Below are positions 1 through 64,000 of a DNA stretch of 64,000 nt, piece by piece; position 1 is the first letter of the stretch, and every line of letters starts with the position of its first letter. Origin of the DNA: a virus (lineage: Duplodnaviria > Caudoviricetes); IMG/VR virus record IMGVR_UViG_3300011115_000575, positions 1,708 through 65,707 of that record, one strand, 5' to 3'. The notes under the pieces were generated by a model that did no database searches, had not been told where the DNA came from, and saw nothing but the letters and a program-made list of their open reading frames with translations. The position numbers and the translations under genes were made by a program.

Positions 1-1089
1 TACTATGTAGTAGATTCTCATGGAGTAAATGAATTGATACACATATCTCATGGTCAAGCAATGAGATTAATTTGGGGAGAATCATATGAATTCACAATGA
101 TGGATGGAGATAGTATTTATTTCAGATACAATCCGATAATACATGATGGCATTTATTATTTCGATATGAATTCTGCCATTGTAAATGGATATGTGGATAG
201 AATTTGTCCAATCTGTTCTTCAACATTAGATGCACAACATGATGCAGATGTTTGTGCAAGAAGAAACCATAAGAATCCTCGTTATGATTATCACAGAGAT
301 TTTACGGTTAAGCAGATTCAATTAGAGCAAAAATTTGTATTCAAAATGGGAGTCGAAATTGAGAAACAATCTTATCTTGGTAGTAAGCATTCGAATGTAT
401 CTATAGGTCAAAGATTCGGTTGGAAGAAAGAAAGGGATGGCAGTTTATGTGATACAATCGGATATGAATTAGTTAGTCCATGTTACCCATTGTTTACTGA
501 TGATTTAATCAATGAGGCAAAAGAAATTGAGTTAGCATTCCCTAACTTAATCAATGGCAATGACCATGATTTAATTAGCCATTCTCGTGGCAATTCCGCT
601 TGTGGAGGACATATACATTTCTCTCGTAGTTACACATCTGCAAAGGATACATTCGAAATGATTAGTGGTTATATCCCTTTGTTTTATGCCATCTATCGTA
701 AACGTAGTGAATCAGATTATTGTGGTGCTAAAGAGAAATTAAGAATGAAAGGATCTACCGAGAAGATGCAAGCAGTTCGAATCATCGAAGATATCATTAA
801 TCCTCGTATTGAATTCCGCATCTTCCCATTAGTAAAAGACATTGACCAATTACAATGGCGAATTGATTTACTTAGAATCATGGCAATGAATCCAACTAAC
901 CGATTCAATGAAGTTGCCAATATGCTAACTGATAAGGAATCAGATTTATATAAGCATATGACAAAAGAGTTTAGCCCAAGCAAAATCAAGCAAAGGATAT
1001 TAGATTCTATTGACATGGCGAAGAGATACGATAGGGATTTCTATTCATTCGATTTCTCTTCTATTAGAAATGCAGTTAACAATATGTGA
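1..1089 (+). CDS. Putative amidoligase (COOH-NH2 ligase type 2), probably 5'-truncated by the window
   Basis: Motifs MGVEIE, DGSL, GYELVSP, CGGHIHFS, IEFRIF; frame is open from base 1; adjacent to a GATase. Confidence 0.8.
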   Translation, partial: YYVVDSHGVNELIHISHGQAMRLIWGESYEFTMMDGDSIYFRYNPIIHDGIYYFDMNSAIVNGYVDRICPICSSTLDAQHDADVCARRNHKNPRYDYHRDFTVKQIQLEQKFVFKMGVEIEKQSYLGSKHSNVSIGQRFGWKKERDGSLCDTIGYELVSPCYPLFTDDLINEAKEIELAFPNLINGNDHDLISHSRGNSACGGHIHFSRSYTSAKDTFEMISGYIPLFYAIYRKRSESDYCGAKEKLRMKGSTEKMQAVRIIEDIINPRIEFRIFPLVKDIDQLQWRIDLLRIMAMNPTNRFNEVANMLTDKESDLYKHMTKEFSPSKIKQRILDSIDMAKRYDRDFYSFDFSSIRNAVNNM

Positions 1090-1092
1090 TTG

Positions 1093-1122
1093 TGTATGGG
1101 GAGATGAAATATTCTCCCCTAC
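1093..1122 (+). terminator. Intergenic hairpin
   Basis: GGGGAGA-tgaaatat-TCTCCCC; no U-tract. Confidence 0.4.
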
Positions 1123-1194
1123 AACAAATTCCACTATCAGCAATTCAATTACTCAAACACAATTATTTTTCAAACAATTTAAATTATAACTATT

Positions 1195-1998
1195 ATGTGT
1201 ATCGCAATTTTAAATTCCCCAAACATTACATTCAAAGAATCATTAATCCGCAATTGTTGGGATAACAACAAAGATGGTGGCGGAATGATTTGGACTGATG
1301 TAAAGTCAAATCAATTATACATTCACAAAGAGATTCAATCGTTTCAGAATTTCTACAACAAGTACATCGAGATTCGTAAAGAGAATCCACAATCAAATAT
1401 CGTTCTACATTTCCGTATCTCTACAAGTGGTGGAGTTAATGAAACCAATTGTCACCCATTCCAAGTCAATAAGGATTTGGCATTCGTTCACAATGGAATC
1501 ATATCAGAACTGAATGGTATTGATGCCAAGAAATCAGATACCAATCTATTCAATGAAATGTATCTTCGTAAACTACCAAGTGATTTCATCTACAATGATG
1601 CTATCCTTAAATTGATTCAGAAATTCATTGGTAGCAGTAAATTAGTTTTCTTAAATGCTTATAATGAGTATACCATTATCAATGAATCATTAGGCAAGAG
1701 AGATGCCGAATTCGAGGGATGTTGGTTTAGTAATTCTACCTACAAGAAAATCGATTATGTTGATTATGGTGGCACAAAAATTTACAATAATGCCAAGCCT
1801 AAATACCGATGGAATTCTGAATCCTCATGGGATATGCCCAAGCAAAAGGAAATCGTTTATCCTCCTATAGTGGATGATGTGTACGAAGAATTCGATGTGT
1901 ATCAAGAAAGGTTTAATGAGTTAAAGAAGAAAGATGTTACATCGTTATCCATTGCCGAATGGGAAGAAATGGAGAATCTCAAATGGTATTGCATCTAA
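1195..1998 (+). CDS. Class II (Ntn) glutamine amidotransferase
   Basis: N-terminal MC, N.DGGG, HFRIST, HPF, FVHNGII, SDT motifs. Confidence 0.88.
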   Translation: MCIAILNSPNITFKESLIRNCWDNNKDGGGMIWTDVKSNQLYIHKEIQSFQNFYNKYIEIRKENPQSNIVLHFRISTSGGVNETNCHPFQVNKDLAFVHNGIISELNGIDAKKSDTNLFNEMYLRKLPSDFIYNDAILKLIQKFIGSSKLVFLNAYNEYTIINESLGKRDAEFEGCWFSNSTYKKIDYVDYGGTKIYNNAKPKYRWNSESSWDMPKQKEIVYPPIVDDVYEEFDVYQERFNELKKKDVTSLSIAEWEEMENLKWYCI

Positions 1999-2021
1999 TA
2001 CCAATTCTTAATTCATAGTAC

Positions 2022-2053
2022 AATCCCTCGTAGAAATATGGGGGATTTTTTTT
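2022..2053 (+). terminator. Rho-independent terminator
   Basis: AATCCCTCGTA-GAAA-TATGGGGGATT followed by a T-run. Confidence 0.8.
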
Positions 2054-2110
2054 GTGCCATATAAAAATCTAATTCAATTTTTTGTAGCTCCGCCAATTTT
2101 CCGGTTTGCA

Positions 2111-2427
2111 CTGGTTGAATTCAATTACTTTTTTAGTTTTGTCTAAAATTAAATTTAGGTTAGCCTAAAAAATGTAAATCAATTTTTCCCAAAAACACTA
2201 TCATCATTTTGCAATCCGTTAGGCATAATTTTATTTCCCTCAAATTCCACTATCATCATTAGCTATCCGTGTGGCTGAATATAATCTAATTGAATTTCGT
2301 TTACTGCTGGAGCCAGTGCTGGTTGCAGGAGAAAATATGGTAAAACTCAATTACTTTTTTAGGTGCGTCTAAAAATGTAAGTAAATGAATCTCCGGCGTT
2401 CCAGTGATCCCACAGGTGATCCCACAG
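2111..2427. repeat. Non-coding region with duplicated motifs
   Basis: TGGT..AA.TCAATTACTTTTTTAG at 2111 and 2337; CACTATCATCATT at 2196 and 2248; tandem GTGATCCCACAG x2 at 2404-2427. Confidence 0.7.
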
Positions 2428-2452
2428 GAGAAAAATAAATATTAGAAAACAC

Positions 2453-2484
2453 TTGACATTGCTATATCAAATGTATTATCTTGC
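2453..2484 (+). promoter_or_regulatory. Putative early promoter
   Basis: TTGACA at 2453 and TATCTTGC (variant of Bacteroidota -7 TAnnTTTG) at 2477, upstream of ATG 2518. Confidence 0.55.
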
Positions 2485-2517
2485 ACTATTATTAATCAAA
2501 CAAATCAAATTAACACA

Positions 2518-2937
2518 ATGAAAAAATCAATTAAAGACCAATTGACTGCCATCGATGTGCAGTTAAACGAATGGTACGGATGTATGCCATTTGTAGCGTT
2601 AAGTCGCATTCACTTTGAAGATATCGTCCACGAAGCGATAACAATGCCAAAGGATAAGTTCCAAGAGTATTTAGACGCATTGCGTGAAGAATGGAATGAA
2701 TCCTCTATTATTGACAAGATAGAAGTATACGAGGAGTGTTACGAGATGTTCGAGGATTTTATGCCCGAATTAGATGAAGATGAAGAAAGTTTCGATGAAG
2801 TCAAAGGAGTCCTATCCTTGTATTCAGATGATTTCGAAAGGTCACACACTTGGGAAGATGTATGCGAAATCGTAGGTGCTGATGCCGAGTACGATAATGT
2901 ATCAATCAAATTTATAGGAGTTTTACAATCTAAATAA
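2518..2937 (+). CDS. Highly acidic hypothetical early protein
   Basis: About 36 D/E versus about 12 K/R in 139 aa. Confidence 0.7.
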   Translation: MKKSIKDQLTAIDVQLNEWYGCMPFVALSRIHFEDIVHEAITMPKDKFQEYLDALREEWNESSIIDKIEVYEECYEMFEDFMPELDEDEESFDEVKGVLSLYSDDFERSHTWEDVCEIVGADAEYDNVSIKFIGVLQSK

Positions 2938-2944
2938 TAACACA

Positions 2945-3094
2945 ATGAGAAAGCTATTAATCGATGCCCTTGAAGATTTGTTGGGCGATGAGTACGATGC
3001 GAATGATTTGGTTCGTTTAAGCGAAGGAGAATTAATTCAGCAGTTAATTAATGTAGCACACTATTACAAAGACCAATATCAAAACGAAGACTAA
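2945..3094 (+). CDS. Small hypothetical protein (49 aa, not in ORF track)
   Basis: MRKLLIDALEDLLGDEYDANDLVRLSEGELIQQLINVAHYYKDQYQNED; TAATG overlap with the next gene. Confidence 0.65.
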   Translation: MRKLLIDALEDLLGDEYDANDLVRLSEGELIQQLINVAHYYKDQYQNED

Positions 3095-3339
3095 TGACAT
3101 CAGAAGTATTTTGGCAAAAAAGAGCCATTGAAGTTTTGCAAGGCAAGACTATCATAAAAGTTGAGTACATCTCTAAAGAAGTTGCAGAGAAGAATGGTTG
3201 GCATAAGCGAGGCATTATAATGGAATTGAATGATGGCATCATATTAACTATCTTATCTGATGATGAGGGAAATGATATGGGAGTTATCGAGTATTATCGT
3301 GAAGAGCATTACTGCGGAATTTTACCAAGTTTACAATAA
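3094..3339 (+). CDS. Hypothetical phage protein
   Basis: Operon-packed ORF with SDDEGND motif. Confidence 0.7.
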   Translation: MTSEVFWQKRAIEVLQGKTIIKVEYISKEVAEKNGWHKRGIIMELNDGIILTILSDDEGNDMGVIEYYREEHYCGILPSLQ

Positions 3340-3356
3340 TTTAAATAAATACAATT

Positions 3357-3572
3357 ATGGAAAAAGAAATCAGAGTATACGGAATTAATCAAGAAGAACT
3401 TAAAGAAGAATTCTTGGATGCAGTAGAGATTATTGGGTGGAGTAAGATTGCTAATTGGGAATTCATTGAATGGGCTACAGAACAAGGTAATGTATGGTCA
3501 TTAAAGGGTTTCGAAGAGGCATTTAATGGTGTAGAAATATGTACAGATATGTTTGTAATTCGAATCATATAA
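3357..3572 (+). CDS. Hypothetical protein
   Basis: Operon-packed ORF. Confidence 0.65.
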   Translation: MEKEIRVYGINQEELKEEFLDAVEIIGWSKIANWEFIEWATEQGNVWSLKGFEEAFNGVEICTDMFVIRII

Positions 3573-3637
3573 CACTGGTGCCAGCCCAGATCCTCTGGTT
3601 AAATTCAATTAGATTTTTAGATTAAACTAAAAAAGTT

Positions 3638-4285
3638 ATGAAAAGAGTATTAGTAGCTTGCGAAGAGAGTCAAGCAGTCACATTAGCATTTCGCAAATTA
3701 GGTTTTGAAGCCTATAGTTGCGACATATTACCATGTAGCGGAGGTCATCCCGAATTCCACTATCAACAAGATGTGTTCGAAGTAATCGACAAAGGTTGGG
3801 ATTTAATGATTGCACATCCACCATGTACCTACTTATCAGTAAGCGGTGCAAGACACCTATATAATAAAGATGGCACACCAAACGAAGAAAGGTACGAGAA
3901 TCAGAGGCAAGCATTAGTATTTGTCTATAAGCTAATGTTGGCGAACATTCCACGGATTGCGATTGAGAATCCCGTATCAGTCATATCATCGAAATTGCGT
4001 AAGCCCGACCAAATCGTTCAGCCCTATTGGTTTGGAGATTCAGCGAGCAAGACTACTTGTTTGTGGCTAACTAATTTACCAAAGTTAGTGCCTACAAATA
4101 TGGTTGAGAAAGGGAAGTTCAAAGAATGGGTTGATGGGAAGTCGGGGAAAACTAAACGACAAGCGATGTGGTATTACGAAGCATTGCAGAAGGCGAAGTC
4201 GCCCGAAGAACGTAGAGGAATGAGAAGTAAAACATTTCAAGGCATTGCCGATGCGATGGCGAGCCAATGGGGTGCAGTATTGTAA
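3638..4285 (+). CDS. DNA cytosine-C5 methyltransferase-like protein (short phage type)
   Basis: VLVACEESQ, catalytic HPPC, IENP, QPYWFG, RSKTF motifs. Confidence 0.8.
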   Translation: MKRVLVACEESQAVTLAFRKLGFEAYSCDILPCSGGHPEFHYQQDVFEVIDKGWDLMIAHPPCTYLSVSGARHLYNKDGTPNEERYENQRQALVFVYKLMLANIPRIAIENPVSVISSKLRKPDQIVQPYWFGDSASKTTCLWLTNLPKLVPTNMVEKGKFKEWVDGKSGKTKRQAMWYYEALQKAKSPEERRGMRSKTFQGIADAMASQWGAVL

Positions 4286-4304
4286 AACTTTAAATGTAAA
4301 TGAA

Positions 4305-4715
4305 ATGAAAAATCGTAAAGAAGTAATTAGTGCATTAGTATCACATTTTGGGCAAGATAATTCTAAAGAAGGGGAATCATTATTCCTTTTAGACCTTGCA
4401 TTTTCAAATGATGAGCAATTAATCAGCAAGTTAGTTGATATCGTAAATGATATTGATTTACCAAAAAGTAATAAGAGTCAAAGTGGGGCAAAGAATGGTC
4501 ACTATTGGTTTGAGTTATTGACTAATGGTCAAAGAAAGAAGTTTAAAGCCAATTGGAATAACGAAAGGAGGATGAGTAATTGGGTATTTGAAGACTACCT
4601 TGATAAAGAATGGGATTCAATAGATTCATTTCTTCGAAGTGGGTTTGTTTACATTACATCTAATGAAGGGTTATCTTATTGGCTTGAGTTGGAGACTGAT
4701 CTCAGGAACAAATAA
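4305..4715 (+). CDS. Hypothetical protein
   Basis: Start moved to ATG 4305; C-terminal domain resembles the next ORF. Confidence 0.65.
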   Translation: MKNRKEVISALVSHFGQDNSKEGESLFLLDLAFSNDEQLISKLVDIVNDIDLPKSNKSQSGAKNGHYWFELLTNGQRKKFKANWNNERRMSNWVFEDYLDKEWDSIDSFLRSGFVYITSNEGLSYWLELETDLRNK

Positions 4716-4744
4716 AATTCAATTACATTTTAACCAAGCAAATT

Positions 4745-5170
4745 ATGCCTACAAGAAAAGATTATTTTGAGTTGCTGTCATTTGACCAACAAGATAAATA
4801 CAAGTCCGAATATAATCGGCAAAACAATAAGCCAAGTTTTGAAGAATTTCTAAATGATAAATGCTTTTCTATAAAGCAATTCTTATCTGGCGGGTTTGTT
4901 TTTGATTTAAGCCAAGAGGGTTATTTCTATTGGTATAATCTATCAAACGAGAATATGTGTTTGCCTAATTGGGTAAACGTATATTATAATGATGTTGACT
5001 TACATAATCCAAACAAATGGGTAATCAAGATTGGGTGCAAGCATTTTAAGTTGCCTAATAACTTTGCTGATTCAATAGCAGAAGATTTGCTATTGAATAA
5101 TTTGATAGGAAGTTACATCGTTGTAAGAGAAGAGTCAAAGAATATATTTTTTGAAGCAGATTTAATTTAG
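4745..5170 (+). CDS. Hypothetical protein
   Basis: N-terminal domain resembles the previous ORF (GF....S.EG..YW). Confidence 0.65.
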   Translation: MPTRKDYFELLSFDQQDKYKSEYNRQNNKPSFEEFLNDKCFSIKQFLSGGFVFDLSQEGYFYWYNLSNENMCLPNWVNVYYNDVDLHNPNKWVIKIGCKHFKLPNNFADSIAEDLLLNNLIGSYIVVREESKNIFFEADLI

Positions 5171-5175
5171 AAGTT

Positions 5176-5424
5176 ATGAGAATTATAGTTGATGTAAATC
5201 CATTTACAATGGTTGCCAAGATATCGGCAAAAGTTAATAAGGTAGAAGAACGTACGGAAATCACTTGGTCTCCGTACGATTTTGGGAATGTTTGGTACAC
5301 CTTTGGATTAGGTGGTAAAACATACGACATACTATTCTCTTACGAGGGGGCATTGTCAGTTGTAGTAGAAGATGCCGAAGATGGCACAGAGCAGTCAGTT
5401 AAATTAGAAATCTCTTTAAAGTAA
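5176..5424 (+). CDS. Hypothetical protein
   Basis: Operon-packed ORF. Confidence 0.6.
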   Translation: MRIIVDVNPFTMVAKISAKVNKVEERTEITWSPYDFGNVWYTFGLGGKTYDILFSYEGALSVVVEDAEDGTEQSVKLEISLK

Positions 5425-5520
5425 ATGAGTAAGAAGCAAGTAACTACAGGGGAAGCACTGGAGTTTGTTTTATGTTTAATATTTGTAGCAGTTGTGTATT
5501 TTTTTATAGTTGTATACTAA
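5425..5520 (+). CDS. 31-aa membrane peptide (not in ORF track)
   Basis: MSKKQVTTGEALEFVLCLIFVAVVYFFIVVY directly after the previous stop. Confidence 0.45.
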   Translation: MSKKQVTTGEALEFVLCLIFVAVVYFFIVVY

Positions 5521-5531
5521 ACCAAATCAAT

Positions 5532-5717
5532 ATGAAATCAATTCAAATTATATCAGCGATAAGCTTTGTATCCCAAATGTTTGGATGCAGTTACACTGAT
5601 GACCAAAACTTGAAGTCAGACCTATTGTTAATCGGTATGGCTTGTTTATTTACATTAATGTATTCGTCTCATTTAGTTGGGATTCAAAATAAAAACAAAA
5701 TTAAAAATGAAAAATAA
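5532..5717 (+). CDS. Small membrane protein
   Basis: Two hydrophobic segments; start moved to ATG 5532. Confidence 0.5.
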   Translation: MKSIQIISAISFVSQMFGCSYTDDQNLKSDLLLIGMACLFTLMYSSHLVGIQNKNKIKNEK

Positions 5718-5928
5718 AAAGCATATCATTGAGGCAATTGCGATTTGTATTGTGTTGTCTTGCGTTGTAATTATTTATGTAAACAAAGTATTTAAGCAGA
5801 AAGATAAACCCAATGTTTCTTTAAGTAAAGAGAGGTTTGGAATTGTTACAAGCGAGGATATTTATATTGATAATATGGAAAAAAATGCGAAGTATACATC
5901 TCATGGAAGATTAATTACCAATGAATAA
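5707..5928 (+). CDS. Small membrane-anchored protein
   Basis: N-terminal TM helix IIEAIAICIVLSCVVIIYV. Confidence 0.55.
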   Translation: MKNKKHIIEAIAICIVLSCVVIIYVNKVFKQKDKPNVSLSKERFGIVTSEDIYIDNMEKNAKYTSHGRLITNE

Positions 5929-5936
5929 TAACTATT

Positions 5937-6170
5937 ATGGTAGATTTTAATTGGGATTTATTACAAACAAGTGATTACAAAGTAATTACAAGAGAGCGTC
6001 ACGATATTATAATTGGGGGCATTAACATTAAAGCTAAAGATGGGCATCAGATTGTCGGTTGGATAGAAATAAGAGGTGCTTACGAGTCGTATGCTTGGGA
6101 TTTAACAGGAAAATTATATGGGTGGCACGGAACTGACTACCCTTATGATTTATTTTTAACTAAAATTTAA
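5937..6170 (+). CDS. Hypothetical protein
   Basis: Operon-packed ORF. Confidence 0.6.
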   Translation: MVDFNWDLLQTSDYKVITRERHDIIIGGINIKAKDGHQIVGWIEIRGAYESYAWDLTGKLYGWHGTDYPYDLFLTKI

Positions 6171-6182
6171 ACAAAAACTAAA

Positions 6183-6506
6183 ATGGAAATTAAATTGCCA
6201 ATAAAAAACATTCATATAACGGATAATATGACATTTGAGGACATTAAGAAAATATCTAAAATTCAGATATATGGTGATACTCATGATTTGTTAGTATATA
6301 AGCACGAGAATGAGTCAATGAGAAAAGAAACTATTTTTCATGGAGATATACATTCTGAATGGGATATAGATAAATCTATCTTTTTTGATGTAGAAATGGA
6401 TGAGCTTGAAATAGTTGCAACTGCAATTTTAAAGCAAATAGAATTAATTAGGAGAAACTATTCGGAGCAGATTAAATTTCAAACAGATATGTGTAATTAC
6501 GTTTAA
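6183..6506 (+). CDS. Hypothetical protein
   Basis: Operon-packed ORF. Confidence 0.6.
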   Translation: MEIKLPIKNIHITDNMTFEDIKKISKIQIYGDTHDLLVYKHENESMRKETIFHGDIHSEWDIDKSIFFDVEMDELEIVATAILKQIELIRRNYSEQIKFQTDMCNYV

Positions 6507-6545
6507 ACTAAAAGAATATAAACTTAACAAGCAAAAATAAATAAA

Positions 6546-6857
6546 ATGGAAGAGAATAAAAAAGTAATTGGAAGCGTTGTTTTAGAAAGTGGTAACATCA
6601 AGCACATATACGCAGTGCAGAGTAGCCATATCAATACCAAAATATTATCCGTAGCGAAAAAATATGAACAACCACATATGTATAGGGTGTCATATAAATT
6701 GGGTAAAAATTTAGAGGAAATTGAGGGGACATTTGTTAAAGCAACAAAAGATTTTAGGACATTGGTGTTTGGGAGTTTTGATGAAACTAAAAAAACTATT
6801 GGGATTCCTATTAGTAAAGTTGTTTCTTGTGAGAGAGTATATAATGTGAGAGATTAA
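6546..6857 (+). CDS. Hypothetical protein
   Basis: Operon-packed ORF. Confidence 0.6.
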   Translation: MEENKKVIGSVVLESGNIKHIYAVQSSHINTKILSVAKKYEQPHMYRVSYKLGKNLEEIEGTFVKATKDFRTLVFGSFDETKKTIGIPISKVVSCERVYNVRD

Positions 6858-6868
6858 ATAAATAGTAT

Positions 6869-6977
6869 TATATTTGCGTGTTGAGTTAGTTATCTGATTG
6901 AGGGGTTAGATAACAAACTATAGGATTTAGTCCTATCCCCAAGATTCTTTCCCTCGAAGGTCTTGGGGTTTTTTTTT
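6869..6977 (+). promoter_or_regulatory. Bacteroidota-type promoter plus structured leader/attenuator of the replication operon
   Basis: TATATTTG at 6869; three hairpins, the last CCCCAAGA...TCTTGGGG followed by T9. Confidence 0.6.
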
Positions 6978-6983
6978 CGACAA

Positions 6984-7178
6984 ATGGATTTAGAATTAGA
7001 GTGTCATCTAGCAGTAGTCAGATTAAAGTTAATTAATTGTCAGATAGAACTACAAGAGTATGAGTTTGTTATGCAGTATGCTATGCCAGAAATGGAATGT
7101 TTTGACAAATTATTATCCATTATAGAGAAGTTGATTTTAGATATAAAGTTTTTAGAAACCAAATTAAAAGAAGCATAA
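6984..7178 (+). CDS. Hypothetical protein upstream of the initiator
   Basis: ATG 6984; stop abuts the initiator ATG. Confidence 0.55.
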   Translation: MDLELECHLAVVRLKLINCQIELQEYEFVMQYAMPEMECFDKLLSIIEKLILDIKFLETKLKEA

Positions 7179-7880
7179 ATGAGGTGGTACGCAGTCATCC
7201 CTAACGAGATTCTCTCGGATAAAGAGTTGTCTTCAAGCGAAAAATTATTGGTGGGAGTTTTGATTAGTTTATCTAATAAGACAGGGTATTGCTTTGCATC
7301 TAATCAATACATTTCAGATACATTAGGAATGTCAAATGTCTATGTAAGGTCTTTGATTAAGGAGTTAGAAAATAAGAAAATTATAGTTAGAGAAAATGTA
7401 TCAAAAACCAATACTGAATTAGGTAGCAGAACGATACGTTTAGCGGATTTAAAGTTAATCAAGGAGGATTTACTTGTACAAGGGGGTGATGGTATAGCAT
7501 CAGGGGGGGTGATGCTCGGCAAGCAGGGGGGTGATGCTATAGAAGCACCATATAATAAAGTTAATAATAGAGTTAATAATAAAGTAAATATAATATCCGA
7601 TAGGTTTGAAGAATTTTGGGATGTTTACGGGAAAAAGGTGGGTAAGGAAAAAGCTAAATCTAAATGGCTAAAGCTAAAAGAATCTGATAAGGATGCTTGC
7701 CTATTAGCAATTCCTAAATACAAAACAGCAAGACCCGATGTTCAATTTAGGAAAGACCCTGAAAGGTATCTTACTCATCGAGTATGGGAAGATGAATTAC
7801 CACAATCTAATTCAGTTCCTTTAACACAAGAAAATCAAACTAACACATCATACGAAATAACAATTCCAGAACAATGGTAA
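7179..7880 (+). CDS. Phage replication initiator (N-terminal wHTH, lambda O-like architecture)
   Basis: HTH_36-like N-terminus (YAVIP..IL.D..LS..EKLL, GYCFASN.Y), C-terminal FEEFW..Y.KK.GK..A domain, internal iterons, followed by DnaB. Confidence 0.85.
   Translation: MRWYAVIPNEILSDKELSSSEKLLVGVLISLSNKTGYCFASNQYISDTLGMSNVYVRSLIKELENKKIIVRENVSKTNTELGSRTIRLADLKLIKEDLLVQGGDGIASGGVMLGKQGGDAIEAPYNKVNNRVNNKVNIISDRFEEFWDVYGKKVGKEKAKSKWLKLKESDKDACLLAIPKYKTARPDVQFRKDPERYLTHRVWEDELPQSNSVPLTQENQTNTSYEITIPEQW
7481..7597 (+). other. Replication origin 1: three iterons plus AT-rich tract inside the initiator gene
   Basis: AG(5-7)TGATG repeats with about 22-nt period, then TAATAAAGTTAATAATAGAGTTAATAATAAAG. 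Confidence 0.75.
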
Positions 7881-9307
7881 AAAAATCATCCCAAATTATT
7901 GACACAATGCTTGAGCAAGACTTGATAGCCTACTTGCTTGAGAATTCTCATAGTATTAATGAAGTTTCGAAAGTTATAACATCTGAATCCTTTACTGATC
8001 CATTGTTTAAGGCATCATTCTTTGCGATGGTTGACTTATCTTTAGATAAAGGTCTATTCACACGATTCGATGTATTTCGATTGCTTAAATCAAAGGAATC
8101 TGAATTAGGAATAAATTCTTCAAAGCTAATTTCGGTAATGCCTAATCGTTCTATCGATTCTATGCAAGTCGCATTTGCTTTAAAGGAGTTAGAGAATAAG
8201 AGAAGAATCTACGAGATGGCTGTTAGTCTTGTGTCGTGTATAGAAGATGGAGAAGAAGTTTCCACGATGACCACACTAATAGAGAATGGCTTAACGGATA
8301 TGATTGATGCCTCCGCATCTAAGGAAGTTTATGGTATCGACCAAATCTATGATGAAGTAATTGCAAAAATGGAAGCTTCTGCTGGAAGTGAGAAAACTTT
8401 TAGTGGCATCGACACCGGATCCCGAAAATTAAATTATGCGTTGGGCGGGTGGCAAGAAGGTATGTCAATCGTATCTGCAAGACCATCGATGGGTAAGACT
8501 ATAGTTGGACTTGACTTTGCTAAAGCTTGTGCTAAATCGGGAAAGAAGTGTTTGTATCTATCTCTTGAGATGCCGAAGGAGTCGTTGATTTACAGATACA
8601 TTTCATCAGAAGCATTTGAATACAATTACTCTGACCTAAAGGCTAATCGGATTAAACCCGAAGATGTCGAGAATATTAAACGTTCAAAAGCAAGGGAGTT
8701 AAAGAATCTTCCTATTTACTTTTATGATTCCGATAACAGGGATGTCAATTACTTATCAATGATGATGACTGCCGAAGTTCGCAAGAATGGAATTGATATG
8801 ATTGTAATTGATTATTTACAGCTTATGGGGGATAACCAAGTTAAAGGGCAAGATGATTTTACTCAAGTATCTAAAGTAAGTAATAAGATTCAGAAGCTAA
8901 CAAGGAAGTTAGGCATCCCAATCATTTGTTTATCGCAGTTGTCAAGGTCGGTTGAGTCAAGGGCTAATCGCCAGCCTATGCTATCAGATTTGCGGTCATC
9001 GGGCAATATTGAACAAGATGCTATCGTTGTAATTGGATTATATCGTGATGATTATTACAAGTATGTTGACGCAAAATCTAATAACCAACCCGTTGCCCCT
9101 ATGGATAATACGTTGAAGTTTATTATTCTAAAGAATAGGGATGGCGAAGTCGGAGATGTAAACAGATTTGTTGATGTTAAAACTAATCGAGTTGCTGATA
9201 GTGAAGAAGAACTCTTTCAGTTTACAAAGCCAGAAATATTATATCAGAATTCTGTATTAAATATTATGCCAAATGATTTTTCAAACGAAACAATAGCCCC
9301 ATTCTAA
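7874..9307 (+). CDS. dnaB: Replicative DNA helicase, DnaB family
   Basis: ARPSMGKT Walker A, SLEM, IDYLQL, LSQLSR, SDLRSSGNIEQDA, KNRDG. Confidence 0.95.
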   Translation: MVKKSSQIIDTMLEQDLIAYLLENSHSINEVSKVITSESFTDPLFKASFFAMVDLSLDKGLFTRFDVFRLLKSKESELGINSSKLISVMPNRSIDSMQVAFALKELENKRRIYEMAVSLVSCIEDGEEVSTMTTLIENGLTDMIDASASKEVYGIDQIYDEVIAKMEASAGSEKTFSGIDTGSRKLNYALGGWQEGMSIVSARPSMGKTIVGLDFAKACAKSGKKCLYLSLEMPKESLIYRYISSEAFEYNYSDLKANRIKPEDVENIKRSKARELKNLPIYFYDSDNRDVNYLSMMMTAEVRKNGIDMIVIDYLQLMGDNQVKGQDDFTQVSKVSNKIQKLTRKLGIPIICLSQLSRSVESRANRQPMLSDLRSSGNIEQDAIVVIGLYRDDYYKYVDAKSNNQPVAPMDNTLKFIILKNRDGEVGDVNRFVDVKTNRVADSEEELFQFTKPEILYQNSVLNIMPNDFSNETIAPF

Positions 9308-9308
9308 T

Positions 9309-9515
9309 ATGACACCTAAAGAAAAAGCAGAAGAAATTTATGATAAATGCCTAAATAAAATACAAGGATTAGAAGGCATAGTATGGTGGGAATCTGCCAA
9401 ACAATGTGCATTAATTACAGTAGATGAGATATTAAATAATGATTATCCTCCATTTGAGTTTGAATCTGATTTTATGTACTGGAATGAAGTTAAACAAGAA
9501 TTAGAAAAGCTATGA
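9309..9515 (+). CDS. Small hypothetical phage protein
   Basis: MTPKEKA...AKQCALI.VDEIL...YW.EVKQE pattern recalled from Bacteroidota phages. Confidence 0.7.
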   Translation: MTPKEKAEEIYDKCLNKIQGLEGIVWWESAKQCALITVDEILNNDYPPFEFESDFMYWNEVKQELEKL

Positions 9516-9664
9516 GCATACTAAAGAAAATGAAAAAGAAATGGTATGCTTTAAACTCGCATCGAATAGATGAGATAAAAGACCAAAAGGCGGGAGAAGA
9601 ATTAATGAGAATTGTTAAAGAATTAGACAACCATATAAAACAAAAATCAAATGAAAAAATATAG
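9512..9664 (+). CDS. Small hypothetical protein (50 aa)
   Basis: ATGA overlap with the previous gene; fills the gap. Confidence 0.45.
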   Translation: MSILKKMKKKWYALNSHRIDEIKDQKAGEELMRIVKELDNHIKQKSNEKI

Positions 9665-9911
9665 AATAATAGAAATTAAAGAGCCAGATATTATAAAAGT
9701 TTCTGAAATAGGTTGTTTGCCTTATATGCGTCAAATAGGCTACAGAGTGCAGTATAAAATTGAAGAGTTAAAAGAAATAAAACTTTTTCCTTGGGGTAAA
9801 AGAAAAGAATGGGTTGATATTGGAAACTATTATGAAAAAATAGAACACGCTGAATTTGATATTAAATTTTTTCAAACAGAATCAGTTAAAACTATAATAA
9901 AAGAATACTAA
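9651..9911 (+). CDS. Hypothetical protein
   Basis: Operon-packed ORF. Confidence 0.6.
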   Translation: MKKYRIIEIKEPDIIKVSEIGCLPYMRQIGYRVQYKIEELKEIKLFPWGKRKEWVDIGNYYEKIEHAEFDIKFFQTESVKTIIKEY

Positions 9912-10162
9912 TGGCAAATAAAAAAACAGCATTACAACGAGCAATACTCGTATTAAAGAAAAGACAATGGCTTTATGAAGGTGTTGATGATGAGATGGCT
10001 TCGGTAATAGAGGAATGCATTTTGGGTATCGAGAACTATCTTGATGTAGAACAAAAGCAGATTATAAAGGCATACAAAGATGGCATTGAAGATATGGCAA
10101 TAGGTCAATACTATAAACCAAAACATTATTTTGAAAATAACTTTAAACAACAAGACAAATGA
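9911..10162 (+). CDS. Hypothetical protein
   Basis: E.KQII.AY..G...Y.....F pattern; operon-packed. Confidence 0.65.
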   Translation: MANKKTALQRAILVLKKRQWLYEGVDDEMASVIEECILGIENYLDVEQKQIIKAYKDGIEDMAIGQYYKPKHYFENNFKQQDK

Positions 10163-10362
10163 GAACAATAACTAAATCTGTAATTAATTTATCTGAAATA
10201 CCAAAAGAATTACAAAACAATGAGCTATTGCTTGGACACAAGAAATACACTTTGATTGAATTTCATATCGATGATTCAGAGAATGATTTATTGACATTAT
10301 GGTTACTTAATAGCTATCCAACATTAAAACGTAAGATTAGTTTTTTTATTTATATAGATTAA
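10159..10362 (+). CDS. Hypothetical protein flanked by 20-bp direct repeats
   Basis: TTAAACAACAAGACAAATGA at 10143 and 10359. Confidence 0.6.
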   Translation: MRTITKSVINLSEIPKELQNNELLLGHKKYTLIEFHIDDSENDLLTLWLLNSYPTLKRKISFFIYID

Positions 10363-10374
10363 ACAACAAGACAA

Positions 10375-11148
10375 ATGAATGTATACAAAGAGTTAGCCAA
10401 ATTTAAAGGCATCAAGTATTATGATGAGCCACATAAGTATTTTATAGGCGAGCAAGAACTTACATCAGGAACTGCATTCATTGGAGGGTTTAAAGAGAAG
10501 TTTGATTCTGAAGGTCAGTCAGTTAAGTCAGCCAAGAAGAAAGGTGTATCCGTAGAGGAAATACTTGCAGATTGGGACTTTAAAGGAGATTTTTCTAGAA
10601 CTAAAGGAACTCTTTTGCATAACTATGCAGAGAATTATTGGCAAAATAAAGTGTTGCCACTTGACTACACTATTTATGATGAAAAGTTTGGCGAAGGCTT
10701 AATGAAAGAGAGGCTTGAGGAATGCATTAGAATGTTTCATAATTTTTATAATGAATCTAATTCAGCATTAATCCCTATTGCACTAGAGCTTGTGATTGGA
10801 GACGCAGAACTTGGAGTGGGAGGAATGGTTGATGGATTATTTTGGAATCAAAAGCACGGAGAGTTACAGATTTGGGATTATAAGACTAATAAAGAAATAG
10901 CTGAATACTCCAAGTATAAAAAGAGAATGAAGATACCAATCAATTTTCTTCACGATTGCGAGCTTGAAGGGTATTCAATTCAGTTAAATCTATATAAGTA
11001 TATCATAGAAAGAAATACAAACTTAAAAATCGGCAAATGCTACCTTGTGCATATCCACGAAGAACAAGAGAAGTATAATGTAATCGAGTGTAAAGAGTAC
11101 CAACATATTATTCAATTATTATTTGACTATAAAACCAAACAAAAATGA
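10375..11148 (+). CDS. PD-(D/E)XK exonuclease (Cas4/RecB-like)
   Basis: H.Y, GT.LH, GG.VD, IWDYKT, Y..QL.LY motifs. Confidence 0.85.
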   Translation: MNVYKELAKFKGIKYYDEPHKYFIGEQELTSGTAFIGGFKEKFDSEGQSVKSAKKKGVSVEEILADWDFKGDFSRTKGTLLHNYAENYWQNKVLPLDYTIYDEKFGEGLMKERLEECIRMFHNFYNESNSALIPIALELVIGDAELGVGGMVDGLFWNQKHGELQIWDYKTNKEIAEYSKYKKRMKIPINFLHDCELEGYSIQLNLYKYIIERNTNLKIGKCYLVHIHEEQEKYNVIECKEYQHIIQLLFDYKTKQK

Positions 11149-11432
11149 AAAAAATAATAGATCCCGTTGAAGATATAGTATCTGAAGCAGAAATTTCGGT
11201 TAGAGAAGCTTACCAAAGAGGATGGAATGATGGATATTCTGAATCTGGAGTAGTGCAAGATAAATTATCTGACCCACGCATTATATTAAAAGATTTTATC
11301 GTATTTATTAAAGGATTTAAGTTAGTTATATATGATAATGAAAAGTTTTTTTCTAATGGAGAACACGCTGTAACAGATGATTCTATTATATCTAATTTTT
11401 TATTACGATTTGACTATTACGATGAAGAATAA
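11145..11432 (+). CDS. Hypothetical protein
   Basis: Operon-packed ORF. Confidence 0.6.
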   Translation: MKKIIDPVEDIVSEAEISVREAYQRGWNDGYSESGVVQDKLSDPRIILKDFIVFIKGFKLVIYDNEKFFSNGEHAVTDDSIISNFLLRFDYYDEE

Positions 11433-11658
11433 TAAACCAAATTATAAAATGATAACTAACAAAACAAAGTTAAGCCTGATAAATGATGGCACAACGATTT
11501 CGGTTGAGTTTGACAATATTGACGTAGATTTAGACCAATATTTCCAAGCTTTCAAGACTCTATTAGTAGGAGCAACTTTTTCAGAAAAGCAATTTGATCA
11601 TTGGATTATTGATGAGGCAGAATTATTGAGCGACAACGAGGATAATAATGAGCGATAA
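11422..11658 (+). CDS. Hypothetical protein
   Basis: Start moved to ATG 11422. Confidence 0.55.
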   Translation: MKNNKPNYKMITNKTKLSLINDGTTISVEFDNIDVDLDQYFQAFKTLLVGATFSEKQFDHWIIDEAELLSDNEDNNER

Positions 11659-11874
11659 AGTTAAATATGTTTTACAAAACGATGCCTATTTGTGTAACAC
11701 GTTTTATGTTATTTGTGGTAAAAATCCATCATTAAATGAGAAAATGTCATATAATGAGGGTAAAATTCAACAAATAGTGTAACAAAGTTAGGGCATAATT
11801 GTTACAGATTTTGGTATTAACCCTACATATATTGGACAAAAAGTAAAGCTACAGCTTGACAAAACAAAAATCAA

Positions 11875-12102
11875 ATGACAAAGAAAATTAAATTAATGCA
11901 TTACCGAAAAGGTAAAAACGTAGCACGGGTAGATTACAATAACTTAAAAGTTGAATTTTTCGAAGAAAATAACTATCATTACAGATTGTTAGGAAGCAAT
12001 ACAGATAGAATAGAATCTAATCTAATGTATAATGATTGGAAAAAAATATATCCGAAAGAGTTTGATTCATTAAAAGATAAAATTAATCTCAATATCCAAT
12101 GA
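11875..12102 (+). CDS. Hypothetical protein
   Basis: Operon-packed ORF. Confidence 0.55.
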   Translation: MTKKIKLMHYRKGKNVARVDYNNLKVEFFEENNYHYRLLGSNTDRIESNLMYNDWKKIYPKEFDSLKDKINLNIQ

Positions 12103-12371
12103 TAATTAAAGAAGGATTAGACTTAAAATGTTTTATTCAAAACAATACCACATCAACTCTAAATGAATTATCTATAGGATATGAATTAGGGTCTTGTGAT
12201 TTAGCAATAACTACATTTTATAAAATAGATGTAATATCCCCGCTTCCTGATCCGTACGATTCTTCAAAAGAATATACAGAAATTCATTCTGGAGGTATGG
12301 TTTTTATATGTGAATTAAATTATTTACAAGTTAAAAATCTTATCAAAAATGTTTCATCATTATCGGTATAA
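12099..12371 (+). CDS. Hypothetical protein
   Basis: Operon-packed ORF. Confidence 0.6.
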   Translation: MIIKEGLDLKCFIQNNTTSTLNELSIGYELGSCDLAITTFYKIDVISPLPDPYDSSKEYTEIHSGGMVFICELNYLQVKNLIKNVSSLSV

Positions 12372-12531
12372 AAACATAAAGGGGTACGAGATAATATTAT
12401 TTGGTCACATAATTCGTGCAGAAAAATATTATAAGTATGCCCCATATGAATTAGTAACAAATGAAATAAAGCATATTTATTTTAACGGATATTATATCTA
12501 CGCAGTTAAATTATGGAGGAAGAGAAAATAG
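12349..12531 (+). CDS. Hypothetical protein
   Basis: Operon-packed ORF. Confidence 0.45.
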   Translation: MFHHYRYKNIKGYEIILFGHIIRAEKYYKYAPYELVTNEIKHIYFNGYYIYAVKLWRKRK

Positions 12532-12743
12532 ATTACTATAAAATTGCTATCGATTGGGGCAAGAACTATCTCTTAAATAACACAGAATCAAAGTCATTCA
12601 AATACAAAGTAGCAGAAACTATCTTAGATGATATTCATTTTGTTTCCACTAATGTATTTAGATTAGAAAATAGTAATTTAAGAGAGAGGCAAGCTTCATA
12701 TCGAAGAATAAGGGAATTTAAAAGATTCCTTGAGAATAAGTAA
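12513..12743 (+). CDS. Hypothetical protein
   Basis: Operon-packed ORF. Confidence 0.55.
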   Translation: MEEEKIDYYKIAIDWGKNYLLNNTESKSFKYKVAETILDDIHFVSTNVFRLENSNLRERQASYRRIREFKRFLENK

Positions 12744-12774
12744 AACTTATGTTGTTAAATTAATTGTTTTATAT

Positions 12775-12782
12775 TATATTTG
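12775..12782 (+). promoter_or_regulatory. Bacteroidota -7 promoter element
   Basis: TATATTTG upstream of ATG 12800. Confidence 0.55.
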
Positions 12783-12799
12783 TCAAAACCAAACATAAA

Positions 12800-13153
12800 A
12801 TGAGGAGATTATTAACAGACAACGAAATTCGTAATATGGTATGCTATTATGCTAAATGCCAATCGTTGAGAGATTTTATAGATGAGAAAGTTGTCCCTTC
12901 TCAATTCCATTATCAAAAAGTTAAGCAGTACACCAACCTTCTTATAGGAGAACTTGAAACGCAAGTCGATGTCGTTATGAAAGCTAACGGAGGCGAGGCT
13001 CAAGGGGATGTATTAGACCAATTTGTTAACGCATCTATTCAGTCTGACTATTTATTTGATGTAGCATTGAAGCTTGAAGGGATAGAGTATGATAAAAAAA
13101 TAGAGTGTGCAAAAAAAATATCAGATATACTTAAAGAATATGGAATCGAATAA
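12800..13153 (+). CDS. Hypothetical protein
   Basis: Start moved to ATG 12800. Confidence 0.65.
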   Translation: MRRLLTDNEIRNMVCYYAKCQSLRDFIDEKVVPSQFHYQKVKQYTNLLIGELETQVDVVMKANGGEAQGDVLDQFVNASIQSDYLFDVALKLEGIEYDKKIECAKKISDILKEYGIE

Positions 13154-13496
13154 CGAAAACATCACAACATTTACAGATAGCATAGTATTTGATACTATCA
13201 AAGACCTTGCAAGCAGAGCTGAGGTAGGCTTGAATAAGTATAACAAGACAATGGATAGGGAAGACTTAATTGCATCTGACTGGGTGCAACACGCTTATGA
13301 GGAGTGTTTAGACATGGCATTGTATCTAAAGCGTTTAAGAAAAGATATGCTTGCAATGGAGGAAGAATTAAGGGCATTTAAAACGCAGAATATGATTAAA
13401 GATAAATTGGAAGAAGAATTAGATAATAAAATTGGCACGAAAATTGTATACAATACAATACCGAAACCAAACAAAAAATATGCGTGGCATCATTAA
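13140..13496 (+). CDS. All-alpha nucleotide pyrophosphohydrolase-like protein (MazG/dUTPase-like fold)
   Basis: R...G..KY..T.DR.DL...W..HA.EE..D.A.Y motif. Confidence 0.5.
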   Translation: MESNNENITTFTDSIVFDTIKDLASRAEVGLNKYNKTMDREDLIASDWVQHAYEECLDMALYLKRLRKDMLAMEEELRAFKTQNMIKDKLEEELDNKIGTKIVYNTIPKPNKKYAWHH

Positions 13497-13531
13497 TAGT
13501 AGTTTTTCATAATTGTGTTTAAGGATTAAAA

Positions 13532-13558
13532 GTACCCTGCCTTGCGGGGTATTTTTAT
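13532..13558 (+). terminator. Rho-independent terminator
   Basis: TACCCTGC-ctt-GCGGGGTA followed by a T-rich run. Confidence 0.75.
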
Positions 13559-13594
13559 TTTAACTAAACATTTTGTTTTATAACATATTTGTAT

Positions 13595-13602
13595 TAAATT
13601 TG
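13595..13602 (+). promoter_or_regulatory. Bacteroidota -7 promoter element
   Basis: TAAATTTG upstream of ATG 13622. Confidence 0.55.
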
Positions 13603-13621
13603 CGTAACAATCACACATTAA

Positions 13622-13801
13622 ATGAAAAAACAAACTTACATCGATGTGCTCTGCAAGGCGGAGGCTATCGCACAAGACCCAAAAAGTTTAAAAAATAATG
13701 GAAGATTTAAAATGCCCGTTCAACGTAGATTATCAAGGTTATCTGCAAGAATAGGATTTTTGAGTCAATTTGAAAAACCAAGTGAAGAGTACAATTATTA
13801 A
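13622..13801 (+). CDS. Small basic protein (59 aa, not in ORF track)
   Basis: MKKQTYIDVLCKAEAIAQDPK...; first ORF after the promoter. Confidence 0.55.
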   Translation: MKKQTYIDVLCKAEAIAQDPKSLKNNGRFKMPVQRRLSRLSARIGFLSQFEKPSEEYNY

Positions 13802-13824
13802 TCATTTAAAACCAAACAAAAATT

Positions 13825-14535
13825 ATGGCACGATCAGATGCTTATTCGGTTAAAGCCGAAACTCCTGTTAAGAAGTACATTAAATGGTCTTCTAACAAAA
13901 AATGTTTCACATTCTATGACAAGAATTTGAAAGCCGAAAGGGATGTTAAATTACCTTTAACATTGATTTACTTTGATTCATATTCAAGTATCAAAGGTTT
14001 TAGTGACAAATCGCAATCATCTATTTATTCTAATGAAGTTAAGTCTACTAAGACTGAACCATTGGTTGTACGCTCATTTAAAGGTGGAGAAATTGTAAGC
14101 GGTCTATATCAAGACATTAAACTTAAAGTCGTTGAAGAAGGTGGTCATTACAATGCAAGTGTATATGCTATGCTTGAGGGAGAGATTATCAACATTGAAA
14201 TGAAGGGTGCTGTGCTTCAACATTGGTCTAATTTTACAAAAGATAATTTCAATAAGTTTTTAAAAAATGAAATTGTAATTAAGACAGCATTAGATGCCAA
14301 GAAAGGTGCGGTTAATTATTCAGTTCCTGTGTTTACATTAGGAGGCGAGATTTCTGATGCCAATGGTAAACAAGGAGACATCTTATTTGATGAGTTACAA
14401 GCATACTTTGTAGCCCGTAAGGCACAAGGGAATGTAGATGACCAACAACATAATGTTCAAGCTGAAGAGCCATTATCTATTCGTCCACTTGAAGAACCAG
14501 TTTTTGAAACAGAAGATAATCCATTACCTTTTTAA
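13825..14535 (+). CDS. Single-stranded DNA-binding protein-like
   Basis: Acidic tail ending EDNPLPF; replication/recombination context. Confidence 0.6.
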   Translation: MARSDAYSVKAETPVKKYIKWSSNKKCFTFYDKNLKAERDVKLPLTLIYFDSYSSIKGFSDKSQSSIYSNEVKSTKTEPLVVRSFKGGEIVSGLYQDIKLKVVEEGGHYNASVYAMLEGEIINIEMKGAVLQHWSNFTKDNFNKFLKNEIVIKTALDAKKGAVNYSVPVFTLGGEISDANGKQGDILFDELQAYFVARKAQGNVDDQQHNVQAEEPLSIRPLEEPVFETEDNPLPF

Positions 14536-14536
14536 T

Positions 14537-15007
14537 ATGTCGGAAATAGTTCAACTAAGACAATCCCCAATCTTCTCTGCAAATAAGTCAGAGATGGTTG
14601 GGATGGTTAATTCTTATTTAGAAGAGTTAGCATTTAATGGAGGAGAGCCATTAAAGGATTTGATTTTATGTAGGAAATATTTTTTCTTACTTGAAGAAAT
14701 CGAAAAAGGATTGAAAGATTACGCAATGAGCGAACTGAAATCTCACGATGGAAGTGAAGCAGAGATGTATGATTCAGTACTTAAAGAAGTAGAGTCGGGA
14801 GTTAAATATGACTTTTCGGCAACATCTGCTTGGGTAGCACAAAAGAAAAAAGTCGAAGAAGAAGCATCTAAGTTAAAAGAAATTGAAGCTTTTATAAAAG
14901 GATGTAAGGCTAAGACAACTATTGTAGATGAACAAACAGGAGAGGTGTCGGAATATTTCCCTGCGTCAAAAACAAGTTCAACATCCATTCGTATAACACT
15001 TAAATAA
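14537..15007 (+). CDS. Hypothetical protein
   Basis: Start moved to ATG 14537. Confidence 0.65.
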   Translation: MSEIVQLRQSPIFSANKSEMVGMVNSYLEELAFNGGEPLKDLILCRKYFFLLEEIEKGLKDYAMSELKSHDGSEAEMYDSVLKEVESGVKYDFSATSAWVAQKKKVEEEASKLKEIEAFIKGCKAKTTIVDEQTGEVSEYFPASKTSSTSIRITLK

Positions 15008-15114
15008 AATGAATTCATTTAATCAAGTGTGGGCAAATATCCACCATCAATTAGAATTGACTCATCGAATTAAGATTGAGCAAGCAAAACTAAAGTTCAA
15101 ATTAGAAAAAGAAA

Positions 15115-15339
15115 ATGAAGAAAGACTTAATAAAAAAGCTAAGAGCTGAATTGGGGATGACTCTATCAGAATTTGCAAAAGCATCGGGAGTTAATTCATT
15201 TCAACAAATATGGTTATATGAATCAGGAAAAAGGCAACTTGGATACAATCTACTTAATCGTATTATCTGTACTCTTGCGTCTAATGGATACTTAGTTTCG
15301 CTTGATATAACTGTCATGATTAACGATAAAAAACTTTGA
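15115..15339 (+). CDS. XRE-family HTH protein
   Basis: IKKLRAELGMTLSEFAKASGV....IWLYESGKR. Confidence 0.85.
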   Translation: MKKDLIKKLRAELGMTLSEFAKASGVNSFQQIWLYESGKRQLGYNLLNRIICTLASNGYLVSLDITVMINDKKL

Positions 15340-15340
15340 T

Positions 15341-15550
15341 ATGGAAGATGCAAGATTTGATAAGTTGTTGTATACAGACAAGGAACTTAGAGGGATGTTG
15401 GGGATTACTGCAAGGAAACTTGCTCATTATCGAAAGGAAAAGTTTATTGTTTATATAGATACAAAGCCAATTCGCTATACAAGGAAAATGATACAAGACT
15501 TTTTAGAATATGTTAACAAGTATCCCGGATCCCTAGTTTCTAAAAAATAA
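15341..15550 (+). CDS. MerR/excisionase-like HTH protein
   Basis: LYTDKELRGMLGITARKLAHYRK...IRYT...IQDFL. Confidence 0.7.
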   Translation: MEDARFDKLLYTDKELRGMLGITARKLAHYRKEKFIVYIDTKPIRYTRKMIQDFLEYVNKYPGSLVSKK

Positions 15551-15553
15551 TTA

Positions 15554-15754
15554 ATGATTAATCCTAGTAATCTAAAACCAGCCGAAAGGCTAGATGAGAT
15601 AATGGAACTCTCCAACAAGTACGGAGTAGTTTCCATTGTCTCTTATTTTTTAAATGAATTATCAAAAAATGCAAATCATAAAAGTTTTGCTGATGAGTGT
15701 TATTGGAAAGATGTAGAGGAAGAATTTAAATCAAGACTTAAATATGATATTTGA
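15554..15754 (+). CDS. Hypothetical protein
   Basis: YWKDVEEE tail resembles the 9309 ORF. Confidence 0.55.
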   Translation: MINPSNLKPAERLDEIMELSNKYGVVSIVSYFLNELSKNANHKSFADECYWKDVEEEFKSRLKYDI

Positions 15755-16145
15755 CGAAGAGATTGACCAATTCGTTATTGTTTGGGAGGGGGTAGATTTA
15801 TCCTTGAATAAATGGTATGCCAACAGGCATTGGTCTTTTAGAAATAAAGAAAAAGAATTTTGGTCTAACCTATTCTTAAAGTTGCTCCCTAAGAGAACAA
15901 AAAAGATTGACAAGTATATGATTACCCTATACTTTAATAGTCGCTTAGATGCAAGCAATACCGTGCCTATGATTAAAATTTTTGAGGATACGATGAAGAA
16001 ATCTCATTACATTATTGATGACTCCAAGAAATTCTGCAAGGGCATATGTATTTTCCCCGATGAGGAACTTGGTAAAAAAAATTATAAACTAATCGTTCAT
16101 ATTATATCTTATGCTACTAAAGAAAGTAAAGCTTATCGCTCCTAA
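15744..16145 (+). CDS. rusA: RusA-like Holliday junction resolvase
   Basis: SLN..Y, RLD.SN....K...D....IIDD motif. Confidence 0.7.
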   Translation: MIFDEEIDQFVIVWEGVDLSLNKWYANRHWSFRNKEKEFWSNLFLKLLPKRTKKIDKYMITLYFNSRLDASNTVPMIKIFEDTMKKSHYIIDDSKKFCKGICIFPDEELGKKNYKLIVHIISYATKESKAYRS

Positions 16146-16644
16146 TAATTATCAGCATACATTGTCTGAATTATTTATGAAGGAAGTCTACTCTACTAAC
16201 AAGGAGCAATACGACAAAAGAAACCAAACACAAAGAAGTAAAGTCGAATCAGATATTTACATTGGTAAAATGGCGGAGTTTGCGGTATGGAATTTCCTTG
16301 TAAATCAGAGTAAGTTAGCGACATTCCCCGATATCGGAGTGTACCCTAAAGAATTGAAGTCATTTGATGCAGACATCACATCTGGCGATGTAAAGATTCA
16401 CGTCAAGTGTTGTATGGAAGTGTGGGATTATCAGAACTCTTGGGTATTCCAACCTAATGATTCTTTATGCACATCTCCATCCGAAAAAGAATTCATCGCC
16501 TTTGTTATCTGCTCGCCCGATAAAAAGTTTGAAGCATATTTTGTTTTAGCTTCAAAAGTAATTGGGATGTATCGACCTCCAAGAAAAGAAAGTCTCGACA
16601 AGAAAGTAATTTACGAAGAAAATCTAATGGTATTAGAAGTATGA
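16111..16644 (+). CDS. Putative PD-(D/E)XK restriction-endonuclease-fold protein
   Basis: GKMAEFAV...DADI......IHVK; overlaps the MTase start. Confidence 0.45.
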   Translation: MLLKKVKLIAPNNYQHTLSELFMKEVYSTNKEQYDKRNQTQRSKVESDIYIGKMAEFAVWNFLVNQSKLATFPDIGVYPKELKSFDADITSGDVKIHVKCCMEVWDYQNSWVFQPNDSLCTSPSEKEFIAFVICSPDKKFEAYFVLASKVIGMYRPPRKESLDKKVIYEENLMVLEV

Positions 16645-17312
16645 AAGTATTAGAATTGTTTGCCGGATCCCGTTCAATAGGTAAAGCTGCTGAAGAATTA
16701 GAGATGGAAGTATTCTCATCTGATCTCTTACCATTTGATGGGATAGATTACGCTTGTGACATCAGAGAGTTTGATTTAGCAAAGCTACCATTTGTTCCCG
16801 ATGTAGTATGGGCATCCCCGCCTTGTACGGCATTTTCTGTTGCCTCAATAGGCAGACATTGGAAGGGAAGTAAGAAAGGCTCTTATGTGCCATTTACTGA
16901 CTCCGCAAGACTTGGCTTAGAATTACTTGATGCAACACTAAAAGTAATTGAGCAGATTAATCCGAAGTTTTTCTTCATTGAAAATCCACGAGGATTAATG
17001 AGGAAGATGCCTCAGCTTGAGCACTTTTATAGGCACACAGTTACTTATTGCCAGTATGGGGATACGAGGATGAAGCCTACAGATATTTGGCACAACCAAG
17101 TGTCGTATCAACCAAAGCCACATTGTAATAATGGAGACCCTTGCCATACTCCTGCACCAAGAGGTTCGCAGACAGGAACACAAGGATTAAAAGGAGCTTA
17201 TAATAGAAGTAAAATACCACACGAGTTTTGCTTAGAAGTAATGGAGTTCTGCAAGAAACAGAATGAAACTTATTTACTTTTTCCCGCCACGAGACCTTTT
17301 ATCGCCCGCTGA
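16641..17312 (+). CDS. DNA cytosine-C5 methyltransferase
   Basis: LELFAG (motif I), ASPPC (motif IV), IENP (motif VI). Confidence 0.85.
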   Translation: MKVLELFAGSRSIGKAAEELEMEVFSSDLLPFDGIDYACDIREFDLAKLPFVPDVVWASPPCTAFSVASIGRHWKGSKKGSYVPFTDSARLGLELLDATLKVIEQINPKFFFIENPRGLMRKMPQLEHFYRHTVTYCQYGDTRMKPTDIWHNQVSYQPKPHCNNGDPCHTPAPRGSQTGTQGLKGAYNRSKIPHEFCLEVMEFCKKQNETYLLFPATRPFIAR

Positions 17313-17543
17313 ATCTGATTTAGAGCCTCTGTTTACGGAGGCTTTTTTCATTACAATCCCTTTGCTAGTATGTGATGCGTCCTTACCATCTCCGTTGCCA
17401 TAAGTTCCTCGCTCACGATTAACCTTAACTAACTCAACACGTTTAGCCCGTTGTTCAGGCTTCTTATTGAATTCTTTATTGTAAGCATCTTTCTTTGCTT
17501 TGGCTTCTGGATTACTTGCGTAATACTTGGCAGATTTTTTCAT
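17274..17543 (-). CDS. Small basic hypothetical protein
   Basis: K/R-rich; GDGKDASH motif. Confidence 0.65.
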   Translation of the reverse strand: MKKSAKYYASNPEAKAKKDAYNKEFNKKPEQRAKRVELVKVNRERGTYGNGDGKDASHTSKGIVMKKASVNRGSKSDSAGDKRSRGGKK

Positions 17544-17550
17544 ACCACTA

Positions 17551-18021
17551 TCAACTTTTATGATTTTGAGCTACTAAGTTACAAATTTTTATGAAATCTT
17601 TTTGACTAAATGTCCACTTGGCGAAGTTAATATCTTTATGAAGTAGTTGGATATTTCTTTTAATGTAACCCTTGTCGTTGTTAATCCTGTCGATTGACAC
17701 CATCCCATTCTCTGTATCTGTATTGAAATCTAATGGGAGACCCGACAACGCACACTTCCTATCTTGCTTAACATAAATAGACCAAATGTATTTAATATCA
17801 AACTCAAACTCTCTACCCTTTTCTAAAGCCTTTCTTTTTTTACCATCAAACCAAGAAATTGGAATTTCCTTATACTTGCCCTTATTATTTTTACCCGATT
17901 TATTATGACAACTGATACAAAGCGAATTATTTTTGGTCGCCCTTCCTAGTTCATACTTGGTGGTATAATATTGTTTTTTACCACAAGACTGACAGAACTT
18001 AAAGAACTCAGTTACTTTCAT
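17551..18021 (-). CDS. Putative HNH/His-Cys-type homing endonuclease
   Basis: CxxC pairs, KCALSGLP, SIDRI...KGY...NIQL. Confidence 0.7.
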   Translation of the reverse strand: MKVTEFFKFCQSCGKKQYYTTKYELGRATKNNSLCISCHNKSGKNNKGKYKEIPISWFDGKKRKALEKGREFEFDIKYIWSIYVKQDRKCALSGLPLDFNTDTENGMVSIDRINNDKGYIKRNIQLLHKDINFAKWTFSQKDFIKICNLVAQNHKS

Positions 18022-18308
18022 TTACTTTTTTTATTCTTTGCGGCAAAGTTTCTTGCAGCTTCTACGCTGCCAAAACCCCAAGCCTTTAAAGCTAATGCCT
18101 TTCTCGTAGGTTCTCCGTTAGGCTTCTTCATAGGACCAGCCATGCCCGCAAACCTAGCTGCAAAAGAAACCCTTCTAGGGTTAGTCCCCTCCTTAACAGG
18201 AGCTTTTAGATGCCCACCTGTCTGAGCATTGTATGAGGCTCTGCCCTTTGCATTTAAGCCTCCCGCCTTGTTTTGACCCTCCTTGCGAGTCCAAGCACCT
18301 GTTGCCAT
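18018..18308 (-). CDS. Basic phage protein (DUF6321-like)
   Basis: WTRKEG....GGLNAKGRASYN...RR.SF.ARF. Confidence 0.7.
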   Translation of the reverse strand: MATGAWTRKEGQNKAGGLNAKGRASYNAQTGGHLKAPVKEGTNPRRVSFAARFAGMAGPMKKPNGEPTRKALALKAWGFGSVEAARNFAAKNKKSK

Positions 18309-18309
18309 A

Positions 18310-18456
18310 TTATTTCTTCTTTGCAGTCTTAGCCGCTTGCTTAAATTGCTTTGCAGTGGGAGCTCCCTTGCTGCCTACCTTTCTCATTGTTTCGCCTGAG
18401 CCTGCTTCGATACGCTTTCTTTTAGCGTTAATGTTCGCATATAATCCGTTCTTCAT
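18310..18456 (-). CDS. 48-aa basic protein (not in ORF track)
   Basis: MKNGLYANINAKRKRIEAGSGETMRKVGSKGAPTAKQFKQAAKTAKKK; fills the gap exactly. Confidence 0.7.
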   Translation of the reverse strand: MKNGLYANINAKRKRIEAGSGETMRKVGSKGAPTAKQFKQAAKTAKKK

Positions 18457-18457
18457 A

Positions 18458-18925
18458 TTACTTAAAAGTTAGTCTGTATAACGTTTGTTCAACCAAACCA
18501 TTGATCTCATCTAAAATGTTTGATAACGCAGTATTTCCTAATACACACATTCTAGCACCACCTGAAATATAATCTTTAAATGAAGATAAAAATGCAACAG
18601 GAGCTTCCATTGTATATGGTTTAACCTCTAAGTCGCATCCCATCATAATACGTCCATAACATCCTTGATATGCTTCAATGAATTTATCCATTAAGTCGTT
18701 AAATCCTTCGTAGAACTCACCCATTGCCTCGTGTTCTGCAAAAGAACTTGTTTGCCAATGGAATACCTTTGCTTGAGCAGATGCTTCTAACATCTCGCAC
18801 AACAATTCTTCTTGAGGGTCTTCTACTTCTCCTGATTCAGATGCAGGTTGTGAGTAGTCACTCATTAAAGTACCAAACGCTTGTGAAGCTCTTTTGGCTT
18901 TTTGCATTTCTATTATACTTGCCAT
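18458..18925 (-). CDS. Ferritin/Dps-like four-helix protein (DUF5856-like)
   Basis: HWQT.S.AEH.A....Y......D.FIE.YQG.YGR ... LYRL. Confidence 0.75.
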   Translation of the reverse strand: MASIIEMQKAKRASQAFGTLMSDYSQPASESGEVEDPQEELLCEMLEASAQAKVFHWQTSSFAEHEAMGEFYEGFNDLMDKFIEAYQGCYGRIMMGCDLEVKPYTMEAPVAFLSSFKDYISGGARMCVLGNTALSNILDEINGLVEQTLYRLTFK

Positions 18926-18952
18926 AATATTATTATTTTCTTAAAGTTACAA

Positions 18953-19093
18953 TTATTTTTTCTTTTTCATATGCTTAAACATTTCAACTTGTTTTTCTCT
19001 TTTTTCTATTCCCGCCTTTGTTTTAGCAGTACCTAAATTTCTTCCCGTAGTTTTTGAGACTAACTGATAGCCTCCTTTGATTTTTTTTATCAT
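18953..19093 (-). CDS. 46-aa basic protein (not in ORF track)
   Basis: MIKKIKGGYQLVSKTTGRNLGTAKTKAGIEKREKQVEMFKHMKKKK. Confidence 0.65.
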   Translation of the reverse strand: MIKKIKGGYQLVSKTTGRNLGTAKTKAGIEKREKQVEMFKHMKKKK

Positions 19094-19097
19094 TTCT

Positions 19098-22000
19098 TTA
19101 TTTTTCTTTAGATTTTAATTCTTCGTAAATTTTTCTAACATTTGAATTCAAAATTCCAAATCTTCTTAAATCCTTTCTATATAATTCCATATTAGGGATT
19201 TCATTTGTTTTTTCAAATTCAACCATTATTTCTGCTTTAGCCCTTGCGTCTGGAGCAAATGCCATCGCAAAATAATCAGGTTCGTAAATTTTATACTGAA
19301 TCTTATCTTTTTTCTTTAGATTCAATGCATAGTTTTGAATTCCTTGAACATATTCTCTTCCTTGACTTTTAGCATAAACTCTAATATCATGCATAGAGAC
19401 TCCATCATCAACCATTGATTTTATTTTATCATGCATCATAAATAACTTATCTGATTCCCCCATTTTAATTTTAGCATATTCTGGGTTATCATATCGTATA
19501 TCAGGATTAGTAGTTCCTTTAAAACGGTCTTTAATAGCATCTCCAATTGAACTCGGAACAGATGTCCAAGCATTTTCTTTATTAAATTTTGAACGATAAG
19601 ATTCAGGCATCTCCGTAAACTGATTAACCGATTTATCTATTAATGAATATCCCATAGAAATAAGTGGGTTAGTCAATGGGAATATGTCATCAGCAAATTT
19701 TTGAGCTTTTGCTGGAGATAATTCAACTCCTTTTCCAAAATCCGTAGCCGCAATTGCTTTCCAAAATTCAGCAACATTTTTATTTTTAACTCCTTCTAAG
19801 AAAGGAGATGTTTTACGATTTTTATCTTGCTCAACAATTTGTTTGCTTCTCCAAATATCATAATTAAAACCATACTCAATCATACCTTTAGCTACAGGTG
19901 GCAAAATGCTACCAAATCTTGGAGCAAACATATTTGAAGTTTCTTTCCAAATACTTGTCCTTTCTTGCCATTTCTCAATACGCTTAGGGTCTTGTAAAAC
20001 TTCTTTTAAGTAAACTCCCTCTGCAATATGTTGGAATCTATTCAAAAACCATTTAACAGTTGGAGGAACAGCTACTTTAGTGTATCCTCTTGTGCCATCT
20101 GCATTTTTGTAAGTATTAAATATAACAAGGTTGTTTATGATATCTCTTTGAACATCATCATTATCATAGTCGCCCGCAGCAACCATCATATTATACATTG
20201 TCACCGCCATTACAAACAATCCAGCACCACCAATCTTCTTCCCAAATTCAACTTTATTATTAGAAATATAAGAAGCAGAGATTTTAGATACTTGCATCAT
20301 TACATTAAAGTACGGAGCAAATCCATCCAACCATTTAGATGAAGTACCACCTCTATGGTAATCCATAGCCGCTCTTGATTTATATGCAGCTTCGGTTTTA
20401 ATTTTCTCTAAATCTTCTTCTCTTGCTTCGAATCCGTTTTTCTCATAATACTGATCAACTAATCTATCTTTAACAGTTTGATATGCATTTAATTTAGATG
20501 CTAGTTCAGATATATTACCAAATGTCCCCAATCCGTCAACAATTTTACCCCAATTACCTTCCATTTGTGGAGAGTATTCACGAGTTAAACTCATCATAAG
20601 ACCTCCTGTTTCTGCAAATTCGTAAATTAAATTGCTTATTTCAGACTTGTCTCCTAAATTAAATTCAGCAGCAGTTAATCGCTTTGCCATCTCAAGAGTT
20701 CCCATCATTGCTTGCTGATATCTTTCGGCAATTGTTCCTTCGTAAATATCTGTTAAATGTATTTGAGATATTACGTCAATAGGAATGTTGGTAATAGGGA
20801 AAGCTACGTTGATACCTGTTGCAAAGGTTTTCATTATCCCTGCACCTAACCATTTAGACCAAAATTTATATTGCTCTCCTTTAAGGTCACGCATTTCAAT
20901 GTCATTGAATTCGTCTGCTAATGGTGTCTCTTCTGTATTCTTTAATTGGAATGCATATTTTTTACCATCAACCTTATAAACCATGTTTATAAAGCGATTG
21001 TCTGTAGGAGCAATGAATTTAGGAGTACCATCTGAATCTAATTTAATAGTCCCGTCTTTGTATTTTTCATATTCAGCTTCTTTGATAAACCCGTAATTAG
21101 CTAATTTAGAATCTTCAGCAAGAGCTTTCAAAGCTTTATTTGTTGAAACACGAATCTCTGCTGTAACAAGAGCTGATTGTAATAAACGAGCTGAGTCAGC
21201 ATCAAGGTAATCCATATCTCCGCCACTAATCTTCTTTAATTCATCTGAACTAAGCATAGATCCTCTATTTACAAACGAATTAGATTGTAATGGAGTTTCT
21301 TTTACCATGTTGCCATTTGCATCTTCATACAACTGACCATAAGCAAATCTTAAAAAGTTTCTTGGCTGATAATCGTAATCTTTGAACATCTCATAAGTAG
21401 CTTCAGTAATCAAACCGCTATCTAATTTATATTTCAATAAATCACTAAACGCTTTAAAGTATGTGTCCGCTCTTTTATTAAATTCAGCGTAAGCCTCTAC
21501 CCCTATCTTTTTTTCTAATTTAGCAAGTGATGCTTCAGCAGACTCTTTATTAGAAACTATTTTCTTATTCTTGTCATTTACATCATTATGCTTCCCGTGT
21601 TCTGGTCTTTCTTTAGTTTTTGCTTTTCTCATCAATTTAGCCAAATCATTTTTCAATGAATTGATAGATTCATTAGCAATTGCTTTTTCTTCAGAAGTCG
21701 ATTTAGGATTAGTTATGATAGCATTTTCATCTTCAATCTGTTGCTTAACCGCATCCGCTTGCTCTAATAATGCATTACGCTGATTATCAAAGTTGGCATC
21801 AATTGCAATTACTCTTCTTAATTGAGTAACGCTATCTACTATAGCAACTCCATTTTTATTAAGACCGCCATATATCTCTTTACGATATTTACCAAATTTA
21901 AGTTGAGCAAATTGAGATGCACCCGCTTTATTATACATCATCTGCATAGCGTATACCATCTCAGCCTTTTCAAGTTCTTTTCTGATATTTACATTACGCT

Positions 22001-25000
22001 CAAACCATTGCTTATAAAGCCCCAAATATTTACTATTAAGGAAATCTTTATTAAACCATTTAAGGAAACTATCATTTTTACGAGCTTCCATAGAGGCACG
22101 GGCAGACTGAAGTAAATCAATGTCTATTAAATCAGCTTTGTCAACTCCTGTTTTTGCACGAATAGTTTGTTGCTTTGTAATCTTAATTGCATTGGCATCG
22201 AATACAACATAATTCATTAACCCATCTTGTCTTCCTCCTTGAGCATAATATGTAGGAACTCTAATTCCATCAACTCCAGCTTGCTGTAATAACCAAGAAG
22301 CCATTTGTTGTGCTGTAGTTAAAAAATTATCTCCAGATTTATTAGCATAAGGCATAGATGCGAATCGATACTGAATAGATTCATACACATCAGACCCATT
22401 TTGAGACAAGAATTGCAACCCCTTACCTCCTCCATTATATTCGTTTAAAATAAAATTAATTACACTTAATGAGTCTTTAGTATATTGGTCTTTATAAGAT
22501 AGCATCTGCATTGCCCTTTGCATACTTAAAAGCCCCGCAAACGCAGTTGTTGCTGCTTGTTGATTATAAGGACCAGAACGATGCCAATCAAACCATACTC
22601 CATCACTAACTCTTTGCCCTGTAACGTGAGCTGTATAATGATTTCTTTCTCCGAATGCATTATACAATTTCTCTCGATTAGATTTTGAAATACTTAATCC
22701 AAGAAATCCTTTATTATCTTCTAAGAATCTTTTCCAATCTGCAAGTCTTGTATTTGGATTCTGCAATATTTTATATGCTTTTTTCTGCAAATCCTTTCCT
22801 AAAAAATCAAGGTAATTTAATCTATTCATTTTATTCCCTTGATTACTCATAGCATATGCATTAGCAACATCAAAGTCTTCACTTAAATAGATTCCCCAAC
22901 CATACGCTTGAGCACCTTCTCCTGTTCCAATTTTCTGATTATTAAATCGGGCAAAACTCCAAGGGGATCCGTGATAAAGGATTCTCTTTTGAGATATGAA
23001 TTCTACTTTATTGTCAGAACCATCTGTAACTTCTTCCTCAATTTCTTTTGAAATTACTTTCTCAGAAACAGGCATCATTTTATAATTAGCTTTTGCTATC
23101 TCAGACTTTGCCTCCTCTGTTGGAGCAAAACCAATTCCTTTTGCCACATTTGTAGCTACATTAGGGGCTTTTGGTCTTAACAACCCTTTAGGAGCAAGAT
23201 ATTCTTTTTTGAATTTAGACTTAACTGTGCCTTTTAAATCAGAGTATGTTCTTGTTTCAAAGGACTTATCACGAGATTCTTTTTCATAGAACTTATCTTC
23301 AGTATAGATATCTCTAACCATTTGATCCCTCTCTGCTTCAGTTAATTTATTAGGGTCTATTTCCGATTCTGGCTCTGCAAATTTTGCAAAGTTTTCGTTT
23401 ACTCCATATAATCCATCAAGAGTGAAATGATTAGTACCAGCAAGTTTAGCATTAAACATATCGTGAACAATACCTTTAGATTGCAACGCTTCAATTTGGT
23501 CGTCACGTTCTATTCCTTCTGGCAATACATCTAATTCAAATCCACCTACTACATACCCTCCTTTGTCATTATTAATTAAATCATCGGTTAATATTGTATT
23601 ATCTCCGTATTCTTTAAGGAAATTATAAAAACTATAATCAATTTTATTAAATGCTATTTTACTATATCTTGTCCCGACATCAGTTTTTGTGCCTGAATTT
23701 TTAGGTAAAATCCCAAGTCCAATAACTTTTCTTACATCGAATGTAGTTTTGTCAATATATTCTTGCTGCAAATCCGCTAATACTTTTTCAGACATATTAG
23801 GAGTAACCTTATTGAATATATCAATTATTTGCTGTCTTTCTGTTTTATTCTTTGCTACTTTGCTAACAGTTGTACTTGTATTGATAAAATTAGCAATAGC
23901 TTCCTTTGATTTAATTAAATCCTCTTCACTTGTATTTGCAATTTGAGATAATCCTCTGAATAAATATTTTACTCCGTAAGCATTATTGATTGCAGTAGAG
24001 GGATTTTGAATCATAATTAAAACTGCAACTTTCCCTTGTCCGTAACTATTAAATGCAGCAGTATATGTACTTTTTACTGTACTTACATTTAAACTTGCAA
24101 ATCCAATTCCATCTTTTACGTTCTGAGCATTTAATGAAAATCCAAATCCTCCAAAGATTGGCTCTCCTTTGCTGTCAACACCGTATCCTGTAGCATCACT
24201 TGTAATAATAACAACTCTTCCATTATATTTCTCAACAACATCGTTAAGGCTCATAATAGGATGAGATACAGTCTCAAGCATAGGAATAGTTTTAGGGAAT
24301 TCATAATCCCCTATACGTTTTTCGTTTATTTCATCTAACGGAGTATAATCAATTTCAGATGGGAATGGTATAGCAATACCTTCATCATATGTCTGGTCCG
24401 AAGATATCTTTTGACTAATCTCATCCGATGAAGCAGTTACACCTTCTTTAGTAAATTGCTTTGTGAATTCCATATTCACATCTGTTCCTTCTCTTAAAGA
24501 TTTTGCAAATGATTCAAAGAATTTAGCAAGTTCTTCGGTTGAATTTGTGGTAGCACCTACTTTGTCAGCAAGCTCCATTAGTAACTTATTATTAATCTTA
24601 GCAGCGTACTTTTTAACAAGCTCACGAAGCCCCAATATAAATTTTTGACCAATTGAGCGATTTAAAGCAAAGTCTACTTCAACAACAATATTTTCTCCCG
24701 CCTCATTTACTTTTGAAAATGATAATCTTTTAGCAGTAAGTACCCCAAGTAATTCAGATAAGAATTCTTCTGCCATTACATTTTCTCCTTTTTCTGCATA
24801 TAGATTAGAGAAGTTTTGTAAGTAAGAAAGTTCAGCCTTAGAAAGCATCCCTTTTAATTTATTAACCATCTCAACAAATGCTGCTGGGTCAGAATCTCTT
24901 ATAAACTTAACTGCTTCGTGGAATATCTCATGAGGAACAGTTGCGTCATCTGCAATAGATATGTTGATATGAACAACACCACTATGCTGTAATCCCATTG

Positions 25001-27563
25001 ATCCTTTAGCAGCTTCTCTTGCCCTTTTAGCAGTAAATCCTTGAGCAACAAGCCCCTTTGCCATTTTCTTTTCACTATCATACAATATGATTTGAGCATT
25101 TGGGCTAAAGCTCTTTAATGCTTTATAGTAATTAGCAAAGCGTGATTTTTGATTAGGAGTAAGTTTTCCTAACACTTCATTACCTTGTACAGATTCAATA
25201 TCTTCGCTAACAGAATATCCTTCATTGGATGCCTTAACTAAAGATTGTCTTGCTTGAACCGCTTGTAAGTAGGAAACAAGTTCATCATTATTAGTATTAA
25301 ACGTTTTCTTACCCTTTGTATCAGTAATTGTTGCTGAAATCAATTTCCCATCTTCATCACGTTTAATTTCACCAACCTCTAATGTGCCTTTAATTTTAAA
25401 TGGCTCATTAGATTTGTTTTCGCTTTCCGATTTATAGGCAAATGATTTACGAACAGGAGCCATAGTTACATCTCCATTTTCATCAACGCTTGCTCTCAAT
25501 GAAATATTTCTACCATCTTCAGTTTTAAACTTAAAAAGTTCTCCTTCGAATCTATTATTACGCACTTTCTTTGACCTCTCAGCCCTTAACTCTGAGTTAG
25601 TGGTACGATTGGGTGTTGCGTCTGCTTCTGTCAGCAATTTGCCATTCTTTGTAATCTTATCATAAGACTCTAATGAATCTAATCTAGAGTATACATCTTG
25701 CAATACATAGTTTCTTTCTTGATTAGTTAATTGGTCATCAGCAATAACGCTCGCCTCTAAATCATACAAAGAAGAGGTAGCTTTATTTACTTCATTAATG
25801 TCAACTAATTCCCCTGCTTGAATACTGTCAAGTAGGTCTTGATTATTTTCTGTAAATCCGAGATAGTAGTTATTTTCTGTCAAGTAATTGGCAGCTTTCT
25901 CTCTTGATAGTTTTTGTTGTTCCTTAACCGCAGCAGAGCTTCTTGAGTATATTGCATCAATATTCTCTTTCATTATAGCATCTACCTTAGCTTTCTTTTC
26001 TTCTATAATAGCATTTGAAGCTGCGACTAAACTTTCATCATGAAGTTCTCTTTGCGAGTCTTCTTCTGATCTAATTTCATTTAATGTATTAATTACTTCT
26101 GCCCGCTTGTTTACATTTTCAATATCAGAAATTAACCGATAGTTGTCATATGTTGCACCAGCATTAGAATCTCTAATATCTTTAATTTTATTAGCTGCTG
26201 ATTCTCGAATTTCTTTTGAAAAACTTTCATTGTCTGCAACTTCTTTGTAACGCTTAATAGATTGTTCTTGCTCAGAAGTTAATTTTACCCGTGAAGCCCG
26301 TGCCGCTATACCACTAACTACTCCACCAGAAGCAGCTCCTAAGACAAATGCATCTATAGAACTTTGAATTAATTTATTATACTCTGCGGGATCAAATTTA
26401 TTATCAGCAACTCTGTCTATTACAAAACTACCAACATTAGCAATTATTTCTTCTACCCCTTCTTCATTAGCTCCAGCAAATGCTTTCTTAACAATTCCTC
26501 CATATCCACGAATAAGGGCTTCTTTTGTAGCTTCTTTCCCTTCCGAAGAAATTATCTTTCTTAAACTATTAAATGCTTCTATATCTGTTCTAAATATAGT
26601 TTCTGTTAATCCCTCAACAATACCTTTACCTATTGATACTAAAGCATCTTTCCCTGATATCTCTCCATCTTTAGCATACTCTTCTCCTAATGAAGCTCCC
26701 GCTCCCATTAATCCTGCTCCCGTAAATACGGCTCCAGCGGATCCTCCCGTTAAACCAAGTGCTACAATTTGAGGCATTTGTTGAAGAGAACTTAACCCAA
26801 GATTAATAAACGCATCTCCTACTTTTCCTTCTTGAAGTAATTCAGTAAATGTTTTATCTACGTCTGCGTTAGCAATTCCATAGTCAGTCTTAGCTTGCCT
26901 CATAAATGAGTTACTAACATTTTGAAGAGTTTGAGCTTGTTCATACAATGCACCAGCTACTCCTTCTGACGAGGCTACCTTTGTGTTAACTTGGTCTTCT
27001 TTGCTAATTAAACCTTTTGCACGAGCTCCAATATTTTGCATGAAATCTGCTGCACCACCAAGAATATTTAAAGCGGTTGCTCCTACTGTTCCTATCCCTC
27101 CTGATATTAAAGACTCCACCATTGGGAGTGTTCCCGTTTTATCTGCAAGAAAAGAATATCCTCGTGTAGTTATATTTGATGACAATAAATTTGATGTAAC
27201 AATATCATCAATAGCCGCACGTTGCTTTAACCCTTTTTGATAAGCCAATTTTTCTTCGGCTGTCATTTCATCCGAGTCTCTATCGTAAATTCCTTGTTTT
27301 TTAGTTAACTCTTGAGCAAAAGGAGCTGTACCTAACCCTGAATGGATAGGTTGTGCTTTTGAAAAATAATCTGCAATATCAGAAAATAACCCCCCAGAAT
27401 CTTCCTGCCCAGATAATGCCGTAACGTCTTTTTTTTTTGAAATAGTTTCGTACTTCGAAAAGTCAATACTACTTAAATTAGAAGAAGTATCAGTAGAAGG
27501 CTTAGATTCACTAACGTCCCCGTATTTTGAAAAATCTATTGGTTGAAGCCGTTGTTTAGACAT
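19098..27563 (-). CDS. Giant polyvalent virion/ejection protein (HExxH metallopeptidase, ART-like and LPD38-like domains)
   Basis: PHEIFHE; LYHGSP..F..F....IGTGEGAQAYGWGIYL; C-terminal MDY..GG...PYFN region; last large gene of the tail operon. Confidence 0.8.
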   Translation of the reverse strand: MSKQRLQPIDFSKYGDVSESKPSTDTSSNLSSIDFSKYETISKKKDVTALSGQEDSGGLFSDIADYFSKAQPIHSGLGTAPFAQELTKKQGIYDRDSDEMTAEEKLAYQKGLKQRAAIDDIVTSNLLSSNITTRGYSFLADKTGTLPMVESLISGGIGTVGATALNILGGAADFMQNIGARAKGLISKEDQVNTKVASSEGVAGALYEQAQTLQNVSNSFMRQAKTDYGIANADVDKTFTELLQEGKVGDAFINLGLSSLQQMPQIVALGLTGGSAGAVFTGAGLMGAGASLGEEYAKDGEISGKDALVSIGKGIVEGLTETIFRTDIEAFNSLRKIISSEGKEATKEALIRGYGGIVKKAFAGANEEGVEEIIANVGSFVIDRVADNKFDPAEYNKLIQSSIDAFVLGAASGGVVSGIAARASRVKLTSEQEQSIKRYKEVADNESFSKEIRESAANKIKDIRDSNAGATYDNYRLISDIENVNKRAEVINTLNEIRSEEDSQRELHDESLVAASNAIIEEKKAKVDAIMKENIDAIYSRSSAAVKEQQKLSREKAANYLTENNYYLGFTENNQDLLDSIQAGELVDINEVNKATSSLYDLEASVIADDQLTNQERNYVLQDVYSRLDSLESYDKITKNGKLLTEADATPNRTTNSELRAERSKKVRNNRFEGELFKFKTEDGRNISLRASVDENGDVTMAPVRKSFAYKSESENKSNEPFKIKGTLEVGEIKRDEDGKLISATITDTKGKKTFNTNNDELVSYLQAVQARQSLVKASNEGYSVSEDIESVQGNEVLGKLTPNQKSRFANYYKALKSFSPNAQIILYDSEKKMAKGLVAQGFTAKRAREAAKGSMGLQHSGVVHINISIADDATVPHEIFHEAVKFIRDSDPAAFVEMVNKLKGMLSKAELSYLQNFSNLYAEKGENVMAEEFLSELLGVLTAKRLSFSKVNEAGENIVVEVDFALNRSIGQKFILGLRELVKKYAAKINNKLLMELADKVGATTNSTEELAKFFESFAKSLREGTDVNMEFTKQFTKEGVTASSDEISQKISSDQTYDEGIAIPFPSEIDYTPLDEINEKRIGDYEFPKTIPMLETVSHPIMSLNDVVEKYNGRVVIITSDATGYGVDSKGEPIFGGFGFSLNAQNVKDGIGFASLNVSTVKSTYTAAFNSYGQGKVAVLIMIQNPSTAINNAYGVKYLFRGLSQIANTSEEDLIKSKEAIANFINTSTTVSKVAKNKTERQQIIDIFNKVTPNMSEKVLADLQQEYIDKTTFDVRKVIGLGILPKNSGTKTDVGTRYSKIAFNKIDYSFYNFLKEYGDNTILTDDLINNDKGGYVVGGFELDVLPEGIERDDQIEALQSKGIVHDMFNAKLAGTNHFTLDGLYGVNENFAKFAEPESEIDPNKLTEAERDQMVRDIYTEDKFYEKESRDKSFETRTYSDLKGTVKSKFKKEYLAPKGLLRPKAPNVATNVAKGIGFAPTEEAKSEIAKANYKMMPVSEKVISKEIEEEVTDGSDNKVEFISQKRILYHGSPWSFARFNNQKIGTGEGAQAYGWGIYLSEDFDVANAYAMSNQGNKMNRLNYLDFLGKDLQKKAYKILQNPNTRLADWKRFLEDNKGFLGLSISKSNREKLYNAFGERNHYTAHVTGQRVSDGVWFDWHRSGPYNQQAATTAFAGLLSMQRAMQMLSYKDQYTKDSLSVINFILNEYNGGGKGLQFLSQNGSDVYESIQYRFASMPYANKSGDNFLTTAQQMASWLLQQAGVDGIRVPTYYAQGGRQDGLMNYVVFDANAIKITKQQTIRAKTGVDKADLIDIDLLQSARASMEARKNDSFLKWFNKDFLNSKYLGLYKQWFERNVNIRKELEKAEMVYAMQMMYNKAGASQFAQLKFGKYRKEIYGGLNKNGVAIVDSVTQLRRVIAIDANFDNQRNALLEQADAVKQQIEDENAIITNPKSTSEEKAIANESINSLKNDLAKLMRKAKTKERPEHGKHNDVNDKNKKIVSNKESAEASLAKLEKKIGVEAYAEFNKRADTYFKAFSDLLKYKLDSGLITEATYEMFKDYDYQPRNFLRFAYGQLYEDANGNMVKETPLQSNSFVNRGSMLSSDELKKISGGDMDYLDADSARLLQSALVTAEIRVSTNKALKALAEDSKLANYGFIKEAEYEKYKDGTIKLDSDGTPKFIAPTDNRFINMVYKVDGKKYAFQLKNTEETPLADEFNDIEMRDLKGEQYKFWSKWLGAGIMKTFATGINVAFPITNIPIDVISQIHLTDIYEGTIAERYQQAMMGTLEMAKRLTAAEFNLGDKSEISNLIYEFAETGGLMMSLTREYSPQMEGNWGKIVDGLGTFGNISELASKLNAYQTVKDRLVDQYYEKNGFEAREEDLEKIKTEAAYKSRAAMDYHRGGTSSKWLDGFAPYFNVMMQVSKISASYISNNKVEFGKKIGGAGLFVMAVTMYNMMVAAGDYDNDDVQRDIINNLVIFNTYKNADGTRGYTKVAVPPTVKWFLNRFQHIAEGVYLKEVLQDPKRIEKWQERTSIWKETSNMFAPRFGSILPPVAKGMIEYGFNYDIWRSKQIVEQDKNRKTSPFLEGVKNKNVAEFWKAIAATDFGKGVELSPAKAQKFADDIFPLTNPLISMGYSLIDKSVNQFTEMPESYRSKFNKENAWTSVPSSIGDAIKDRFKGTTNPDIRYDNPEYAKIKMGESDKLFMMHDKIKSMVDDGVSMHDIRVYAKSQGREYVQGIQNYALNLKKKDKIQYKIYEPDYFAMAFAPDARAKAEIMVEFEKTNEIPNMELYRKDLRRFGILNSNVRKIYEELKSKEK

Positions 27564-27605
27564 CTATTTTATTAGTTTAAATTAATATTTTAAATTTACT
27601 TATTA

Positions 27606-29228
27606 TTAATCAACATATTTGAGATCTTTTGCCCCATAATCAGCTATCATTTTTGCCTCTGCTGCTTTAGTAAAACCATGCCTTATATATAAAGTTTTTG
27701 TTGCTTTATCATATCCTTCTGAAGGTTTAGGAGCTGGCTTAGGTGTTGCGGGATTAGGAGTCTTCGGTTGATCAGGTGACGTAGGTTGCCCAATTTCAAC
27801 AGAATTGAATCGATTATATCTTGCTTTTGCATTTTGCCCTTTTGCTTTTGATAAAGCTGGTCCATTAATAGCTGAAATAAAATTCTTGTATGTTCTTGAA
27901 TCCCTTGATATAGTAATTTCTGTTTGTTCCCCTAAATCTTCTGCTGCCCATTTCCCTTCAATTCCTTTTGGAGCTGGTCTTCCTTTTAATTTATATTTTT
28001 GAGTTGCTGCATCATAAGACAAATCTGTTGCAACAAATGGAGTCATTTTACCATAAAGATTAACAGAATTAACTTGAATAGATTGCCCAAAATTTACATT
28101 TTTTTCGTTGCCCTTTACAGTAATTCCCATATTCTCTAAAGGAGATGAACTACTAATTGTTTCTTCTGTAAGTTGATTAGCAAGCCTTTCGCCTTTTGTC
28201 CTTTCATTAATTAACCCAATATTAGCAATTGATGTTCTATTTTCAAGGGATTGTTTAGTAGGCAAGTTTTCTACCGTAAGTTTAGATTCTTTTGCTTTAT
28301 TCTCTTCTGTTACAGTTTGAGCCGCAGATTTAGTTTCAATATTCTTCTGAATGGTATTATTTCCGTTAACGTAATTTTTGAAATAAGAATCAAATAGTTG
28401 TTCATCTGATTGAAATACAGAATGATCTCCCATTTGTTTTTTAATTGCTTCAATTACAGTTGAACCACCAGCATTTATAAAATCTTGATATTTTGAATTT
28501 GAATATGAAGTCATTTTAGGAGTTCCATCGGGATTAACCGCAAGAGTTCCATCTGCATTTTTAGCTTGAACTTGTGCTGGAGCGGTAAATTTACTAGTAG
28601 TAGGGTCTAACACATATTCAGATATTTTTTTTCCTGCAATTCCGTATGTAGCCCCATCCTTGCTATATGTTTGCTCATATGTTTGAGTTGGAGCAATACG
28701 AGAAGCCATATCATTAAATACCTTTGAAGTATTAACATTTTTTTGATAAACAGCTTGCATCTGTCTTCCCATATCTTCGGCAGAAAGATTTTCTGGGTTT
28801 AAGATTACGCTACGCATTCCATCTAATGTAGTACCAAGACTAAGTAAATCATCTTTAGTTGCTAAAGCAGTTTGAGCCATCTCTTTATACATTTGAGTGC
28901 CCGCTTCAATAGCTGATTTTCTGTTTTTAATAGTGCTAACTTTATTACGAATTCTACCTATTTCAGAATAATCTACTTTGCCATTCTTGATTATGCTTTT
29001 AGCAGCATCGTCTAATAATGAAGTTGTTTTAGATGTAATTTCCTCTTGACCATATTCGCCTAACTTATCTGTTAAAGCATTAATATTCTCAAAAGTTTTT
29101 TCTGCTATATTATAATCGTTCTGTTTTTGAGCAATAATACCCGTAAAGATATTGCCAAGTACAGCTTGTGTTTGACTTGCTGCTTTGTTAATACCTTCCG
29201 TTGGATTAAATAAATAAGACTCTGCCAT
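27606..29228 (-). CDS. Probable ejection/internal virion protein
   Basis: Position between the pilot-like gene and the giant protein. Confidence 0.55.
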   Translation of the reverse strand: MAESYLFNPTEGINKAASQTQAVLGNIFTGIIAQKQNDYNIAEKTFENINALTDKLGEYGQEEITSKTTSLLDDAAKSIIKNGKVDYSEIGRIRNKVSTIKNRKSAIEAGTQMYKEMAQTALATKDDLLSLGTTLDGMRSVILNPENLSAEDMGRQMQAVYQKNVNTSKVFNDMASRIAPTQTYEQTYSKDGATYGIAGKKISEYVLDPTTSKFTAPAQVQAKNADGTLAVNPDGTPKMTSYSNSKYQDFINAGGSTVIEAIKKQMGDHSVFQSDEQLFDSYFKNYVNGNNTIQKNIETKSAAQTVTEENKAKESKLTVENLPTKQSLENRTSIANIGLINERTKGERLANQLTEETISSSSPLENMGITVKGNEKNVNFGQSIQVNSVNLYGKMTPFVATDLSYDAATQKYKLKGRPAPKGIEGKWAAEDLGEQTEITISRDSRTYKNFISAINGPALSKAKGQNAKARYNRFNSVEIGQPTSPDQPKTPNPATPKPAPKPSEGYDKATKTLYIRHGFTKAAEAKMIADYGAKDLKYVD

Positions 29229-29248
29229 TTTATTTTATTTTAACAATT

Positions 29249-30103
29249 TTATGAATTAAAAAGGCTTCCAGCCATGCTAGCTCCTTGCATATCTTGCCAT
29301 CTTATAGGTTTCCCATTAGTCTCTGCTAAACCCATCATTTTTTGCATATCATTGGTTTTCATATTTTGCATACCAATTTGATTTAACCCTGAACTAAATG
29401 TTCCAAGTATACCCGCTCCTGCATTCCACATTGATTGATGAGCTTGGTCAATAATTCCTTGAGCTGTCATTTCAGATTGAAATCCTTGCTGATTTAAAGC
29501 CATTCTGCCAGATAAATCTTGCCCCATTAAACCAAGCATACCTTGTTGATTTGCTTGTTGAGAAGCAAATGATCTATATCCCTCCATTGCTTTTCCTGCA
29601 GCTAATTGACCTAATGAACTAAGGTTAGCCATTCTTGTTTGTCGCTGATCTTGAAGCATATTTTGTTGCCCCTCAGAAATAATTCTACCTTTTTGTGCTC
29701 CAACATTTTGTTGCCCCATCAATAATGATGTAGCCATATCTGCACGAGAACCACCTAATTTACCTGTAGCTTGTACAAGATTAGCATACCCTTGGTCGGC
29801 TTGGTCTAAAGCAAATTGGTCAAGTGCAGAACGAGTTGCACCAGAGGCTTGAACTTCATTCATACTTGCCTTATCAGCCATCGCTTGATAGGCTGTAGTA
29901 TCAGCTTGGTAGGTTGGAGCAGCTTTTTGAAAAGCCATCATTTGTGCCATTTTCTCATCCCAACCAGCTTGCTGATTACGATTAAACATTGACACTTGAT
30001 TCTTTTGATTTTCAGCTCGTTTAATAGCACTATTTGCACCAATCATGCCAACAATTCCACTGGCTATACCACCTACTGCTCCAGCAATTGAAAACGGATC
30101 CAT
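29249..30103 (-). CDS. Probable DNA ejection (pilot-like) protein
   Basis: MDP..IAGAVGG Gly/Ala-rich N-terminus, Q/M/A-rich coiled coil. Confidence 0.65.
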   Translation of the reverse strand: MDPFSIAGAVGGIASGIVGMIGANSAIKRAENQKNQVSMFNRNQQAGWDEKMAQMMAFQKAAPTYQADTTAYQAMADKASMNEVQASGATRSALDQFALDQADQGYANLVQATGKLGGSRADMATSLLMGQQNVGAQKGRIISEGQQNMLQDQRQTRMANLSSLGQLAAGKAMEGYRSFASQQANQQGMLGLMGQDLSGRMALNQQGFQSEMTAQGIIDQAHQSMWNAGAGILGTFSSGLNQIGMQNMKTNDMQKMMGLAETNGKPIRWQDMQGASMAGSLFNS

Positions 30104-30115
30104 ATATTATTAGTT

Positions 30116-33100
30116 TTACGAGTGTCCAGATACGGGAGCAATCTCAACATCAATTGAGTTAATCCTCATATTCTGGCTTTTATCTTTTAAAGTTACAACA
30201 AATTTATTTAGATAGCCAACAATATAGTCTCCTTCTATGATAGCATTAGGCACTGCAACTCCACCTCTTTGGCTATTAGCATCTCTTAGAATATGAGCAT
30301 ATAAGCGATTATCTTCCATTAAAAAGTTTGATTCAACTAAACTAGTTGCTTGACCATTTTCATTTGTAATATCAATAGTAAGTAAATTAGATTTAACATA
30401 ATTAGTTGTTACACTCCAATCTACTACATTCATATCATGAGTAACAGATACATTTAATGGATGAATAGGTAGTCTACTGTTTAATGTAAATGTAATTGAA
30501 CCATTGTATTCTGTGCCAAACAAATGGTTATAGTCATTTGTAGTTGTATTAGCAATTGGCTTATACATAACACCACTTTTAAATAATATTATCTTATCCC
30601 CATAACTTTCAGCAAAATCACTTTTTAAATTATATGATTCAGCAATCCATCGTTTAAGATTATCCGAATAGCCAGCAGATGTTGTATCAGAGCCAATTGC
30701 TACATAACACATATTATAAAACGGGTCATATGAAAAATTAGCTACACCGGATTTGGCTAGAAAATACGAACGCATATAAGTATCACTTACTATTTCTAAT
30801 CCATCAGGGGTATATTTAACCACTTTTTTATTAAAGTCATCCCACCACCATATATTACCTTTATAGTTCATTACAGAGGTTTTATCAAGCATCCCTAGGT
30901 TATTACCAAAGTTTCTGATAGTACCAATCATATTATTCGTAAGGGCATATACTGAAGAATTATTTCCTTGAGATAACTCTTGTTCTCCCATCATAATATA
31001 TGCCGATTCTTTTTGGCACAATACAAGTAACATTGAGCCATTCCCTTGTAAACGTGACGCTCTTTCCAATCCAGTTATTTCTCCATTTTCAATAGCTACA
31101 TCATTTGAATCTAAAGCAAAAAATGAACAAGTATTATTAATATTGGTACCTGATACATAGTTACCTCCGTAACGAATAGTATTAGTTCTTCGTGTCGATA
31201 CTGAAGAAGTAGATATTATAGATGGTTTCCCCGCAGATGTATTCCAATATTTATTTGATGTTGCATTAGATATTGAACGAATAAGATATTTTGTATTAGT
31301 AGTTGATACTGTAGAATTGTTATCGTAAGTAGTAATTACCTTTGGTATAGTTCTATTGCCGTTTAATGTAATATTTATACCATAAGTTGAGCTAGATGTT
31401 TTAGATATTGTTATCTGAGAAGAAGAAACATCGCCTGTAGATATCAATGATAAAGCCAATTCAATATGAAATTTATCATTTGCTTCAAAAGGTTTTGTAA
31501 TGCCCGTATTAAGTTCAATAATTTGTGTAGCTAATGCAGGTTCTGTTGTTCCTCCCGAACCCGTATCAGATGTTAATGTTGCTTGAGGGAAAACATCAAA
31601 ACTTTTACCTATTTTTTCTGAAGCTACATCATATTTATTTGTTGTATTATTATATGGTGTTCTAAATACTTGTGCTTTTAAAGACCAAGTTGCACTACCA
31701 CCTGCTCCGCCACCATTTAATATAAGTACTTTTGTAGCCGTTAGATTATACACAACAGTCAATCTATTTGTTCCCGCTTTTTGAACTCCAATATCATAAA
31801 ATCCAGCTATTTTAAATGCAGAACTGCTATCTACAATAGTAGAAGAATCCCCATTTGTAGAAATATTTACAATTGTAGGAATATCTGTTTTATCTGTAGG
31901 AGAACCGGATCCCGCAGTACTATTTGCTAAAGAATTAATATTTGCATTTATAACCGTAATTATATTTTCATCAATACCTGCACCAATAATAGCAGGAACA
32001 GTCCTTTGTGTATTATATAAGAATGGAGCGGTTGTATATGTAGGCATTTCTAATTTAGAAAATACTGCATCTCCAATAAATTTAGATGCAGCACCATTAT
32101 TTAATGTGCCTGTAGCAGAAACAGTTTTTGATGAACTTGCTGCCCACGCAGATATATCAATTAAATTTCCGTATTCATAAAAAACTAATGATTGGTCTTC
32201 TTGAATTTGTTTTGGAGTATATATTTCAAAATACAATAATTTAGGATCAGGGATTGTAGTATTTGTCATTGCTCCACCCGTATATTCGCAATAAATTAAA
32301 TTATTATCTTGCCCTACAATTTTTAAATCTAATAATCCATTAGGAGTATTAACTGTGATTCTATCTCCTTGTTCAACTGTATAAATATATCCAGCACGAT
32401 ACATTCCCATTAAATCAACTACAAAATATTTTATACTTTTAAGTTGATCCGCTGTAACAGATTGACTTGAAACCAATAATTCAGTTGTAGCTTTAGTTAC
32501 AAGATTAGTATCTGTTTGAGTTACTTGAAAGTAAATATTACTTGCGTACCCTTCATAGAAGTAAGATTTACTTATGTTCTTTGTATAAACTAATTGAGCA
32601 AACTTTGCCCAAGATGGCTTTACATATCCCGCATTTAATGTAACCGTAAATGTTGGGATAATCGGATACGCAAAATTACCTGTAGTAAACTTTTCAAACT
32701 TTTCTACTCCACGAGTTTTTAAAGCTGAATCATAAAATGCAATACCAACTCCGTAAACAGAATTGTTTACAAAAGGCTTTACATAATCACTTCCTGTTTC
32801 AGAACTTGTAGGAGTTGTTAATGGAGAACCTGATATATAAGAATTATATAATCCTCCACTAGGTAGTGTATATCCGCTTGCTGAGGATAATGTAAAATCT
32901 AAATTAGCAGATGACATATCATAATCATCTTTTATGTTAGCAAGAAATATTCTATTCTTAGCTATCTCAATATGTTTTGCATTAACAGGTACTGCATCAT
33001 AAGGATTTCCAGTAGTTACAATGTCAAGACTTTCGTATGTCTGCCCAACCCAAGTAAATGTTGCTATAGTAGAAATTAATTGAGTACTAATTCTTCGCCA

Positions 33101-33805
33101 AATACCATCATTCCCAATCCTAATATATATTTCAAGGTATTCAGCAAAATATGGGCTTCCTGATACATTGAATGTTAATACATAACTTGATGTCCCTTTC
33201 TCCCCTTTATATACTTGACTATAATTACCTAATACCGAATATTCTTTATTTTTATATTGATATCTACTTGCAAATTGAAAATCATTTGATTCAAGAAAGT
33301 CAATCCCTGTGCCAATTGTTTTTGCAATACTAACAACATTATTAGGAGTGTCTTTCTGTAACTTTAAATCTAATATTGTACGAGTCCCTGTTATTATATC
33401 TGTTGTTGGGCAAATAAGAACCGTGCCCTCTTCTGCATAATTCCACACAATAGAAGTTCCAATTATTTTTAAATCGGGTACAAATGTAGTTGAAACTAAA
33501 TGAGTATATGTAACTAATGTAGTCTTAGTATCTAATGTTGTGGGAATCTTATAAATAGATGCTGTACTTCCATTATTACCAAGAACATAAATTGTACCAT
33601 CAACATCTTGTGTTGTAGCTAATATGTTTGTAATAGAAACTCCCGAAGTTCTAATTGATTCTAACAAACGTACAGCTCCCGCACCACCTGACTTACCAAA
33701 GTCAAATACAATATTAGATGCTGAAGAATAATCTCCTTCTGGTAAATTGTTTGGATCAAAATCTTTATTCAAACCACCTGATGCTCTGAGACTTACCTTA
33801 GCCAT
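30116..33805 (-). CDS. Tail nozzle/stabilization (muzzle-like) protein
   Basis: N-terminal GGLNKD.DP..LP.G.Y..A.N typical of crAss-like muzzle proteins; 1229 aa; synteny. Confidence 0.7.
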   Translation of the reverse strand: MAKVSLRASGGLNKDFDPNNLPEGDYSSASNIVFDFGKSGGAGAVRLLESIRTSGVSITNILATTQDVDGTIYVLGNNGSTASIYKIPTTLDTKTTLVTYTHLVSTTFVPDLKIIGTSIVWNYAEEGTVLICPTTDIITGTRTILDLKLQKDTPNNVVSIAKTIGTGIDFLESNDFQFASRYQYKNKEYSVLGNYSQVYKGEKGTSSYVLTFNVSGSPYFAEYLEIYIRIGNDGIWRRISTQLISTIATFTWVGQTYESLDIVTTGNPYDAVPVNAKHIEIAKNRIFLANIKDDYDMSSANLDFTLSSASGYTLPSGGLYNSYISGSPLTTPTSSETGSDYVKPFVNNSVYGVGIAFYDSALKTRGVEKFEKFTTGNFAYPIIPTFTVTLNAGYVKPSWAKFAQLVYTKNISKSYFYEGYASNIYFQVTQTDTNLVTKATTELLVSSQSVTADQLKSIKYFVVDLMGMYRAGYIYTVEQGDRITVNTPNGLLDLKIVGQDNNLIYCEYTGGAMTNTTIPDPKLLYFEIYTPKQIQEDQSLVFYEYGNLIDISAWAASSSKTVSATGTLNNGAASKFIGDAVFSKLEMPTYTTAPFLYNTQRTVPAIIGAGIDENIITVINANINSLANSTAGSGSPTDKTDIPTIVNISTNGDSSTIVDSSSAFKIAGFYDIGVQKAGTNRLTVVYNLTATKVLILNGGGAGGSATWSLKAQVFRTPYNNTTNKYDVASEKIGKSFDVFPQATLTSDTGSGGTTEPALATQIIELNTGITKPFEANDKFHIELALSLISTGDVSSSQITISKTSSSTYGINITLNGNRTIPKVITTYDNNSTVSTTNTKYLIRSISNATSNKYWNTSAGKPSIISTSSVSTRRTNTIRYGGNYVSGTNINNTCSFFALDSNDVAIENGEITGLERASRLQGNGSMLLVLCQKESAYIMMGEQELSQGNNSSVYALTNNMIGTIRNFGNNLGMLDKTSVMNYKGNIWWWDDFNKKVVKYTPDGLEIVSDTYMRSYFLAKSGVANFSYDPFYNMCYVAIGSDTTSAGYSDNLKRWIAESYNLKSDFAESYGDKIILFKSGVMYKPIANTTTNDYNHLFGTEYNGSITFTLNSRLPIHPLNVSVTHDMNVVDWSVTTNYVKSNLLTIDITNENGQATSLVESNFLMEDNRLYAHILRDANSQRGGVAVPNAIIEGDYIVGYLNKFVVTLKDKSQNMRINSIDVEIAPVSGHS

Positions 33806-33830
33806 TTGTTAAATGTTAAATTCTTGTTTG

Positions 33831-34589
33831 TTAATTCTTTATACTTCCGTGAATACCTCTTCTTGTAGCTCCAATGATATCAGCATAATCCATTGAATTC
33901 ATTCTAGCTCTAAATATTCTACGAGCATTATCGTACTCTTGTTTAGCTAATTGATATTTGCCTAACGTAGTACCTTCAGCTTTTACCGCCATCATTTGTA
34001 TGTATTTTGTAATTACATCTGTAGCGTAAGGTGTTACGAGATTAGCTGTAGACCTAGATACTGCAGAAGTAATATATGATAAAGTAACTTCCGTAAGAGC
34101 CATTGTATTTGAAAATACAATTTCAGAGTTAGTTGTATCAATATCATACACCAATAATGGCTTGCGTTGTTTACCATAATACCTTCCAACTAATTCCCCT
34201 CTTGTATTTAAATTATTTGCACCAGAAATTAAGTTATAATTAAATTCTGCATCATAATTAATGTTAGTATCAGTAGGATACGGGATCCGGTTTCCACTAT
34301 CATCATAATTATAAATTTTATTTAATGCTCTATCTCTTTCTAAAGGAAGTAATCTTTCTCCGTGTTTTGCTGAAACATCAACTACATCAATAAAATCATT
34401 AGGAAGAACAGCTCTTTGATAAGAAGTTGTACTCAATACCACCATTTTAACATTACCCATACTAAAGTCCATTGACAACTCGTCTGTAATCCTTAGTGCG
34501 TGGTGTAAGTACCTTGTGTAGTAATGAAGAGGAAGACCGTTGTCTAACAACGCATCTCTAACAATTATATTTATAGACTTAGTTTTCAT
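33831..34589 (-). CDS. Tail ring/tubular protein
   Basis: LP.DF motif, size and synteny. Confidence 0.6.
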   Translation of the reverse strand: MKTKSINIIVRDALLDNGLPLHYYTRYLHHALRITDELSMDFSMGNVKMVVLSTTSYQRAVLPNDFIDVVDVSAKHGERLLPLERDRALNKIYNYDDSGNRIPYPTDTNINYDAEFNYNLISGANNLNTRGELVGRYYGKQRKPLLVYDIDTTNSEIVFSNTMALTEVTLSYITSAVSRSTANLVTPYATDVITKYIQMMAVKAEGTTLGKYQLAKQEYDNARRIFRARMNSMDYADIIGATRRGIHGSIKN

Positions 34590-34591
34590 AT

Positions 34592-35233
34592 CTATTGACC
34601 TTCTTGTTGACTAGCCATTTCAGCTTGTGAAACTCTACCTCCGCTAATTATATTTAATACTTCTGTAATTACAGCAGACTCTACTTCAGGAGATATAGGT
34701 AACATATCGTTGTCCCCAAATTGAGAAAAGTCAGATGCTAGTATGTTTATAATAACAGAAGTTATTGAACCGTTTCCTACTAATGTAATGTCCTTTGTAA
34801 AGTAAACTCTCTTGTTCTGTACATAGTAACCAATCTGTCCTTCTAAGTAACTTAGGTTAGCCCCTTGGAATACTAGTACGTCTTGTGCGGGGATAGGTAT
34901 GTAGGGAGTCATTGCTGCATTAGATGCGGCTATACTCCATATTCCCATATTCAATGGCAATGTTAGTGGTATAACGGGCAACGTTGCATAAGAACGACTA
35001 TTGCCTGAGTCAGATACTACTGTTGCGGTATATTCAATAAGACTACACTTAGGAATATCTACTAATCCTGCCTTAAATGACTCAGCTACTTCAAGTTTTA
35101 ATATCTTGTTAATAGCTTGATTTACAAGGAGCATTACCTCCCTTAAATCAATAACGTCCGAGGGGTTATCTTTGTCTAAAAAGCGAGCATAAATACGCTG
35201 AATTTGCTCGGATAAAATATACTTTGTAGTCAT
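34592..35233 (-). CDS. Tail ring protein
   Basis: Size and synteny; Y..LP..P..LP motif. Confidence 0.55.
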   Translation of the reverse strand: MTTKYILSEQIQRIYARFLDKDNPSDVIDLREVMLLVNQAINKILKLEVAESFKAGLVDIPKCSLIEYTATVVSDSGNSRSYATLPVIPLTLPLNMGIWSIAASNAAMTPYIPIPAQDVLVFQGANLSYLEGQIGYYVQNKRVYFTKDITLVGNGSITSVIINILASDFSQFGDNDMLPISPEVESAVITEVLNIISGGRVSQAEMASQQEGQ

Positions 35234-35898
35234 TATGCGTATCTTAAATATGTGTCATTTTTACCTTTGCCATTTAATTTACTTCTTAATGTAGAGTAAA
35301 TAATTTGATAGGCTTCCGATGCCTCTTTCATTGTGTCATAAAAAACCCCATTTTGTTCATTTATTAAAATCTTGAACCTTTTGCTATTAACTCCTGATAT
35401 ACTTTCTAATATTGCATTTCTAGTATTGTCTGGCATATCCTTCCCGAAATTCCAATGTTTTTCTTTAGATTGAGCTAGTGACATTTTTATTTTTGTTTCT
35501 ATTGTATGTAATTTGCCAAGCATTTTATTTCTGACGTGCTCTGCCATTTTTCTCCCTTTTAATTTGTTGCTATGAGAAATTCTCCATTCTTCTGTTGGGC
35601 AATACCCACATACTCCATCTCCTCCATCAGTCATATTGCAAAGTATACCATCTTTATTTTTAGATTTTCTTTTATATAAAGATATTAACTCCTTTTCTTT
35701 TATACACGCATTATTCCAATCTAATTCATCAAATAAAATTTCAACCTTATAATCACTATTTTCAACTATTCTAGTCCAATGTATATTTCTATTTTTCTTA
35801 GAAAACGCTCTATTAAATTTTCCATTATCATCGCTTCCAATTCCAATGTAAAATGGTTCATTTTTATCTAATCTTATATGCCTATATACGTATGCCAT
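35233..35898 (-). CDS. GIY-YIG-like homing endonuclease with NUMOD3 repeats
   Basis: YVYRH......PFYIGIG, NMTDGGDG, HTIETKIKMS. Confidence 0.8.
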   Translation of the reverse strand: MAYVYRHIRLDKNEPFYIGIGSDDNGKFNRAFSKKNRNIHWTRIVENSDYKVEILFDELDWNNACIKEKELISLYKRKSKNKDGILCNMTDGGDGVCGYCPTEEWRISHSNKLKGRKMAEHVRNKMLGKLHTIETKIKMSLAQSKEKHWNFGKDMPDNTRNAILESISGVNSKRFKILINEQNGVFYDTMKEASEAYQIIYSTLRSKLNGKGKNDTYLRYA

Positions 35899-36572
35899 TA
35901 TCTCTCATCGTTTCGCTGGTTACCATCTTTTATTTGTTCCGTTTGAATAAGAACAGGATTTTCTAATGTTACCCCTAAGTACATTAAAGTTCTTGCATAA
36001 ATGTCACCCAAGAATCTATCTGAAATATCTAAGTCTACAGAACCAGAAGATGTATAAGTTATATTACCATTAGATGTGGTATAAGCATAAACTGCTACGT
36101 CTGGCTTCTTTACATAAACAAGTGTATATGCATAGTTGCCTGATACGGGTACAGGAGAAAATTGAATCTTAGGAGCGTTTGTGCTATCTAAATAAATAGT
36201 TGCCGCAGGGTATGAAGTGCTTGGGGTTATTATCTTAGAGTTTGTTACCTCTAGAAACTGGTCCCAATTATATAACGTACCTTCAATTAAATTGCCATCA
36301 ACTGTTATATAAACAGTTAACCCCTCTAAATAATCAGCAGGTAAGGACTGAATGCCTGTCGAAGAACCAACTGTAAAAGAAGTTCTTTTGGTTAGTAAGT
36401 GGTCGTAGTCAAAATGCTTTGTCTTCTTGAACTTAAAAACAACGGCTGAAATCCAATCGGAAACAGCTCTGTTTAAGTACATATCTATGTCTGCTGGAGA
36501 AGCAAATCCCCCTTTGTTCTTTTTTAGAATGCTTCTAATAAACTTATGTGCTTCATTGATTGAAACTGCCAT
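35898..36572 (-). CDS. Tail ring/adaptor protein
   Basis: LPADY and Y.KKP motifs of podovirus adaptor proteins. Confidence 0.6.
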   Translation of the reverse strand: MAVSINEAHKFIRSILKKNKGGFASPADIDMYLNRAVSDWISAVVFKFKKTKHFDYDHLLTKRTSFTVGSSTGIQSLPADYLEGLTVYITVDGNLIEGTLYNWDQFLEVTNSKIITPSTSYPAATIYLDSTNAPKIQFSPVPVSGNYAYTLVYVKKPDVAVYAYTTSNGNITYTSSGSVDLDISDRFLGDIYARTLMYLGVTLENPVLIQTEQIKDGNQRNDER

Positions 36573-36595
36573 TATATTATTCTTTTAATTTAGAC

Positions 36596-36603
36596 CAAAG
36601 TTA
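36596..36603 (-). promoter_or_regulatory. Bacteroidota -7 promoter element
   Basis: TAACTTTG on the - strand upstream of 36572; like elements at 38212, 38831, 39126, 39149, 56962 and 63297. Confidence 0.55.
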
Positions 36604-36682
36604 ATGATTTTTTGTTATATACGACAATCCCCCAACTCATAGAATCAAGGGATTGTTAAAATATTCAATGAAAAAACTTGTA

Positions 36683-36820
36683 TTATTTACCCTGCCCTAC
36701 ATAAGGCTTACTGTAGTTCTTGCTACCCTTAGCAGAAGAAGTCTTAGTTTTTGCGTGGATACCCTTGTTGTTCTTCTTAGGTTTACTTTTAAATATTGTA
36801 ACGTTTAGTGCCTTTGCCAT
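36683..36820 (-). CDS. 45-aa basic protein (not in ORF track)
   Basis: MAKALNVTIFKVKPKKNNKGIHAKTKTSSAKGSKNYSKPYVGQGK. Confidence 0.6.
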   Translation of the reverse strand: MAKALNVTIFKSKPKKNNKGIHAKTKTSSAKGSKNYSKPYVGQGK

Positions 36821-36859
36821 AAGTTTAATTTATTTAAACGGTGCTCCCATTAGTTTAAT

Positions 36860-37339
36860 TTATTTCCCAAATATATACTTAAAGTATAAAAATCCCAAGA
36901 TAATTAAACTCTCAAATATAAATGCAGTAACTAACCAAGATGGGTACGTCACCTTTGTCACAATTTTTGTAGAATTTGTGACATCAGAAGTTTCCTTATA
37001 ACGATACTTTTTCTCATATACGCTCTTAATAGAATCAATATTTACAGTAGCTTGAATCTTGCCCCTGTAAGACCTTATAATAACCTTGCCTTGTGGTAGT
37101 GTTATCTTTGAGTAGAAAGTCGTTAAGATGCCCAAGGAATCGCAAGGGTTGTCTATTGTTAGCGTGTCGTGTACGGCATTATATTTAGTAATAACTCTTT
37201 CGTTATGTACCGTATCAATGCGTATCTTTTCGGATACAACTGTTACTACCTTAGATGGCTTACAGGACACAGTAATTAAAATGATAAATAATATCAAGTA
37301 ACTCGGCAAATTTCCGAATTTGGCACGTTTATTTTTCAT
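36860..37339 (-). CDS. Unimolecular spanin-like lipoprotein
   Basis: Lipobox ITVS-C and a C-terminal TM helix; follows the endolysin. Confidence 0.65.
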   Translation of the reverse strand: MKNKRAKFGNLPSYLILFIILITVSCKPSKVVTVVSEKIRIDTVHNERVITKYNAVHDTLTIDNPCDSLGILTTFYSKITLPQGKVIIRSYRGKIQATVNIDSIKSVYEKKYRYKETSDVTNSTKIVTKVTYPSWLVTAFIFESLIILGFLYFKYIFGK

Positions 37340-37793
37340 TAAAGTATAGTTTAATTTCTGCTATTCTTCTATTCCTTAGTCCTACATTAACAACTCCGTT
37401 TACTTTAGTCCACCTCATAAACTGAGCCTTTATTTCGTCGTCAGACTTGTAAGCATTAATATACTTTAGTAGCGTAGATTTATTTAAAGCGTTTGTCCCG
37501 CAATTATATGCAAAGCACACCAAAGCGTCGAATTCGTTCTGTTTTATATCATCTCGCGTATAACTATCTACACTTCTCTCAAAATGAACGAGTACGTCTT
37601 CCATTAAACAAGAGGCTTCATATTCGCTAATAGGCTTGTCTGACAAGTGAACTCTTTTACCATCCCTGTAATAAGTAGAACCGTATCCAATAGTTGCTAC
37701 ATCTGCCCCATCTAAATAAGGCTTTGCCCTAAATCCCTCTAGGTGTTTTAGTACGGTTAGACCGTTAGTACTAATCTTAGTTATCCTCTCCAT
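37329..37793 (-). CDS. Endolysin, GH24 lysozyme
   Basis: EG....PYLD.....TIGYG, FDALV.FAYN.G, GL.NRR.AE. Confidence 0.92.
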   Translation of the reverse strand: MERITKISTNGLTVLKHLEGFRAKPYLDGADVATIGYGSTYYRDGKRVHLSDKPISEYEASCLMEDVLVHFERSVDSYTRDDIKQNEFDALVCFAYNCGTNALNKSTLLKYINAYKSDDEIKAQFMRWTKVNGVVNVGLRNRRIAEIKLYFNEK

Positions 37794-38004
37794 CTGGATT
37801 ATCTACTTTTCTATGTCTTCTATTTGCAAACTTTGCTGCCGTTGCGTTTGTTAATGACGCAGCTAATATTCCTAGTACAATGTTCTGTAGTCCATCATTT
37901 GTTGGATAAGCTAACAATAGCCCAAAAACAACAAAAGACCCAATAATAGATATGAGTCTTGTATGAGAATACTTTCCTTCGTTTTTAAAGAAATCAGTCA
38001 ACAT
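37777..38004 (-). CDS. Putative holin
   Basis: Two TM segments; start moved to ATG 38004; adjacent to the lysin. Confidence 0.6.
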   Translation of the reverse strand: MLTDFFKNEGKYSHTRLISIIGSFVVFGLLLAYPTNDGLQNIVLGILAASLTNATAAKFANRRHRKVDNPDGEDN

Positions 38005-38191
38005 CTTTCTTAGTCTTGATAACTTGCTCTGTCTTGTAGTAGTAGTACCTGATAGCAAATGAACCTGATATGATTGCAACTATTCCTGCTACAATCCCTA
38101 CCATACTTTGGATGCTTGCTAGAGAAACAGCGGCACTAATCAAACTAAGAGTTACGTTTATTATTCCTGTTTCTGGACTGCTATTGTTCAT
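37994..38191 (-). CDS. Putative holin/membrane protein
   Basis: Hydrophobic helices with a basic tail; lysis cassette. Confidence 0.55.
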   Translation of the reverse strand: MNNSSPETGIINVTLSLISAAVSLASIQSMVGIVAGIVAIISGSFAIRYYYYKTEQVIKTKKDVD

Positions 38192-38359
38192 TTATCTTGT
38201 AAGTTACCTTACAAAGATAAACTAGAATAATCCTATCTCAAAATCTTTTTATATGTAATCTCCCAATCATTTTGGAATTTCCAAATTTTATACACCAAGA
38301 AGGCGATAGTACCTATACATATCGCCCCCCAAGATATAGCAAACCAAATTAATTGGTTA

Positions 38360-38809
38360 TTAGTCATTTTCTTTAGTTAATTCTTCCTTAACTAATTTGA
38401 ATACCAAGTTATAGTTTCCTTCAGAATCTATCTTCTCTAAGTCAGCTACAGTCAAAGGATTGTATTCAACCTCTTCTTCTTCAGATAATAACTTAGCCCA
38501 CTCGTCTTGGAACTCAATAAACTTAGGATTAACCTTTGTTTTCTCCTCGTCTAAGAACGTTTCAATACCGATGCTACCATCCTTCTCTTCGCCAAACTTC
38601 TTGATAAGCTCATCACGCAAAGTCTCGATAGTTTTCTTCTTAGCAGTTAACTTATCAGATAACTTTGTTAACCAATACTTAGTAGCTAAGTTTAATTTTT
38701 CTTTAAGAAATCCTGATAAAATTTGTTCTCCTGATTGAGGATTTACATAGCCATTTAACTCGGCTTCTAATGTTAGCAATTCTGCTAATGACAATTTAAT
38801 CTTTTCCAT
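38360..38809 (-). CDS. Hypothetical acidic helical protein
   Basis: R.ELIKKFG motif; follows the fibre genes. Confidence 0.65.
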   Translation of the reverse strand: MEKIKLSLAELLTLEAELNGYVNPQSGEQILSGFLKEKLNLATKYWLTKLSDKLTAKKKTIETLRDELIKKFGEEKDGSIGIETFLDEEKTKVNPKFIEFQDEWAKLLSEEEEVEYNPLTVADLEKIDSEGNYNLVFKLVKEELTKEND

Positions 38810-38841
38810 TCTGTTTGATTTAAAATTTTACAAATATAGTA

Positions 38842-39105
38842 CTAATTCTCCCATTTTTCTAGTGGGCACTTCTGTTCTTTTGGACTGTCTATTGGTGTAT
38901 ATATCTTACCTTGTAGAGGGCATCCACAGCTACCGCATAAGAAGTAGTTGTTAACTAATCCTCCTGTCATATTCTTTACGTCAACTTCTTGTAGTGATGG
39001 GCAAGTAGAACAAACTGCTGAACGCTTGTCAGCTAATTCTTTCTGTTCGTCTGTATGAAAAACGGCTATACCCCAAGCCTTTGCAATTGTTAAGAATTTA
39101 TTCAT
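38842..39105 (-). CDS. Small Cys-rich protein (DUF6171-like)
   Basis: R..VC..CP ... C..CGC.L..K ... CP..KW. Confidence 0.65.
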   Translation of the reverse strand: MNKFLTIAKAWGIAVFHTDEQKELADKRSAVCSTCPSLQEVDVKNMTGGLVNNYFLCGSCGCPLQGKIYTPIDSPKEQKCPLEKWEN

Positions 39106-39174
39106 CTTAATTTTGTTTGGTTGTGCAAATGTAATCTGTTTTGTTGTGCAAATATAATAATAAAAACAATAATA

Positions 39175-42021
39175 TTAACAAGTGTATGCTTCTTGTACAC
39201 TAGCTCCATTGCCGTAGTTTGTTATAACCACCGAGTACTCGTTCACACAAGGAACTTGTCCAATAACTCCTGAAGAGTTAGCGTAGAAACTGAAGTATCC
39301 TAGACCTCCATTACAGTATGTATAGTAGCCGTCAACGTAGTATCCGTAGTCGTATGCAATAATATCGTACACCTTACATACTTGAATAGCAGTACAAGAG
39401 CCTACCGAGTTAGCGTAGTTTTGTCCGTCGTTACCAAAGTTAGCGTCAGCAGTTGCCTCAGCCCCAGCTTGGTTATCTATTCCTGTGTAATAATAGGTAT
39501 TTGAATAGTTGACTATTCCTCCGTTATACCCCGCTCCGCAGTTATTTCTCGTGAAGTCTTGATTTCTATATGCAGAAGTTTGACACGGAGAACTACCTAA
39601 AGAATTACTGTCACTAACTACGTTAAAATTTCTATCTCTTAATTGATATCTTACCTGATTGCTACATTCGTGGTTTACATCTTCGTATGCATAATAATTT
39701 GTTCCCCCATAACAATAAACCCCTCTATTTGCCGAATAGTCAGGAGTTGTACTTGGTTGTGAATTAGAAGGATTTGATGACTGCCAATTACCGTTTACTA
39801 AATAAATATTTCCGCCACTATAGCATCCATTACTATTTACATAAACAGCTATAGCAGATAAGCCTCCGCTACAAGTATAGTATGTTCCTATTTGGTTGCC
39901 TTGGACTTGAGATAAATTAGCTCCGCAATCTGTCGTGTTACAAGTCTGAACTGTTTCTGTAGTTCCTGCATAATTGTTTGGAGAGCAATTGTATCTTGTT
40001 TCCCTCTTTCTAGTAGTTCCGTCACAATAATAATTCCAATATGTTCCTTGGCAACTTTGATTACAACCGCAAGAACTAGACTGAGTTGGCGTTGTATTCC
40101 TATAAGAGTTGTCACAAGTATTTCTTTCTCTGTTGCCTAAGTAATCACATCCACTACAAGTAGGGTCTGAAACCCAACAACAGCAAGAGCCATTGGCGTT
40201 AGCGTAGTTTTGTCCGTTAGCATTTACGTTTGCTACTGCGGCATTATAAGCAGACGTTGAAGCAGAAGATACTGCATCACTACAAGACGTTGTAGATACA
40301 GCTGAAGCGTACTGAGTAGGGGAAGCGTAGTTTACAGTTCCATTTCCATAGCAGTTAGCCCCACAATTGTTTCTAGTAAAGTTTGCATTGTAGTTACCCG
40401 CCACATTAGATGCTGTCCAAGTACAGTACCCCTCAGTATTATACTTAGCTTGTAATCCTGCATAGAATGCATTGTCTGCAATTACTTGAGCTTGATAGTT
40501 AGCGTCTGCTTGAGATATTGAAGATGTATAACTTCCACTTGTTGTATAAGAAGGATATCCTGCGTAGTTTAAGTACACAGTACTGCCCGCTACACTTGTT
40601 GTAGGAGAACAAGTATTGCTACAGTTGTTCTTAGTTCCTGTTACCGAATAACTTGCTGTAGCAGTAGCCGAATAAGAACAAGCTCCGTTTGTAGGTGCGG
40701 TAGTCCCCACGCTTACGTTATTCACATAGTACTGATTATATGTTGTAGAGTTAGTGTTAGTGTCCCTATAAACTAAGTAAGTTACATTTGAAGAGCAAGT
40801 ATAATATGCCTGAGATGTTAAAGTTGGTGTTCTATTATAGTCAATGTAGTTAGCCTTAGTAGCAGTTGCAGTAAATGAGTTGCTCCCTGATACACTTGCA
40901 GTATTACTAATATTAGTATTCTCACCTGTAGCCCTTACTCGTATTTTAATATAATAGTTTCCTGTATAAACAACAGTATTTGAGTTAGCATTTACTGTAA
41001 CCGTCTGCCCCGATACAGAAGCTGTCCATCCCGCAGGAACTTCAGTCATAGAGACAAATGTTACTCCTGTTGGTAAAACGTCGGTAAACACTACCCCCGT
41101 TGCAGAAACTGTACTAGCATTAGAGATTAACATTGTGTAGTCAAACTCTTGGTTATATGTTATTGTGCCTGCGTAGGGGTTTGTTTTTGTTATCGTTAAC
41201 GCAGCATAATTCAAGCTAATATAAAAATCAGAACTTAGTGGCTTATTGGTTGCATACGGAGTTGTTGACACCGTTGGTAAATAAACTATAGCGGGAGGAG
41301 ATATTACTCCATTCCAACCCGAATACAAAGCCGAAGTCATCAAGACGCTTATATGATATGCGGCAGGATTAGTAGATATATTGTAGGGATTTATCGTATT
41401 TGTAATTGTAATAGTTAACGTGCTTCCCGACAATGTAGCGGCTGTACTTGGAGTTATGACATTACCATCTCTTAGATGAAGTACAATAGGTTGCCCTCCT
41501 GATAATACACAAGACAATCCATTTGGTATTGTTAAAGTGAATACAACGTTACCCTGCGTAGATATTGTACCCGAATTTATAAAATGAAATGCGTAGTAGA
41601 ACTGATTAGCAATTATATAGTTAGATGCCTGAGTTCCTAATGAACCCGAAGAATTTTGAGATACCTTATATCCTGTACTGCTAAAGTTAGCCTTATCGTA
41701 GTTATTTAATGCAGCATACGCTGAGGTTGAAATAGTTCTTGCCTCTAGTCCAATGGTAGGTCTAAGTGCAGTTATATCTCTTCTTGCTAGTAATTGTAAT
41801 CCTGTTTTTGAAGAATAGTAGACATTGCTAGTATCATAAAATACTGTGCTATCTGTAGAGGGAACACTCCCAGACATCCTAGATTTAGTCATCGCCCTCT
41901 TAGGAGTACCCATTGTACCGTAACCTGAATTAGGCACAAGCTTTTCAGCATTAACCGCATCAGTAATATTCTCAGCAGTAATGATTTTTAACGCAGGAAT
42001 ACTATCCCAATTAGTTGGCAT
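39175..42021 (-). CDS. Cys-rich virion adhesin with DUF11 and DUF5977-like repeats
   Basis: LTITKT...YT..ISN....A.GVV.TD.LP.GVTFVS; repeated FTRNNC...GQNYAN..G.C. Confidence 0.7.
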   Translation of the reverse strand: MPTNWDSIPALKIITAENITDAVNAEKLVPNSGYGTMGTPKRAMTKSRMSGSVPSTDSTVFYDTSNVYYSSKTGLQLLARRDITALRPTIGLEARTISTSAYAALNNYDKANFSSTGYKVSQNSSGSLGTQASNYIIANQFYYAFHFINSGTISTQGNVVFTLTIPNGLSCVLSGGQPIVLHLRDGNVITPSTAATLSGSTLTITITNTINPYNISTNPAAYHISVLMTSALYSGWNGVISPPAIVYLPTVSTTPYATNKPLSSDFYISLNYAALTITKTNPYAGTITYNQEFDYTMLISNASTVSATGVVFTDVLPTGVTFVSMTEVPAGWTASVSGQTVTVNANSNTVVYTGNYYIKIRVRATGENTNISNTASVSGSNSFTATATKANYIDYNRTPTLTSQAYYTCSSNVTYLVYRDTNTNSTTYNQYYVNNVSVGTTAPTNGACSYSATATASYSVTGTKNNCSNTCSPTTSVAGSTVYLNYAGYPSYTTSGSYTSSISQADANYQAQVIADNAFYAGLQAKYNTEGYCTWTASNVAGNYNANFTRNNCGANCYGNGTVNYASPTQYASAVSTTSCSDAVSSASTSAYNAAVANVNANGQNYANANGSCCCWVSDPTCSGCDYLGNRERNTCDNSYRNTTPTQSSSCGCNQSCQGTYWNYYCDGTTRKRETRYNCSPNNYAGTTETVQTCNTTDCGANLSQVQGNQIGTYYTCSGGLSAIAVYVNSNGCYSGGNIYLVNGNWQSSNPSNSQPSTTPDYSANRGVYCYGGTNYYAYEDVNHECSNQVRYQLRDRNFNVVSDSNSLGSSPCQTSAYRNQDFTRNNCGAGYNGGIVNYSNTYYYTGIDNQAGAEATADANFGNDGQNYANSVGSCTAIQVCKVYDIIAYDYGYYVDGYYTYCNGGLGYFSFYANSSGVIGQVPCVNEYSVVITNYGNGASVQEAYTC

Positions 42022-44224
42022 TTAATTTTCTTTCTAGTTCTGCAATACGCTTCTGCAAAGATAATATAAGTAGTGTATGTGTGTCTGTATAGTTGACAGA
42101 TAAATATCCGCTATCGTCTATGTTCACTAAGTCGGGACATAGGTAGTATACGTCTTGAGCTGAATAGCCATAACGAACCTTGTCCTTGTCGTGAGTAGTT
42201 CTTAGGTACTTGATTACATCTAAAGAAGATAGGTCTACATCAGGATTCTCTCCCAATACCATCTTATGTCTAATGTCAGAATATTCAAAGAACGCAGTTG
42301 CTGTAATGTTAGCCGTTAATGTACCCGCACTTGTAGCATCAGAACCTACCGCGCAGACTTGTGCTAAGGAAGGTACTGCTCCTGCCGTAGAGTTTATTGT
42401 TACAGCTCCTAGTCCATTAGTTGGAGATATAGTTATGCCTGTGCCCGCTACAATAGAGGTAACTCCACTCTGATATTGAGGGATATTAAGGACTCCTGTA
42501 GAAGAACTATATGTTGCCGCACCACTTGTGCCTGTTGTAGTTAAACTTATTGAAGACCTCGCCTGTGCTACTGTGATGTAGTTAGCGGGATTTGCTGCAT
42601 CATAAGGAGTAAACGTTAACGCATTAGTCACGTTCAAAGATGTCAGCGTAAGTGTACCTCCTAATGTTAGACTGCCACTTGTTGTCACTGTACCCGTAAG
42701 AGTAAGTCCACTAACTGTTCCTGCTCCACTAACGCTTGTTACCGTTCCCGTGTTAGTTGTGTACCCACTTGGGTTAGAACTATTGTAAGGAGTAAATCCT
42801 AACGCAGTAGTAACGTCAGACGATAGTAATACCACATCCCCTGTTCTACCAAACACACTTGTAACCGTGTCTGTAAACGAGGCAGTTAACGTAGAGCCGT
42901 TCTGCTTAGTTAATGTTATTGTCTTTGTTGTTGTACCTCCTACCGCTAACGTTATTAAAGACCTGTCATAGGCTGTGTTCCAGTTGGTAATGTTAGTGCC
43001 TGTAATTCCAAACGAAGGAGATGCCGTAAAGATAGGGTCTGTCTCTGCGTTAGAAATCTGTTGGTAGGTAATGTTTGTTGTGCCTACTACTATAACGGTT
43101 TGGTTGGTGTTGCCGTACCTTGCGTTAATGTAAGTACCCGCTGTAATTAAGTACTGATAGCCCCTAAGTTCTGCGTCAGTATCTGAATCTGTAGACCTTG
43201 TCCAACTTCCTGATGCTGCGTCGTACACACCATTTGCAGTAGCCGTTGTTTGCCCTATAACAAGGATTCTATCTCCCGCTATAGGAGTATATCCATTGAT
43301 AGCAGAAAGTCCGCTCAGTCCAACGTTTGAGGTAGCTACCGTCTTGACAGCAGCCCCTAGTTTTAGTCCTGTTAGTGCGGTGTTGTCAACGTACTGCTTA
43401 GAGGCTGCGTGGGTTGCGTCAACAGGAGTTACAGGAACGTTTACATTAGACGTAAATGTCCAAGTGTTGTTAGCTGTAATTCCTGCTGAGTTTCCTATAA
43501 CAGGAGTGATTAAACTTGTAGATGCCCTTAGTGTGCCGTTAACATCTAACGTGTAGGCAGGAGCATTTGTTAGGATACCTAGTCTATTGTTGGTGTCATC
43601 CCAAAAGAAATGGGCGGGGTCTGAGGCTAAGGTAGTTCCGTCTGAGAATAGTACCGAACCTGCAGTTGGCATTGTAAAGGTTGTCACTAGTCCCGTGTCC
43701 CCTATGCCTAGTATTCTTGTCTTTGTAGTAGGACTTACAGGTATTAGACCTGCAATGATAAGCGAGAATAGGTTAATGATATTAAGGCTTGTAGTGTCTC
43801 CTAGGTAGATTGTTTTTAAGCTAGAGCTTGCGGAGGCTACTAGTAAGCTATTTATCCTATATCCATTTGTTAAAGAAGAAGCTCCAATGTTAATAGAGTC
43901 TCCCTTTACATCAAGTAAGTACTTAGGAGACTTGGTATTTAACCCGATTTTACTAGCGTTCTGATAAGCTACAGAATTAACCAAGTTGTCTTGTGTGTCG
44001 TTTGGCATCACAAGGTAGTTAGGGTCTGCCTCTATAGCGACGCTTGTTTCAATGGTGGTGTTTATAACCTCTGACTTAGCGGCTTTTCCTGAAGGGATTG
44101 CAGCGGGAGTTGAGACTACGGTTGTGGTGGTTGCTGATATAAAGTCAGATACGGGAACAGATACTACTGCTCCCGCATTGTCAACCATCATAATTGAAAC
44201 TATATTATCGGGTATTTTTGCCAT
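42011..44224 (-). CDS. Tail fibre protein with C-terminal S74-like chaperone
   Basis: A.KQYVD, GDRILV..QT....NGVY, VTSVFGRTG, SDIRHK. Confidence 0.8.
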   Translation of the reverse strand: MAKIPDNIVSIMMVDNAGAVVSVPVSDFISATTTTVVSTPAAIPSGKAAKSEVINTTIETSVAIEADPNYLVMPNDTQDNLVNSVAYQNASKIGLNTKSPKYLLDVKGDSINIGASSLTNGYRINSLLVASASSSLKTIYLGDTTSLNIINLFSLIIAGLIPVSPTTKTRILGIGDTGLVTTFTMPTAGSVLFSDGTTLASDPAHFFWDDTNNRLGILTNAPAYTLDVNGTLRASTSLITPVIGNSAGITANNTWTFTSNVNVPVTPVDATHAASKQYVDNTALTGLKLGAAVKTVATSNVGLSGLSAINGYTPIAGDRILVIGQTTATANGVYDAASGSWTRSTDSDTDAELRGYQYLITAGTYINARYGNTNQTVIVVGTTNITYQQISNAETDPIFTASPSFGITGTNITNWNTAYDRSLITLAVGGTTTKTITLTKQNGSTLTASFTDTVTSVFGRTGDVVLLSSDVTTALGFTPYNSSNPSGYTTNTGTVTSVSGAGTVSGLTLTGTVTTSGSLTLGGTLTLTSLNVTNALTFTPYDAANPANYITVAQARSSISLTTTGTSGAATYSSSTGVLNIPQYQSGVTSIVAGTGITISPTNGLGAVTINSTAGAVPSLAQVCAVGSDATSAGTLTANITATAFFEYSDIRHKMVLGENPDVDLSSLDVIKYLRTTHDKDKVRYGYSAQDVYYLCPDLVNIDDSGYLSVNYTDTHTLLILSLQKRIAELERKLNAN

Positions 44225-44268
44225 AAGATTAATTTATTAATCGTTGTGAACCGCAGGTGAACATTAGT

Positions 44269-44628
44269 TTATACTGTTAGTGTTGGTTCTTCTACAATAG
44301 GTGCTACTACAACAGGAATCCAAGGAAGTGGATTTACCACCACAAGAGGATTGATTTGATTATCAATATCTTGCTGTAGTCCTGCATCAATAGCCTCATA
44401 ATCAAGCCCATTTTCTAGCCATCCACATACTTGCTCAAATGTCAAGTCTGGATAGGCTGTGAAGTCTGTCTCTGAAGGAGTGGCACAACCCATTGTTCCA
44501 TAAGTATACGCTGTGTATTCTCCATCTACTGCTGTTCTACCATAGTGAACTGTGATAACCACATCCACTAACGAATCTAGGGAGGGAGCTGTATCAAGTT
44601 GATATACGCTCCAAAAAAAGTTTGTCAT
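44269..44628 (-). CDS. Tail-fibre-associated protein
   Basis: FTAYPDLTFEQVCGWL...LPW; lies among fibre genes. Confidence 0.6.
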   Translation of the reverse strand: MTNFFWSVYQLDTAPSLDSLVDVVITVHYGRTAVDGEYTAYTYGTMGCATPSETDFTAYPDLTFEQVCGWLENGLDYEAIDAGLQQDIDNQINPLVVVNPLPWIPVVVAPIVEEPTLTV

Positions 44629-44632
44629 TTGT

Positions 44633-45583
44633 TTATTTGTTTTTTAATGTGTCAATTTCTATTTTTAATTCTTGTACCGCCTTAACTAACGCTGCAATTA
44701 TTGGTCTATCTGATAATCCAATAAACCCTTCTGTTTCTACATAAGCCTGTGGAATAAATTCTTTTACTTCCTGTGCAATAAATCCTAATTCCTTAGCCGA
44801 TAAACCATCTTCAATTTTCATTCTATATAAAGTAGGCTTTAGTTGCAATACTTCATTTAAACCAATATTAGATTGCTCAAAATCTTTCTTTTTATTTCTA
44901 TCTGATAAAGGTGTATAAACACCATTACTCATATTTATTTGAGCAATATTCCCACCATTAAAGAAATATGAAAAACCTCCTGTTGCATAAAAAGTATATC
45001 TAGTAGAATCACTTCTATTTTGATAAACTAATGCAGCGTCAGTTCCAAGAGTAGCAATTAATGAATTTACTTGTAATTTCCAAGTTGCTGCACTATCTGT
45101 AGATGTATTAATTAAAATATTCCCAACAGGAGTAATAGTCATAGCAAAATTACCTGAAGTATTATTTTGTCCTGCCTGATAAAATTGAATACCTCCTTTA
45201 GTTAAAGTATCTGCTCCAAAAGAAAGAATTCTTGTGTGTCCAGCATTAAAATCAATTATTCCATTACTTTGAGTTGTTGCATAACCAACTGAACCTGACC
45301 TAACTTGAATTGCACCATTAACATCTAATAATTCATTGGGTGAGGTAGTTCCAATACCTACCTTTCCAGCAGAAGTAATTCGCATACGTTCTGTACCATC
45401 GACTGCAAATATATTTTGTGTGGTTGCGTTAAATGAAGTCGCAGATACACTACTCGAAAACTTAGCCACGCCTGTCACATCAAACGCAACCGTAGGCGAA
45501 GGTGTATTTATGCCAATTCTCCCATTGGTGATGTCAGCAGTTATATAATCTGTTAGGAAACTTAAATTGGTATTTTTTGACAT
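44633..45583 (-). CDS. Short tail fibre with S74 chaperone
   Basis: ERMRITSAG.VGIGT repeats; SDRNKK...GFIAQEV...LVKAVQEL. Confidence 0.8.
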   Translation of the reverse strand: MSKNTNLSFLTDYITADITNGRIGINTPSPTVAFDVTGVAKFSSSVSATSFNATTQNIFAVDGTERMRITSAGKVGIGTTSPNELLDVNGAIQVRSGSVGYATTQSNGIIDFNAGHTRILSFGADTLTKGGIQFYQAGQNNTSGNFAMTITPVGNILINTSTDSAATWKLQVNSLIATLGTDAALVYQNRSDSTRYTFYATGGFSYFFNGGNIAQINMSNGVYTPLSDRNKKKDFEQSNIGLNEVLQLKPTLYRMKIEDGLSAKELGFIAQEVKEFIPQAYVETEGFIGLSDRPIIAALVKAVQELKIEIDTLKNK

Positions 45584-45648
45584 AAGTTTAAATGTTTAAA
45601 CGTTGAGGAGCGTTAGCGACTCATAATATTATTTGTTTTTTAAAATTG

Positions 45649-46572
45649 TTATGTATTAGTATATCCTTGATTTAAAGCAACAAGGGAAACAATATAAGTT
45701 CCACTTGCCATTGATAAATTTAAATTTTCATTACTTACAGAATAGTTTCTACTTGGTGGAGTTGAAAATATTTGTGAAGAAATTACAGATATAGAACCTG
45801 AGTTCATATATAAAATTAAATCTGTAAAAGTAGGTCCATTACCTGATCTTACACCACTTACTAAAACTAAATTTCCTGAATTTACACCTCCAATATTAGT
45901 AGATGTAAATATAGTTGTCGTTGATGTAGTTACTGTAATCCCATTAGTAGATGACTTTAAATATCCTGTTCCATAATTAAATGCATTTCCAAAATTCATA
46001 GAAAAAGAACTGCCACCTATATTTGCACCACTTATATTTCCACTTGCACTAATACCTCCAGATACTTGTAATTTATTACCATTATCAGAAGTAGTACCAA
46101 CAAGTAAATTCCCCCCACTTGTAATTCGCATACGTTCAGAAGGTGCAGCATTATTAGTTGTAGAAGTATTAAAAGTAATAAAAGAATTGCCACTTGCACT
46201 ATTAAGACTAATGATAGCAGAGGCAATTGCTGTGTTTGGAAATGTTCCAGCAGTACCATCTCTTGCAATAGAAAGTTCTACAGAACTATTTGTTTCGTTT
46301 GAATATAAAAATCCAGGTGAGGTGGTACCACCAAGACGAAGTTGACTTGTTCCAGAAGCAGCTAATAAATGAAGAATTCCTAATGATGGACTTGTAGTTC
46401 CAATCCCTACAGACCCTGATGCTGTCGCAAAGTATGCAGACGTTGTCACCCTTGCAGTCCCAGTTAAATCTAAAGAATAAGCAGGGCTAACATTATTTAT
46501 CCCTAAACGACTATTTGCTAAATCAGCCGTTAGTATATTGGTTAAACTATATTGATTGGATATTTTTGTCAT
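45649..46572 (-). CDS. Short tail fibre-like protein
   Basis: GIGTTSP and ERMRITSGGN repeats; N-terminus like the neighbouring fibre. Confidence 0.7.
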   Translation of the reverse strand: MTKISNQYSLTNILTADLANSRLGINNVSPAYSLDLTGTARVTTSAYFATASGSVGIGTTSPSLGILHLLAASGTSQLRLGGTTSPGFLYSNETNSSVELSIARDGTAGTFPNTAIASAIISLNSASGNSFITFNTSTTNNAAPSERMRITSGGNLLVGTTSDNGNKLQVSGGISASGNISGANIGGSSFSMNFGNAFNYGTGYLKSSTNGITVTTSTTTIFTSTNIGGVNSGNLVLVSGVRSGNGPTFTDLILYMNSGSISVISSQIFSTPPSRNYSVSNENLNLSMASGTYIVSLVALNQGYTNT

Positions 46573-46576
46573 CTTA

Positions 46577-49500
46577 TTATTTATTTTCTAATGCTTCTAT
46601 TCTATTAATTAAAGAAGTGTTTTCTGCTGATAATTCTTGGATGGCTTTGACTAGGACAGGTACTATTTTAGAGTAATCTACACCTTGCATATATTCGCCA
46701 TCTTTTTCTCCTGTAACTGCATAAGGTATTACTTCTTGTAGTTCGTGAGCTAACACACCATCCATACGCATATTAGAAGATTTATATTTATAATCATAAA
46801 CTTTAATTGCAGATATTTTTTCTAAACCTTTAATTTCTCTTAAATCTTCTTTGAGTCTATAATCAGATGTTACGTTATACGATGTAGTTGAACCATTTGA
46901 TGTTATTGAGCCTACACCAGTTGCTCCTGCTTGAAAATAATTAAAATAATATGTACCCCCATTATTTATTGCAATTGATGCATTACAAAATCCTCCTGAT
47001 GATATTTGTTCAATAAAATATCCATCAGTCCCACTTGAACTAACTTGGACTCTAGCATTTTGTCCTCCTGTTGCAGTTCTATTAATCAATAAATTCCCCC
47101 CACTCGTAATTCGCATTTTCTCACTTTGACTTCCTCCTCTTGTCCAAAATTGCAAATAACCACTATAATCACTACCTGTTGCATTTTCTTTTAATCCACT
47201 AATTCCTGCCCAGTTTGCACCTGCTGAATTAGATGCTACTGCTCTACCTCCAAAAGCAATAGAACCACCTTTATTGATAGCCATTGCATCATTACTTTGA
47301 ATAGTTAAAATAGCAGTTAAATCACTTGTTGAAGGTCTTGATGGACCAGTAAATAGTCCTTGATAAATTGCTTCTCCAGATGTATTAACTGTTCCATCTG
47401 AAATATCTAATGTTGCTCTTGGCGAACTCGTTCCAATACCTACGTTGCCAGCAGAAGTAATTCGCATACGCTCTGTGGCATCAACAGAAAATATATTTGT
47501 TGTGGTTGCGTTAAATGATGTCGCAGATACACTACTCGAAAACGTGGCTGCACCACTCACCCTCGCAGTACCAACAACATCTAATCTGTATCCTGCATCA
47601 GTAGTTCCCCCTAACAATAAATTACCATAAATAGCAGTAGTTACCGTAGATGAGTTTCCAAGTACGGTTGTATTTGAACCAAGACCTACTTGTCCAGCCG
47701 AACCATTATATCCCGCTATTACAACTTCGTTTGTGTTTCCACTTGCAGAAGAACGAACATCGTAACCAATGTAAAGTGAATTGCTTGATGTTTGATTGGC
47801 AGTAGTAGAAGAACCCGCGTAACGACCTGAATTAAACCCTAAAAATATATTTTGTTGTCCACCTGTTGAAGAATATCCAGCATTTTGTCCAATAGCAGTA
47901 GTACCAGAAACATATAATGAATTATATAAAGCATAACTACCTATTGCAGTATTATTAGGTCCTGTAGTATTAAGTCTCCCAGCTTGATTTCCTATAAATG
48001 TATTATCATACCCACTTGTATTATTTGTACCAGATATAAAGCCAATAAATGTATTTCCATTTCCAGTATAATTACTATTACCTGTTGAATTACCAATAAA
48101 TGTATTCCAATAACCACTTGTATTATTTTGACCAGCATTCGAACCAATAAATGTATTAGAATCTCCTGTTGTATTTCTTCTACCAGCATTTAGTCCTATG
48201 AATGTATTACTTATAACACTACTCGCCCTCACCTCAATAATACTTACACCACTACTATTAGCAAATGTACTTGATGCCGAACTTGTACCAATTGATTTAA
48301 TTGACAGTACGATAGTACCATCAAAATCTGTCGTAGGAGTAATTGTTAATACCGCAGTAGATGAAGCTAATAGACCATATGCTCCTGTTGCAGTTGCACC
48401 TGTCAAAGTACCTCCATAAGCAATACTAATACTCCCCGCCGTTCTACCCGTGATGGTATAGGTTATTTGGTAATATGTACCACTAACCGCTGCTAATGTA
48501 GTAGTCAAAGGAACTACCGAACCCGTGGTATGAGTATAACCACCAACGTTTAAGTTAGTACCCGCTAATGTCCAGTTGGTACCTGTTCCTGTTACTGCTG
48601 CTAATTCTGAACCTAATGGAGCAGTGTCCGAAGCCGTAGTACCAATGAAACGAGTAGTTCCTGCGACATCTAATCTGTATCCTGCATCTGTGAATGTTCC
48701 ACCGTTTTGTAGGGTAAGGTTTCCAGTAGTTCCAAATATTTGAAATTTTGTCGTTATAGGGTCAGTGCCTCCATAAGTCGACCCTTTTGTTAAAATTTGT
48801 AAATTACCACTAAAACTTCCATTATCTATTGATGCTAATCTAACACCTGGTAAACCATTACCAGCATCTGTGTATGTAAAAAAATCAATAGCACTTCCAG
48901 CTCCAGAAAATCCTCCAGCATTTACTAAAGCTAATTGAGTTTTAATAGCACCACTTGCATTATTTGAAAGAGTTAATGGAACATATGAATAACCAACTAA
49001 TGATGTTGGTACTTGACCCATTAAAACATTACCTGTAAATCTTGCACTTAATCTTGATATACTTGTAAATGCACCTGTTGTAAACGTAGGATTAACATCT
49101 AAACCAACTAATACATCACTATTTGCAGAAGCAACTAATGTAGGAGTTTGATATATTCCTCTTGCTATTGCTGAAGCAGCAGTAACGCTATTACTAACTA
49201 ATACCCCTGTAGTTAAATCTTGAATAGAACTATTCCCTATCGTACCAGTTGCAGTAAACTTAGGCACATAGTTAGCAGTACCTGCTCCACTTATGCCATT
49301 AACACTTGCTGTGTAGTTAATGCTCTGTACTTGGTCTCCTACTGTTGAAGCTACTGTTAGGACAAATGTTGTCCCATTAGTGGCTGTAAACTCTGAAGAG
49401 GTTAACTTTGAACCATTAACAAATACATCTATAAGTCCTACTATATACCCATTAGTAACTGTGAAGGTAGTCTGTGCTGCTGTGGCAGTAAAGTCTTGTA

Positions 49501-52500
49501 CGTTTCTAGATGTTGGCAAAGCTGCAATACTTGACGTATAGTTTAATATAGTCACAGCATCTCCTGCCAATAGCCCAATTCCTAATACTACTGTCGTGCC
49601 ATTTGTAGCTGTGTAGTCTGAAGGCAGATATCTAACACCATTGACATATACATCTACTAGTCCTACTACATAACCTCCCGTAATTGTGAAGGTTGTTTGG
49701 TTTGCAGTTGCAGTAAAGTTCTGCTCGTTTCTTGCAGAAGGATTTGTTGAGATAGTCCAAGTCCTGTCAGCAGATAAGTCGTAGGTAGTACCATTAATCG
49801 TAAGTGTACGAGTTGAGGCAACACCACCTAATCCCGCTAGAGTATAGGTAGGGATGTTTAACGTGTTGGACACTAACGTTGCGGCACCTGAGCTTCCTGT
49901 AGTAGTTAAACTTGTAATTCTATTTGTATATGCAGTGTCCCAATTAGTAGCACTCGTTGTAGCAGGAATAACGTACCCACTTGTTAGGCTAAATATTCCC
50001 GTAGTGTTGGTATATGTTAAACCCGTTGCAGTAGAAGACAATGCCGTTAATGCAATGTAGCTACTTGGATTACTTGACAAGTAATAAGTATTTGTATCTA
50101 AAGAAAATGTACCCGCCGCAGTCATCTTAACAAAAGAGGCACTTACATAAGCAAGTCCTGACAAGGAAGTTAAGTTGGTAGCCAACGGTTGCCCTCCCAA
50201 TCCACTTAGTGTGTAAGTGGGTACGTTAAGCGTGTTGCTTACTAGTGTTGCAGAGCCAGAGCTTCCTGTTGTTGTTAGTGCCGTAATTCTGTTGGTATAT
50301 GCCGTGTCCCAATTTGTTTGGGATGCCGTCGTTGGCAAAGAATATCCTGTAGCAAATCCTAGTGTTAAGTTTCCTGAAGTTGTTACGGATGTTCCATTTG
50401 TAAATCCTGTTGGCACAGTCAGTCCCACACTTGTTACTGTTCCTACGCTCCAAGTCCTGTCGGCAGTTAAGTCATAAGCCGTACCATTAATAGTAAGACT
50501 TCTTGCTGCGTTAGCAGGTGTGTATCCTAGTATAGTTGCAATAGACTTATTCTTCCATAACTGAGTTGATGTTTCCCAAAATAATCCATCATTATTTAAT
50601 GAACTACCATTAGGTGCTGCAACATTATGTAATTCTCCTAGTTCATATCCATTCTGTACCTTAACCTCAATCTGTCCTAATGTTGGGTGTGAACGAGTAA
50701 TGATACCAATATAAACTAAATGGGTAGGTGCTAATGTTTTAGTGGCAGTATATGTACCTGCAACCGTTCCTGATAAATATAGTTGTTGTCCCTCTGTAAA
50801 TGCAGAAGTATCTAAGCCAGTTAAATCCCCTGTCATCACAACGTAACCTGTCGCATTATTTGCGACATCTGCTTGTAATAGTCCAAAGGTTTGTGCTGAT
50901 GTAGCATCACCTGTTGCAATAGCCTTGCTAACAATAGGATTATTGCCCGTAGCACCACTAATATAAACAACCGTTCCCTTTGTTAATGTTGCACCTGTTT
51001 GATTTCTTACAAGTCTAACTAAAGAACCTGACTGCCCAGCAACAGGGAAAGTAATTAAACTTCCATCACCTGCCACATATTGAGCAGTTGTTCCTGTAGG
51101 GGTGTTGTACTTTAAGTTTAATGCGTTCTGTAAGTCAGTCTGATTAGATAACGTTCCTGTAATTCCACCCCATATTGTTCCAACCGTAGGAGAAACTTCA
51201 ATGTAAGTAGTTCCAGACCATCGATATATTTTATTTGTATCTAATGCAACATAGATTTTGCCTGTTGTACCACTCGCAGGAAAACCTGCAAGATTGGTGT
51301 ACTCCAAAACATCATCTACATAAGAAGGTAATTGAGTTGAAGGTACTAAACCACCTCCATCTAATGAAGCATATCCATTAGCAATTCCTTTGTTTGCACT
51401 ATTCTCTGGAGTATAACTTAAAGCAGTTGTTACTTGTCCACTTGTAATTCCTGATATATATCCCGCAGGATTCGTTGCGTTGTAGGGGGTATACGTCAAC
51501 GCAGTTGTAACATCTCCACTCGTTAAGGTGATTGCACCAGTTCGTGTATTAAAACTCGTCACACCGCCTTGATAAGCGGGGATGTTTAGAACTCCCGTAG
51601 TAGAACTATAGGTAGCTGCTCCACTTGTTCCTGTAGTGGTAAGACTTATAGCAGCTCGTGCCCTAGCGTCAGTATAATATAGGTTAGTAACCTCTGTAAC
51701 CAAGGCAGTAGTGTAGTCTCCTGAAGCAGGAGTGATAGCACCTGTCCTAGTATTAAACGAGGTAACACCACTAGCGATAGTCCAATTCCTGTCAGCAGAC
51801 AAGTCGTAACTAACACCGTTAATGGTAAGACTTCTATTGTTTGGTACAGGTATGTAAGTTAATGCAGTAGTAACGTCAGAACTAGACAGTACAATAGCCC
51901 CCGTCCTAGTATTAAACGAGGTTACACCTCCAATATAAGAAGGTATGTTTAGTATACCCGTAGTGTTGTCGTAAGTAGCTGCACCCGTAGTACCCGTAGT
52001 AGTAAGACTTATAGAAGTCCTCGCCCTAGAGGGAGTGAAATATAGGTTAGTATTCTCAGGGACATTTAAAGTATTTAAAGTAGCCAAGGCTCCTGCTCCC
52101 GTGATGTATTGAGCTGAAGTACCTGCTGCGGTTATTGCAAGTGTACCCGAAGCGGTTATAGGCGAACCTGTAACAGTAAATGCCGCAGGTGTAGTCAATG
52201 CTACGCTTGTAACAGTACCTGTGTTGGCAGTAGCCCCCGTAGCAATACCATCTAACTTAGTTTTATCAGACGCACTCATTGCTCCCGCACTTCCTGAAGT
52301 AGCCGCAGCTAAAGAAAGAGCCTGAGTAGAGATGCTTAGTCCGTTAGCAGTACCAATCGTTACAGGGTTATGAAACCTTGAATCGTTCCCTTGAGCAAAT
52401 GTATTTAAAGTTGTTCCAAATGTAGGCGAGTAGGTAACATTGTTGTTGGTGACAATAGGGACTAATGCCGCACTACCAGACGCAAATGTTAACGTACTTC

Positions 52501-53470
52501 CTAACGCAACGGGGTCTGTATTCGTCCCGTCAGATATAGTAAATGAGTTTGTTGTAGAAGCCGCCAACTCAAATGGCAGCATCTTAGTGGCTTGGTAACT
52601 ATAAGTTCCTGTGTAAGGCTCTAGTATTGACAATAACTCCCTTAGTATAGGCTCTGAACCGTCCTGAGTGGAGGTCTGATACCTTGTAATCAAGTGAGAA
52701 TATAACGCTATAACTAAGTCATACTGTTCACTTAGTATATTAAACTGAGTGTCATTAGTTTCCTTATACGCATCTATAATTCCTCTGTAGGTATTAATCT
52801 TAGCCACTAACTCTAGTTGGTTGGGGCACTTCTTAATACTAAACGTCTTAGAGAATGTTCTTGAGTAATAGACTGTCAGCCAAGAGTTACTGCTATGTGT
52901 GTACGTTATCGACACAGCACTTGTAGGAGTATATACCCCCTCGTAGTAGTTTACTGCTGAGACAACGTTAATTGTATTAGACGACGTAGAAGACACTGGA
53001 GTCTGAGTTGATGCCTCAGAGGTGCTAGGAAAAGAACTAGAAAGAGTCCTAGTAAGTGTTCCCGTAAAGCTACCAATAGGTGAGTAGGACGTAGCGTCCC
53101 TAAACACTACCTCTGGAATAACAACGTCAGACAAGTTTGTAATCCCGTTACTTGGCTCAATCCAATTAAAGTCAAACTGTCTTGATAATGGAGTTTGTAT
53201 TGTAGAGGTGTTGTCAGTTACAGCATAACTAATCGTATAAGCACCTGTAATTACATTGTTGTTTATGTCAGTTACACAAGGAATATCAATAGAGCCACCA
53301 GAAGCAGTTAAGTCAGGATTAGCAAAGTCAGGTAAATTCCTAACTGAACCGTCAGGAAACTCTACTTTAAAACAACCCTTGCCGTATGTAAATCCTGTTG
53401 AGGTATCAGTTAGTCGAATAACACGAGTTGTTGCATTTATTCTAAACTGTATATTGAAGTTTACTGCCAT
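46577..53470 (-). CDS. Long tail fibre (2297 aa) with internal repeats and S74 chaperone
   Basis: Repeated TTTG.SGAAT / VTSFNTRTG modules, NTFIG beta-helix repeats, SDYRLK C-terminus. Confidence 0.85.
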   Translation of the reverse strand: MAVNFNIQFRINATTRVIRLTDTSTGFTYGKGCFKVEFPDGSVRNLPDFANPDLTASGGSIDIPCVTDINNNVITGAYTISYAVTDNTSTIQTPLSRQFDFNWIEPSNGITNLSDVVIPEVVFRDATSYSPIGSFTGTLTRTLSSSFPSTSEASTQTPVSSTSSNTINVVSAVNYYEGVYTPTSAVSITYTHSSNSWLTVYYSRTFSKTFSIKKCPNQLELVAKINTYRGIIDAYKETNDTQFNILSEQYDLVIALYSHLITRYQTSTQDGSEPILRELLSILEPYTGTYSYQATKMLPFELAASTTNSFTISDGTNTDPVALGSTLTFASGSAALVPIVTNNNVTYSPTFGTTLNTFAQGNDSRFHNPVTIGTANGLSISTQALSLAAATSGSAGAMSASDKTKLDGIATGATANTGTVTSVALTTPAAFTVTGSPITASGTLAITAAGTSAQYITGAGALATLNTLNVPENTNLYFTPSRARTSISLTTTGTTGAATYDNTTGILNIPSYIGGVTSFNTRTGAIVLSSSDVTTALTYIPVPNNRSLTINGVSYDLSADRNWTIASGVTSFNTRTGAITPASGDYTTALVTEVTNLYYTDARARAAISLTTTGTSGAATYSSTTGVLNIPAYQGGVTSFNTRTGAITLTSGDVTTALTYTPYNATNPAGYISGITSGQVTTALSYTPENSANKGIANGYASLDGGGLVPSTQLPSYVDDVLEYTNLAGFPASGTTGKIYVALDTNKIYRWSGTTYIEVSPTVGTIWGGITGTLSNQTDLQNALNLKYNTPTGTTAQYVAGDGSLITFPVAGQSGSLVRLVRNQTGATLTKGTVVYISGATGNNPIVSKAIATGDATSAQTFGLLQADVANNATGYVVMTGDLTGLDTSAFTEGQQLYLSGTVAGTYTATKTLAPTHLVYIGIITRSHPTLGQIEVKVQNGYELGELHNVAAPNGSSLNNDGLFWETSTQLWKNKSIATILGYTPANAARSLTINGTAYDLTADRTWSVGTVTSVGLTVPTGFTNGTSVTTSGNLTLGFATGYSLPTTASQTNWDTAYTNRITALTTTGSSGSATLVSNTLNVPTYTLSGLGGQPLATNLTSLSGLAYVSASFVKMTAAGTFSLDTNTYYLSSNPSSYIALTALSSTATGLTYTNTTGIFSLTSGYVIPATTSATNWDTAYTNRITSLTTTGSSGAATLVSNTLNIPTYTLAGLGGVASTRTLTINGTTYDLSADRTWTISTNPSARNEQNFTATANQTTFTITGGYVVGLVDVYVNGVRYLPSDYTATNGTTVVLGIGLLAGDAVTILNYTSSIAALPTSRNVQDFTATAAQTTFTVTNGYIVGLIDVFVNGSKLTSSEFTATNGTTFVLTVASTVGDQVQSINYTASVNGISGAGTANYVPKFTATGTIGNSSIQDLTTGVLVSNSVTAASAIARGIYQTPTLVASANSDVLVGLDVNPTFTTGAFTSISRLSARFTGNVLMGQVPTSLVGYSYVPLTLSNNASGAIKTQLALVNAGGFSGAGSAIDFFTYTDAGNGLPGVRLASIDNGSFSGNLQILTKGSTYGGTDPITTKFQIFGTTGNLTLQNGGTFTDAGYRLDVAGTTRFIGTTASDTAPLGSELAAVTGTGTNWTLAGTNLNVGGYTHTTGSVVPLTTTLAAVSGTYYQITYTITGRTAGSISIAYGGTLTGATATGAYGLLASSTAVLTITPTTDFDGTIVLSIKSIGTSSASSTFANSSGVSIIEVRASSVISNTFIGLNAGRRNTTGDSNTFIGSNAGQNNTSGYWNTFIGNSTGNSNYTGNGNTFIGFISGTNNTSGYDNTFIGNQAGRLNTTGPNNTAIGSYALYNSLYVSGTTAIGQNAGYSSTGGQQNIFLGFNSGRYAGSSTTANQTSSNSLYIGYDVRSSASGNTNEVVIAGYNGSAGQVGLGSNTTVLGNSSTVTTAIYGNLLLGGTTDAGYRLDVVGTARVSGAATFSSSVSATSFNATTTNIFSVDATERMRITSAGNVGIGTSSPRATLDISDGTVNTSGEAIYQGLFTGPSRPSTSDLTAILTIQSNDAMAINKGGSIAFGGRAVASNSAGANWAGISGLKENATGSDYSGYLQFWTRGGSQSEKMRITSGGNLLINRTATGGQNARVQVSSSGTDGYFIEQISSGGFCNASIAINNGGTYYFNYFQAGATGVGSITSNGSTTSYNVTSDYRLKEDLREIKGLEKISAIKVYDYKYKSSNMRMDGVLAHELQEVIPYAVTGEKDGEYMQGVDYSKIVPVLVKAIQELSAENTSLINRIEALENK

Positions 53471-53519
53471 ATCAAAGCCAAGTATAATTTGTGTAAATAT
53501 ACTATAATTTATTTTGCTT

Positions 53520-53556
53520 TAAAAAAAGAAAGGAGCTACAAAATGCAGCCCCTTCT
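53520..53556 (-). terminator. Rho-independent terminator
   Basis: Imperfect AGAAGGGGCT...AGCTCCTTTCT hairpin followed by a U-run on the - strand. Confidence 0.55.
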
Positions 53557-53594
53557 AATCAACCGAAACCAAACAATCAATCCTGTAATCGGAT

Positions 53595-54413
53595 TTACCC
53601 TAAACGGGTCTTGATGGCATTAAGCTCATCCGGATTGTTTTCTTCTAGGTAGTCAGCTAATTCCTTAATGTAATTCTTATTAGGAGATTTTTTGTATTTA
53701 AAAATTTCCTTTTCAGTATCTGACCATTCAAACACTTGTGAATTTACATTATTTTTTATAATTCCTTGTTTAATAGCTTCTTTTAAAACAGATTCTACTC
53801 CAAGAGATGCTCTTTCAACAATTGACATAAATTCTTCTGGATTTGTTTCTGCAAAATCTTCTAATTGATTGCGTACTTCATCTAATGATTCTGCTTCAAT
53901 TCCAAGTGCCATCCCAACTTCTTTAGCTCTAGTGTCATCTAATTCTAAAGCCATATTAATTGCTTTCACTATCAACTTTCTAGTTGTTCTTTCTTCTATA
54001 GCTTCTTTCTTATTATCAACTCTATAAAAAACCGGATCCCCTTTTTCTTCACTTCTATCTTTATTAGAAGCATTGTAATTACATAATTCAAGAAATTGAT
54101 ACATCTTTTGATGAACCGAATTATTCCCATTCAAAAATATGTAACCAAGATTATTTGCAGAAAAAACTATGCTTAAAAAAATAGGTTCGCCCTTATCATT
54201 TTGGCTTTCTATTGCAGCTATATTTACAAACTCCCCTTTTTGTTTATCAAATACTTGATCACTAGATGGGATTTGGTGAGCGGCAGGAATTAAAAACTTA
54301 CCGTAATTATCGGGATCAGGTCTTACATTTAAAACCCTATAAGTTGCCCTTTCGTCTTGTTTAAGAACTCTCTTCATAGAAGGAGAGAAGTTATTGTATT
54401 CTGATGCTTTCAT
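53595..54413 (-). CDS. Hypothetical head-associated protein
   Basis: Immediately downstream of the major capsid gene. Confidence 0.6.
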   Translation of the reverse strand: MKASEYNNFSPSMKRVLKQDERATYRVLNVRPDPDNYGKFLIPAAHQIPSSDQVFDKQKGEFVNIAAIESQNDKGEPIFLSIVFSANNLGYIFLNGNNSVHQKMYQFLELCNYNASNKDRSEEKGDPVFYRVDNKKEAIEERTTRKLIVKAINMALELDDTRAKEVGMALGIEAESLDEVRNQLEDFAETNPEEFMSIVERASLGVESVLKEAIKQGIIKNNVNSQVFEWSDTEKEIFKYKKSPNKNYIKELADYLEENNPDELNAIKTRLG

Positions 54414-54443
54414 TTTTTATTTTGTTTGGTTTGTATTTTTAAT

Positions 54444-54473
54444 AAAAAGAGGGATTTTTAGCCCCCTCTTTTT
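54444..54473 (-). terminator. Terminator after the major capsid gene
   Basis: AAAAAGAGGG...CCCTCTTTTT. Confidence 0.7.
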
Positions 54474-54489
54474 ATGATAATCATTGGAA

Positions 54490-55821
54490 CTAAGCTAAGT
54501 TATACTTTATAAAGTGCTCATTACCAACAGTTTCCAATCCTTCAATAGAGCTATACACGATATCAAGTGTATCAGTATCAGAAGTAGGAGTTGGAGCTAA
54601 CCCTCCAAGCATTTTCTCACGGAAACGAGAGTTAATACCATCAGACATTTCTAAGTAACGCATTTGCATACGATCTACTTGACCACCACCTTGCTCAACT
54701 TTAATTTTACCAGCAGGAATCAAATAAGCTTCCTTAGTATAAATTGTGTTAGTAGCAGTAGAAGTGATTTGTGGATGCGATAATGCACTTAAACGCTTCT
54801 TGTGGAAAGTACGACCAAAAGCATTAAATGATTGGATACCCAATGTTACAGCGATTTCTTTGTTACCATTGTAAGTAGCATAGTTAATACCACCATTCAA
54901 GAATGGAGAAGTAGAACTAATTGCAGTATCAAAGTTGTTATCAAAGTCAGCACCAGCCCATAATTGGTATTCAATTGGGCAACGGTTAGCATCCATCAAA
55001 CGAGACAAAGTAGATAAGTCAGACAAAGCAATTGTTGAAGTAGCTGTATTTGAAGTAATACCACCTGCATTAACAATAGTGTCACGCAATCCACGAGTTG
55101 TATTGATTGCATTACCATTAGCATCAGTTAAACCAGCAGACTCACGACCAAACAAAACAGTATAAAGAATATCCATTCTGTGCTTCAAATAAGCATCGTG
55201 TTGTTGCTTTAAGAAGTAGTAAGGCTTTCCTTTAAATTCAACCTCAATCTTAGAACCGTAAGCGATATCTGTGATAGATGTCTTAGTTTTAAAGATTTGA
55301 AGTTTGTTAGAACGCTTAACTAAATCAGACTTACGCATTTGGTTAGAACCAGTACCTTCAGCATATGCATTAGAGAAGAAAGATAATTTCGCTCCAGTTG
55401 CAGCCGCAGGAATTGCGTCAGCAGAGTTAACAGGCTTAACAGTAATAATAAAGTCAGTAGCTGCAGAAATAGCAGAAACATAACCTACAACACCGTTAGC
55501 GAACAAAATTAATTCACCTACTACAGGCTTAACTGAAGTTGCTCCAACGCAAGTAATATCTACAGATGCACCAGCAGCTCCAGCAGAAGTTCCCGGAGTT
55601 TTAACTGTAGCCATAGCATACAAGAAGTTGTTTTGTACAGTAAAGTATTCAGTTTGAGCAGAAGCTTTAGAGCGACCTGTCCAATCTAATACATCAAGCA
55701 TAGACGCTTCTTCATCATAGATGTCAAGAACGTCCTTTAAAATTTCACGCTGCTCTAGCGTGTTTGTGAAAGAGACCGTAGATAAAAAGGTACGATCTAT
55801 ATTTCCTGCTGCAATAGCCAT
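54490..55821 (-). CDS. Major capsid protein (crAss-like)
   Basis: 443 aa, N..QIF.T...IT motif, portal-scaffold-MCP synteny, highly expressed codon bias. Confidence 0.85.
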   Translation of the reverse strand: MAIAAGNIDRTFLSTVSFTNTLEQREILKDVLDIYDEEASMLDVLDWTGRSKASAQTEYFTVQNNFLYAMATVKTPGTSAGAAGASVDITCVGATSVKPVVGELILFANGVVGYVSAISAATDFIITVKPVNSADAIPAAATGAKLSFFSNAYAEGTGSNQMRKSDLVKRSNKLQIFKTKTSITDIAYGSKIEVEFKGKPYYFLKQQHDAYLKHRMDILYTVLFGRESAGLTDANGNAINTTRGLRDTIVNAGGITSNTATSTIALSDLSTLSRLMDANRCPIEYQLWAGADFDNNFDTAISSTSPFLNGGINYATYNGNKEIAVTLGIQSFNAFGRTFHKKRLSALSHPQITSTATNTIYTKEAYLIPAGKIKVEQGGGQVDRMQMRYLEMSDGINSRFREKMLGGLAPTPTSDTDTLDIVYSSIEGLETVGNEHFIKYNLA

Positions 55822-55849
55822 TTTTTTTTAAAATTTAAAAAGTTAAAAA

Positions 55850-56941
55850 TTATTTTCTTGTAACTTTCATCCCTTTTAAAAATCCTAATCTGTCATCATA
55901 TGGGTTATCGTTTCCTTCATCCCCTACCACAACTGATTTTGAAGTCATATTGGGTGTTACATTTTTTAACTCAGTCTCCATAGCTTTTCTACCTAAAGAC
56001 TTTCCGTGTTTAATTAATTCTCCAATAAATAAGTCAGGGTTTTCCGTAAACGCAACAACCTTAACCCATTTATCCCAATCAACACTTCCATCTTGTTTTG
56101 CAAACGTAGATAGAAACTGAGTTGAATCAAGTGCGTAATCAACAACTCTATTAGTATCTGCAACTTGGAAGTTAATTCCTTCTCCGTTAGCTCCAACTTT
56201 AATATAACTGTTTTTTAATACACCTTCAATTCCACTTTGAGCAAGTTGCCTATTTTGCTCTTGTTGAGCTTGTAGTTGTTCTTGTGAAACTGTAATCTGT
56301 TGTTCTTGTATCGTAGGTTGAATAGATTGTAAGAATTGCGTTTGCTCTTCCTTGAGTGAATGTCTTAGCTTATTAGCATCTCGCTTTAATAAGGCTTGAC
56401 CAAGCTCAATATCATCTTCTTCATACGAATCAAGATTGTACTTTTCAAGCTCCTTCTGAAATAATCTATCTCTGGTTTTTGCTGGTAAATCTGAATTGTC
56501 CTTATCGAACTTCATCTTTAGCAACTGCGAATCATCAACAGTATCATAATCAGTCTGAGTGGCTTCTAAAAAAGGTTGCAGTGTTCCATACTTCTCGTAA
56601 TAGTCAACTGCTTTCTTTATAAAGTCATCCTTGAATTTATAATCTGTGGGTTCGGATTTGCTTTCTTCAAATTGGTCTTCTATGATTGTGTCAGCAACTT
56701 TTTCGTTACTTCCATCTGTTTTTACATAGACCTCTTCGTCAGTTTCTTCGTTCCCCGCATTTTCATCTGTTAAACCCTCATCGTTCTGAGGATTATTATT
56801 TTCAACAGTATCATCAACTCCTTCGCCTTCAGCAGCATTATCTGCTTTATCAATCGATTCGGTATCTGTTTTTTCTGTTGTATCTTCAATTACTGTTTCA
56901 TTTTTATCTAACAGTTCATCTAAATTAATTGGCTCTGCCAT
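55850..56941 (-). CDS. Scaffolding protein
   Basis: Acidic low-complexity N-terminus; lies between portal and MCP. Confidence 0.7.
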   Translation of the reverse strand: MAEPINLDELLDKNETVIEDTTEKTDTESIDKADNAAEGEGVDDTVENNNPQNDEGLTDENAGNEETDEEVYVKTDGSNEKVADTIIEDQFEESKSEPTDYKFKDDFIKKAVDYYEKYGTLQPFLEATQTDYDTVDDSQLLKMKFDKDNSDLPAKTRDRLFQKELEKYNLDSYEEDDIELGQALLKRDANKLRHSLKEEQTQFLQSIQPTIQEQQITVSQEQLQAQQEQNRQLAQSGIEGVLKNSYIKVGANGEGINFQVADTNRVVDYALDSTQFLSTFAKQDGSVDWDKWVKVVAFTENPDLFIGELIKHGKSLGRKAMETELKNVTPNMTSKSVVVGDEGNDNPYDDRLGFLKGMKVTRK

Positions 56942-56973
56942 ATATATATTGTTTGGTTACGCAAAACTATAAA

Positions 56974-59271
56974 CTATTTTTTATAATCTGACATTTTAAT
57001 AGCAGATTTCTTTATCTCTGCAATATACTCTCTTGAGTCAGCTTCTATTTTACTCATATCTATTTTACCAGACATTTTCATTTGCTCAATTTGTGCTTCC
57101 ATTTGAAGTTTCATTAGAAGCATTTGCGATTCAAGCTCTTTTTCTTTTTGAATAACCGCCATTTTAGCTTGAGTTTCTATTTGAATAGTCTGCTGTTGCA
57201 TTTGAGCTGCTACTTGAGCAGATTGTTGCTGAATCTGACCATTCATTTGTTGTTGTTGCATTGACCTTTCTTGAGCATCTTCTTGGTTCTTACTTATTTT
57301 GTATGCTAATAATAATTCAGCATACTTTAAGTTATCCAAATTTTCAACCATCATTGCGTCAGCCAATGTTATTTGCCCCGCTTGTATTGCCTGCTCAATT
57401 CTTCTATCTAATTTTTCTCTATCTGCTTCTGTTGGTTTTTGTTCGATTATCAAACCACATTCGTAAGCAGAAACATTAGGATCTAACTTAAAGAATTGAA
57501 CTGTATTAGAACCTAATGCTCTAACAAATCCATCAATAGTCCCCATTTGAGCAGCATCTTGAATTCTTAAAGTTAACGAATAGCATAACCTCTCTAGTAA
57601 GTTTCTTTCAGAACGCTTAATATAGTCAAGAGAATTATTTGTTGATTCAGATGCATACTTGGCTACTCCCTTTAATGTGCGGGGATCCGGCGTTGAACCA
57701 TCTGTAATCTCATTAAACCCTAATATATCTCTCAATAATTGAATATTGTTTGTAATAATATTAAAGTATTGTACAGCTTCATTCCCAATACCGTTTTCAA
57801 GTTCTTCAATTGGTTTGTAGTTACTTGCTTGCCCTTCATCATTTAATCTACGATAAACTAAATTTCCAGTTTGATTATATAAATCTATAACATCCATTGG
57901 TTTAAGAGCTTTGCCTCCTCTACCAATTGGCACATTTTCCAATGCACCTAACTCTATCATTATACCTCTTGGTCTTGCCCTAAGCATTACATTTTGTAAT
58001 TTATACCAAGCCATTTGTATCTGGTCCGCAATTGGTTTCATTTGTTCACCTAATGAATAGGTGTTCATTTGATATAATTGTGGAGCAACAACGTGATAAG
58101 ATAAAGTAGTTTCAGTCATTGAAGACTTAGCCCTCTTCATATTTGTAGCTAATTGGCAATCAAAAAACATATCAGAATCAATAATCCATTTACCTTGATA
58201 CACAACTTTATAATCAGTTTTGGTATATTTCTTATCTGACTTATTGTTTTTTATTTTACTTGCTCTACCTACAACTGTATTTCCTTTTGAGTTAACTCTT
58301 TCTTCTTGTATAAAATGATTTACAGAATAAAACTCCAAGTCAAGAACTCTAATTCTAAAACCATCATAGTTTCTATTTTGGTTTGAGTTAACATTTTTAA
58401 GTAACGCAGGATTTCCTAATTTATTTGTATACTTAGCTGCAATTATTTCGTATTGAGCTTCTGTAATTTGATCTCCCGCAAGTTCTTTAAGATCAGAAAT
58501 TGTCATCTCAAGTACTTCTCCAAAATATTGAACATCTTCAAAATTCGGATCAATAGCATATGACATAACCATATTTGCTGGAGATACATGGCGGGTTTTA
58601 ATTGTACCTGACCTATCAAAGTATTCTTTGTAAGCAGTAATACCGTAATCAATTAAGTCTTCAACTGCTTTTTCTCTTTGTTGAGGAAATTTGTTTAAAC
58701 TTAATATTAATTCCAACGCTTGCTCCATCTCAATTGCCATTCTATGCTTATATGAATAGTTCATATACATATCAAGCTCCTTTAATGAAGAAGCATCAAC
58801 ATCGGGGTCTGGCACCAAACTTGGGTCAATCCCTTGTTTTTTAAATTCTTCTTTTACTATAAGTGCAGATGCATTCTTTGCGTAAAATTCTTTTTTATCG
58901 TCTTGTGCTAACGGGTCAATTGCGTCAACAGAAATAGTATAGTCGGCTTTTAATAAAGTAGCTAAAGCTATTCTTCTAAACTTTGGGATAATTGGTAATA
59001 TATCCCAGTTAATATTAATCCAAGATTGGTCTTCGTTAGCAACTTGATTAGGTTGAAATAACTTCTTATATCTACTTACCGATTGTTTCCCAAGCATATA
59101 CAACTTGGTTTCATGGTACTTATCTCTTCCGTTATAAAGTTGATTAGGATAATAAGTTGAAAAATCCATCCAAGCGGATTTTATATATTGAGCAATCCAT
59201 TTTTTATCCTTTTGAGAAGAATCTAATAGGTGGCTTGGAAAACCAAGTGTCGAAGTTACGTTATCATCCAT
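56974..59271 (-). CDS. Portal protein
   Basis: W..LPIIPKF, IQLLRDILG.NE..DG.TP, Q-rich C-terminus; follows TerL. Confidence 0.88.
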   Translation of the reverse strand: MDDNVTSTLGFPSHLLDSSQKDKKWIAQYIKSAWMDFSTYYPNQLYNGRDKYHETKLYMLGKQSVSRYKKLFQPNQVANEDQSWININWDILPIIPKFRRIALATLLKADYTISVDAIDPLAQDDKKEFYAKNASALIVKEEFKKQGIDPSLVPDPDVDASSLKELDMYMNYSYKHRMAIEMEQALELILSLNKFPQQREKAVEDLIDYGITAYKEYFDRSGTIKTRHVSPANMVMSYAIDPNFEDVQYFGEVLEMTISDLKELAGDQITEAQYEIIAAKYTNKLGNPALLKNVNSNQNRNYDGFRIRVLDLEFYSVNHFIQEERVNSKGNTVVGRASKIKNNKSDKKYTKTDYKVVYQGKWIIDSDMFFDCQLATNMKRAKSSMTETTLSYHVVAPQLYQMNTYSLGEQMKPIADQIQMAWYKLQNVMLRARPRGIMIELGALENVPIGRGGKALKPMDVIDLYNQTGNLVYRRLNDEGQASNYKPIEELENGIGNEAVQYFNIITNNIQLLRDILGFNEITDGSTPDPRTLKGVAKYASESTNNSLDYIKRSERNLLERLCYSLTLRIQDAAQMGTIDGFVRALGSNTVQFFKLDPNVSAYECGLIIEQKPTEADREKLDRRIEQAIQAGQITLADAMMVENLDNLKYAELLLAYKISKNQEDAQERSMQQQQMNGQIQQQSAQVAAQMQQQTIQIETQAKMAVIQKEKELESQMLLMKLQMEAQIEQMKMSGKIDMSKIEADSREYIAEIKKSAIKMSDYKK

Positions 59272-59273
59272 AA

Positions 59274-61283
59274 TTAAAACGGAAATACATCTCGTATTTC
59301 ATATAGTTTTTGTTGTTGTTCAATCTTTTGAGTAAACTTTGATTTACTCGATGCAATTAAGGTATAACCACTCGCCATTGCTGCATCAAATTTAGTTGTT
59401 TTATTTATATCAAAGTGCAACCAATCGTTTAAAAGTTTTGGAAATTTTACTTTATGTAAATTATCCATTATATAACTTTCTGTTTCCTCGGCTATCTGTT
59501 GGTGCACCTTTGTGCTAGCAGATATACCATACTTAGTAGAATTGGGCATTTTAATTAAAAACTTTTCGTATCCTCTATATTCAAAGTACTTAATTAAACC
59601 AATTTTTTGATCCTCAGAAAGTATTTCACAACCAAAAAAATGGCACAACTTAATCATATCCTCATAAAATATTTCTGCTTTATCAGGTCTATTTAAGTAT
59701 TCAATTAAAAATGTTTCACTCAACTCATCTGTTGCATCAAATCTCCTATAGACATATGCTGCTCCATCAGAACGTTCATTGCTTGTTGTTATCGAATGGT
59801 CAAAGGGGTCAACTCCAATTGCATATTTTGTTTTAGCTTTTGGTGTTTTCTTTGTGCCATACTCCTCAACTTGGTTATATGAATCAACGTCTTGTGGGTT
59901 TACTTCTTTTATTACAAGAAACTTACCCGTAGAACTTTCTTTAAAAATAACCTTGCTATCACGAACTCCATCTTCCCAGATAAATTCTCCTTGCAAATAT
60001 AATTCTTTTTTATCAATCCACGATATTGTTTCAATTTGCCTATTGATTGCCATTGCATCATATAAGCAAGTCTCTCCTTCACTAAAGAATGCCTCCTCAA
60101 TAGTAAATGGGTTTTTACGAATATAAGATGCTAATGCTCTACTATCAGATGACAACGCATCCCTTGCATTTATATAATAATCTTTTGCTTTTTCTTCGTC
60201 TGCAAATCCATACTTATCGTAGAATAGTGTTTTATAGGCGGGCATAAAGTATTGGTATAGCCCTGACATTGTTCTTCCATTCTTATCTCTTTTGGATTGG
60301 TCTGATGCCATCCAAAGTTGTTTAAAAGATGCTCCCCCATCTTCCATCTCCTCAACAGTAGTAGTATATAAAGCCTTACCAATAATATTTTCTTCTTGTT
60401 GTAAACAAAATTGAACCACTTGATGACGGTCATAAACATCAACATTCTTTGTTTTGCCCGCTTCATCCGCAAGGTATCTATGTAATTTCGTTCCATCGTA
60501 TGAGAATTTATCTGCTGACTTAAATGTAATGCTTGACTCAAGTTCTATCTTTTTATCAAAATCAAAATCAGATGCACCCCTCTTATTTGTTTTAAAGAAA
60601 CGAAGTTCTCCTTTAGGGGTCATACCTTTTTCAGTATCGTAAATCGGAATAAAGAAATCGGGTAGGTATTTAAATGGCATTACAACACCTTTAGCAAAAA
60701 CGTTTTCTTTTGCATCTTCAAACGTTTTACTTTGTATACCTGCGTTTTTATTTCTACTACGGGAAGTAAGCTCAAATAAAAAAGCACCCGCCCTCATTGT
60801 CTTACCCTGTCTACGTTTTGTTACCTCAATCATTCCTAGACTGCGTGGGTCTTGGCATACATATTCTAAAAAGTAAAAAAACTCTTTGTCCGTAATACGA
60901 AAGTCAGGATACCCTACATCTATTTTCCAATGGACCAGATAAAAATAATGAAGCCCTGTAATATAAGTGGCATGACCATTGTTATAAAACCAAAATCCAT
61001 TTAATCTTCTATCCCACTCTTGATTTCTATAGTTCTGAAGCTCACTACTTTGATAATCAGCATTTGTTTTTTGAGATAACATCTCACGCTTTCTTTTTGC
61101 TTCGTAATCATCGGGTGGCAAAGGTCTCTCCCAATACTGATTTTCCTTCCGCATAGACCGCTTAACCGGATCCCTTTTTTCCCATTCATTTGTGATAATA
61201 TTATATACCCACCCAATAGGAGGAACATTTACCGTAATCCCATGAATATCAAGTTGTTTTGAATTTTTATGAACTCTATACAT
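59274..61283 (-). CDS. terL: Terminase large subunit
   Basis: KRRQGKT Walker A, DEAGK Walker B, GVDPFD nuclease motif; likely start ATG 61283. Confidence 0.92.
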   Translation of the reverse strand: MYRVHKNSKQLDIHGITVNVPPIGWVYNIITNEWEKRDPVKRSMRKENQYWERPLPPDDYEAKRKREMLSQKTNADYQSSELQNYRNQEWDRRLNGFWFYNNGHATYITGLHYFYLVHWKIDVGYPDFRITDKEFFYFLEYVCQDPRSLGMIEVTKRRQGKTMRAGAFLFELTSRSRNKNAGIQSKTFEDAKENVFAKGVVMPFKYLPDFFIPIYDTEKGMTPKGELRFFKTNKRGASDFDFDKKIELESSITFKSADKFSYDGTKLHRYLADEAGKTKNVDVYDRHQVVQFCLQQEENIIGKALYTTTVEEMEDGGASFKQLWMASDQSKRDKNGRTMSGLYQYFMPAYKTLFYDKYGFADEEKAKDYYINARDALSSDSRALASYIRKNPFTIEEAFFSEGETCLYDAMAINRQIETISWIDKKELYLQGEFIWEDGVRDSKVIFKESSTGKFLVIKEVNPQDVDSYNQVEEYGTKKTPKAKTKYAIGVDPFDHSITTSNERSDGAAYVYRRFDATDELSETFLIEYLNRPDKAEIFYEDMIKLCHFFGCEILSEDQKIGLIKYFEYRGYEKFLIKMPNSTKYGISASTKVHQQIAEETESYIMDNLHKVKFPKLLNDWLHFDINKTTKFDAAMASGYTLIASSKSKFTQKIEQQQKLYEIRDVFPF

Positions 61284-61315
61284 ATTATAATGATTGGTAA
61301 ATGCCTTTTCTAATT

Positions 61316-61798
61316 CTATAGCAAACTGCACTTACTGTTAGATTTATTTTTTTTTGCTAATTCTATTCTTGATGAATAAACAATTCCACTTGATTTATCT
61401 AGAACAGGCTTTGTTGTAAACATATTTTTTACGTTTAATTTTCCTTTTTCCTTTGAAACACTTCTTGCTTTATTAGTTACATAAGATGTACCAATCCTCC
61501 AAGAATGATTAATATTTTCAGACGGAGTGCACCATTCAAGATTTTCTACTCGATTATCGTTTTTTATTCCATTTATATGGTTTACTTCTTTTTTATTTAA
61601 GGGATTTTTAATAAACGTTTGTGCTACAATTCGATGTGCGGTATAATTTTTGCTCAAACCGTTTTTTGAAAGATTAACAACAACATAAGATTTTGATTTA
61701 TTGCTTAACACTTTTAATGTTTTTTTATTCCTTACATTCCCCCTACAGCTAACTTCATACAATCCTTCGTAATTCACAATATCTTTCCAATTTTCCAT
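61316..61798 (-). CDS. NUMOD4-HNH homing endonuclease (3' frameshift likely)
   Basis: ENWKDI..YEGLYEVS..G.VR; HRIVA..F; VNHINGIK.DNRVENLEW. Confidence 0.88.
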   Translation of the reverse strand: MENWKDIVNYEGLYEVSCRGNVRNKKTLKVLSNKSKSYVVVNLSKNGLSKNYTAHRIVAQTFIKNPLNKKEVNHINGIKNDNRVENLEWCTPSENINHSWRIGTSYVTNKARSVSKEKGKLNVKNMFTTKPVLDKSSGIVYSSRIELAKKNKSNSKCSLL

Positions 61799-61815
61799 AT
61801 TTTTTTTTGTTAATA

Positions 61816-62373
61816 TTATAAGTTAGATATTGCCTCAGGGGTCATACTTAATATTTTATCTTTTTTATCGCTATTATCTCCAAACAGTTTCTCTTCATAA
61901 GCCTCAATCCTTTTAATAATAGCATCGCATTCTCCCATTAACTTTGATTTAATTTCTAATGCTTGTAGTTTATCCTTATCATTTTTAAAATCTTTAATAG
62001 GATTCAATAACTCTTGCTGATACTGCCACAACACCTCTTCGTTAGCGGCTAATATTGACCACACCTTGGACTGCTGATACCGAAGATAGGCATTTACATA
62101 ACCTACTATATTTGGATGGCTTAAATCAAAGATTTGTTCATTAGCTTTTAACCCTACTAATTCAGCACACTCCTTCTTCCTATCTAATAACAAAGGTATC
62201 TTTAACCTAAGCGGAGACTTGCTATCATATAACAATATTACATACTTAATAATTGCTTCTTCAGTTGGAGATACTTTACCAAACAACTGCTCAATAATTT
62301 TCTGTTTAGCAAAGTTCTTTGCAAATGGGTCTATTGTTAAAACCTTAAAATCTTCTTCAGTAAATAATGCCAT
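61816..62373 (-). CDS. Putative terminase small subunit
   Basis: Position upstream of TerL, size and helical composition. Confidence 0.5.
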   Translation of the reverse strand: MALFTEEDFKVLTIDPFAKNFAKQKIIEQLFGKVSPTEEAIIKYVILLYDSKSPLRLKIPLLLDRKKECAELVGLKANEQIFDLSHPNIVGYVNAYLRYQQSKVWSILAANEEVLWQYQQELLNPIKDFKNDKDKLQALEIKSKLMGECDAIIKRIEAYEEKLFGDNSDKKDKILSMTPEAISNL

Positions 62374-62483
62374 AGTATATTATATTTTATTTCGGCGGGC
62401 TGGGGAGACCCGAAATCTTTTTTCTTTTTTTTCTTCTTTTAGGAGTGTTAATAATTATTTGAAAATAAATTGAAAATAATTTG

Positions 62484-62616
62484 CATTATATTTTTTTATA
62501 TTAACTCTATTATTATATTTAATATTATGGTGATACTATAGCATCACCCCCCTGCTGCTATAGCATCACCCCCCCTGCTTGCCGAGTATCACCCCCTGCT
62601 GCTATAGCATCACCCT
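62484..62616 (-). repeat. Second, inverted copy of the origin (four iterons plus AT-rich tract)
   Basis: Reverse complement matches 7481-7597, including CTCGGCAAGCAGGGGGG and TAATAATAGAGTTAATA. Confidence 0.85.
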
Positions 62617-63271
62617 AAAAAGCATTATATTTACCCAATATATCCCCTTGACGTATTGTATAATAAGATTTTCCCTCTATCGTGTTTTCAAAATTGAGTG
62701 ACTTTTCAATCAAAACTTTTTCACCCAAATTCACACCAATAGAGTTTACATTTTTCAACGGTTTTCCAATATGTCGCATAATTGCAACTTTGGTAGACTC
62801 CTTTTTTCCAATAGATGTCACTAATCCAGAACTATTTGTGACAGCAGATATCTTTACACCATTAACTTCTACCTGCGAAAACTCTTCTTCCCCTTCAACC
62901 ATTTTCTCGCAGAATGTCCAACCGCCAATAGGTATAATATCAGTACCCCTGACCACACAAAAAATCCAACAATAAGGTATTCTATAATAGTTGCCATAAA
63001 GACAAGCATTCTCATCAAACGTTGCCAAGTAATGAAAGTATACTTTATCGCCAACTTGTACGTCAGCTTCAATTTCAATCCCGTCTTCATTATAGCACTT
63101 GCCTTTTGGGATAGCTTTAACCACTCCGTATATTCTTGCATTGTGTGTGGGTTTATATAATGGGTCTATAAAGATAGATAATGAGCCGTATTGGACTGTG
63201 TCATCGTATTGTGCACCAACCTCAACGATTAAACTATTAGGCGATGCTTGAGATAGCTCGTATTGTAACAT
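62615..63271 (-). CDS. GroES-like co-chaperonin with two tandem GroES-like domains
   Basis: G.V.A.P.G...VQVGDKVYF and GEKVL...IEGKSYYTIRQGDILG. Confidence 0.65.
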   Translation of the reverse strand: MLQYELSQASPNSLIVEVGAQYDDTVQYGSLSIFIDPLYKPTHNARIYGVVKAIPKGKCYNEDGIEIEADVQVGDKVYFHYLATFDENACLYGNYYRIPYCWIFCVVRGTDIIPIGGWTFCEKMVEGEEEFSQVEVNGVKISAVTNSSGLVTSIGKKESTKVAIMRHIGKPLKNVNSIGVNLGEKVLIEKSLNFENTIEGKSYYTIRQGDILGKYNAF

Positions 63272-63539
63272 ATTTTGTCTGTTTGGTTTATAAATCCAAA
63301 GTTATAGAATCATATTCATTTTTCATAATGCTTGCTTCTAAGGCAGTATTTTCTGCTGAGTAAAGTATATTGTTGTAAAAGTAATTATGCTTCAGCAGAT
63401 GGCAAGCAAAGCATAGTGTTGCTAACGTGTCAGCATTTTGTTAACGTTTATTTTCTACTAGCATTTTTTTTATACTGTGGGCTTGGAGTGACAAGGTTAT
63501 ATATATTATTGGGATCCGGTAGAAAAAATCCGCGAAATC

Positions 63540-63860
63540 AGAAAATTTGACCGAGTAGGTATTGAATTACATTTCCAAAAACCTAATTTCCGAGATCTCA
63601 AGGCACTTTTTATACATAAAATATGTTTCAACATATATACTGGTTTACGAGGGATCAATACTTGTTGTCTCAATTACTTTTGCCCAAGCAGATAGATAAG
63701 AAGAACGAACAATCCGATTTGACATAGTGCATAAAACAAAAATGTATACATCCAATTACTTTTCAATTCAATTACATTTCCATTTTGATACAAATTATTT
63801 TAGAACAAAAATCTGACCAAGCAAAATCCATTCAATTACATTCTCTTCACTACAAAATTT
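63540..63860 (+). repeat. Non-coding region with repeated TCAATTAC(A/T)TT motifs
   Basis: Exact copies at 63670, 63768 and 63832; variants at 63563 and 63753. Confidence 0.55.
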
Positions 63861-64000
63861 TCTATACTACATGAATAGGAATTTAAAACAAAAGTATTAC
63901 CTTTACATATGAGCAATTCAGCACGACATATGGAATTAGTTAACACATTGATTTTCAATGGTTTAGATGCTAATCCGTCATGCATCGTTAAACTGGGTTT

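Follow-up and report, generated by a model that had tools for sequence, protein, structure and literature searches.

We identified an exact-match DNA word, RCCGGATCCC, that is being accumulated by a phage and its sister genome on either strand, in any reading frame and wherever the encoded proteins allow it. The nine-letter form of this word, CCGGATCCC, was studied in a window of 64,000 nucleotides (positions 1708-65707 of a 65,707-bp genome, G000) and in relatives of that genome. The enrichment over shuffled sequences, the recoding of homologous codons, the occupation of 10 of 26 permissive positions and the independent gains in two sisters make it well supported that selection or drive targets the DNA word and not the proteins, as the first-pass annotation had proposed. 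From these sequence patterns, some DNA-reading protein probably uses CCGGATCCC, and the best reading, to which we assign a probability of about 40%, is that the word would be specific to this lineage and recognised by a sequence-specific DNA protein encoded by the phage, with phage nick sites and stoperators as the nearest analogues.

Occurrence of the word in the phage genome

The window contains nine copies of CCGGATCCC, six on the plus and three on the minus strand (Table 1), against 0.05 expected, and none of 100 dinucleotide shuffles reached nine. A further copy lies outside the window at genome position 145, where the 63511 locus recurs in an imperfect terminal repeat of about 630 bp (88% identity), so that the ten copies of the genome represent nine distinct loci. 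CCGGATCCC is the top 9-mer of the genome under an order-2 Markov model (10 observed, 0.087 expected). In 300 codon-preserving shuffles of G000 it occurred 1.23 times on average, a mean that counts one fixed copy outside called genes, and at most three times, none reaching the observed ten; the corresponding maximum in the sister genome G001 was four, against eight observed. The enrichment reported in the first-pass annotation thus survives both the Markov and the codon-shuffle checks, and its nine copies with their positions and strands, its estimate of about 0.05 expected copies, its peptide contexts (TGSR in DnaB, AGSR in the methyltransferase, NRIP, GDPV, PDP in the portal and RDPV in the terminase) and its near-copies, here placed at 22964, 26738 and 30095, were all recovered.

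CCGG is otherwise rare, as had also been noted, with 14 sites in the window against 43.5 expected, five of them outside CCGGATCCC. Genome-wide, CCGGATCCC accounts for 10 of the 15 CCGG and 10 of the 13 GGATCC sites, and every GGATCC site reads CGGATCC. One-mismatch variants of CCGGATCCC are at the chance level (two, against about two expected), neither in excess nor depleted, indicating that recognition looks all-or-none. Comparison of the flanks of 11 loci revealed a purine at position -1 in 10 as the sole flank preference, giving the fuller word RCCGGATCCC, and no second half-site beside the copies. Eight of the nine loci lie within long genes, and by orientation five are sense, three antisense and one in a control region. 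Along the genome the strands follow the order - + + + + - + - + - (six plus, four minus), with no polarity toward the ends. The oldest copy is that of the 63511 locus, in the early/late divergent region.

Table 1. Copies and near-copies of CCGGATCCC and the two methyltransferase genes in the window (window coordinates). G001 is the sister genome, G002-G005 are other complete relatives, and L104 is a metagenome locus.
Feature	Position	Strand	Context	Relatives
CCGGATCCC	8415..8423	+	Sense in DnaB-like helicase gene (7874-9307), peptide TGSR	Private to G000; G001 and outgroups have ACAGGAAGTAGG or similar, same peptide, Ser AGT (5 of 9 nt differ from G001)
CCGGATCCC	15525..15533	+	Near 3' end of 69-aa HTH_17 (excisionase-like) gene (15341-15550), peptide PGSL	Shared with G001; G002 has CCCGAATCA
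CCGGATCCC	16663..16671	+	Codons 8-11 of second small C5-methyltransferase gene (16641-17312), peptide AGSR	Shared with G001; G004 and G005 have GCTGGTTCCCG, same peptide, two synonymous differences
CCGGATCCC	31905..31913	+	Antisense in 1229-aa virion-region gene (30116-33805, -), peptide AGSG	Private to G000
CCGGATCCC	34282..34290	-	Sense in 252-aa virion structural protein gene (33831-34589), peptide NRIP	Shared with G001, with Arg CGG; Lys (AAA/AAG) in 4/4 outgroups
CCGGATCCC	54032..54040	+	Antisense in 272-aa gene (53595-54413, -), peptide GDPV	Shared with G001
CCGGATCCC	57682..57690	-	Sense in portal gene (56974-59271), peptide PDP	G001 has CCGGATCCT; 24 more relatives retain the peptide via other codons, e.g. 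CCAGACCCT
CCGGATCCC	61166..61174	+	Antisense in large terminase gene (59274-61331, -), peptide RDPV	Shared with G001 and L104; G002 has CAGGGTCTC, three third-codon differences
CCGGATCCC	63511..63519	-	Divergent region separating early (+) and late (-) gene blocks	Shared with G001 and G005 (sole G005 copy); G004 has near-copy TCGGAACCC
Near-copy ACGGATCCC, one mismatch	22964..22972	-	Within 2821-aa gene	
Near-copy CCTGATCCC, one mismatch	54312..54320	-	272-aa gene, PDP peptide	
Core-only CGGATCC	26738..26744	+	Context ACGGATCCAT	
Core-only CGGATCC	30095..30101	+	Seven-letter core match	
First small C5-type DNA methyltransferase	3638..4285	+	215 aa; PPCT and ENP motifs; phrog_757 at 5.6e-65; aligns with the second methyltransferase	
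Second small C5-type DNA methyltransferase	16641..17312	+	223 aa; PF00145 at 6.8e-8; phrog_757 at 1.6e-30	

Recoding of homologous codons and distribution in relatives

At aligned loci, the copies of CCGGATCCC are substitutions of homologous codons with no change in length. They arose through codon changes that either keep the amino acid or exchange it conservatively; costly changes are among them, with AGT turned into TCC at a serine and lysine AAA/AAG into arginine CGG. Some copies needed 3-5 changes per 9 nt, with a switch of serine codon family among these. Of the positions compatible with the protein sequence, CCGGATCCC fills 10 of 26 in G000, 7 of 30 in G001 and none of the 22-37 in each of G002-G005. 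Mismatches between G000 and G002 are more frequent within the word (26/63) than in its flanks (394/1906; Fisher p = 2.5e-4), an excess that stems in part from ascertainment, because sites were picked for a rare GC-rich word in G000.

We identified eight copies in the closest relative, G001 (about 86-90% identical), six of them at loci shared with G000, and some gained independently: the DnaB gene and the 1229-aa gene hold copies found only in G000, and G001 positions 46049 and 51534 hold copies found only in G001. The two genomes differ in their tail-fibre genes. The other four complete relatives, G002-G005, contain 0, 0, 0 and 1 copies, respectively. Two of 36 IMG/VR loci carry CCGGATCCC, and it was absent from 29 of 30 metagenome loci (371 kb in total), L104 being the lone carrier. 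Conservation of the sites in relatives, which the first-pass annotation had treated as decisive, holds for six loci in G001 and is for the most part absent from G002-G005 and the metagenome loci. G002 carries a different word, GCCTCCGC, 13 times, against a mean of 1.94 and a maximum of 5 in codon shuffles; its copies were likewise produced by synonymous changes, and it contains no 4-bp palindrome.

Methyltransferases, mutation and host signals as possible alternative sources of the enrichment

The phage belongs to an uncultured freshwater Bacteroidota podophage family shaped by extreme restriction-site avoidance. Short palindromes are avoided to an extreme degree in the family, with no GATC, CATG, CCGG, GGCC, GCGC or CTAG at all in G002. 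The presence of two phage C5-methyltransferases, proposed in the first-pass annotation, was confirmed by the phrog_757 and PF00145 matches and by their mutual alignment; both enzymes occur in G001, G004 and G005, and neither in G002 and G003. Only the four methyltransferase-bearing genomes contain GATC, at 43-64 sites; G002 and G003 have none. The first enzyme might read or modify part of the word. As the source of the enrichment, however, a methyltransferase target fails, since G004 and G005 encode both enzymes (86-92% identity) yet have 0 and 1 copies. These counts equally oppose a by-product of restriction-modification, in which the phage could afford CCGG and GGATCC only in overlap with a GATC methylated by its own C5-methyltransferase, so that the word would mark "safe" contexts and have no function as a site. 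The palindrome avoidance of the family, the tracking of GATC with the two-enzyme genomes and the concentration of 10/15 CCGG and 13/13 GGATCC sites in a CGGATCC context all fit such a by-product, as would the methylated bottom-strand cytosine of GATC, which should be the outer C of an overlapping CCGG. Nonetheless we judge it quite unlikely: the roughly 100-fold excess and the recruitment of rare codons go beyond tolerance (about 0.09 copies are expected even without avoidance), the third flanking C and the 5' purine are given no role, and the G002 word lacks any 4-bp palindrome. Mutational drive, by which templated or biased repair (very-short-patch-like, or through primer or oligonucleotide incorporation) would turn near-cognates into the exact word, is very unlikely in our view. 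It would account for exact copies without a surplus of near-cognates and for the 3-5 changes per 9 nt with a serine codon-family switch, and there is a well-established bacterial precedent in uptake sequences that accumulate by drive. On the other hand, near-cognates show no depletion; no Vsr-like, reverse-transcriptase or other drive candidate was found among about 75 ORFs scanned, and we know of no repair system with a 9-10-bp specificity. The chance of an artefact, from BamHI-linker or adaptor sequence or assembly error, is close to nil. The word does contain GGATCC and resemble commercial linkers, but homologous codons are replaced without length change at aligned loci, six loci recur in the independently assembled G001 within flanks that are 10-14% divergent, one recurs in L104, and the region is present in runs from 11 studies. 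The adaptor or linker origin, already doubted in the first-pass annotation, is ruled out by these substitutions and shared copies.

Possible, if rather unlikely, is a self signal specified by the host, which the phage would accumulate so as to evade AddAB/RecBCD-type enzymes or turn them to its use. It could be a Chi-like site (for crossover or against degradation) or some other host word (uptake-type or translocase-guiding). Short and exact, present on both strands and inside genes, and better in more copies, such a word has the anatomy of a self mark; that sister lineages have different words could mirror different hosts, and the host factor could possibly be narrow, at the species level. 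One study reports host Chi enrichment in phages lacking recombination modules, in which more copies aid DNA survival or recombination (PMC12315714); the over-representation of a short exact word in a phage genome is common to both cases. In contrast to those phages, ours and all its relatives encode a PD-(D/E)XK exonuclease (phrog_298) and a RusA-like resolvase. Moreover, Chi belongs to the host and is frequent in its genome, and known Chi words are 5-8 nt long, whereas the signature of the phage was not seen in 401 Flavobacteriales and 401 phylum-wide Bacteroidota genomes, a sample outside which the actual host may lie. The highest density among the Flavobacteriales was about 1 per 17 kb (166 copies in G042 and 155 in G015, the examined parts of which are 51-53% GC and GATC-rich). 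We consider these counts compositional, because CCGGATCCC makes up just 5-7% of the GGATCC sites of the two genomes (166/2982 and 155/2341), against 10/13 (77%) in the phage; when about 45 genomes, among them the ones richest in the 9-mer, were compared by eye, the ratio was 0.075 at most. Phylum-wide, ACCGGATCCC reached at most 53 copies per genome, and the top five genomes contained 1221-1806 CGGATCC each. The enrichment in candidate hosts that the first-pass annotation had named as a check was not found in the sampled Bacteroidota, and its reading as a host Chi-like site is weakened by the absence of the signature from all 802 genomes, the non-polar strands and the exonuclease and RusA genes of the phage. 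The word is also shared by G000 and G001 despite their differing tail-fibre genes.

Comparison with known dispersed words

The nick sites of phages tf, phiKMV-like phages and T5 resemble the present case in that about 8-14 exact, asymmetric copies of about 9 nt are scattered through podophage genes. The tf report describes a 9-nt nick consensus in 14 copies, and relatives with a slightly different word at partly similar positions, a difference interpreted as enzyme-site co-evolution; the function is still unknown (PMC3517423). In localized-nick (sci) phages the exact consensus occurs about 5-15 times per genome, and G000 and G001 hold 10 and 8 copies, respectively. However, all known nick sites lie on one strand, whereas the present word lies on both (6+/3-) and, unlike nick sites, contains the palindromes CCGG, GATC and GGATCC that the genome otherwise avoids. 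To our knowledge, no nickase family exists for which to search.

The stoperators of Cluster A mycobacteriophages offer a second likeness. Two studies describe 20-30 asymmetric repressor sites with a consensus that co-varies with the repressor (PMC6550527), these L5 gp71-type sites being genome-wide, with a monomeric phage reader and one true operator in a control region (PMC6550527; PMC9283540). Similarly, the oldest copy of the present word lies in the early/late divergent region, the phage has two small HTH genes (HTH_3, 15115-15339; HTH_17, 15341-15550), and the asymmetric site has a lineage-specific consensus, RCCGGATCCC in G000 and G001 and GCCTCCGC in G002. In contrast, stoperators are 13 bp long, mostly intergenic, oriented with transcription and serve lysogeny, whereas the present word is 9-10 bp long, mostly intragenic, codon-recoded and of mixed orientation (5 sense, 3 antisense), and, unlike in stoperator phages, no integrase or repressor was recognised among the phage genes. 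The uptake sequences of Pasteurellaceae and Neisseriaceae (USS/DUS) are exact words of 9-12 nt which, like the present word, occur on both strands, mostly inside genes, and use codon choice at peptide-permissive positions. They are, however, genome-wide in bacteria and linked to competence, whereas here the word is found in a 65-kb lytic-type phage and is not enriched in the sampled Bacteroidota.

A putative phage-encoded reader

The preferred reading, a recognition word for a phage-encoded protein, would have CCGGATCCC read on double-stranded DNA with a specificity that goes with the phage lineage rather than with any broad group of hosts, since the word occurs in two phages with different tail-fibre modules, is absent in relatives and is replaced by GCCTCCGC in a sister. 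The reader may be an enzyme-like factor with all-or-none recognition, conceivably one that nicks or modifies DNA at specific sites, along the lines of the phages with localized nicks (tf, phiKMV and T5); alternatively, it might be a monomeric DNA-binding regulator comparable to that of stoperators. Of the functions proposed in the first-pass annotation, a nick site or a protein-loading site may still apply. Each added copy could bring a small gain in DNA handling, be it packaging or ejection, protection, or transcription control. As the oldest copy lies within the early/late control region, one site for regulation or processing may have been the starting point from which the word spread. The six small ORFs exclusive to G000 and G001 yielded no family matches and no obvious DNA-binding signature, and no reader protein was identified.

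It is unlikely, though conceivable, that the word is a phage-autonomous self mark, a "private Chi", with each lineage writing its own exact 8-10-bp word (RCCGGATCCC, GCCTCCGC or CCCCCGAGC) to be read by a fast-evolving phage-encoded protein. If true, such a mark would enable the phage to spare, process or protect its own DNA during an attack on that of the host or of competitors, and would leave close relatives mutually incompatible.

Dispersed exact phage words, such as nick sites, Chi and stoperators, give a rare view of cis-acting DNA biology, and phage nick systems are unexplained even after decades. Here, a word has been caught during its build-up, with synonymous recoding, independent gains in two sisters and another word in a third, which amounts to a clean evolutionary trace of strong selection at the DNA level in uncultured freshwater phages. 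Discovery of the reader of RCCGGATCCC would yield a new DNA enzyme or binder specific for an asymmetric sequence of 9-10 bp, and possibly a new principle of phage self-recognition.

A nine-nucleotide word enriched across the genome

The enrichment of the word CCGGATCCC in this phage genome is real, statistically robust and evolutionarily active. The first-pass annotation had described nine dispersed exact copies in a genome where CCGG is otherwise rare. All nine were found where it had placed them, against 0.05 expected from dinucleotide shuffles (none of 100 reached nine), and the window held 14 CCGG sites for 43.5 expected, nine of the 14 belonging to CCGGATCCC. The source virus record is a single contig of 65,707 bp, of which the window covers bases 1708-65707; over this whole genome we counted ten copies, against 0.087 expected under an order-2 Markov model, the top over-represented 9-mer. 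All 13 GGATCC sites of the whole genome read CGGATCC, with 11 extending to CGGATCCC and ten to the full word, and the tetramers GGCC, GCGC, GATC and CATG occurred 0, 1, 53 and 36 times, respectively.

Enrichment persisted in 300 codon shuffles that preserved every protein and the codon usage of each gene. The phage carries 10 copies for a shuffle mean of 1.23 (including one fixed copy outside called genes) and a maximum of 3, and its closest relative, G001, carries 8 for a mean of 1.42 and a maximum of 4. One-mismatch variants of the word numbered two, for about two expected, and no bipartite second half-site was found within 40 bp on either side of the copies. The sole flank preference was a purine at -1, present in 10 of the 11 distinct loci of the two phages, and the flanks of GATC sites followed no rule other than coding bias. 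A second word, (G)CTCCCGC, was also in excess in both genomes, more weakly.

Distribution and recoding among relatives

A search with the portal protein identified 36 IMG/VR loci and 30 metagenome loci, and five relatives have complete genomes (G001 to G005). The word was present in two of the IMG/VR loci (four copies in the 15.6 kb of L001, one in L005) and in one of the metagenome loci (371 kb in total), L104, which has 97% portal identity and carries it at the TerL site. Among the complete genomes, G001 (98% portal identity) has eight copies and two of CCGGATCCT, G005 has one, and G002, G003 and G004 have none. Six loci are exactly common to the phage and G001, and one more differs by a single mismatch. 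Each of the two also has private copies, at which its sister's sequence is outgroup-like, indicating that gains of the word continued after they split. G005 also carries the copy that lies between the divergent early and late blocks, and G004 very nearly does, identifying this locus as the oldest.

The first-pass annotation had proposed that selection acts on the DNA, and the homologous positions in relatives support this, with the peptide kept and the codons differing from CCGGATCCC. At the TerL site, G002 reads CAGGGTCTC, which differs from the phage's word at three third codon positions, and at the portal site 24 relatives read CCAGACCCT or similar. At the DnaB site, serine is encoded by TCC in the phage and by AGT in G001, G002, G004 and G005; five of the nine nucleotides differ from G001 there, in surroundings that are 78% identical. 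In a 252-aa structural protein, the phage and G001 have arginine (CGG) where all four outgroups have lysine (AAA or AAG). Mismatches to G002 affected 26 of 63 word positions versus 394 of 1906 flanking positions (p = 2.5e-4), an excess partly expected from choosing rare words. The word occupies 10 of 26 protein-permissive positions in the phage and 7 of 30 in G001, and none of the 22-37 in each of G002 to G005.

Palindrome avoidance and words of other lineages

Short palindromes are avoided unusually strongly in this phage family, in lineage-specific sets. G002 (loci L041-L044) contains no GATC, CATG, CCGG, GGCC, GCGC or CTAG at all. GATC is present in 43-64 copies in the four complete genomes that encode both unusually small C5-type methyltransferases (27% identical to one another in the phage), and is missing from the two genomes that lack them. 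This matching presence suggests that the methyltransferases protect GATC-containing sites.

We identified a different dispersed word, GCCTCCGC, in G002 (13 copies, for which the Markov model predicts 0.2 and codon shuffles give 1.94 and never more than 5), which lies on both strands and has arisen largely through third-position or synonymous changes. In the distant pair L023 and L025 (49% portal identity), CCCCCGAGC occurs three and five times in about 20 kb each, dispersed at conserved positions on both strands. The ten copies of ACCGCAAGG in L008 were rejected as a dispersed word, being a feature of a different kind, a same-strand intergenic hairpin element of about 30 bp. Eleven same-strand copies of this hairpin-like element, GCGGTTGACCTAYACACCGCAAGG, lie between small early genes at 700-4900 of L008, and the element resembles a terminator or other regulatory repeat. 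A literature search on word avoidance or over-representation in Cellulophaga phages returned no papers.

Gene content, repeats and control region

The genome is that of a tailed phage, with an early block on the + strand and a late block on the - strand. The early block encodes a DnaB-like helicase, an HTH_36 initiator-like protein (its gene has internal 22-bp repeats), a PD-(D/E)XK exonuclease, a RusA-like resolvase, HTH_3 and HTH_17 proteins and the two methyltransferases. The late block encodes the portal, large terminase, a virion structural protein, lysozyme, a 2297-aa tail-fibre protein and a 2821-aa polyvalent-type protein. The last is possibly a counter-defence protein with several domains that is injected, and a role in a pathway of DNA or nucleotide modification is conceivable for the early gene with an amidotransferase domain. 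The two NUMOD-containing genes are probably mobile homing endonucleases. A tRNA scan found none, and an Rfam scan gave no matches.

A nucleotide search of phage records with the genome returned no match. The portal protein had 87 matches, all below 60% identity, and the best listed (about 27-30%) were podophages of Flavobacterium, Cellulophaga, Maribacter and Tenacibaculum. Metagenomes of fresh water, lakes, rivers and drinking water, drawn from 11 studies, contain the portal region. In a comparison of four runs over window 44001-64000, contigs of three studies span motif loci, and none of the 40 differences listed, from about 1200, falls in a copy.

The contig ends repeat each other over about 630 bp, with only 88% identity. 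This reflects either a genuine terminal repeat whose two copies have diverged or a circular assembly whose junction brought two strain variants together. Since the end repeats the start, the copies of CCGGATCCC at genome position 145 and window position 63511 are one repeated locus, giving nine distinct loci. Elsewhere, AAGTAATTG occurs 11 times for 1.7 expected, and the related TCAATTACATT words are grouped in the early/late control region and 5' of early genes; both are probably promoter or operator elements. Two arrays of a 22-23-bp unit, with about three copies each and in inverted relative orientation, have matching arrays in G001. The array inside the HTH_36 gene could be likened to a lambda-type origin within its initiator gene.

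Features of the phage genome, with positions in the window
Feature	Position	Block (strand)	Observation
Early gene	1195-1998	early (+)	N-terminal class-II glutamine amidotransferase domain (PF13230, 7.9e-6); kept in all relatives
Small C5-type methyltransferase	3638-4285	early (+)	215 aa
HTH_36 initiator-like gene	7179-7880	early (+)	contains one CTATAGCATCACCCCCCTGCTG array
CTATAGCATCACCCCCCTGCTG array	7482-7547		within HTH_36 gene
Small C5-type methyltransferase	16641-17312	early (+)	223 aa
2821-aa protein gene	19098-27563	late (-)	weak sub-threshold matches to ART-PolyVal / DUF3990 (polyvalent-protein ADP-ribosyltransferase)
NUMOD3-containing gene	35233-35898		221 aa; this phage only
HNH_3+NUMOD4 endonuclease gene	61316-61798		overlaps TerL start; this phage and G003 only
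CTATAGCATCACCCCCCTGCTG array	62536-62615		upstream of packaging genes
Contig-end repeat	63367-63994		genome 65074-65701, repeating genome 1-629
AAGTAATTG words	63660-63840		also in nine other places

Candidate host genomes

Across 401 Flavobacteriales genomes, the highest counts of CCGGATCCC were 155-166, versus 0-7 for a reversed-word control. This apparent enrichment is an artefact of composition, since the portions of these genomes that were examined have 51-53% GC and abundant GATC, and CTAG and GGCC both occur in the reversed control. The word makes up only 5-7% of GGATCC sites in the top genomes (166/2982, 155/2341 and 64/859) versus 10/13 in the phage, and the ratio never exceeded 0.075 among about 45 Flavobacteriales genomes compared by eye. 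The 10-mer ACCGGATCCC, which accounts for six of the ten phage copies, reached at most 53 copies per genome in 401 phylum-wide genomes, the top five of which have 1221-1806 CGGATCC each. A Chi-looking secondary word of the phage and G001, GCGGGAGC, was rejected as a Chi-density word in 121 Flavobacteriales, where it has about 10-340 copies per genome and is often no commoner than its reversed control. Separately, in one 4.6-Mb Flavobacteriales genome (G272), CCGGATCCC lies in partial strand blocks, with seven same-strand copies at near-regular spacings of about 210 kb (about 193-222 kb) over C1 1,307,101-2,576,802.

Possible readers of the word

The first-pass annotation had offered a host Chi-like site among its readings. 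Chi-rich phages, whose sites are host-dependent (PMC12315714), are among the nearest precedents. The phage signature was not found in the genomes searched, outside which the true host may lie. A Chi-like or other host word is an unlikely explanation. We consider it more doubtful still that the word is a by-product of restriction-modification; the distribution of the two methyltransferases does not follow CCGGATCCC among relatives. Mutational drive appears slightly less probable again. An artefact is highly improbable.

Together, these results show that an exact, asymmetric word of 9-10 bp, read independently of strand and frame, is under selection (or drive) at the level of the DNA. Recognition that is all-or-none at nine positions looks more enzyme-like than that of a typical transcription factor. 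Phage tf and its relatives, with their 9-nt nick consensus (PMC3517423), and Cluster A mycobacteriophages, whose stoperators are lineage-specific (PMC6550527), are the other two nearest precedents. Unlike tf nick sites, stoperators and Chi, the word lies on both strands, within genes, and was made by recoding. As to its reader, the homing-endonuclease genes are excluded because G001 lacks them, and the six open reading frames specific to the phage and G001 were uninformative. We tentatively favour (probability about 0.4) a site for a putative phage-encoded, sequence-specific DNA protein, of nickase or modifier type or stoperator-like. Two phages with different tail-fibre modules share the word, their relatives lack it, and a sister lineage has another in its place. 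Thus, a phage-borne, co-evolving reader fits better than a broadly conserved host signal.

Follow-up and report, generated by a model that had tools for sequence, protein, structure and literature searches.

Why does a phage genome that holds an iteron-type origin inside its replication initiator gene carry a second, inverted copy of that origin in the non-coding gap ahead of its packaging genes? The question is raised by a 64-kb stretch of DNA, hereafter the window, which comprises bases 1708-65707 of a 65,707-bp viral record rated complete by CheckV. The initial annotation had claimed that the initiator's own origin recurs, inverted, upstream of the packaging genes, and both the sequence and the arrangement in 18/18 genomes bear this out. 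We propose that 62485-62615 is a second, selectively maintained copy of the replication origin, with four predicted initiator sites and a melting tract, and put the probability of this reading at roughly 70% on the strength of sequence comparison.

The source of the window is an uncultured freshwater phage. The public sequencing runs that hold it mostly bear freshwater-type metagenome labels (lake, river and drinking water), in addition to two viral runs and one soil run. Its nearest isolates by large terminase (TerL) are Flavobacterium and Cellulophaga phages with ~31% identity. DNA searches of phage collections with both origin regions recovered no relatives, only short matches to the HNH and helicase genes. 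Furthermore, a tblastn search with the initiator returned only partial and distant matches (28-47%) in Vibrio, Lactobacillus and Enterococcus phages, and there is therefore no cultured relative in which the layout could be tested.

The ends of the record overlap, as its final 634 nt (window 63367-64000) match its first 629 nt (G000:C1:1-629) with 88% identity, and two relatives with terminal repeats (G006 and G007) are colinear with the window across the end junction. Based on the overlapping ends and this colinearity, the genome is circular or circularly permuted. The record was most likely assembled beyond its own start via a strain variant, which would place the real genome length at ~65.1 kb. 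On a circular or permuted genome the two origin copies thus lie ~10 kb apart and bracket the early region, instead of being separated by 55 kb as initially assumed. Plus-strand genes extend from the window start to ~17.3 kb and minus-strand genes from 63271 down to 17274, so that the two arms converge near 17.3 kb. Along the ~10-kb arc, copy 2 is followed by the GroES-like gene, ~640 bp of divergent non-coding DNA, the early genes of the plus strand and, up to copy 1, the N-terminal half of the initiator gene. The plus arm also encodes an exonuclease (10375-11148, phrog_298, 7.3e-22) and two DNA methyltransferases (3638-4285 and 16641-17312, both plus strand), which lie in the early arm and are assigned to one PHROG (phrog_757). 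The minus arm proceeds from the GroES-like gene through a 185-aa ORF, an HNH endonuclease gene, TerL and the portal gene to very large virion proteins. Two of its ORFs are very large (19098-27563, minus strand, 2821 aa; 46577-53470, minus strand, 2297 aa), and the latter and its neighbours contain several internal direct-repeat families (D1-D7 and D9). GC skew, whose analysis had been suggested as a check, tracks gene orientation in the window; it flips at the divergent region and at neither origin copy, and is thus uninformative with respect to replication.

The initiator is built from an N-terminal winged-helix/HTH domain, a linker that holds copy 1 and is variable among aligned relatives, and a conserved C-terminal domain (residues 139-222, matched by phrog_9474). 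The helicase gene overlaps the end of the initiator gene, and the ORF list contains no separate loader ORF between them. Initiators are modular across the window phage and seven relatives (L106, L110, L111, L117, L118, L125 and L127). In their N-terminal DNA-binding domains, at least two unrelated types (phrog_270 and phrog_2562) are represented, and a short C-terminal I-P-D/E-N/Q-Y/W motif together with a FEEFW-like motif after the AT-rich tract recurs in all of them.

Features of the two origin copies and their surroundings in the window
Feature	Coordinates	Strand	Description
Replication initiator, 233 aa	7179-7880	+	Pfam HTH_36 1.3e-11 (residues 16-69); phrog_270 'replication initiation protein' 7.4e-34
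Origin copy 1	7481-7596	+	Inside initiator gene 7179-7880
Copy 1 iteron array	7481-7549	+	Three 22-23-nt iterons; encodes initiator residues ~101-124
Copy 1 AT-rich tract, candidate DNA-unwinding element	7550-7596	+	Encodes Asn/Lys-rich linker
DnaB-type replicative helicase	7874-9307	+	Pfam DnaB_C 2.7e-66; phrog_19 1.7e-70
Large terminase TerL	59274-61331	-	phrog_6681 1.5e-87
HNH/NUMOD4 homing-endonuclease gene	61316-61798	-	Inserted between 185-aa ORF and TerL
185-aa ORF, putative small terminase	61816-62373	-	By position only
Rest of intergenic region	62374-62484	-	Box CCTAAAAGAAGA at 62432-62443, A-rich run, GC-rich box at ~62390-62415 just before the start of the 185-aa ORF
Origin copy 2	62485-62615	-	Non-coding, in 241-bp gap 62374-62614
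Copy 2 AT-rich tract, candidate DNA-unwinding element	62485-62528	-	On the 185-aa-ORF side of the iterons
Copy 2 iteron array	62529-62615	-	Four iterons, the first overlapping the TAG stop codon of the GroES-like gene
GroES-like gene, 218 aa	62615-63271	-	Pfam Cpn10 4.6e-9; phrog_13932; first gene of the minus arm, reads into copy 2

Direct reading of the sequence confirmed three iterons in the initiator gene and four non-coding iterons in the distal copy, as initially described. The GGGTGAT words start at 7484, 7507 and 7529 in copy 1 and, on the minus strand, at 62609, 62588, 62565 and 62543 in copy 2, with a spacing of 21-23 nt in the latter. A G run precedes each iteron unit, which forms the imperfect palindrome GGTGAT-N8-ATCACC, and the period of 21-23 nt corresponds to about two helical turns. 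The claim that both copies have the same spacer variants and AT-rich tract also holds: a MAFFT pair alignment gave 80% mean column identity, and the order of the spacer variants (TATAG / CTCGGCA / TATAG) is common to both. Inverted repeat pairs between the copies span 79 nt (I1, 77% identity), 39 nt (I2, 79%) and 27 nt (I4, 96%), with I2 pairing the AT-rich tract of copy 2 with that of copy 1. Within the complete 65,707-bp record, copy 2 as query matched no site other than its own and copy 1 (the latter with 85% over 93 nt, E=1.7e-23), and all six genomic occurrences of the core word GGGGTGAT fall within the two origin sites. An Rfam search yielded one sub-threshold match to mir-16 (22.6 bits against a gathering score of 36.5), which is a chance match, as the iterons are palindromic. 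In a nearest-neighbour stability ranking of non-overlapping 40-mers over the 64-kb window, the AT-rich tract of copy 2 takes first place as the least stable (-34.5 kcal/mol, compared with a mean of -48.2), and the tract of copy 1 comes third (-36.3 kcal/mol).

Following the local direction of transcription, the AT-rich tract comes after the iterons in both copies, and the tracts therefore point outward from the early segment. The copies are inverted because one transcription-relative polarity is kept in a genome with divergent arms. The earlier statement that each copy points along its own transcription arm is upheld in 18/18 genomes, in which the polarity relative to the local genes is the same. 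As the tract of copy 2 is conserved although free of coding constraint, it argues for a complete origin over a bare binding site.

Inverted repeats of ~115 nt with ~80% identity could also stem from a neutral duplication or from misassembly, or could be a substrate for inversion. Copy 2 is spanned by contigs of three runs, each from a different study (X1 record 1, X3 record 21 and X4 record 27, where X1 is possibly the source sample of the record), and the independent assemblies of the relatives share the layout; copy 2 is thus not an assembly artefact. Its presence in 18/18 genomes despite the turnover of iteron types speaks against a neutral duplication. Both observations also run counter to the possibility, initially allowed for, that the copy might be absent in relatives or arise from misassembly. 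Inversion of the intervening segment, as the initial annotation had envisaged, is unlikely, since it would cut the initiator gene in two and a single arrangement was found in all 18 genomes. Taken together, we consider these three readings of copy 2 barely credible.

The strongest evidence for selection on copy 2 comes from relatives. IMG/VR contains a clade of ~62-66-kb relatives, from which 18 genomes were compared, namely the window, 10 contigs with initiator and TerL loci, and seven relatives with divergent arrays. Both copies are present and inverted, 6-11 kb apart, in 18/18. In the contigs with both loci (10/10), the initiator-internal array is matched in the gap between the GroES-like and TerS-like genes in the same gene-relative orientation. 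The iteron sequence varies between lineages, and the two copies inside one genome agree. The seven further relatives have wholly different gap repeats, of the TTCGAAAATCGAAC, ATGCAAATGCA, CAACGACCGTT, CAGACAGTCAGAAAAC and GCCAGATTTCTGGC types. A helicase-based search for related loci gave only three loci, and these divergent replication modules were instead reached via the distal array of each record. When each of these records was searched with its own distal array, an inverted second copy was identified 6-11 kb away in 7/7, in the middle of a 229-237-aa ORF. Five of these seven ORFs were scanned and are initiators of the phrog_270 or phrog_2562 type, and the other two contain a conserved C-terminal FEEFW/FEKFW motif. 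One origin copy is thus located inside the initiator gene in 17/17 relatives examined. The initiator copy was looked up for TerL loci except L027, L031-L035, L042 and L043, which are represented by the distal array only; initiator-only short contigs (L003, L008, L010, L014, L015, L017, L020 and the 43.7-kb contig of L018) were left out.

Across ~10 iteron types and at least two types of initiator N-terminal domain, the distal array agrees in every case with the initiator array of the same genome. The co-variation of the distal copy with the initiator iterons that had been put forward as a check was therefore found, with matching iteron types in 18/18 genomes. A matrix of GC-containing 9-mers common to the initiator genes and distal gaps of the 18 genomes forms blocks by iteron group with ~0 cross-group sharing, and the own distal copy is best or co-best in 12/18 rows and 15/18 columns. 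The iteron groups follow the clusters of initiator N-terminal domains. The N-terminal domains of L117 and L110 are 84% identical and their iterons differ, and iteron specificity is therefore not simply readable from domain identity. The type of AT-rich tract co-varies as well, for example with GTAAAG-type repeats in both copies of G002-G005. At the distal site, the gap after the GroES-like gene measures 208-316 bp in all TerL loci with full upstream sequence (25/25) and contains repeats and an AT-rich tract; the repeats were detected by TRF (period >=18) in 18/25, and the shorter-period repeats of the other 7/25 were recognized by eye. Among 53 distant TerL relatives (36-38% identity, L048-L100), no such array was found by TRF.

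Some distal arrays (L005/L024 and L021) can be mosaics of spacer variants from different relatives; that of L021 begins with a window-type iteron, followed by its own type. Such mosaics suggest recombination or gene conversion between phages or between copies, and the co-variation could be maintained partly by gene conversion between the copies. Since non-contacted spacers are also common to both copies of the window, co-variation alone is no proof of binding. An exchangeable cassette extending from origin to origin was considered as well; the mosaic boundaries between the window and G007 are not sharp at the origin copies and give it no direct support.

The distal copy had been placed between a GroES-like gene and TerS. 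The first neighbour is confirmed by its Cpn10 domain, whereas the label of the second is based on position, with no family or fold match. The GroES-like gene is located directly upstream of the array in 25/25 relatives, where it opens the late-side arm. Its product is about twice the length of GroES, with the Cpn10 domain at residues ~145-215 preceded by an N-terminal extension. An ORF of 185-194 aa lies between the array and TerL, likewise in 25/25 relatives. The window's 185-aa ORF has no Pfam or PHROG match even at E values up to 10, and its best PDB profile match has E=0.18. AF2 predicts an all-helical fold containing two long helices (pLDDT 73.6), for which there was no Foldseek match below E=3. 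The HNH/NUMOD4 gene is not part of the origin system: besides the window, an HNH-sized gap occurs in only 1/25 relatives (L023), and contigs of runs X2 and X3 skip 526-531 nt at this site, indicating a presence/absence polymorphism.

Immediate proximity to the presumed small terminase gene raises the alternative that copy 2 is the pac site read by the small terminase and that its likeness to an origin is incidental, as pac sites are commonly located immediately upstream of the small terminase gene. However, TerS-like proteins with 96-98% identity adjoin entirely different arrays (L037/L039, L038/L041 and L026/L047), so the terminase does not determine the array. In every genome compared, the arrays correspond to the initiator gene of that genome, and by sequence comparison the distal array follows the initiator. 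A better pac candidate is provided by separate conserved elements between the array and the gene. In 25 related loci inspected by eye (among L021-L047), the elements follow the same order, with a CCTAAAAGAAGA-like box, an A-rich run and, immediately ahead of the start codon, a GC-rich CGCCGCC-like box; a short hairpin often precedes them. In the window the exact 12-mer CCTAAAAGAAGA occurs once, and a degenerate-pattern scan for the GC-rich box found nothing, the pattern being too strict for the window's version. A CGCCGCC-like box is striking in a genome with 34% GC. The series of elements at 62374-62484 is a candidate pac site or late promoter, and it is highly improbable that the iteron array itself serves as the pac site.

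Alternatively, copy 2 might be a regulatory initiator-binding site, either limiting copy 1 through titration or handcuffing, in the manner of control iterons on plasmids, or acting as an operator or roadblock between the GroES-like gene and the late operon, in which case late transcription would depend on initiator occupancy or fork passage. Such a function would fit the placement of the array, which starts where the GroES-like gene terminates and precedes the first ORF of the packaging operon by 110 bp, a position that recurs in 25/25 relatives. In several relatives of group A, the AT-rich tract is followed by a sequence that was recognized by eye and presumably resembles the Bacteroidota -7 box. 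On the other hand, control arrays such as P1 incA are devoid of an unwinding element and copy 2 keeps a candidate one. A sigma-70-type promoter scan, which does not model Bacteroidota promoters, returned 9 sites compared with 12.7 expected from shuffled sequences, along with 0 terminators. A solely regulatory role thus appears unlikely.

We regard it as very probable that the initiator binds copy 2. Our favoured reading, that copy 2 is a working second origin, has somewhat better than even odds, as copy 2 has more iterons than copy 1 and the most meltable tract. According to this model, initiator dimers would bind both arrays and the adjacent DnaB-type helicase would be loaded at the AT-rich tracts. 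Forks from copy 2 would leave co-directionally with the late arm and those from copy 1 along the early arm, and forks from both copies would meet where the arms converge, near 17.3 kb. Barrier and regulatory roles are not mutually exclusive with origin firing.

In a further scenario, copy 2 would be silent as an origin and the tightly bound initiator would form a replication-fork barrier. A fork from copy 1 would travel ~55 kb and stall at copy 2 from the AT-rich side, and recombination enzymes would process the stalled fork in a switch from theta to rolling-circle (concatemer) replication, as proposed for oriR of Bacillus phage SPP1. The same model has been published for SPP1, the closest known system: as described in the origin-related parts of two SPP1 papers, theta replication proceeds from oriL, and oriR bound by gp38 is proposed to stall the fork and trigger the concatemer switch (PMC6316719, PMC3485210). 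In these papers, from 2012 and 2018, the role of oriR as a barrier, and not a demonstrated firing, is still put forward as a proposal (PMC6316719, PMC3485210). The window phage encodes an exonuclease that could take part in such processing, and copy 2 is located directly before the packaging genes. Furthermore, contig starts vary among the relatives that have terminal repeats, suggesting permuted genomes and hence headful packaging, which needs concatemers. Binding sites alone would suffice for a barrier, but copy 2 has kept its AT-rich tract in the absence of coding constraint; this tract is the least stable 40-mer of the window and co-varies in type with that of copy 1. In addition, neither an annealing recombinase nor a Holliday-junction resolvase was identified among the 20 early ORFs scanned, most of which had no match at all. 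We therefore hold a pure barrier to be a doubtful, though serious, alternative. A barrier function of the initiator-bound copy 2 like that proposed for SPP1 oriR would nevertheless be compatible with the second-origin reading.

More speculatively, and with rather low confidence, an origin at the head of the packaging operon may be an adaptive and recurrent design that couples replication to packaging or late expression, with the early segment perhaps serving as an exchangeable specificity cassette. Forks or helicase from copy 2, or a fork broken at the bound array, would generate a starting point, either a replication intermediate or a DNA end, for the synthesis of concatemers, for late transcription and for the first cut at pac. 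With two origins facing outward, replication would also run in the direction of transcription on either arm.

Irrespective of these roles, the layout is kept across the whole phage family, and the dual-origin design extends to phages whose nearest isolates infect Flavobacteriia. The present comparison adds the depth of the co-variation of both copies across ~10 iteron specificities. The clade represents a natural experiment, in which the distal copy of each genome examined keeps pace with the initiator array through ~10 specificities and at least two types of N-terminal domain. Such co-variation argues strongly, on evolutionary grounds, that second origin copies are under selection rather than accidental. 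Moreover, the clade supplies matched initiator/site pairs for binding and replicon tests, and because copy 2 immediately precedes the packaging genes, a connection of replication with packaging becomes testable. Literature on phage iterons and two-origin systems and on Flavobacterium phage origins, with subscription journals largely outside its scope, contained no description of the origins of this clade.

Among known systems, control arrays of plasmids and of the P1 incA type resemble the window phage in that two arrays of sites for one initiator, predicted sites in the present case, are located on one replicon. Iteron control arrays of the incA type have no unwinding element and adjoin the rep gene. 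In contrast, copy 2 has its own AT-rich tract and is located ~10 kb away in a genome with a lytic-type map, and no partition or integrase genes were identified among the ORFs scanned, a scan that was not exhaustive.

The origin of phage lambda consists of dyad-symmetric iterons in the linker of the O gene, followed in the transcribed direction by an AT-rich tract. The window phage has the same organization, with GGTGAT-N8-ATCACC units (residues ~101-124) between the HTH_36 domain (16-69) and the C-terminal domain (139-222), and its initiator has weak matches to PHROGs labelled 'replication initiation O-like' (phrog_678, 4.9e-7; phrog_391; phrog_345). A further likeness is the modular swapping of the N-terminal domain and iterons with retention of the C-terminal part. 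Lambda has one origin and a separate loader, P, and to our knowledge no second copy of its origin, whereas the window phage has two copies. Transcription near the origin affects initiation in lambda (PMC3017604), and both copies of the window likewise lie within a transcribed gene or where such a gene ends.

The closest known system is the oriL/oriR pair of SPP1, bound by gp38 (G38P). The origin-related parts of the SPP1 papers locate oriL within gene 38 and assign oriR to a late-region gap without coding sequence; ~12-13 kb of the circular map separates the two, and each origin is described as direct repeats with an AT-rich unwinding element, bound by gp38 (PMC6316719, PMC3485210). In the SPP1 genome (NC_004166), nt 373-441 of gene 38 (35950-36018) have a same-strand match at 4878-4948, and this strand carries all of the annotated main genes. 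The window phage shares with SPP1 the location of one copy within the initiator gene and of the other in non-coding DNA between late-region genes, the combination of direct repeats with an AT-rich tract (here a predicted unwinding element) in each copy, a comparable distance (~10 kb here, ~12-13 kb in SPP1) and a common polarity of both copies relative to transcription. In both phages a DnaB-type helicase gene follows the initiator gene, and the host replisome is used, as far as the cited parts of the SPP1 work describe it (PMC6316719, PMC3485210). The initiators themselves show no detectable similarity by BLASTP (E=0.35 against G38P), and both match phrog_428 (6.4e-12 for the window initiator, 1.4e-48 for G38P) and phrog_186 via the N-terminal domain, as weak hits. 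The two systems differ in host phylum, given that the nearest isolates of the window phage are Flavobacterium and Cellulophaga phages, and in the two divergent arms of the window phage, hence its inverted copies. Furthermore, copy 2 immediately precedes the first packaging gene, whereas oriR of SPP1 follows gene 7, ~4.9 kb downstream of pac, and the window phage is devoid of a separate helicase-loader ORF like SPP1 gene 39. With these differences, the window phage is a well-supported member of the known SPP1 oriL/oriR design, and its layout is not new in kind.
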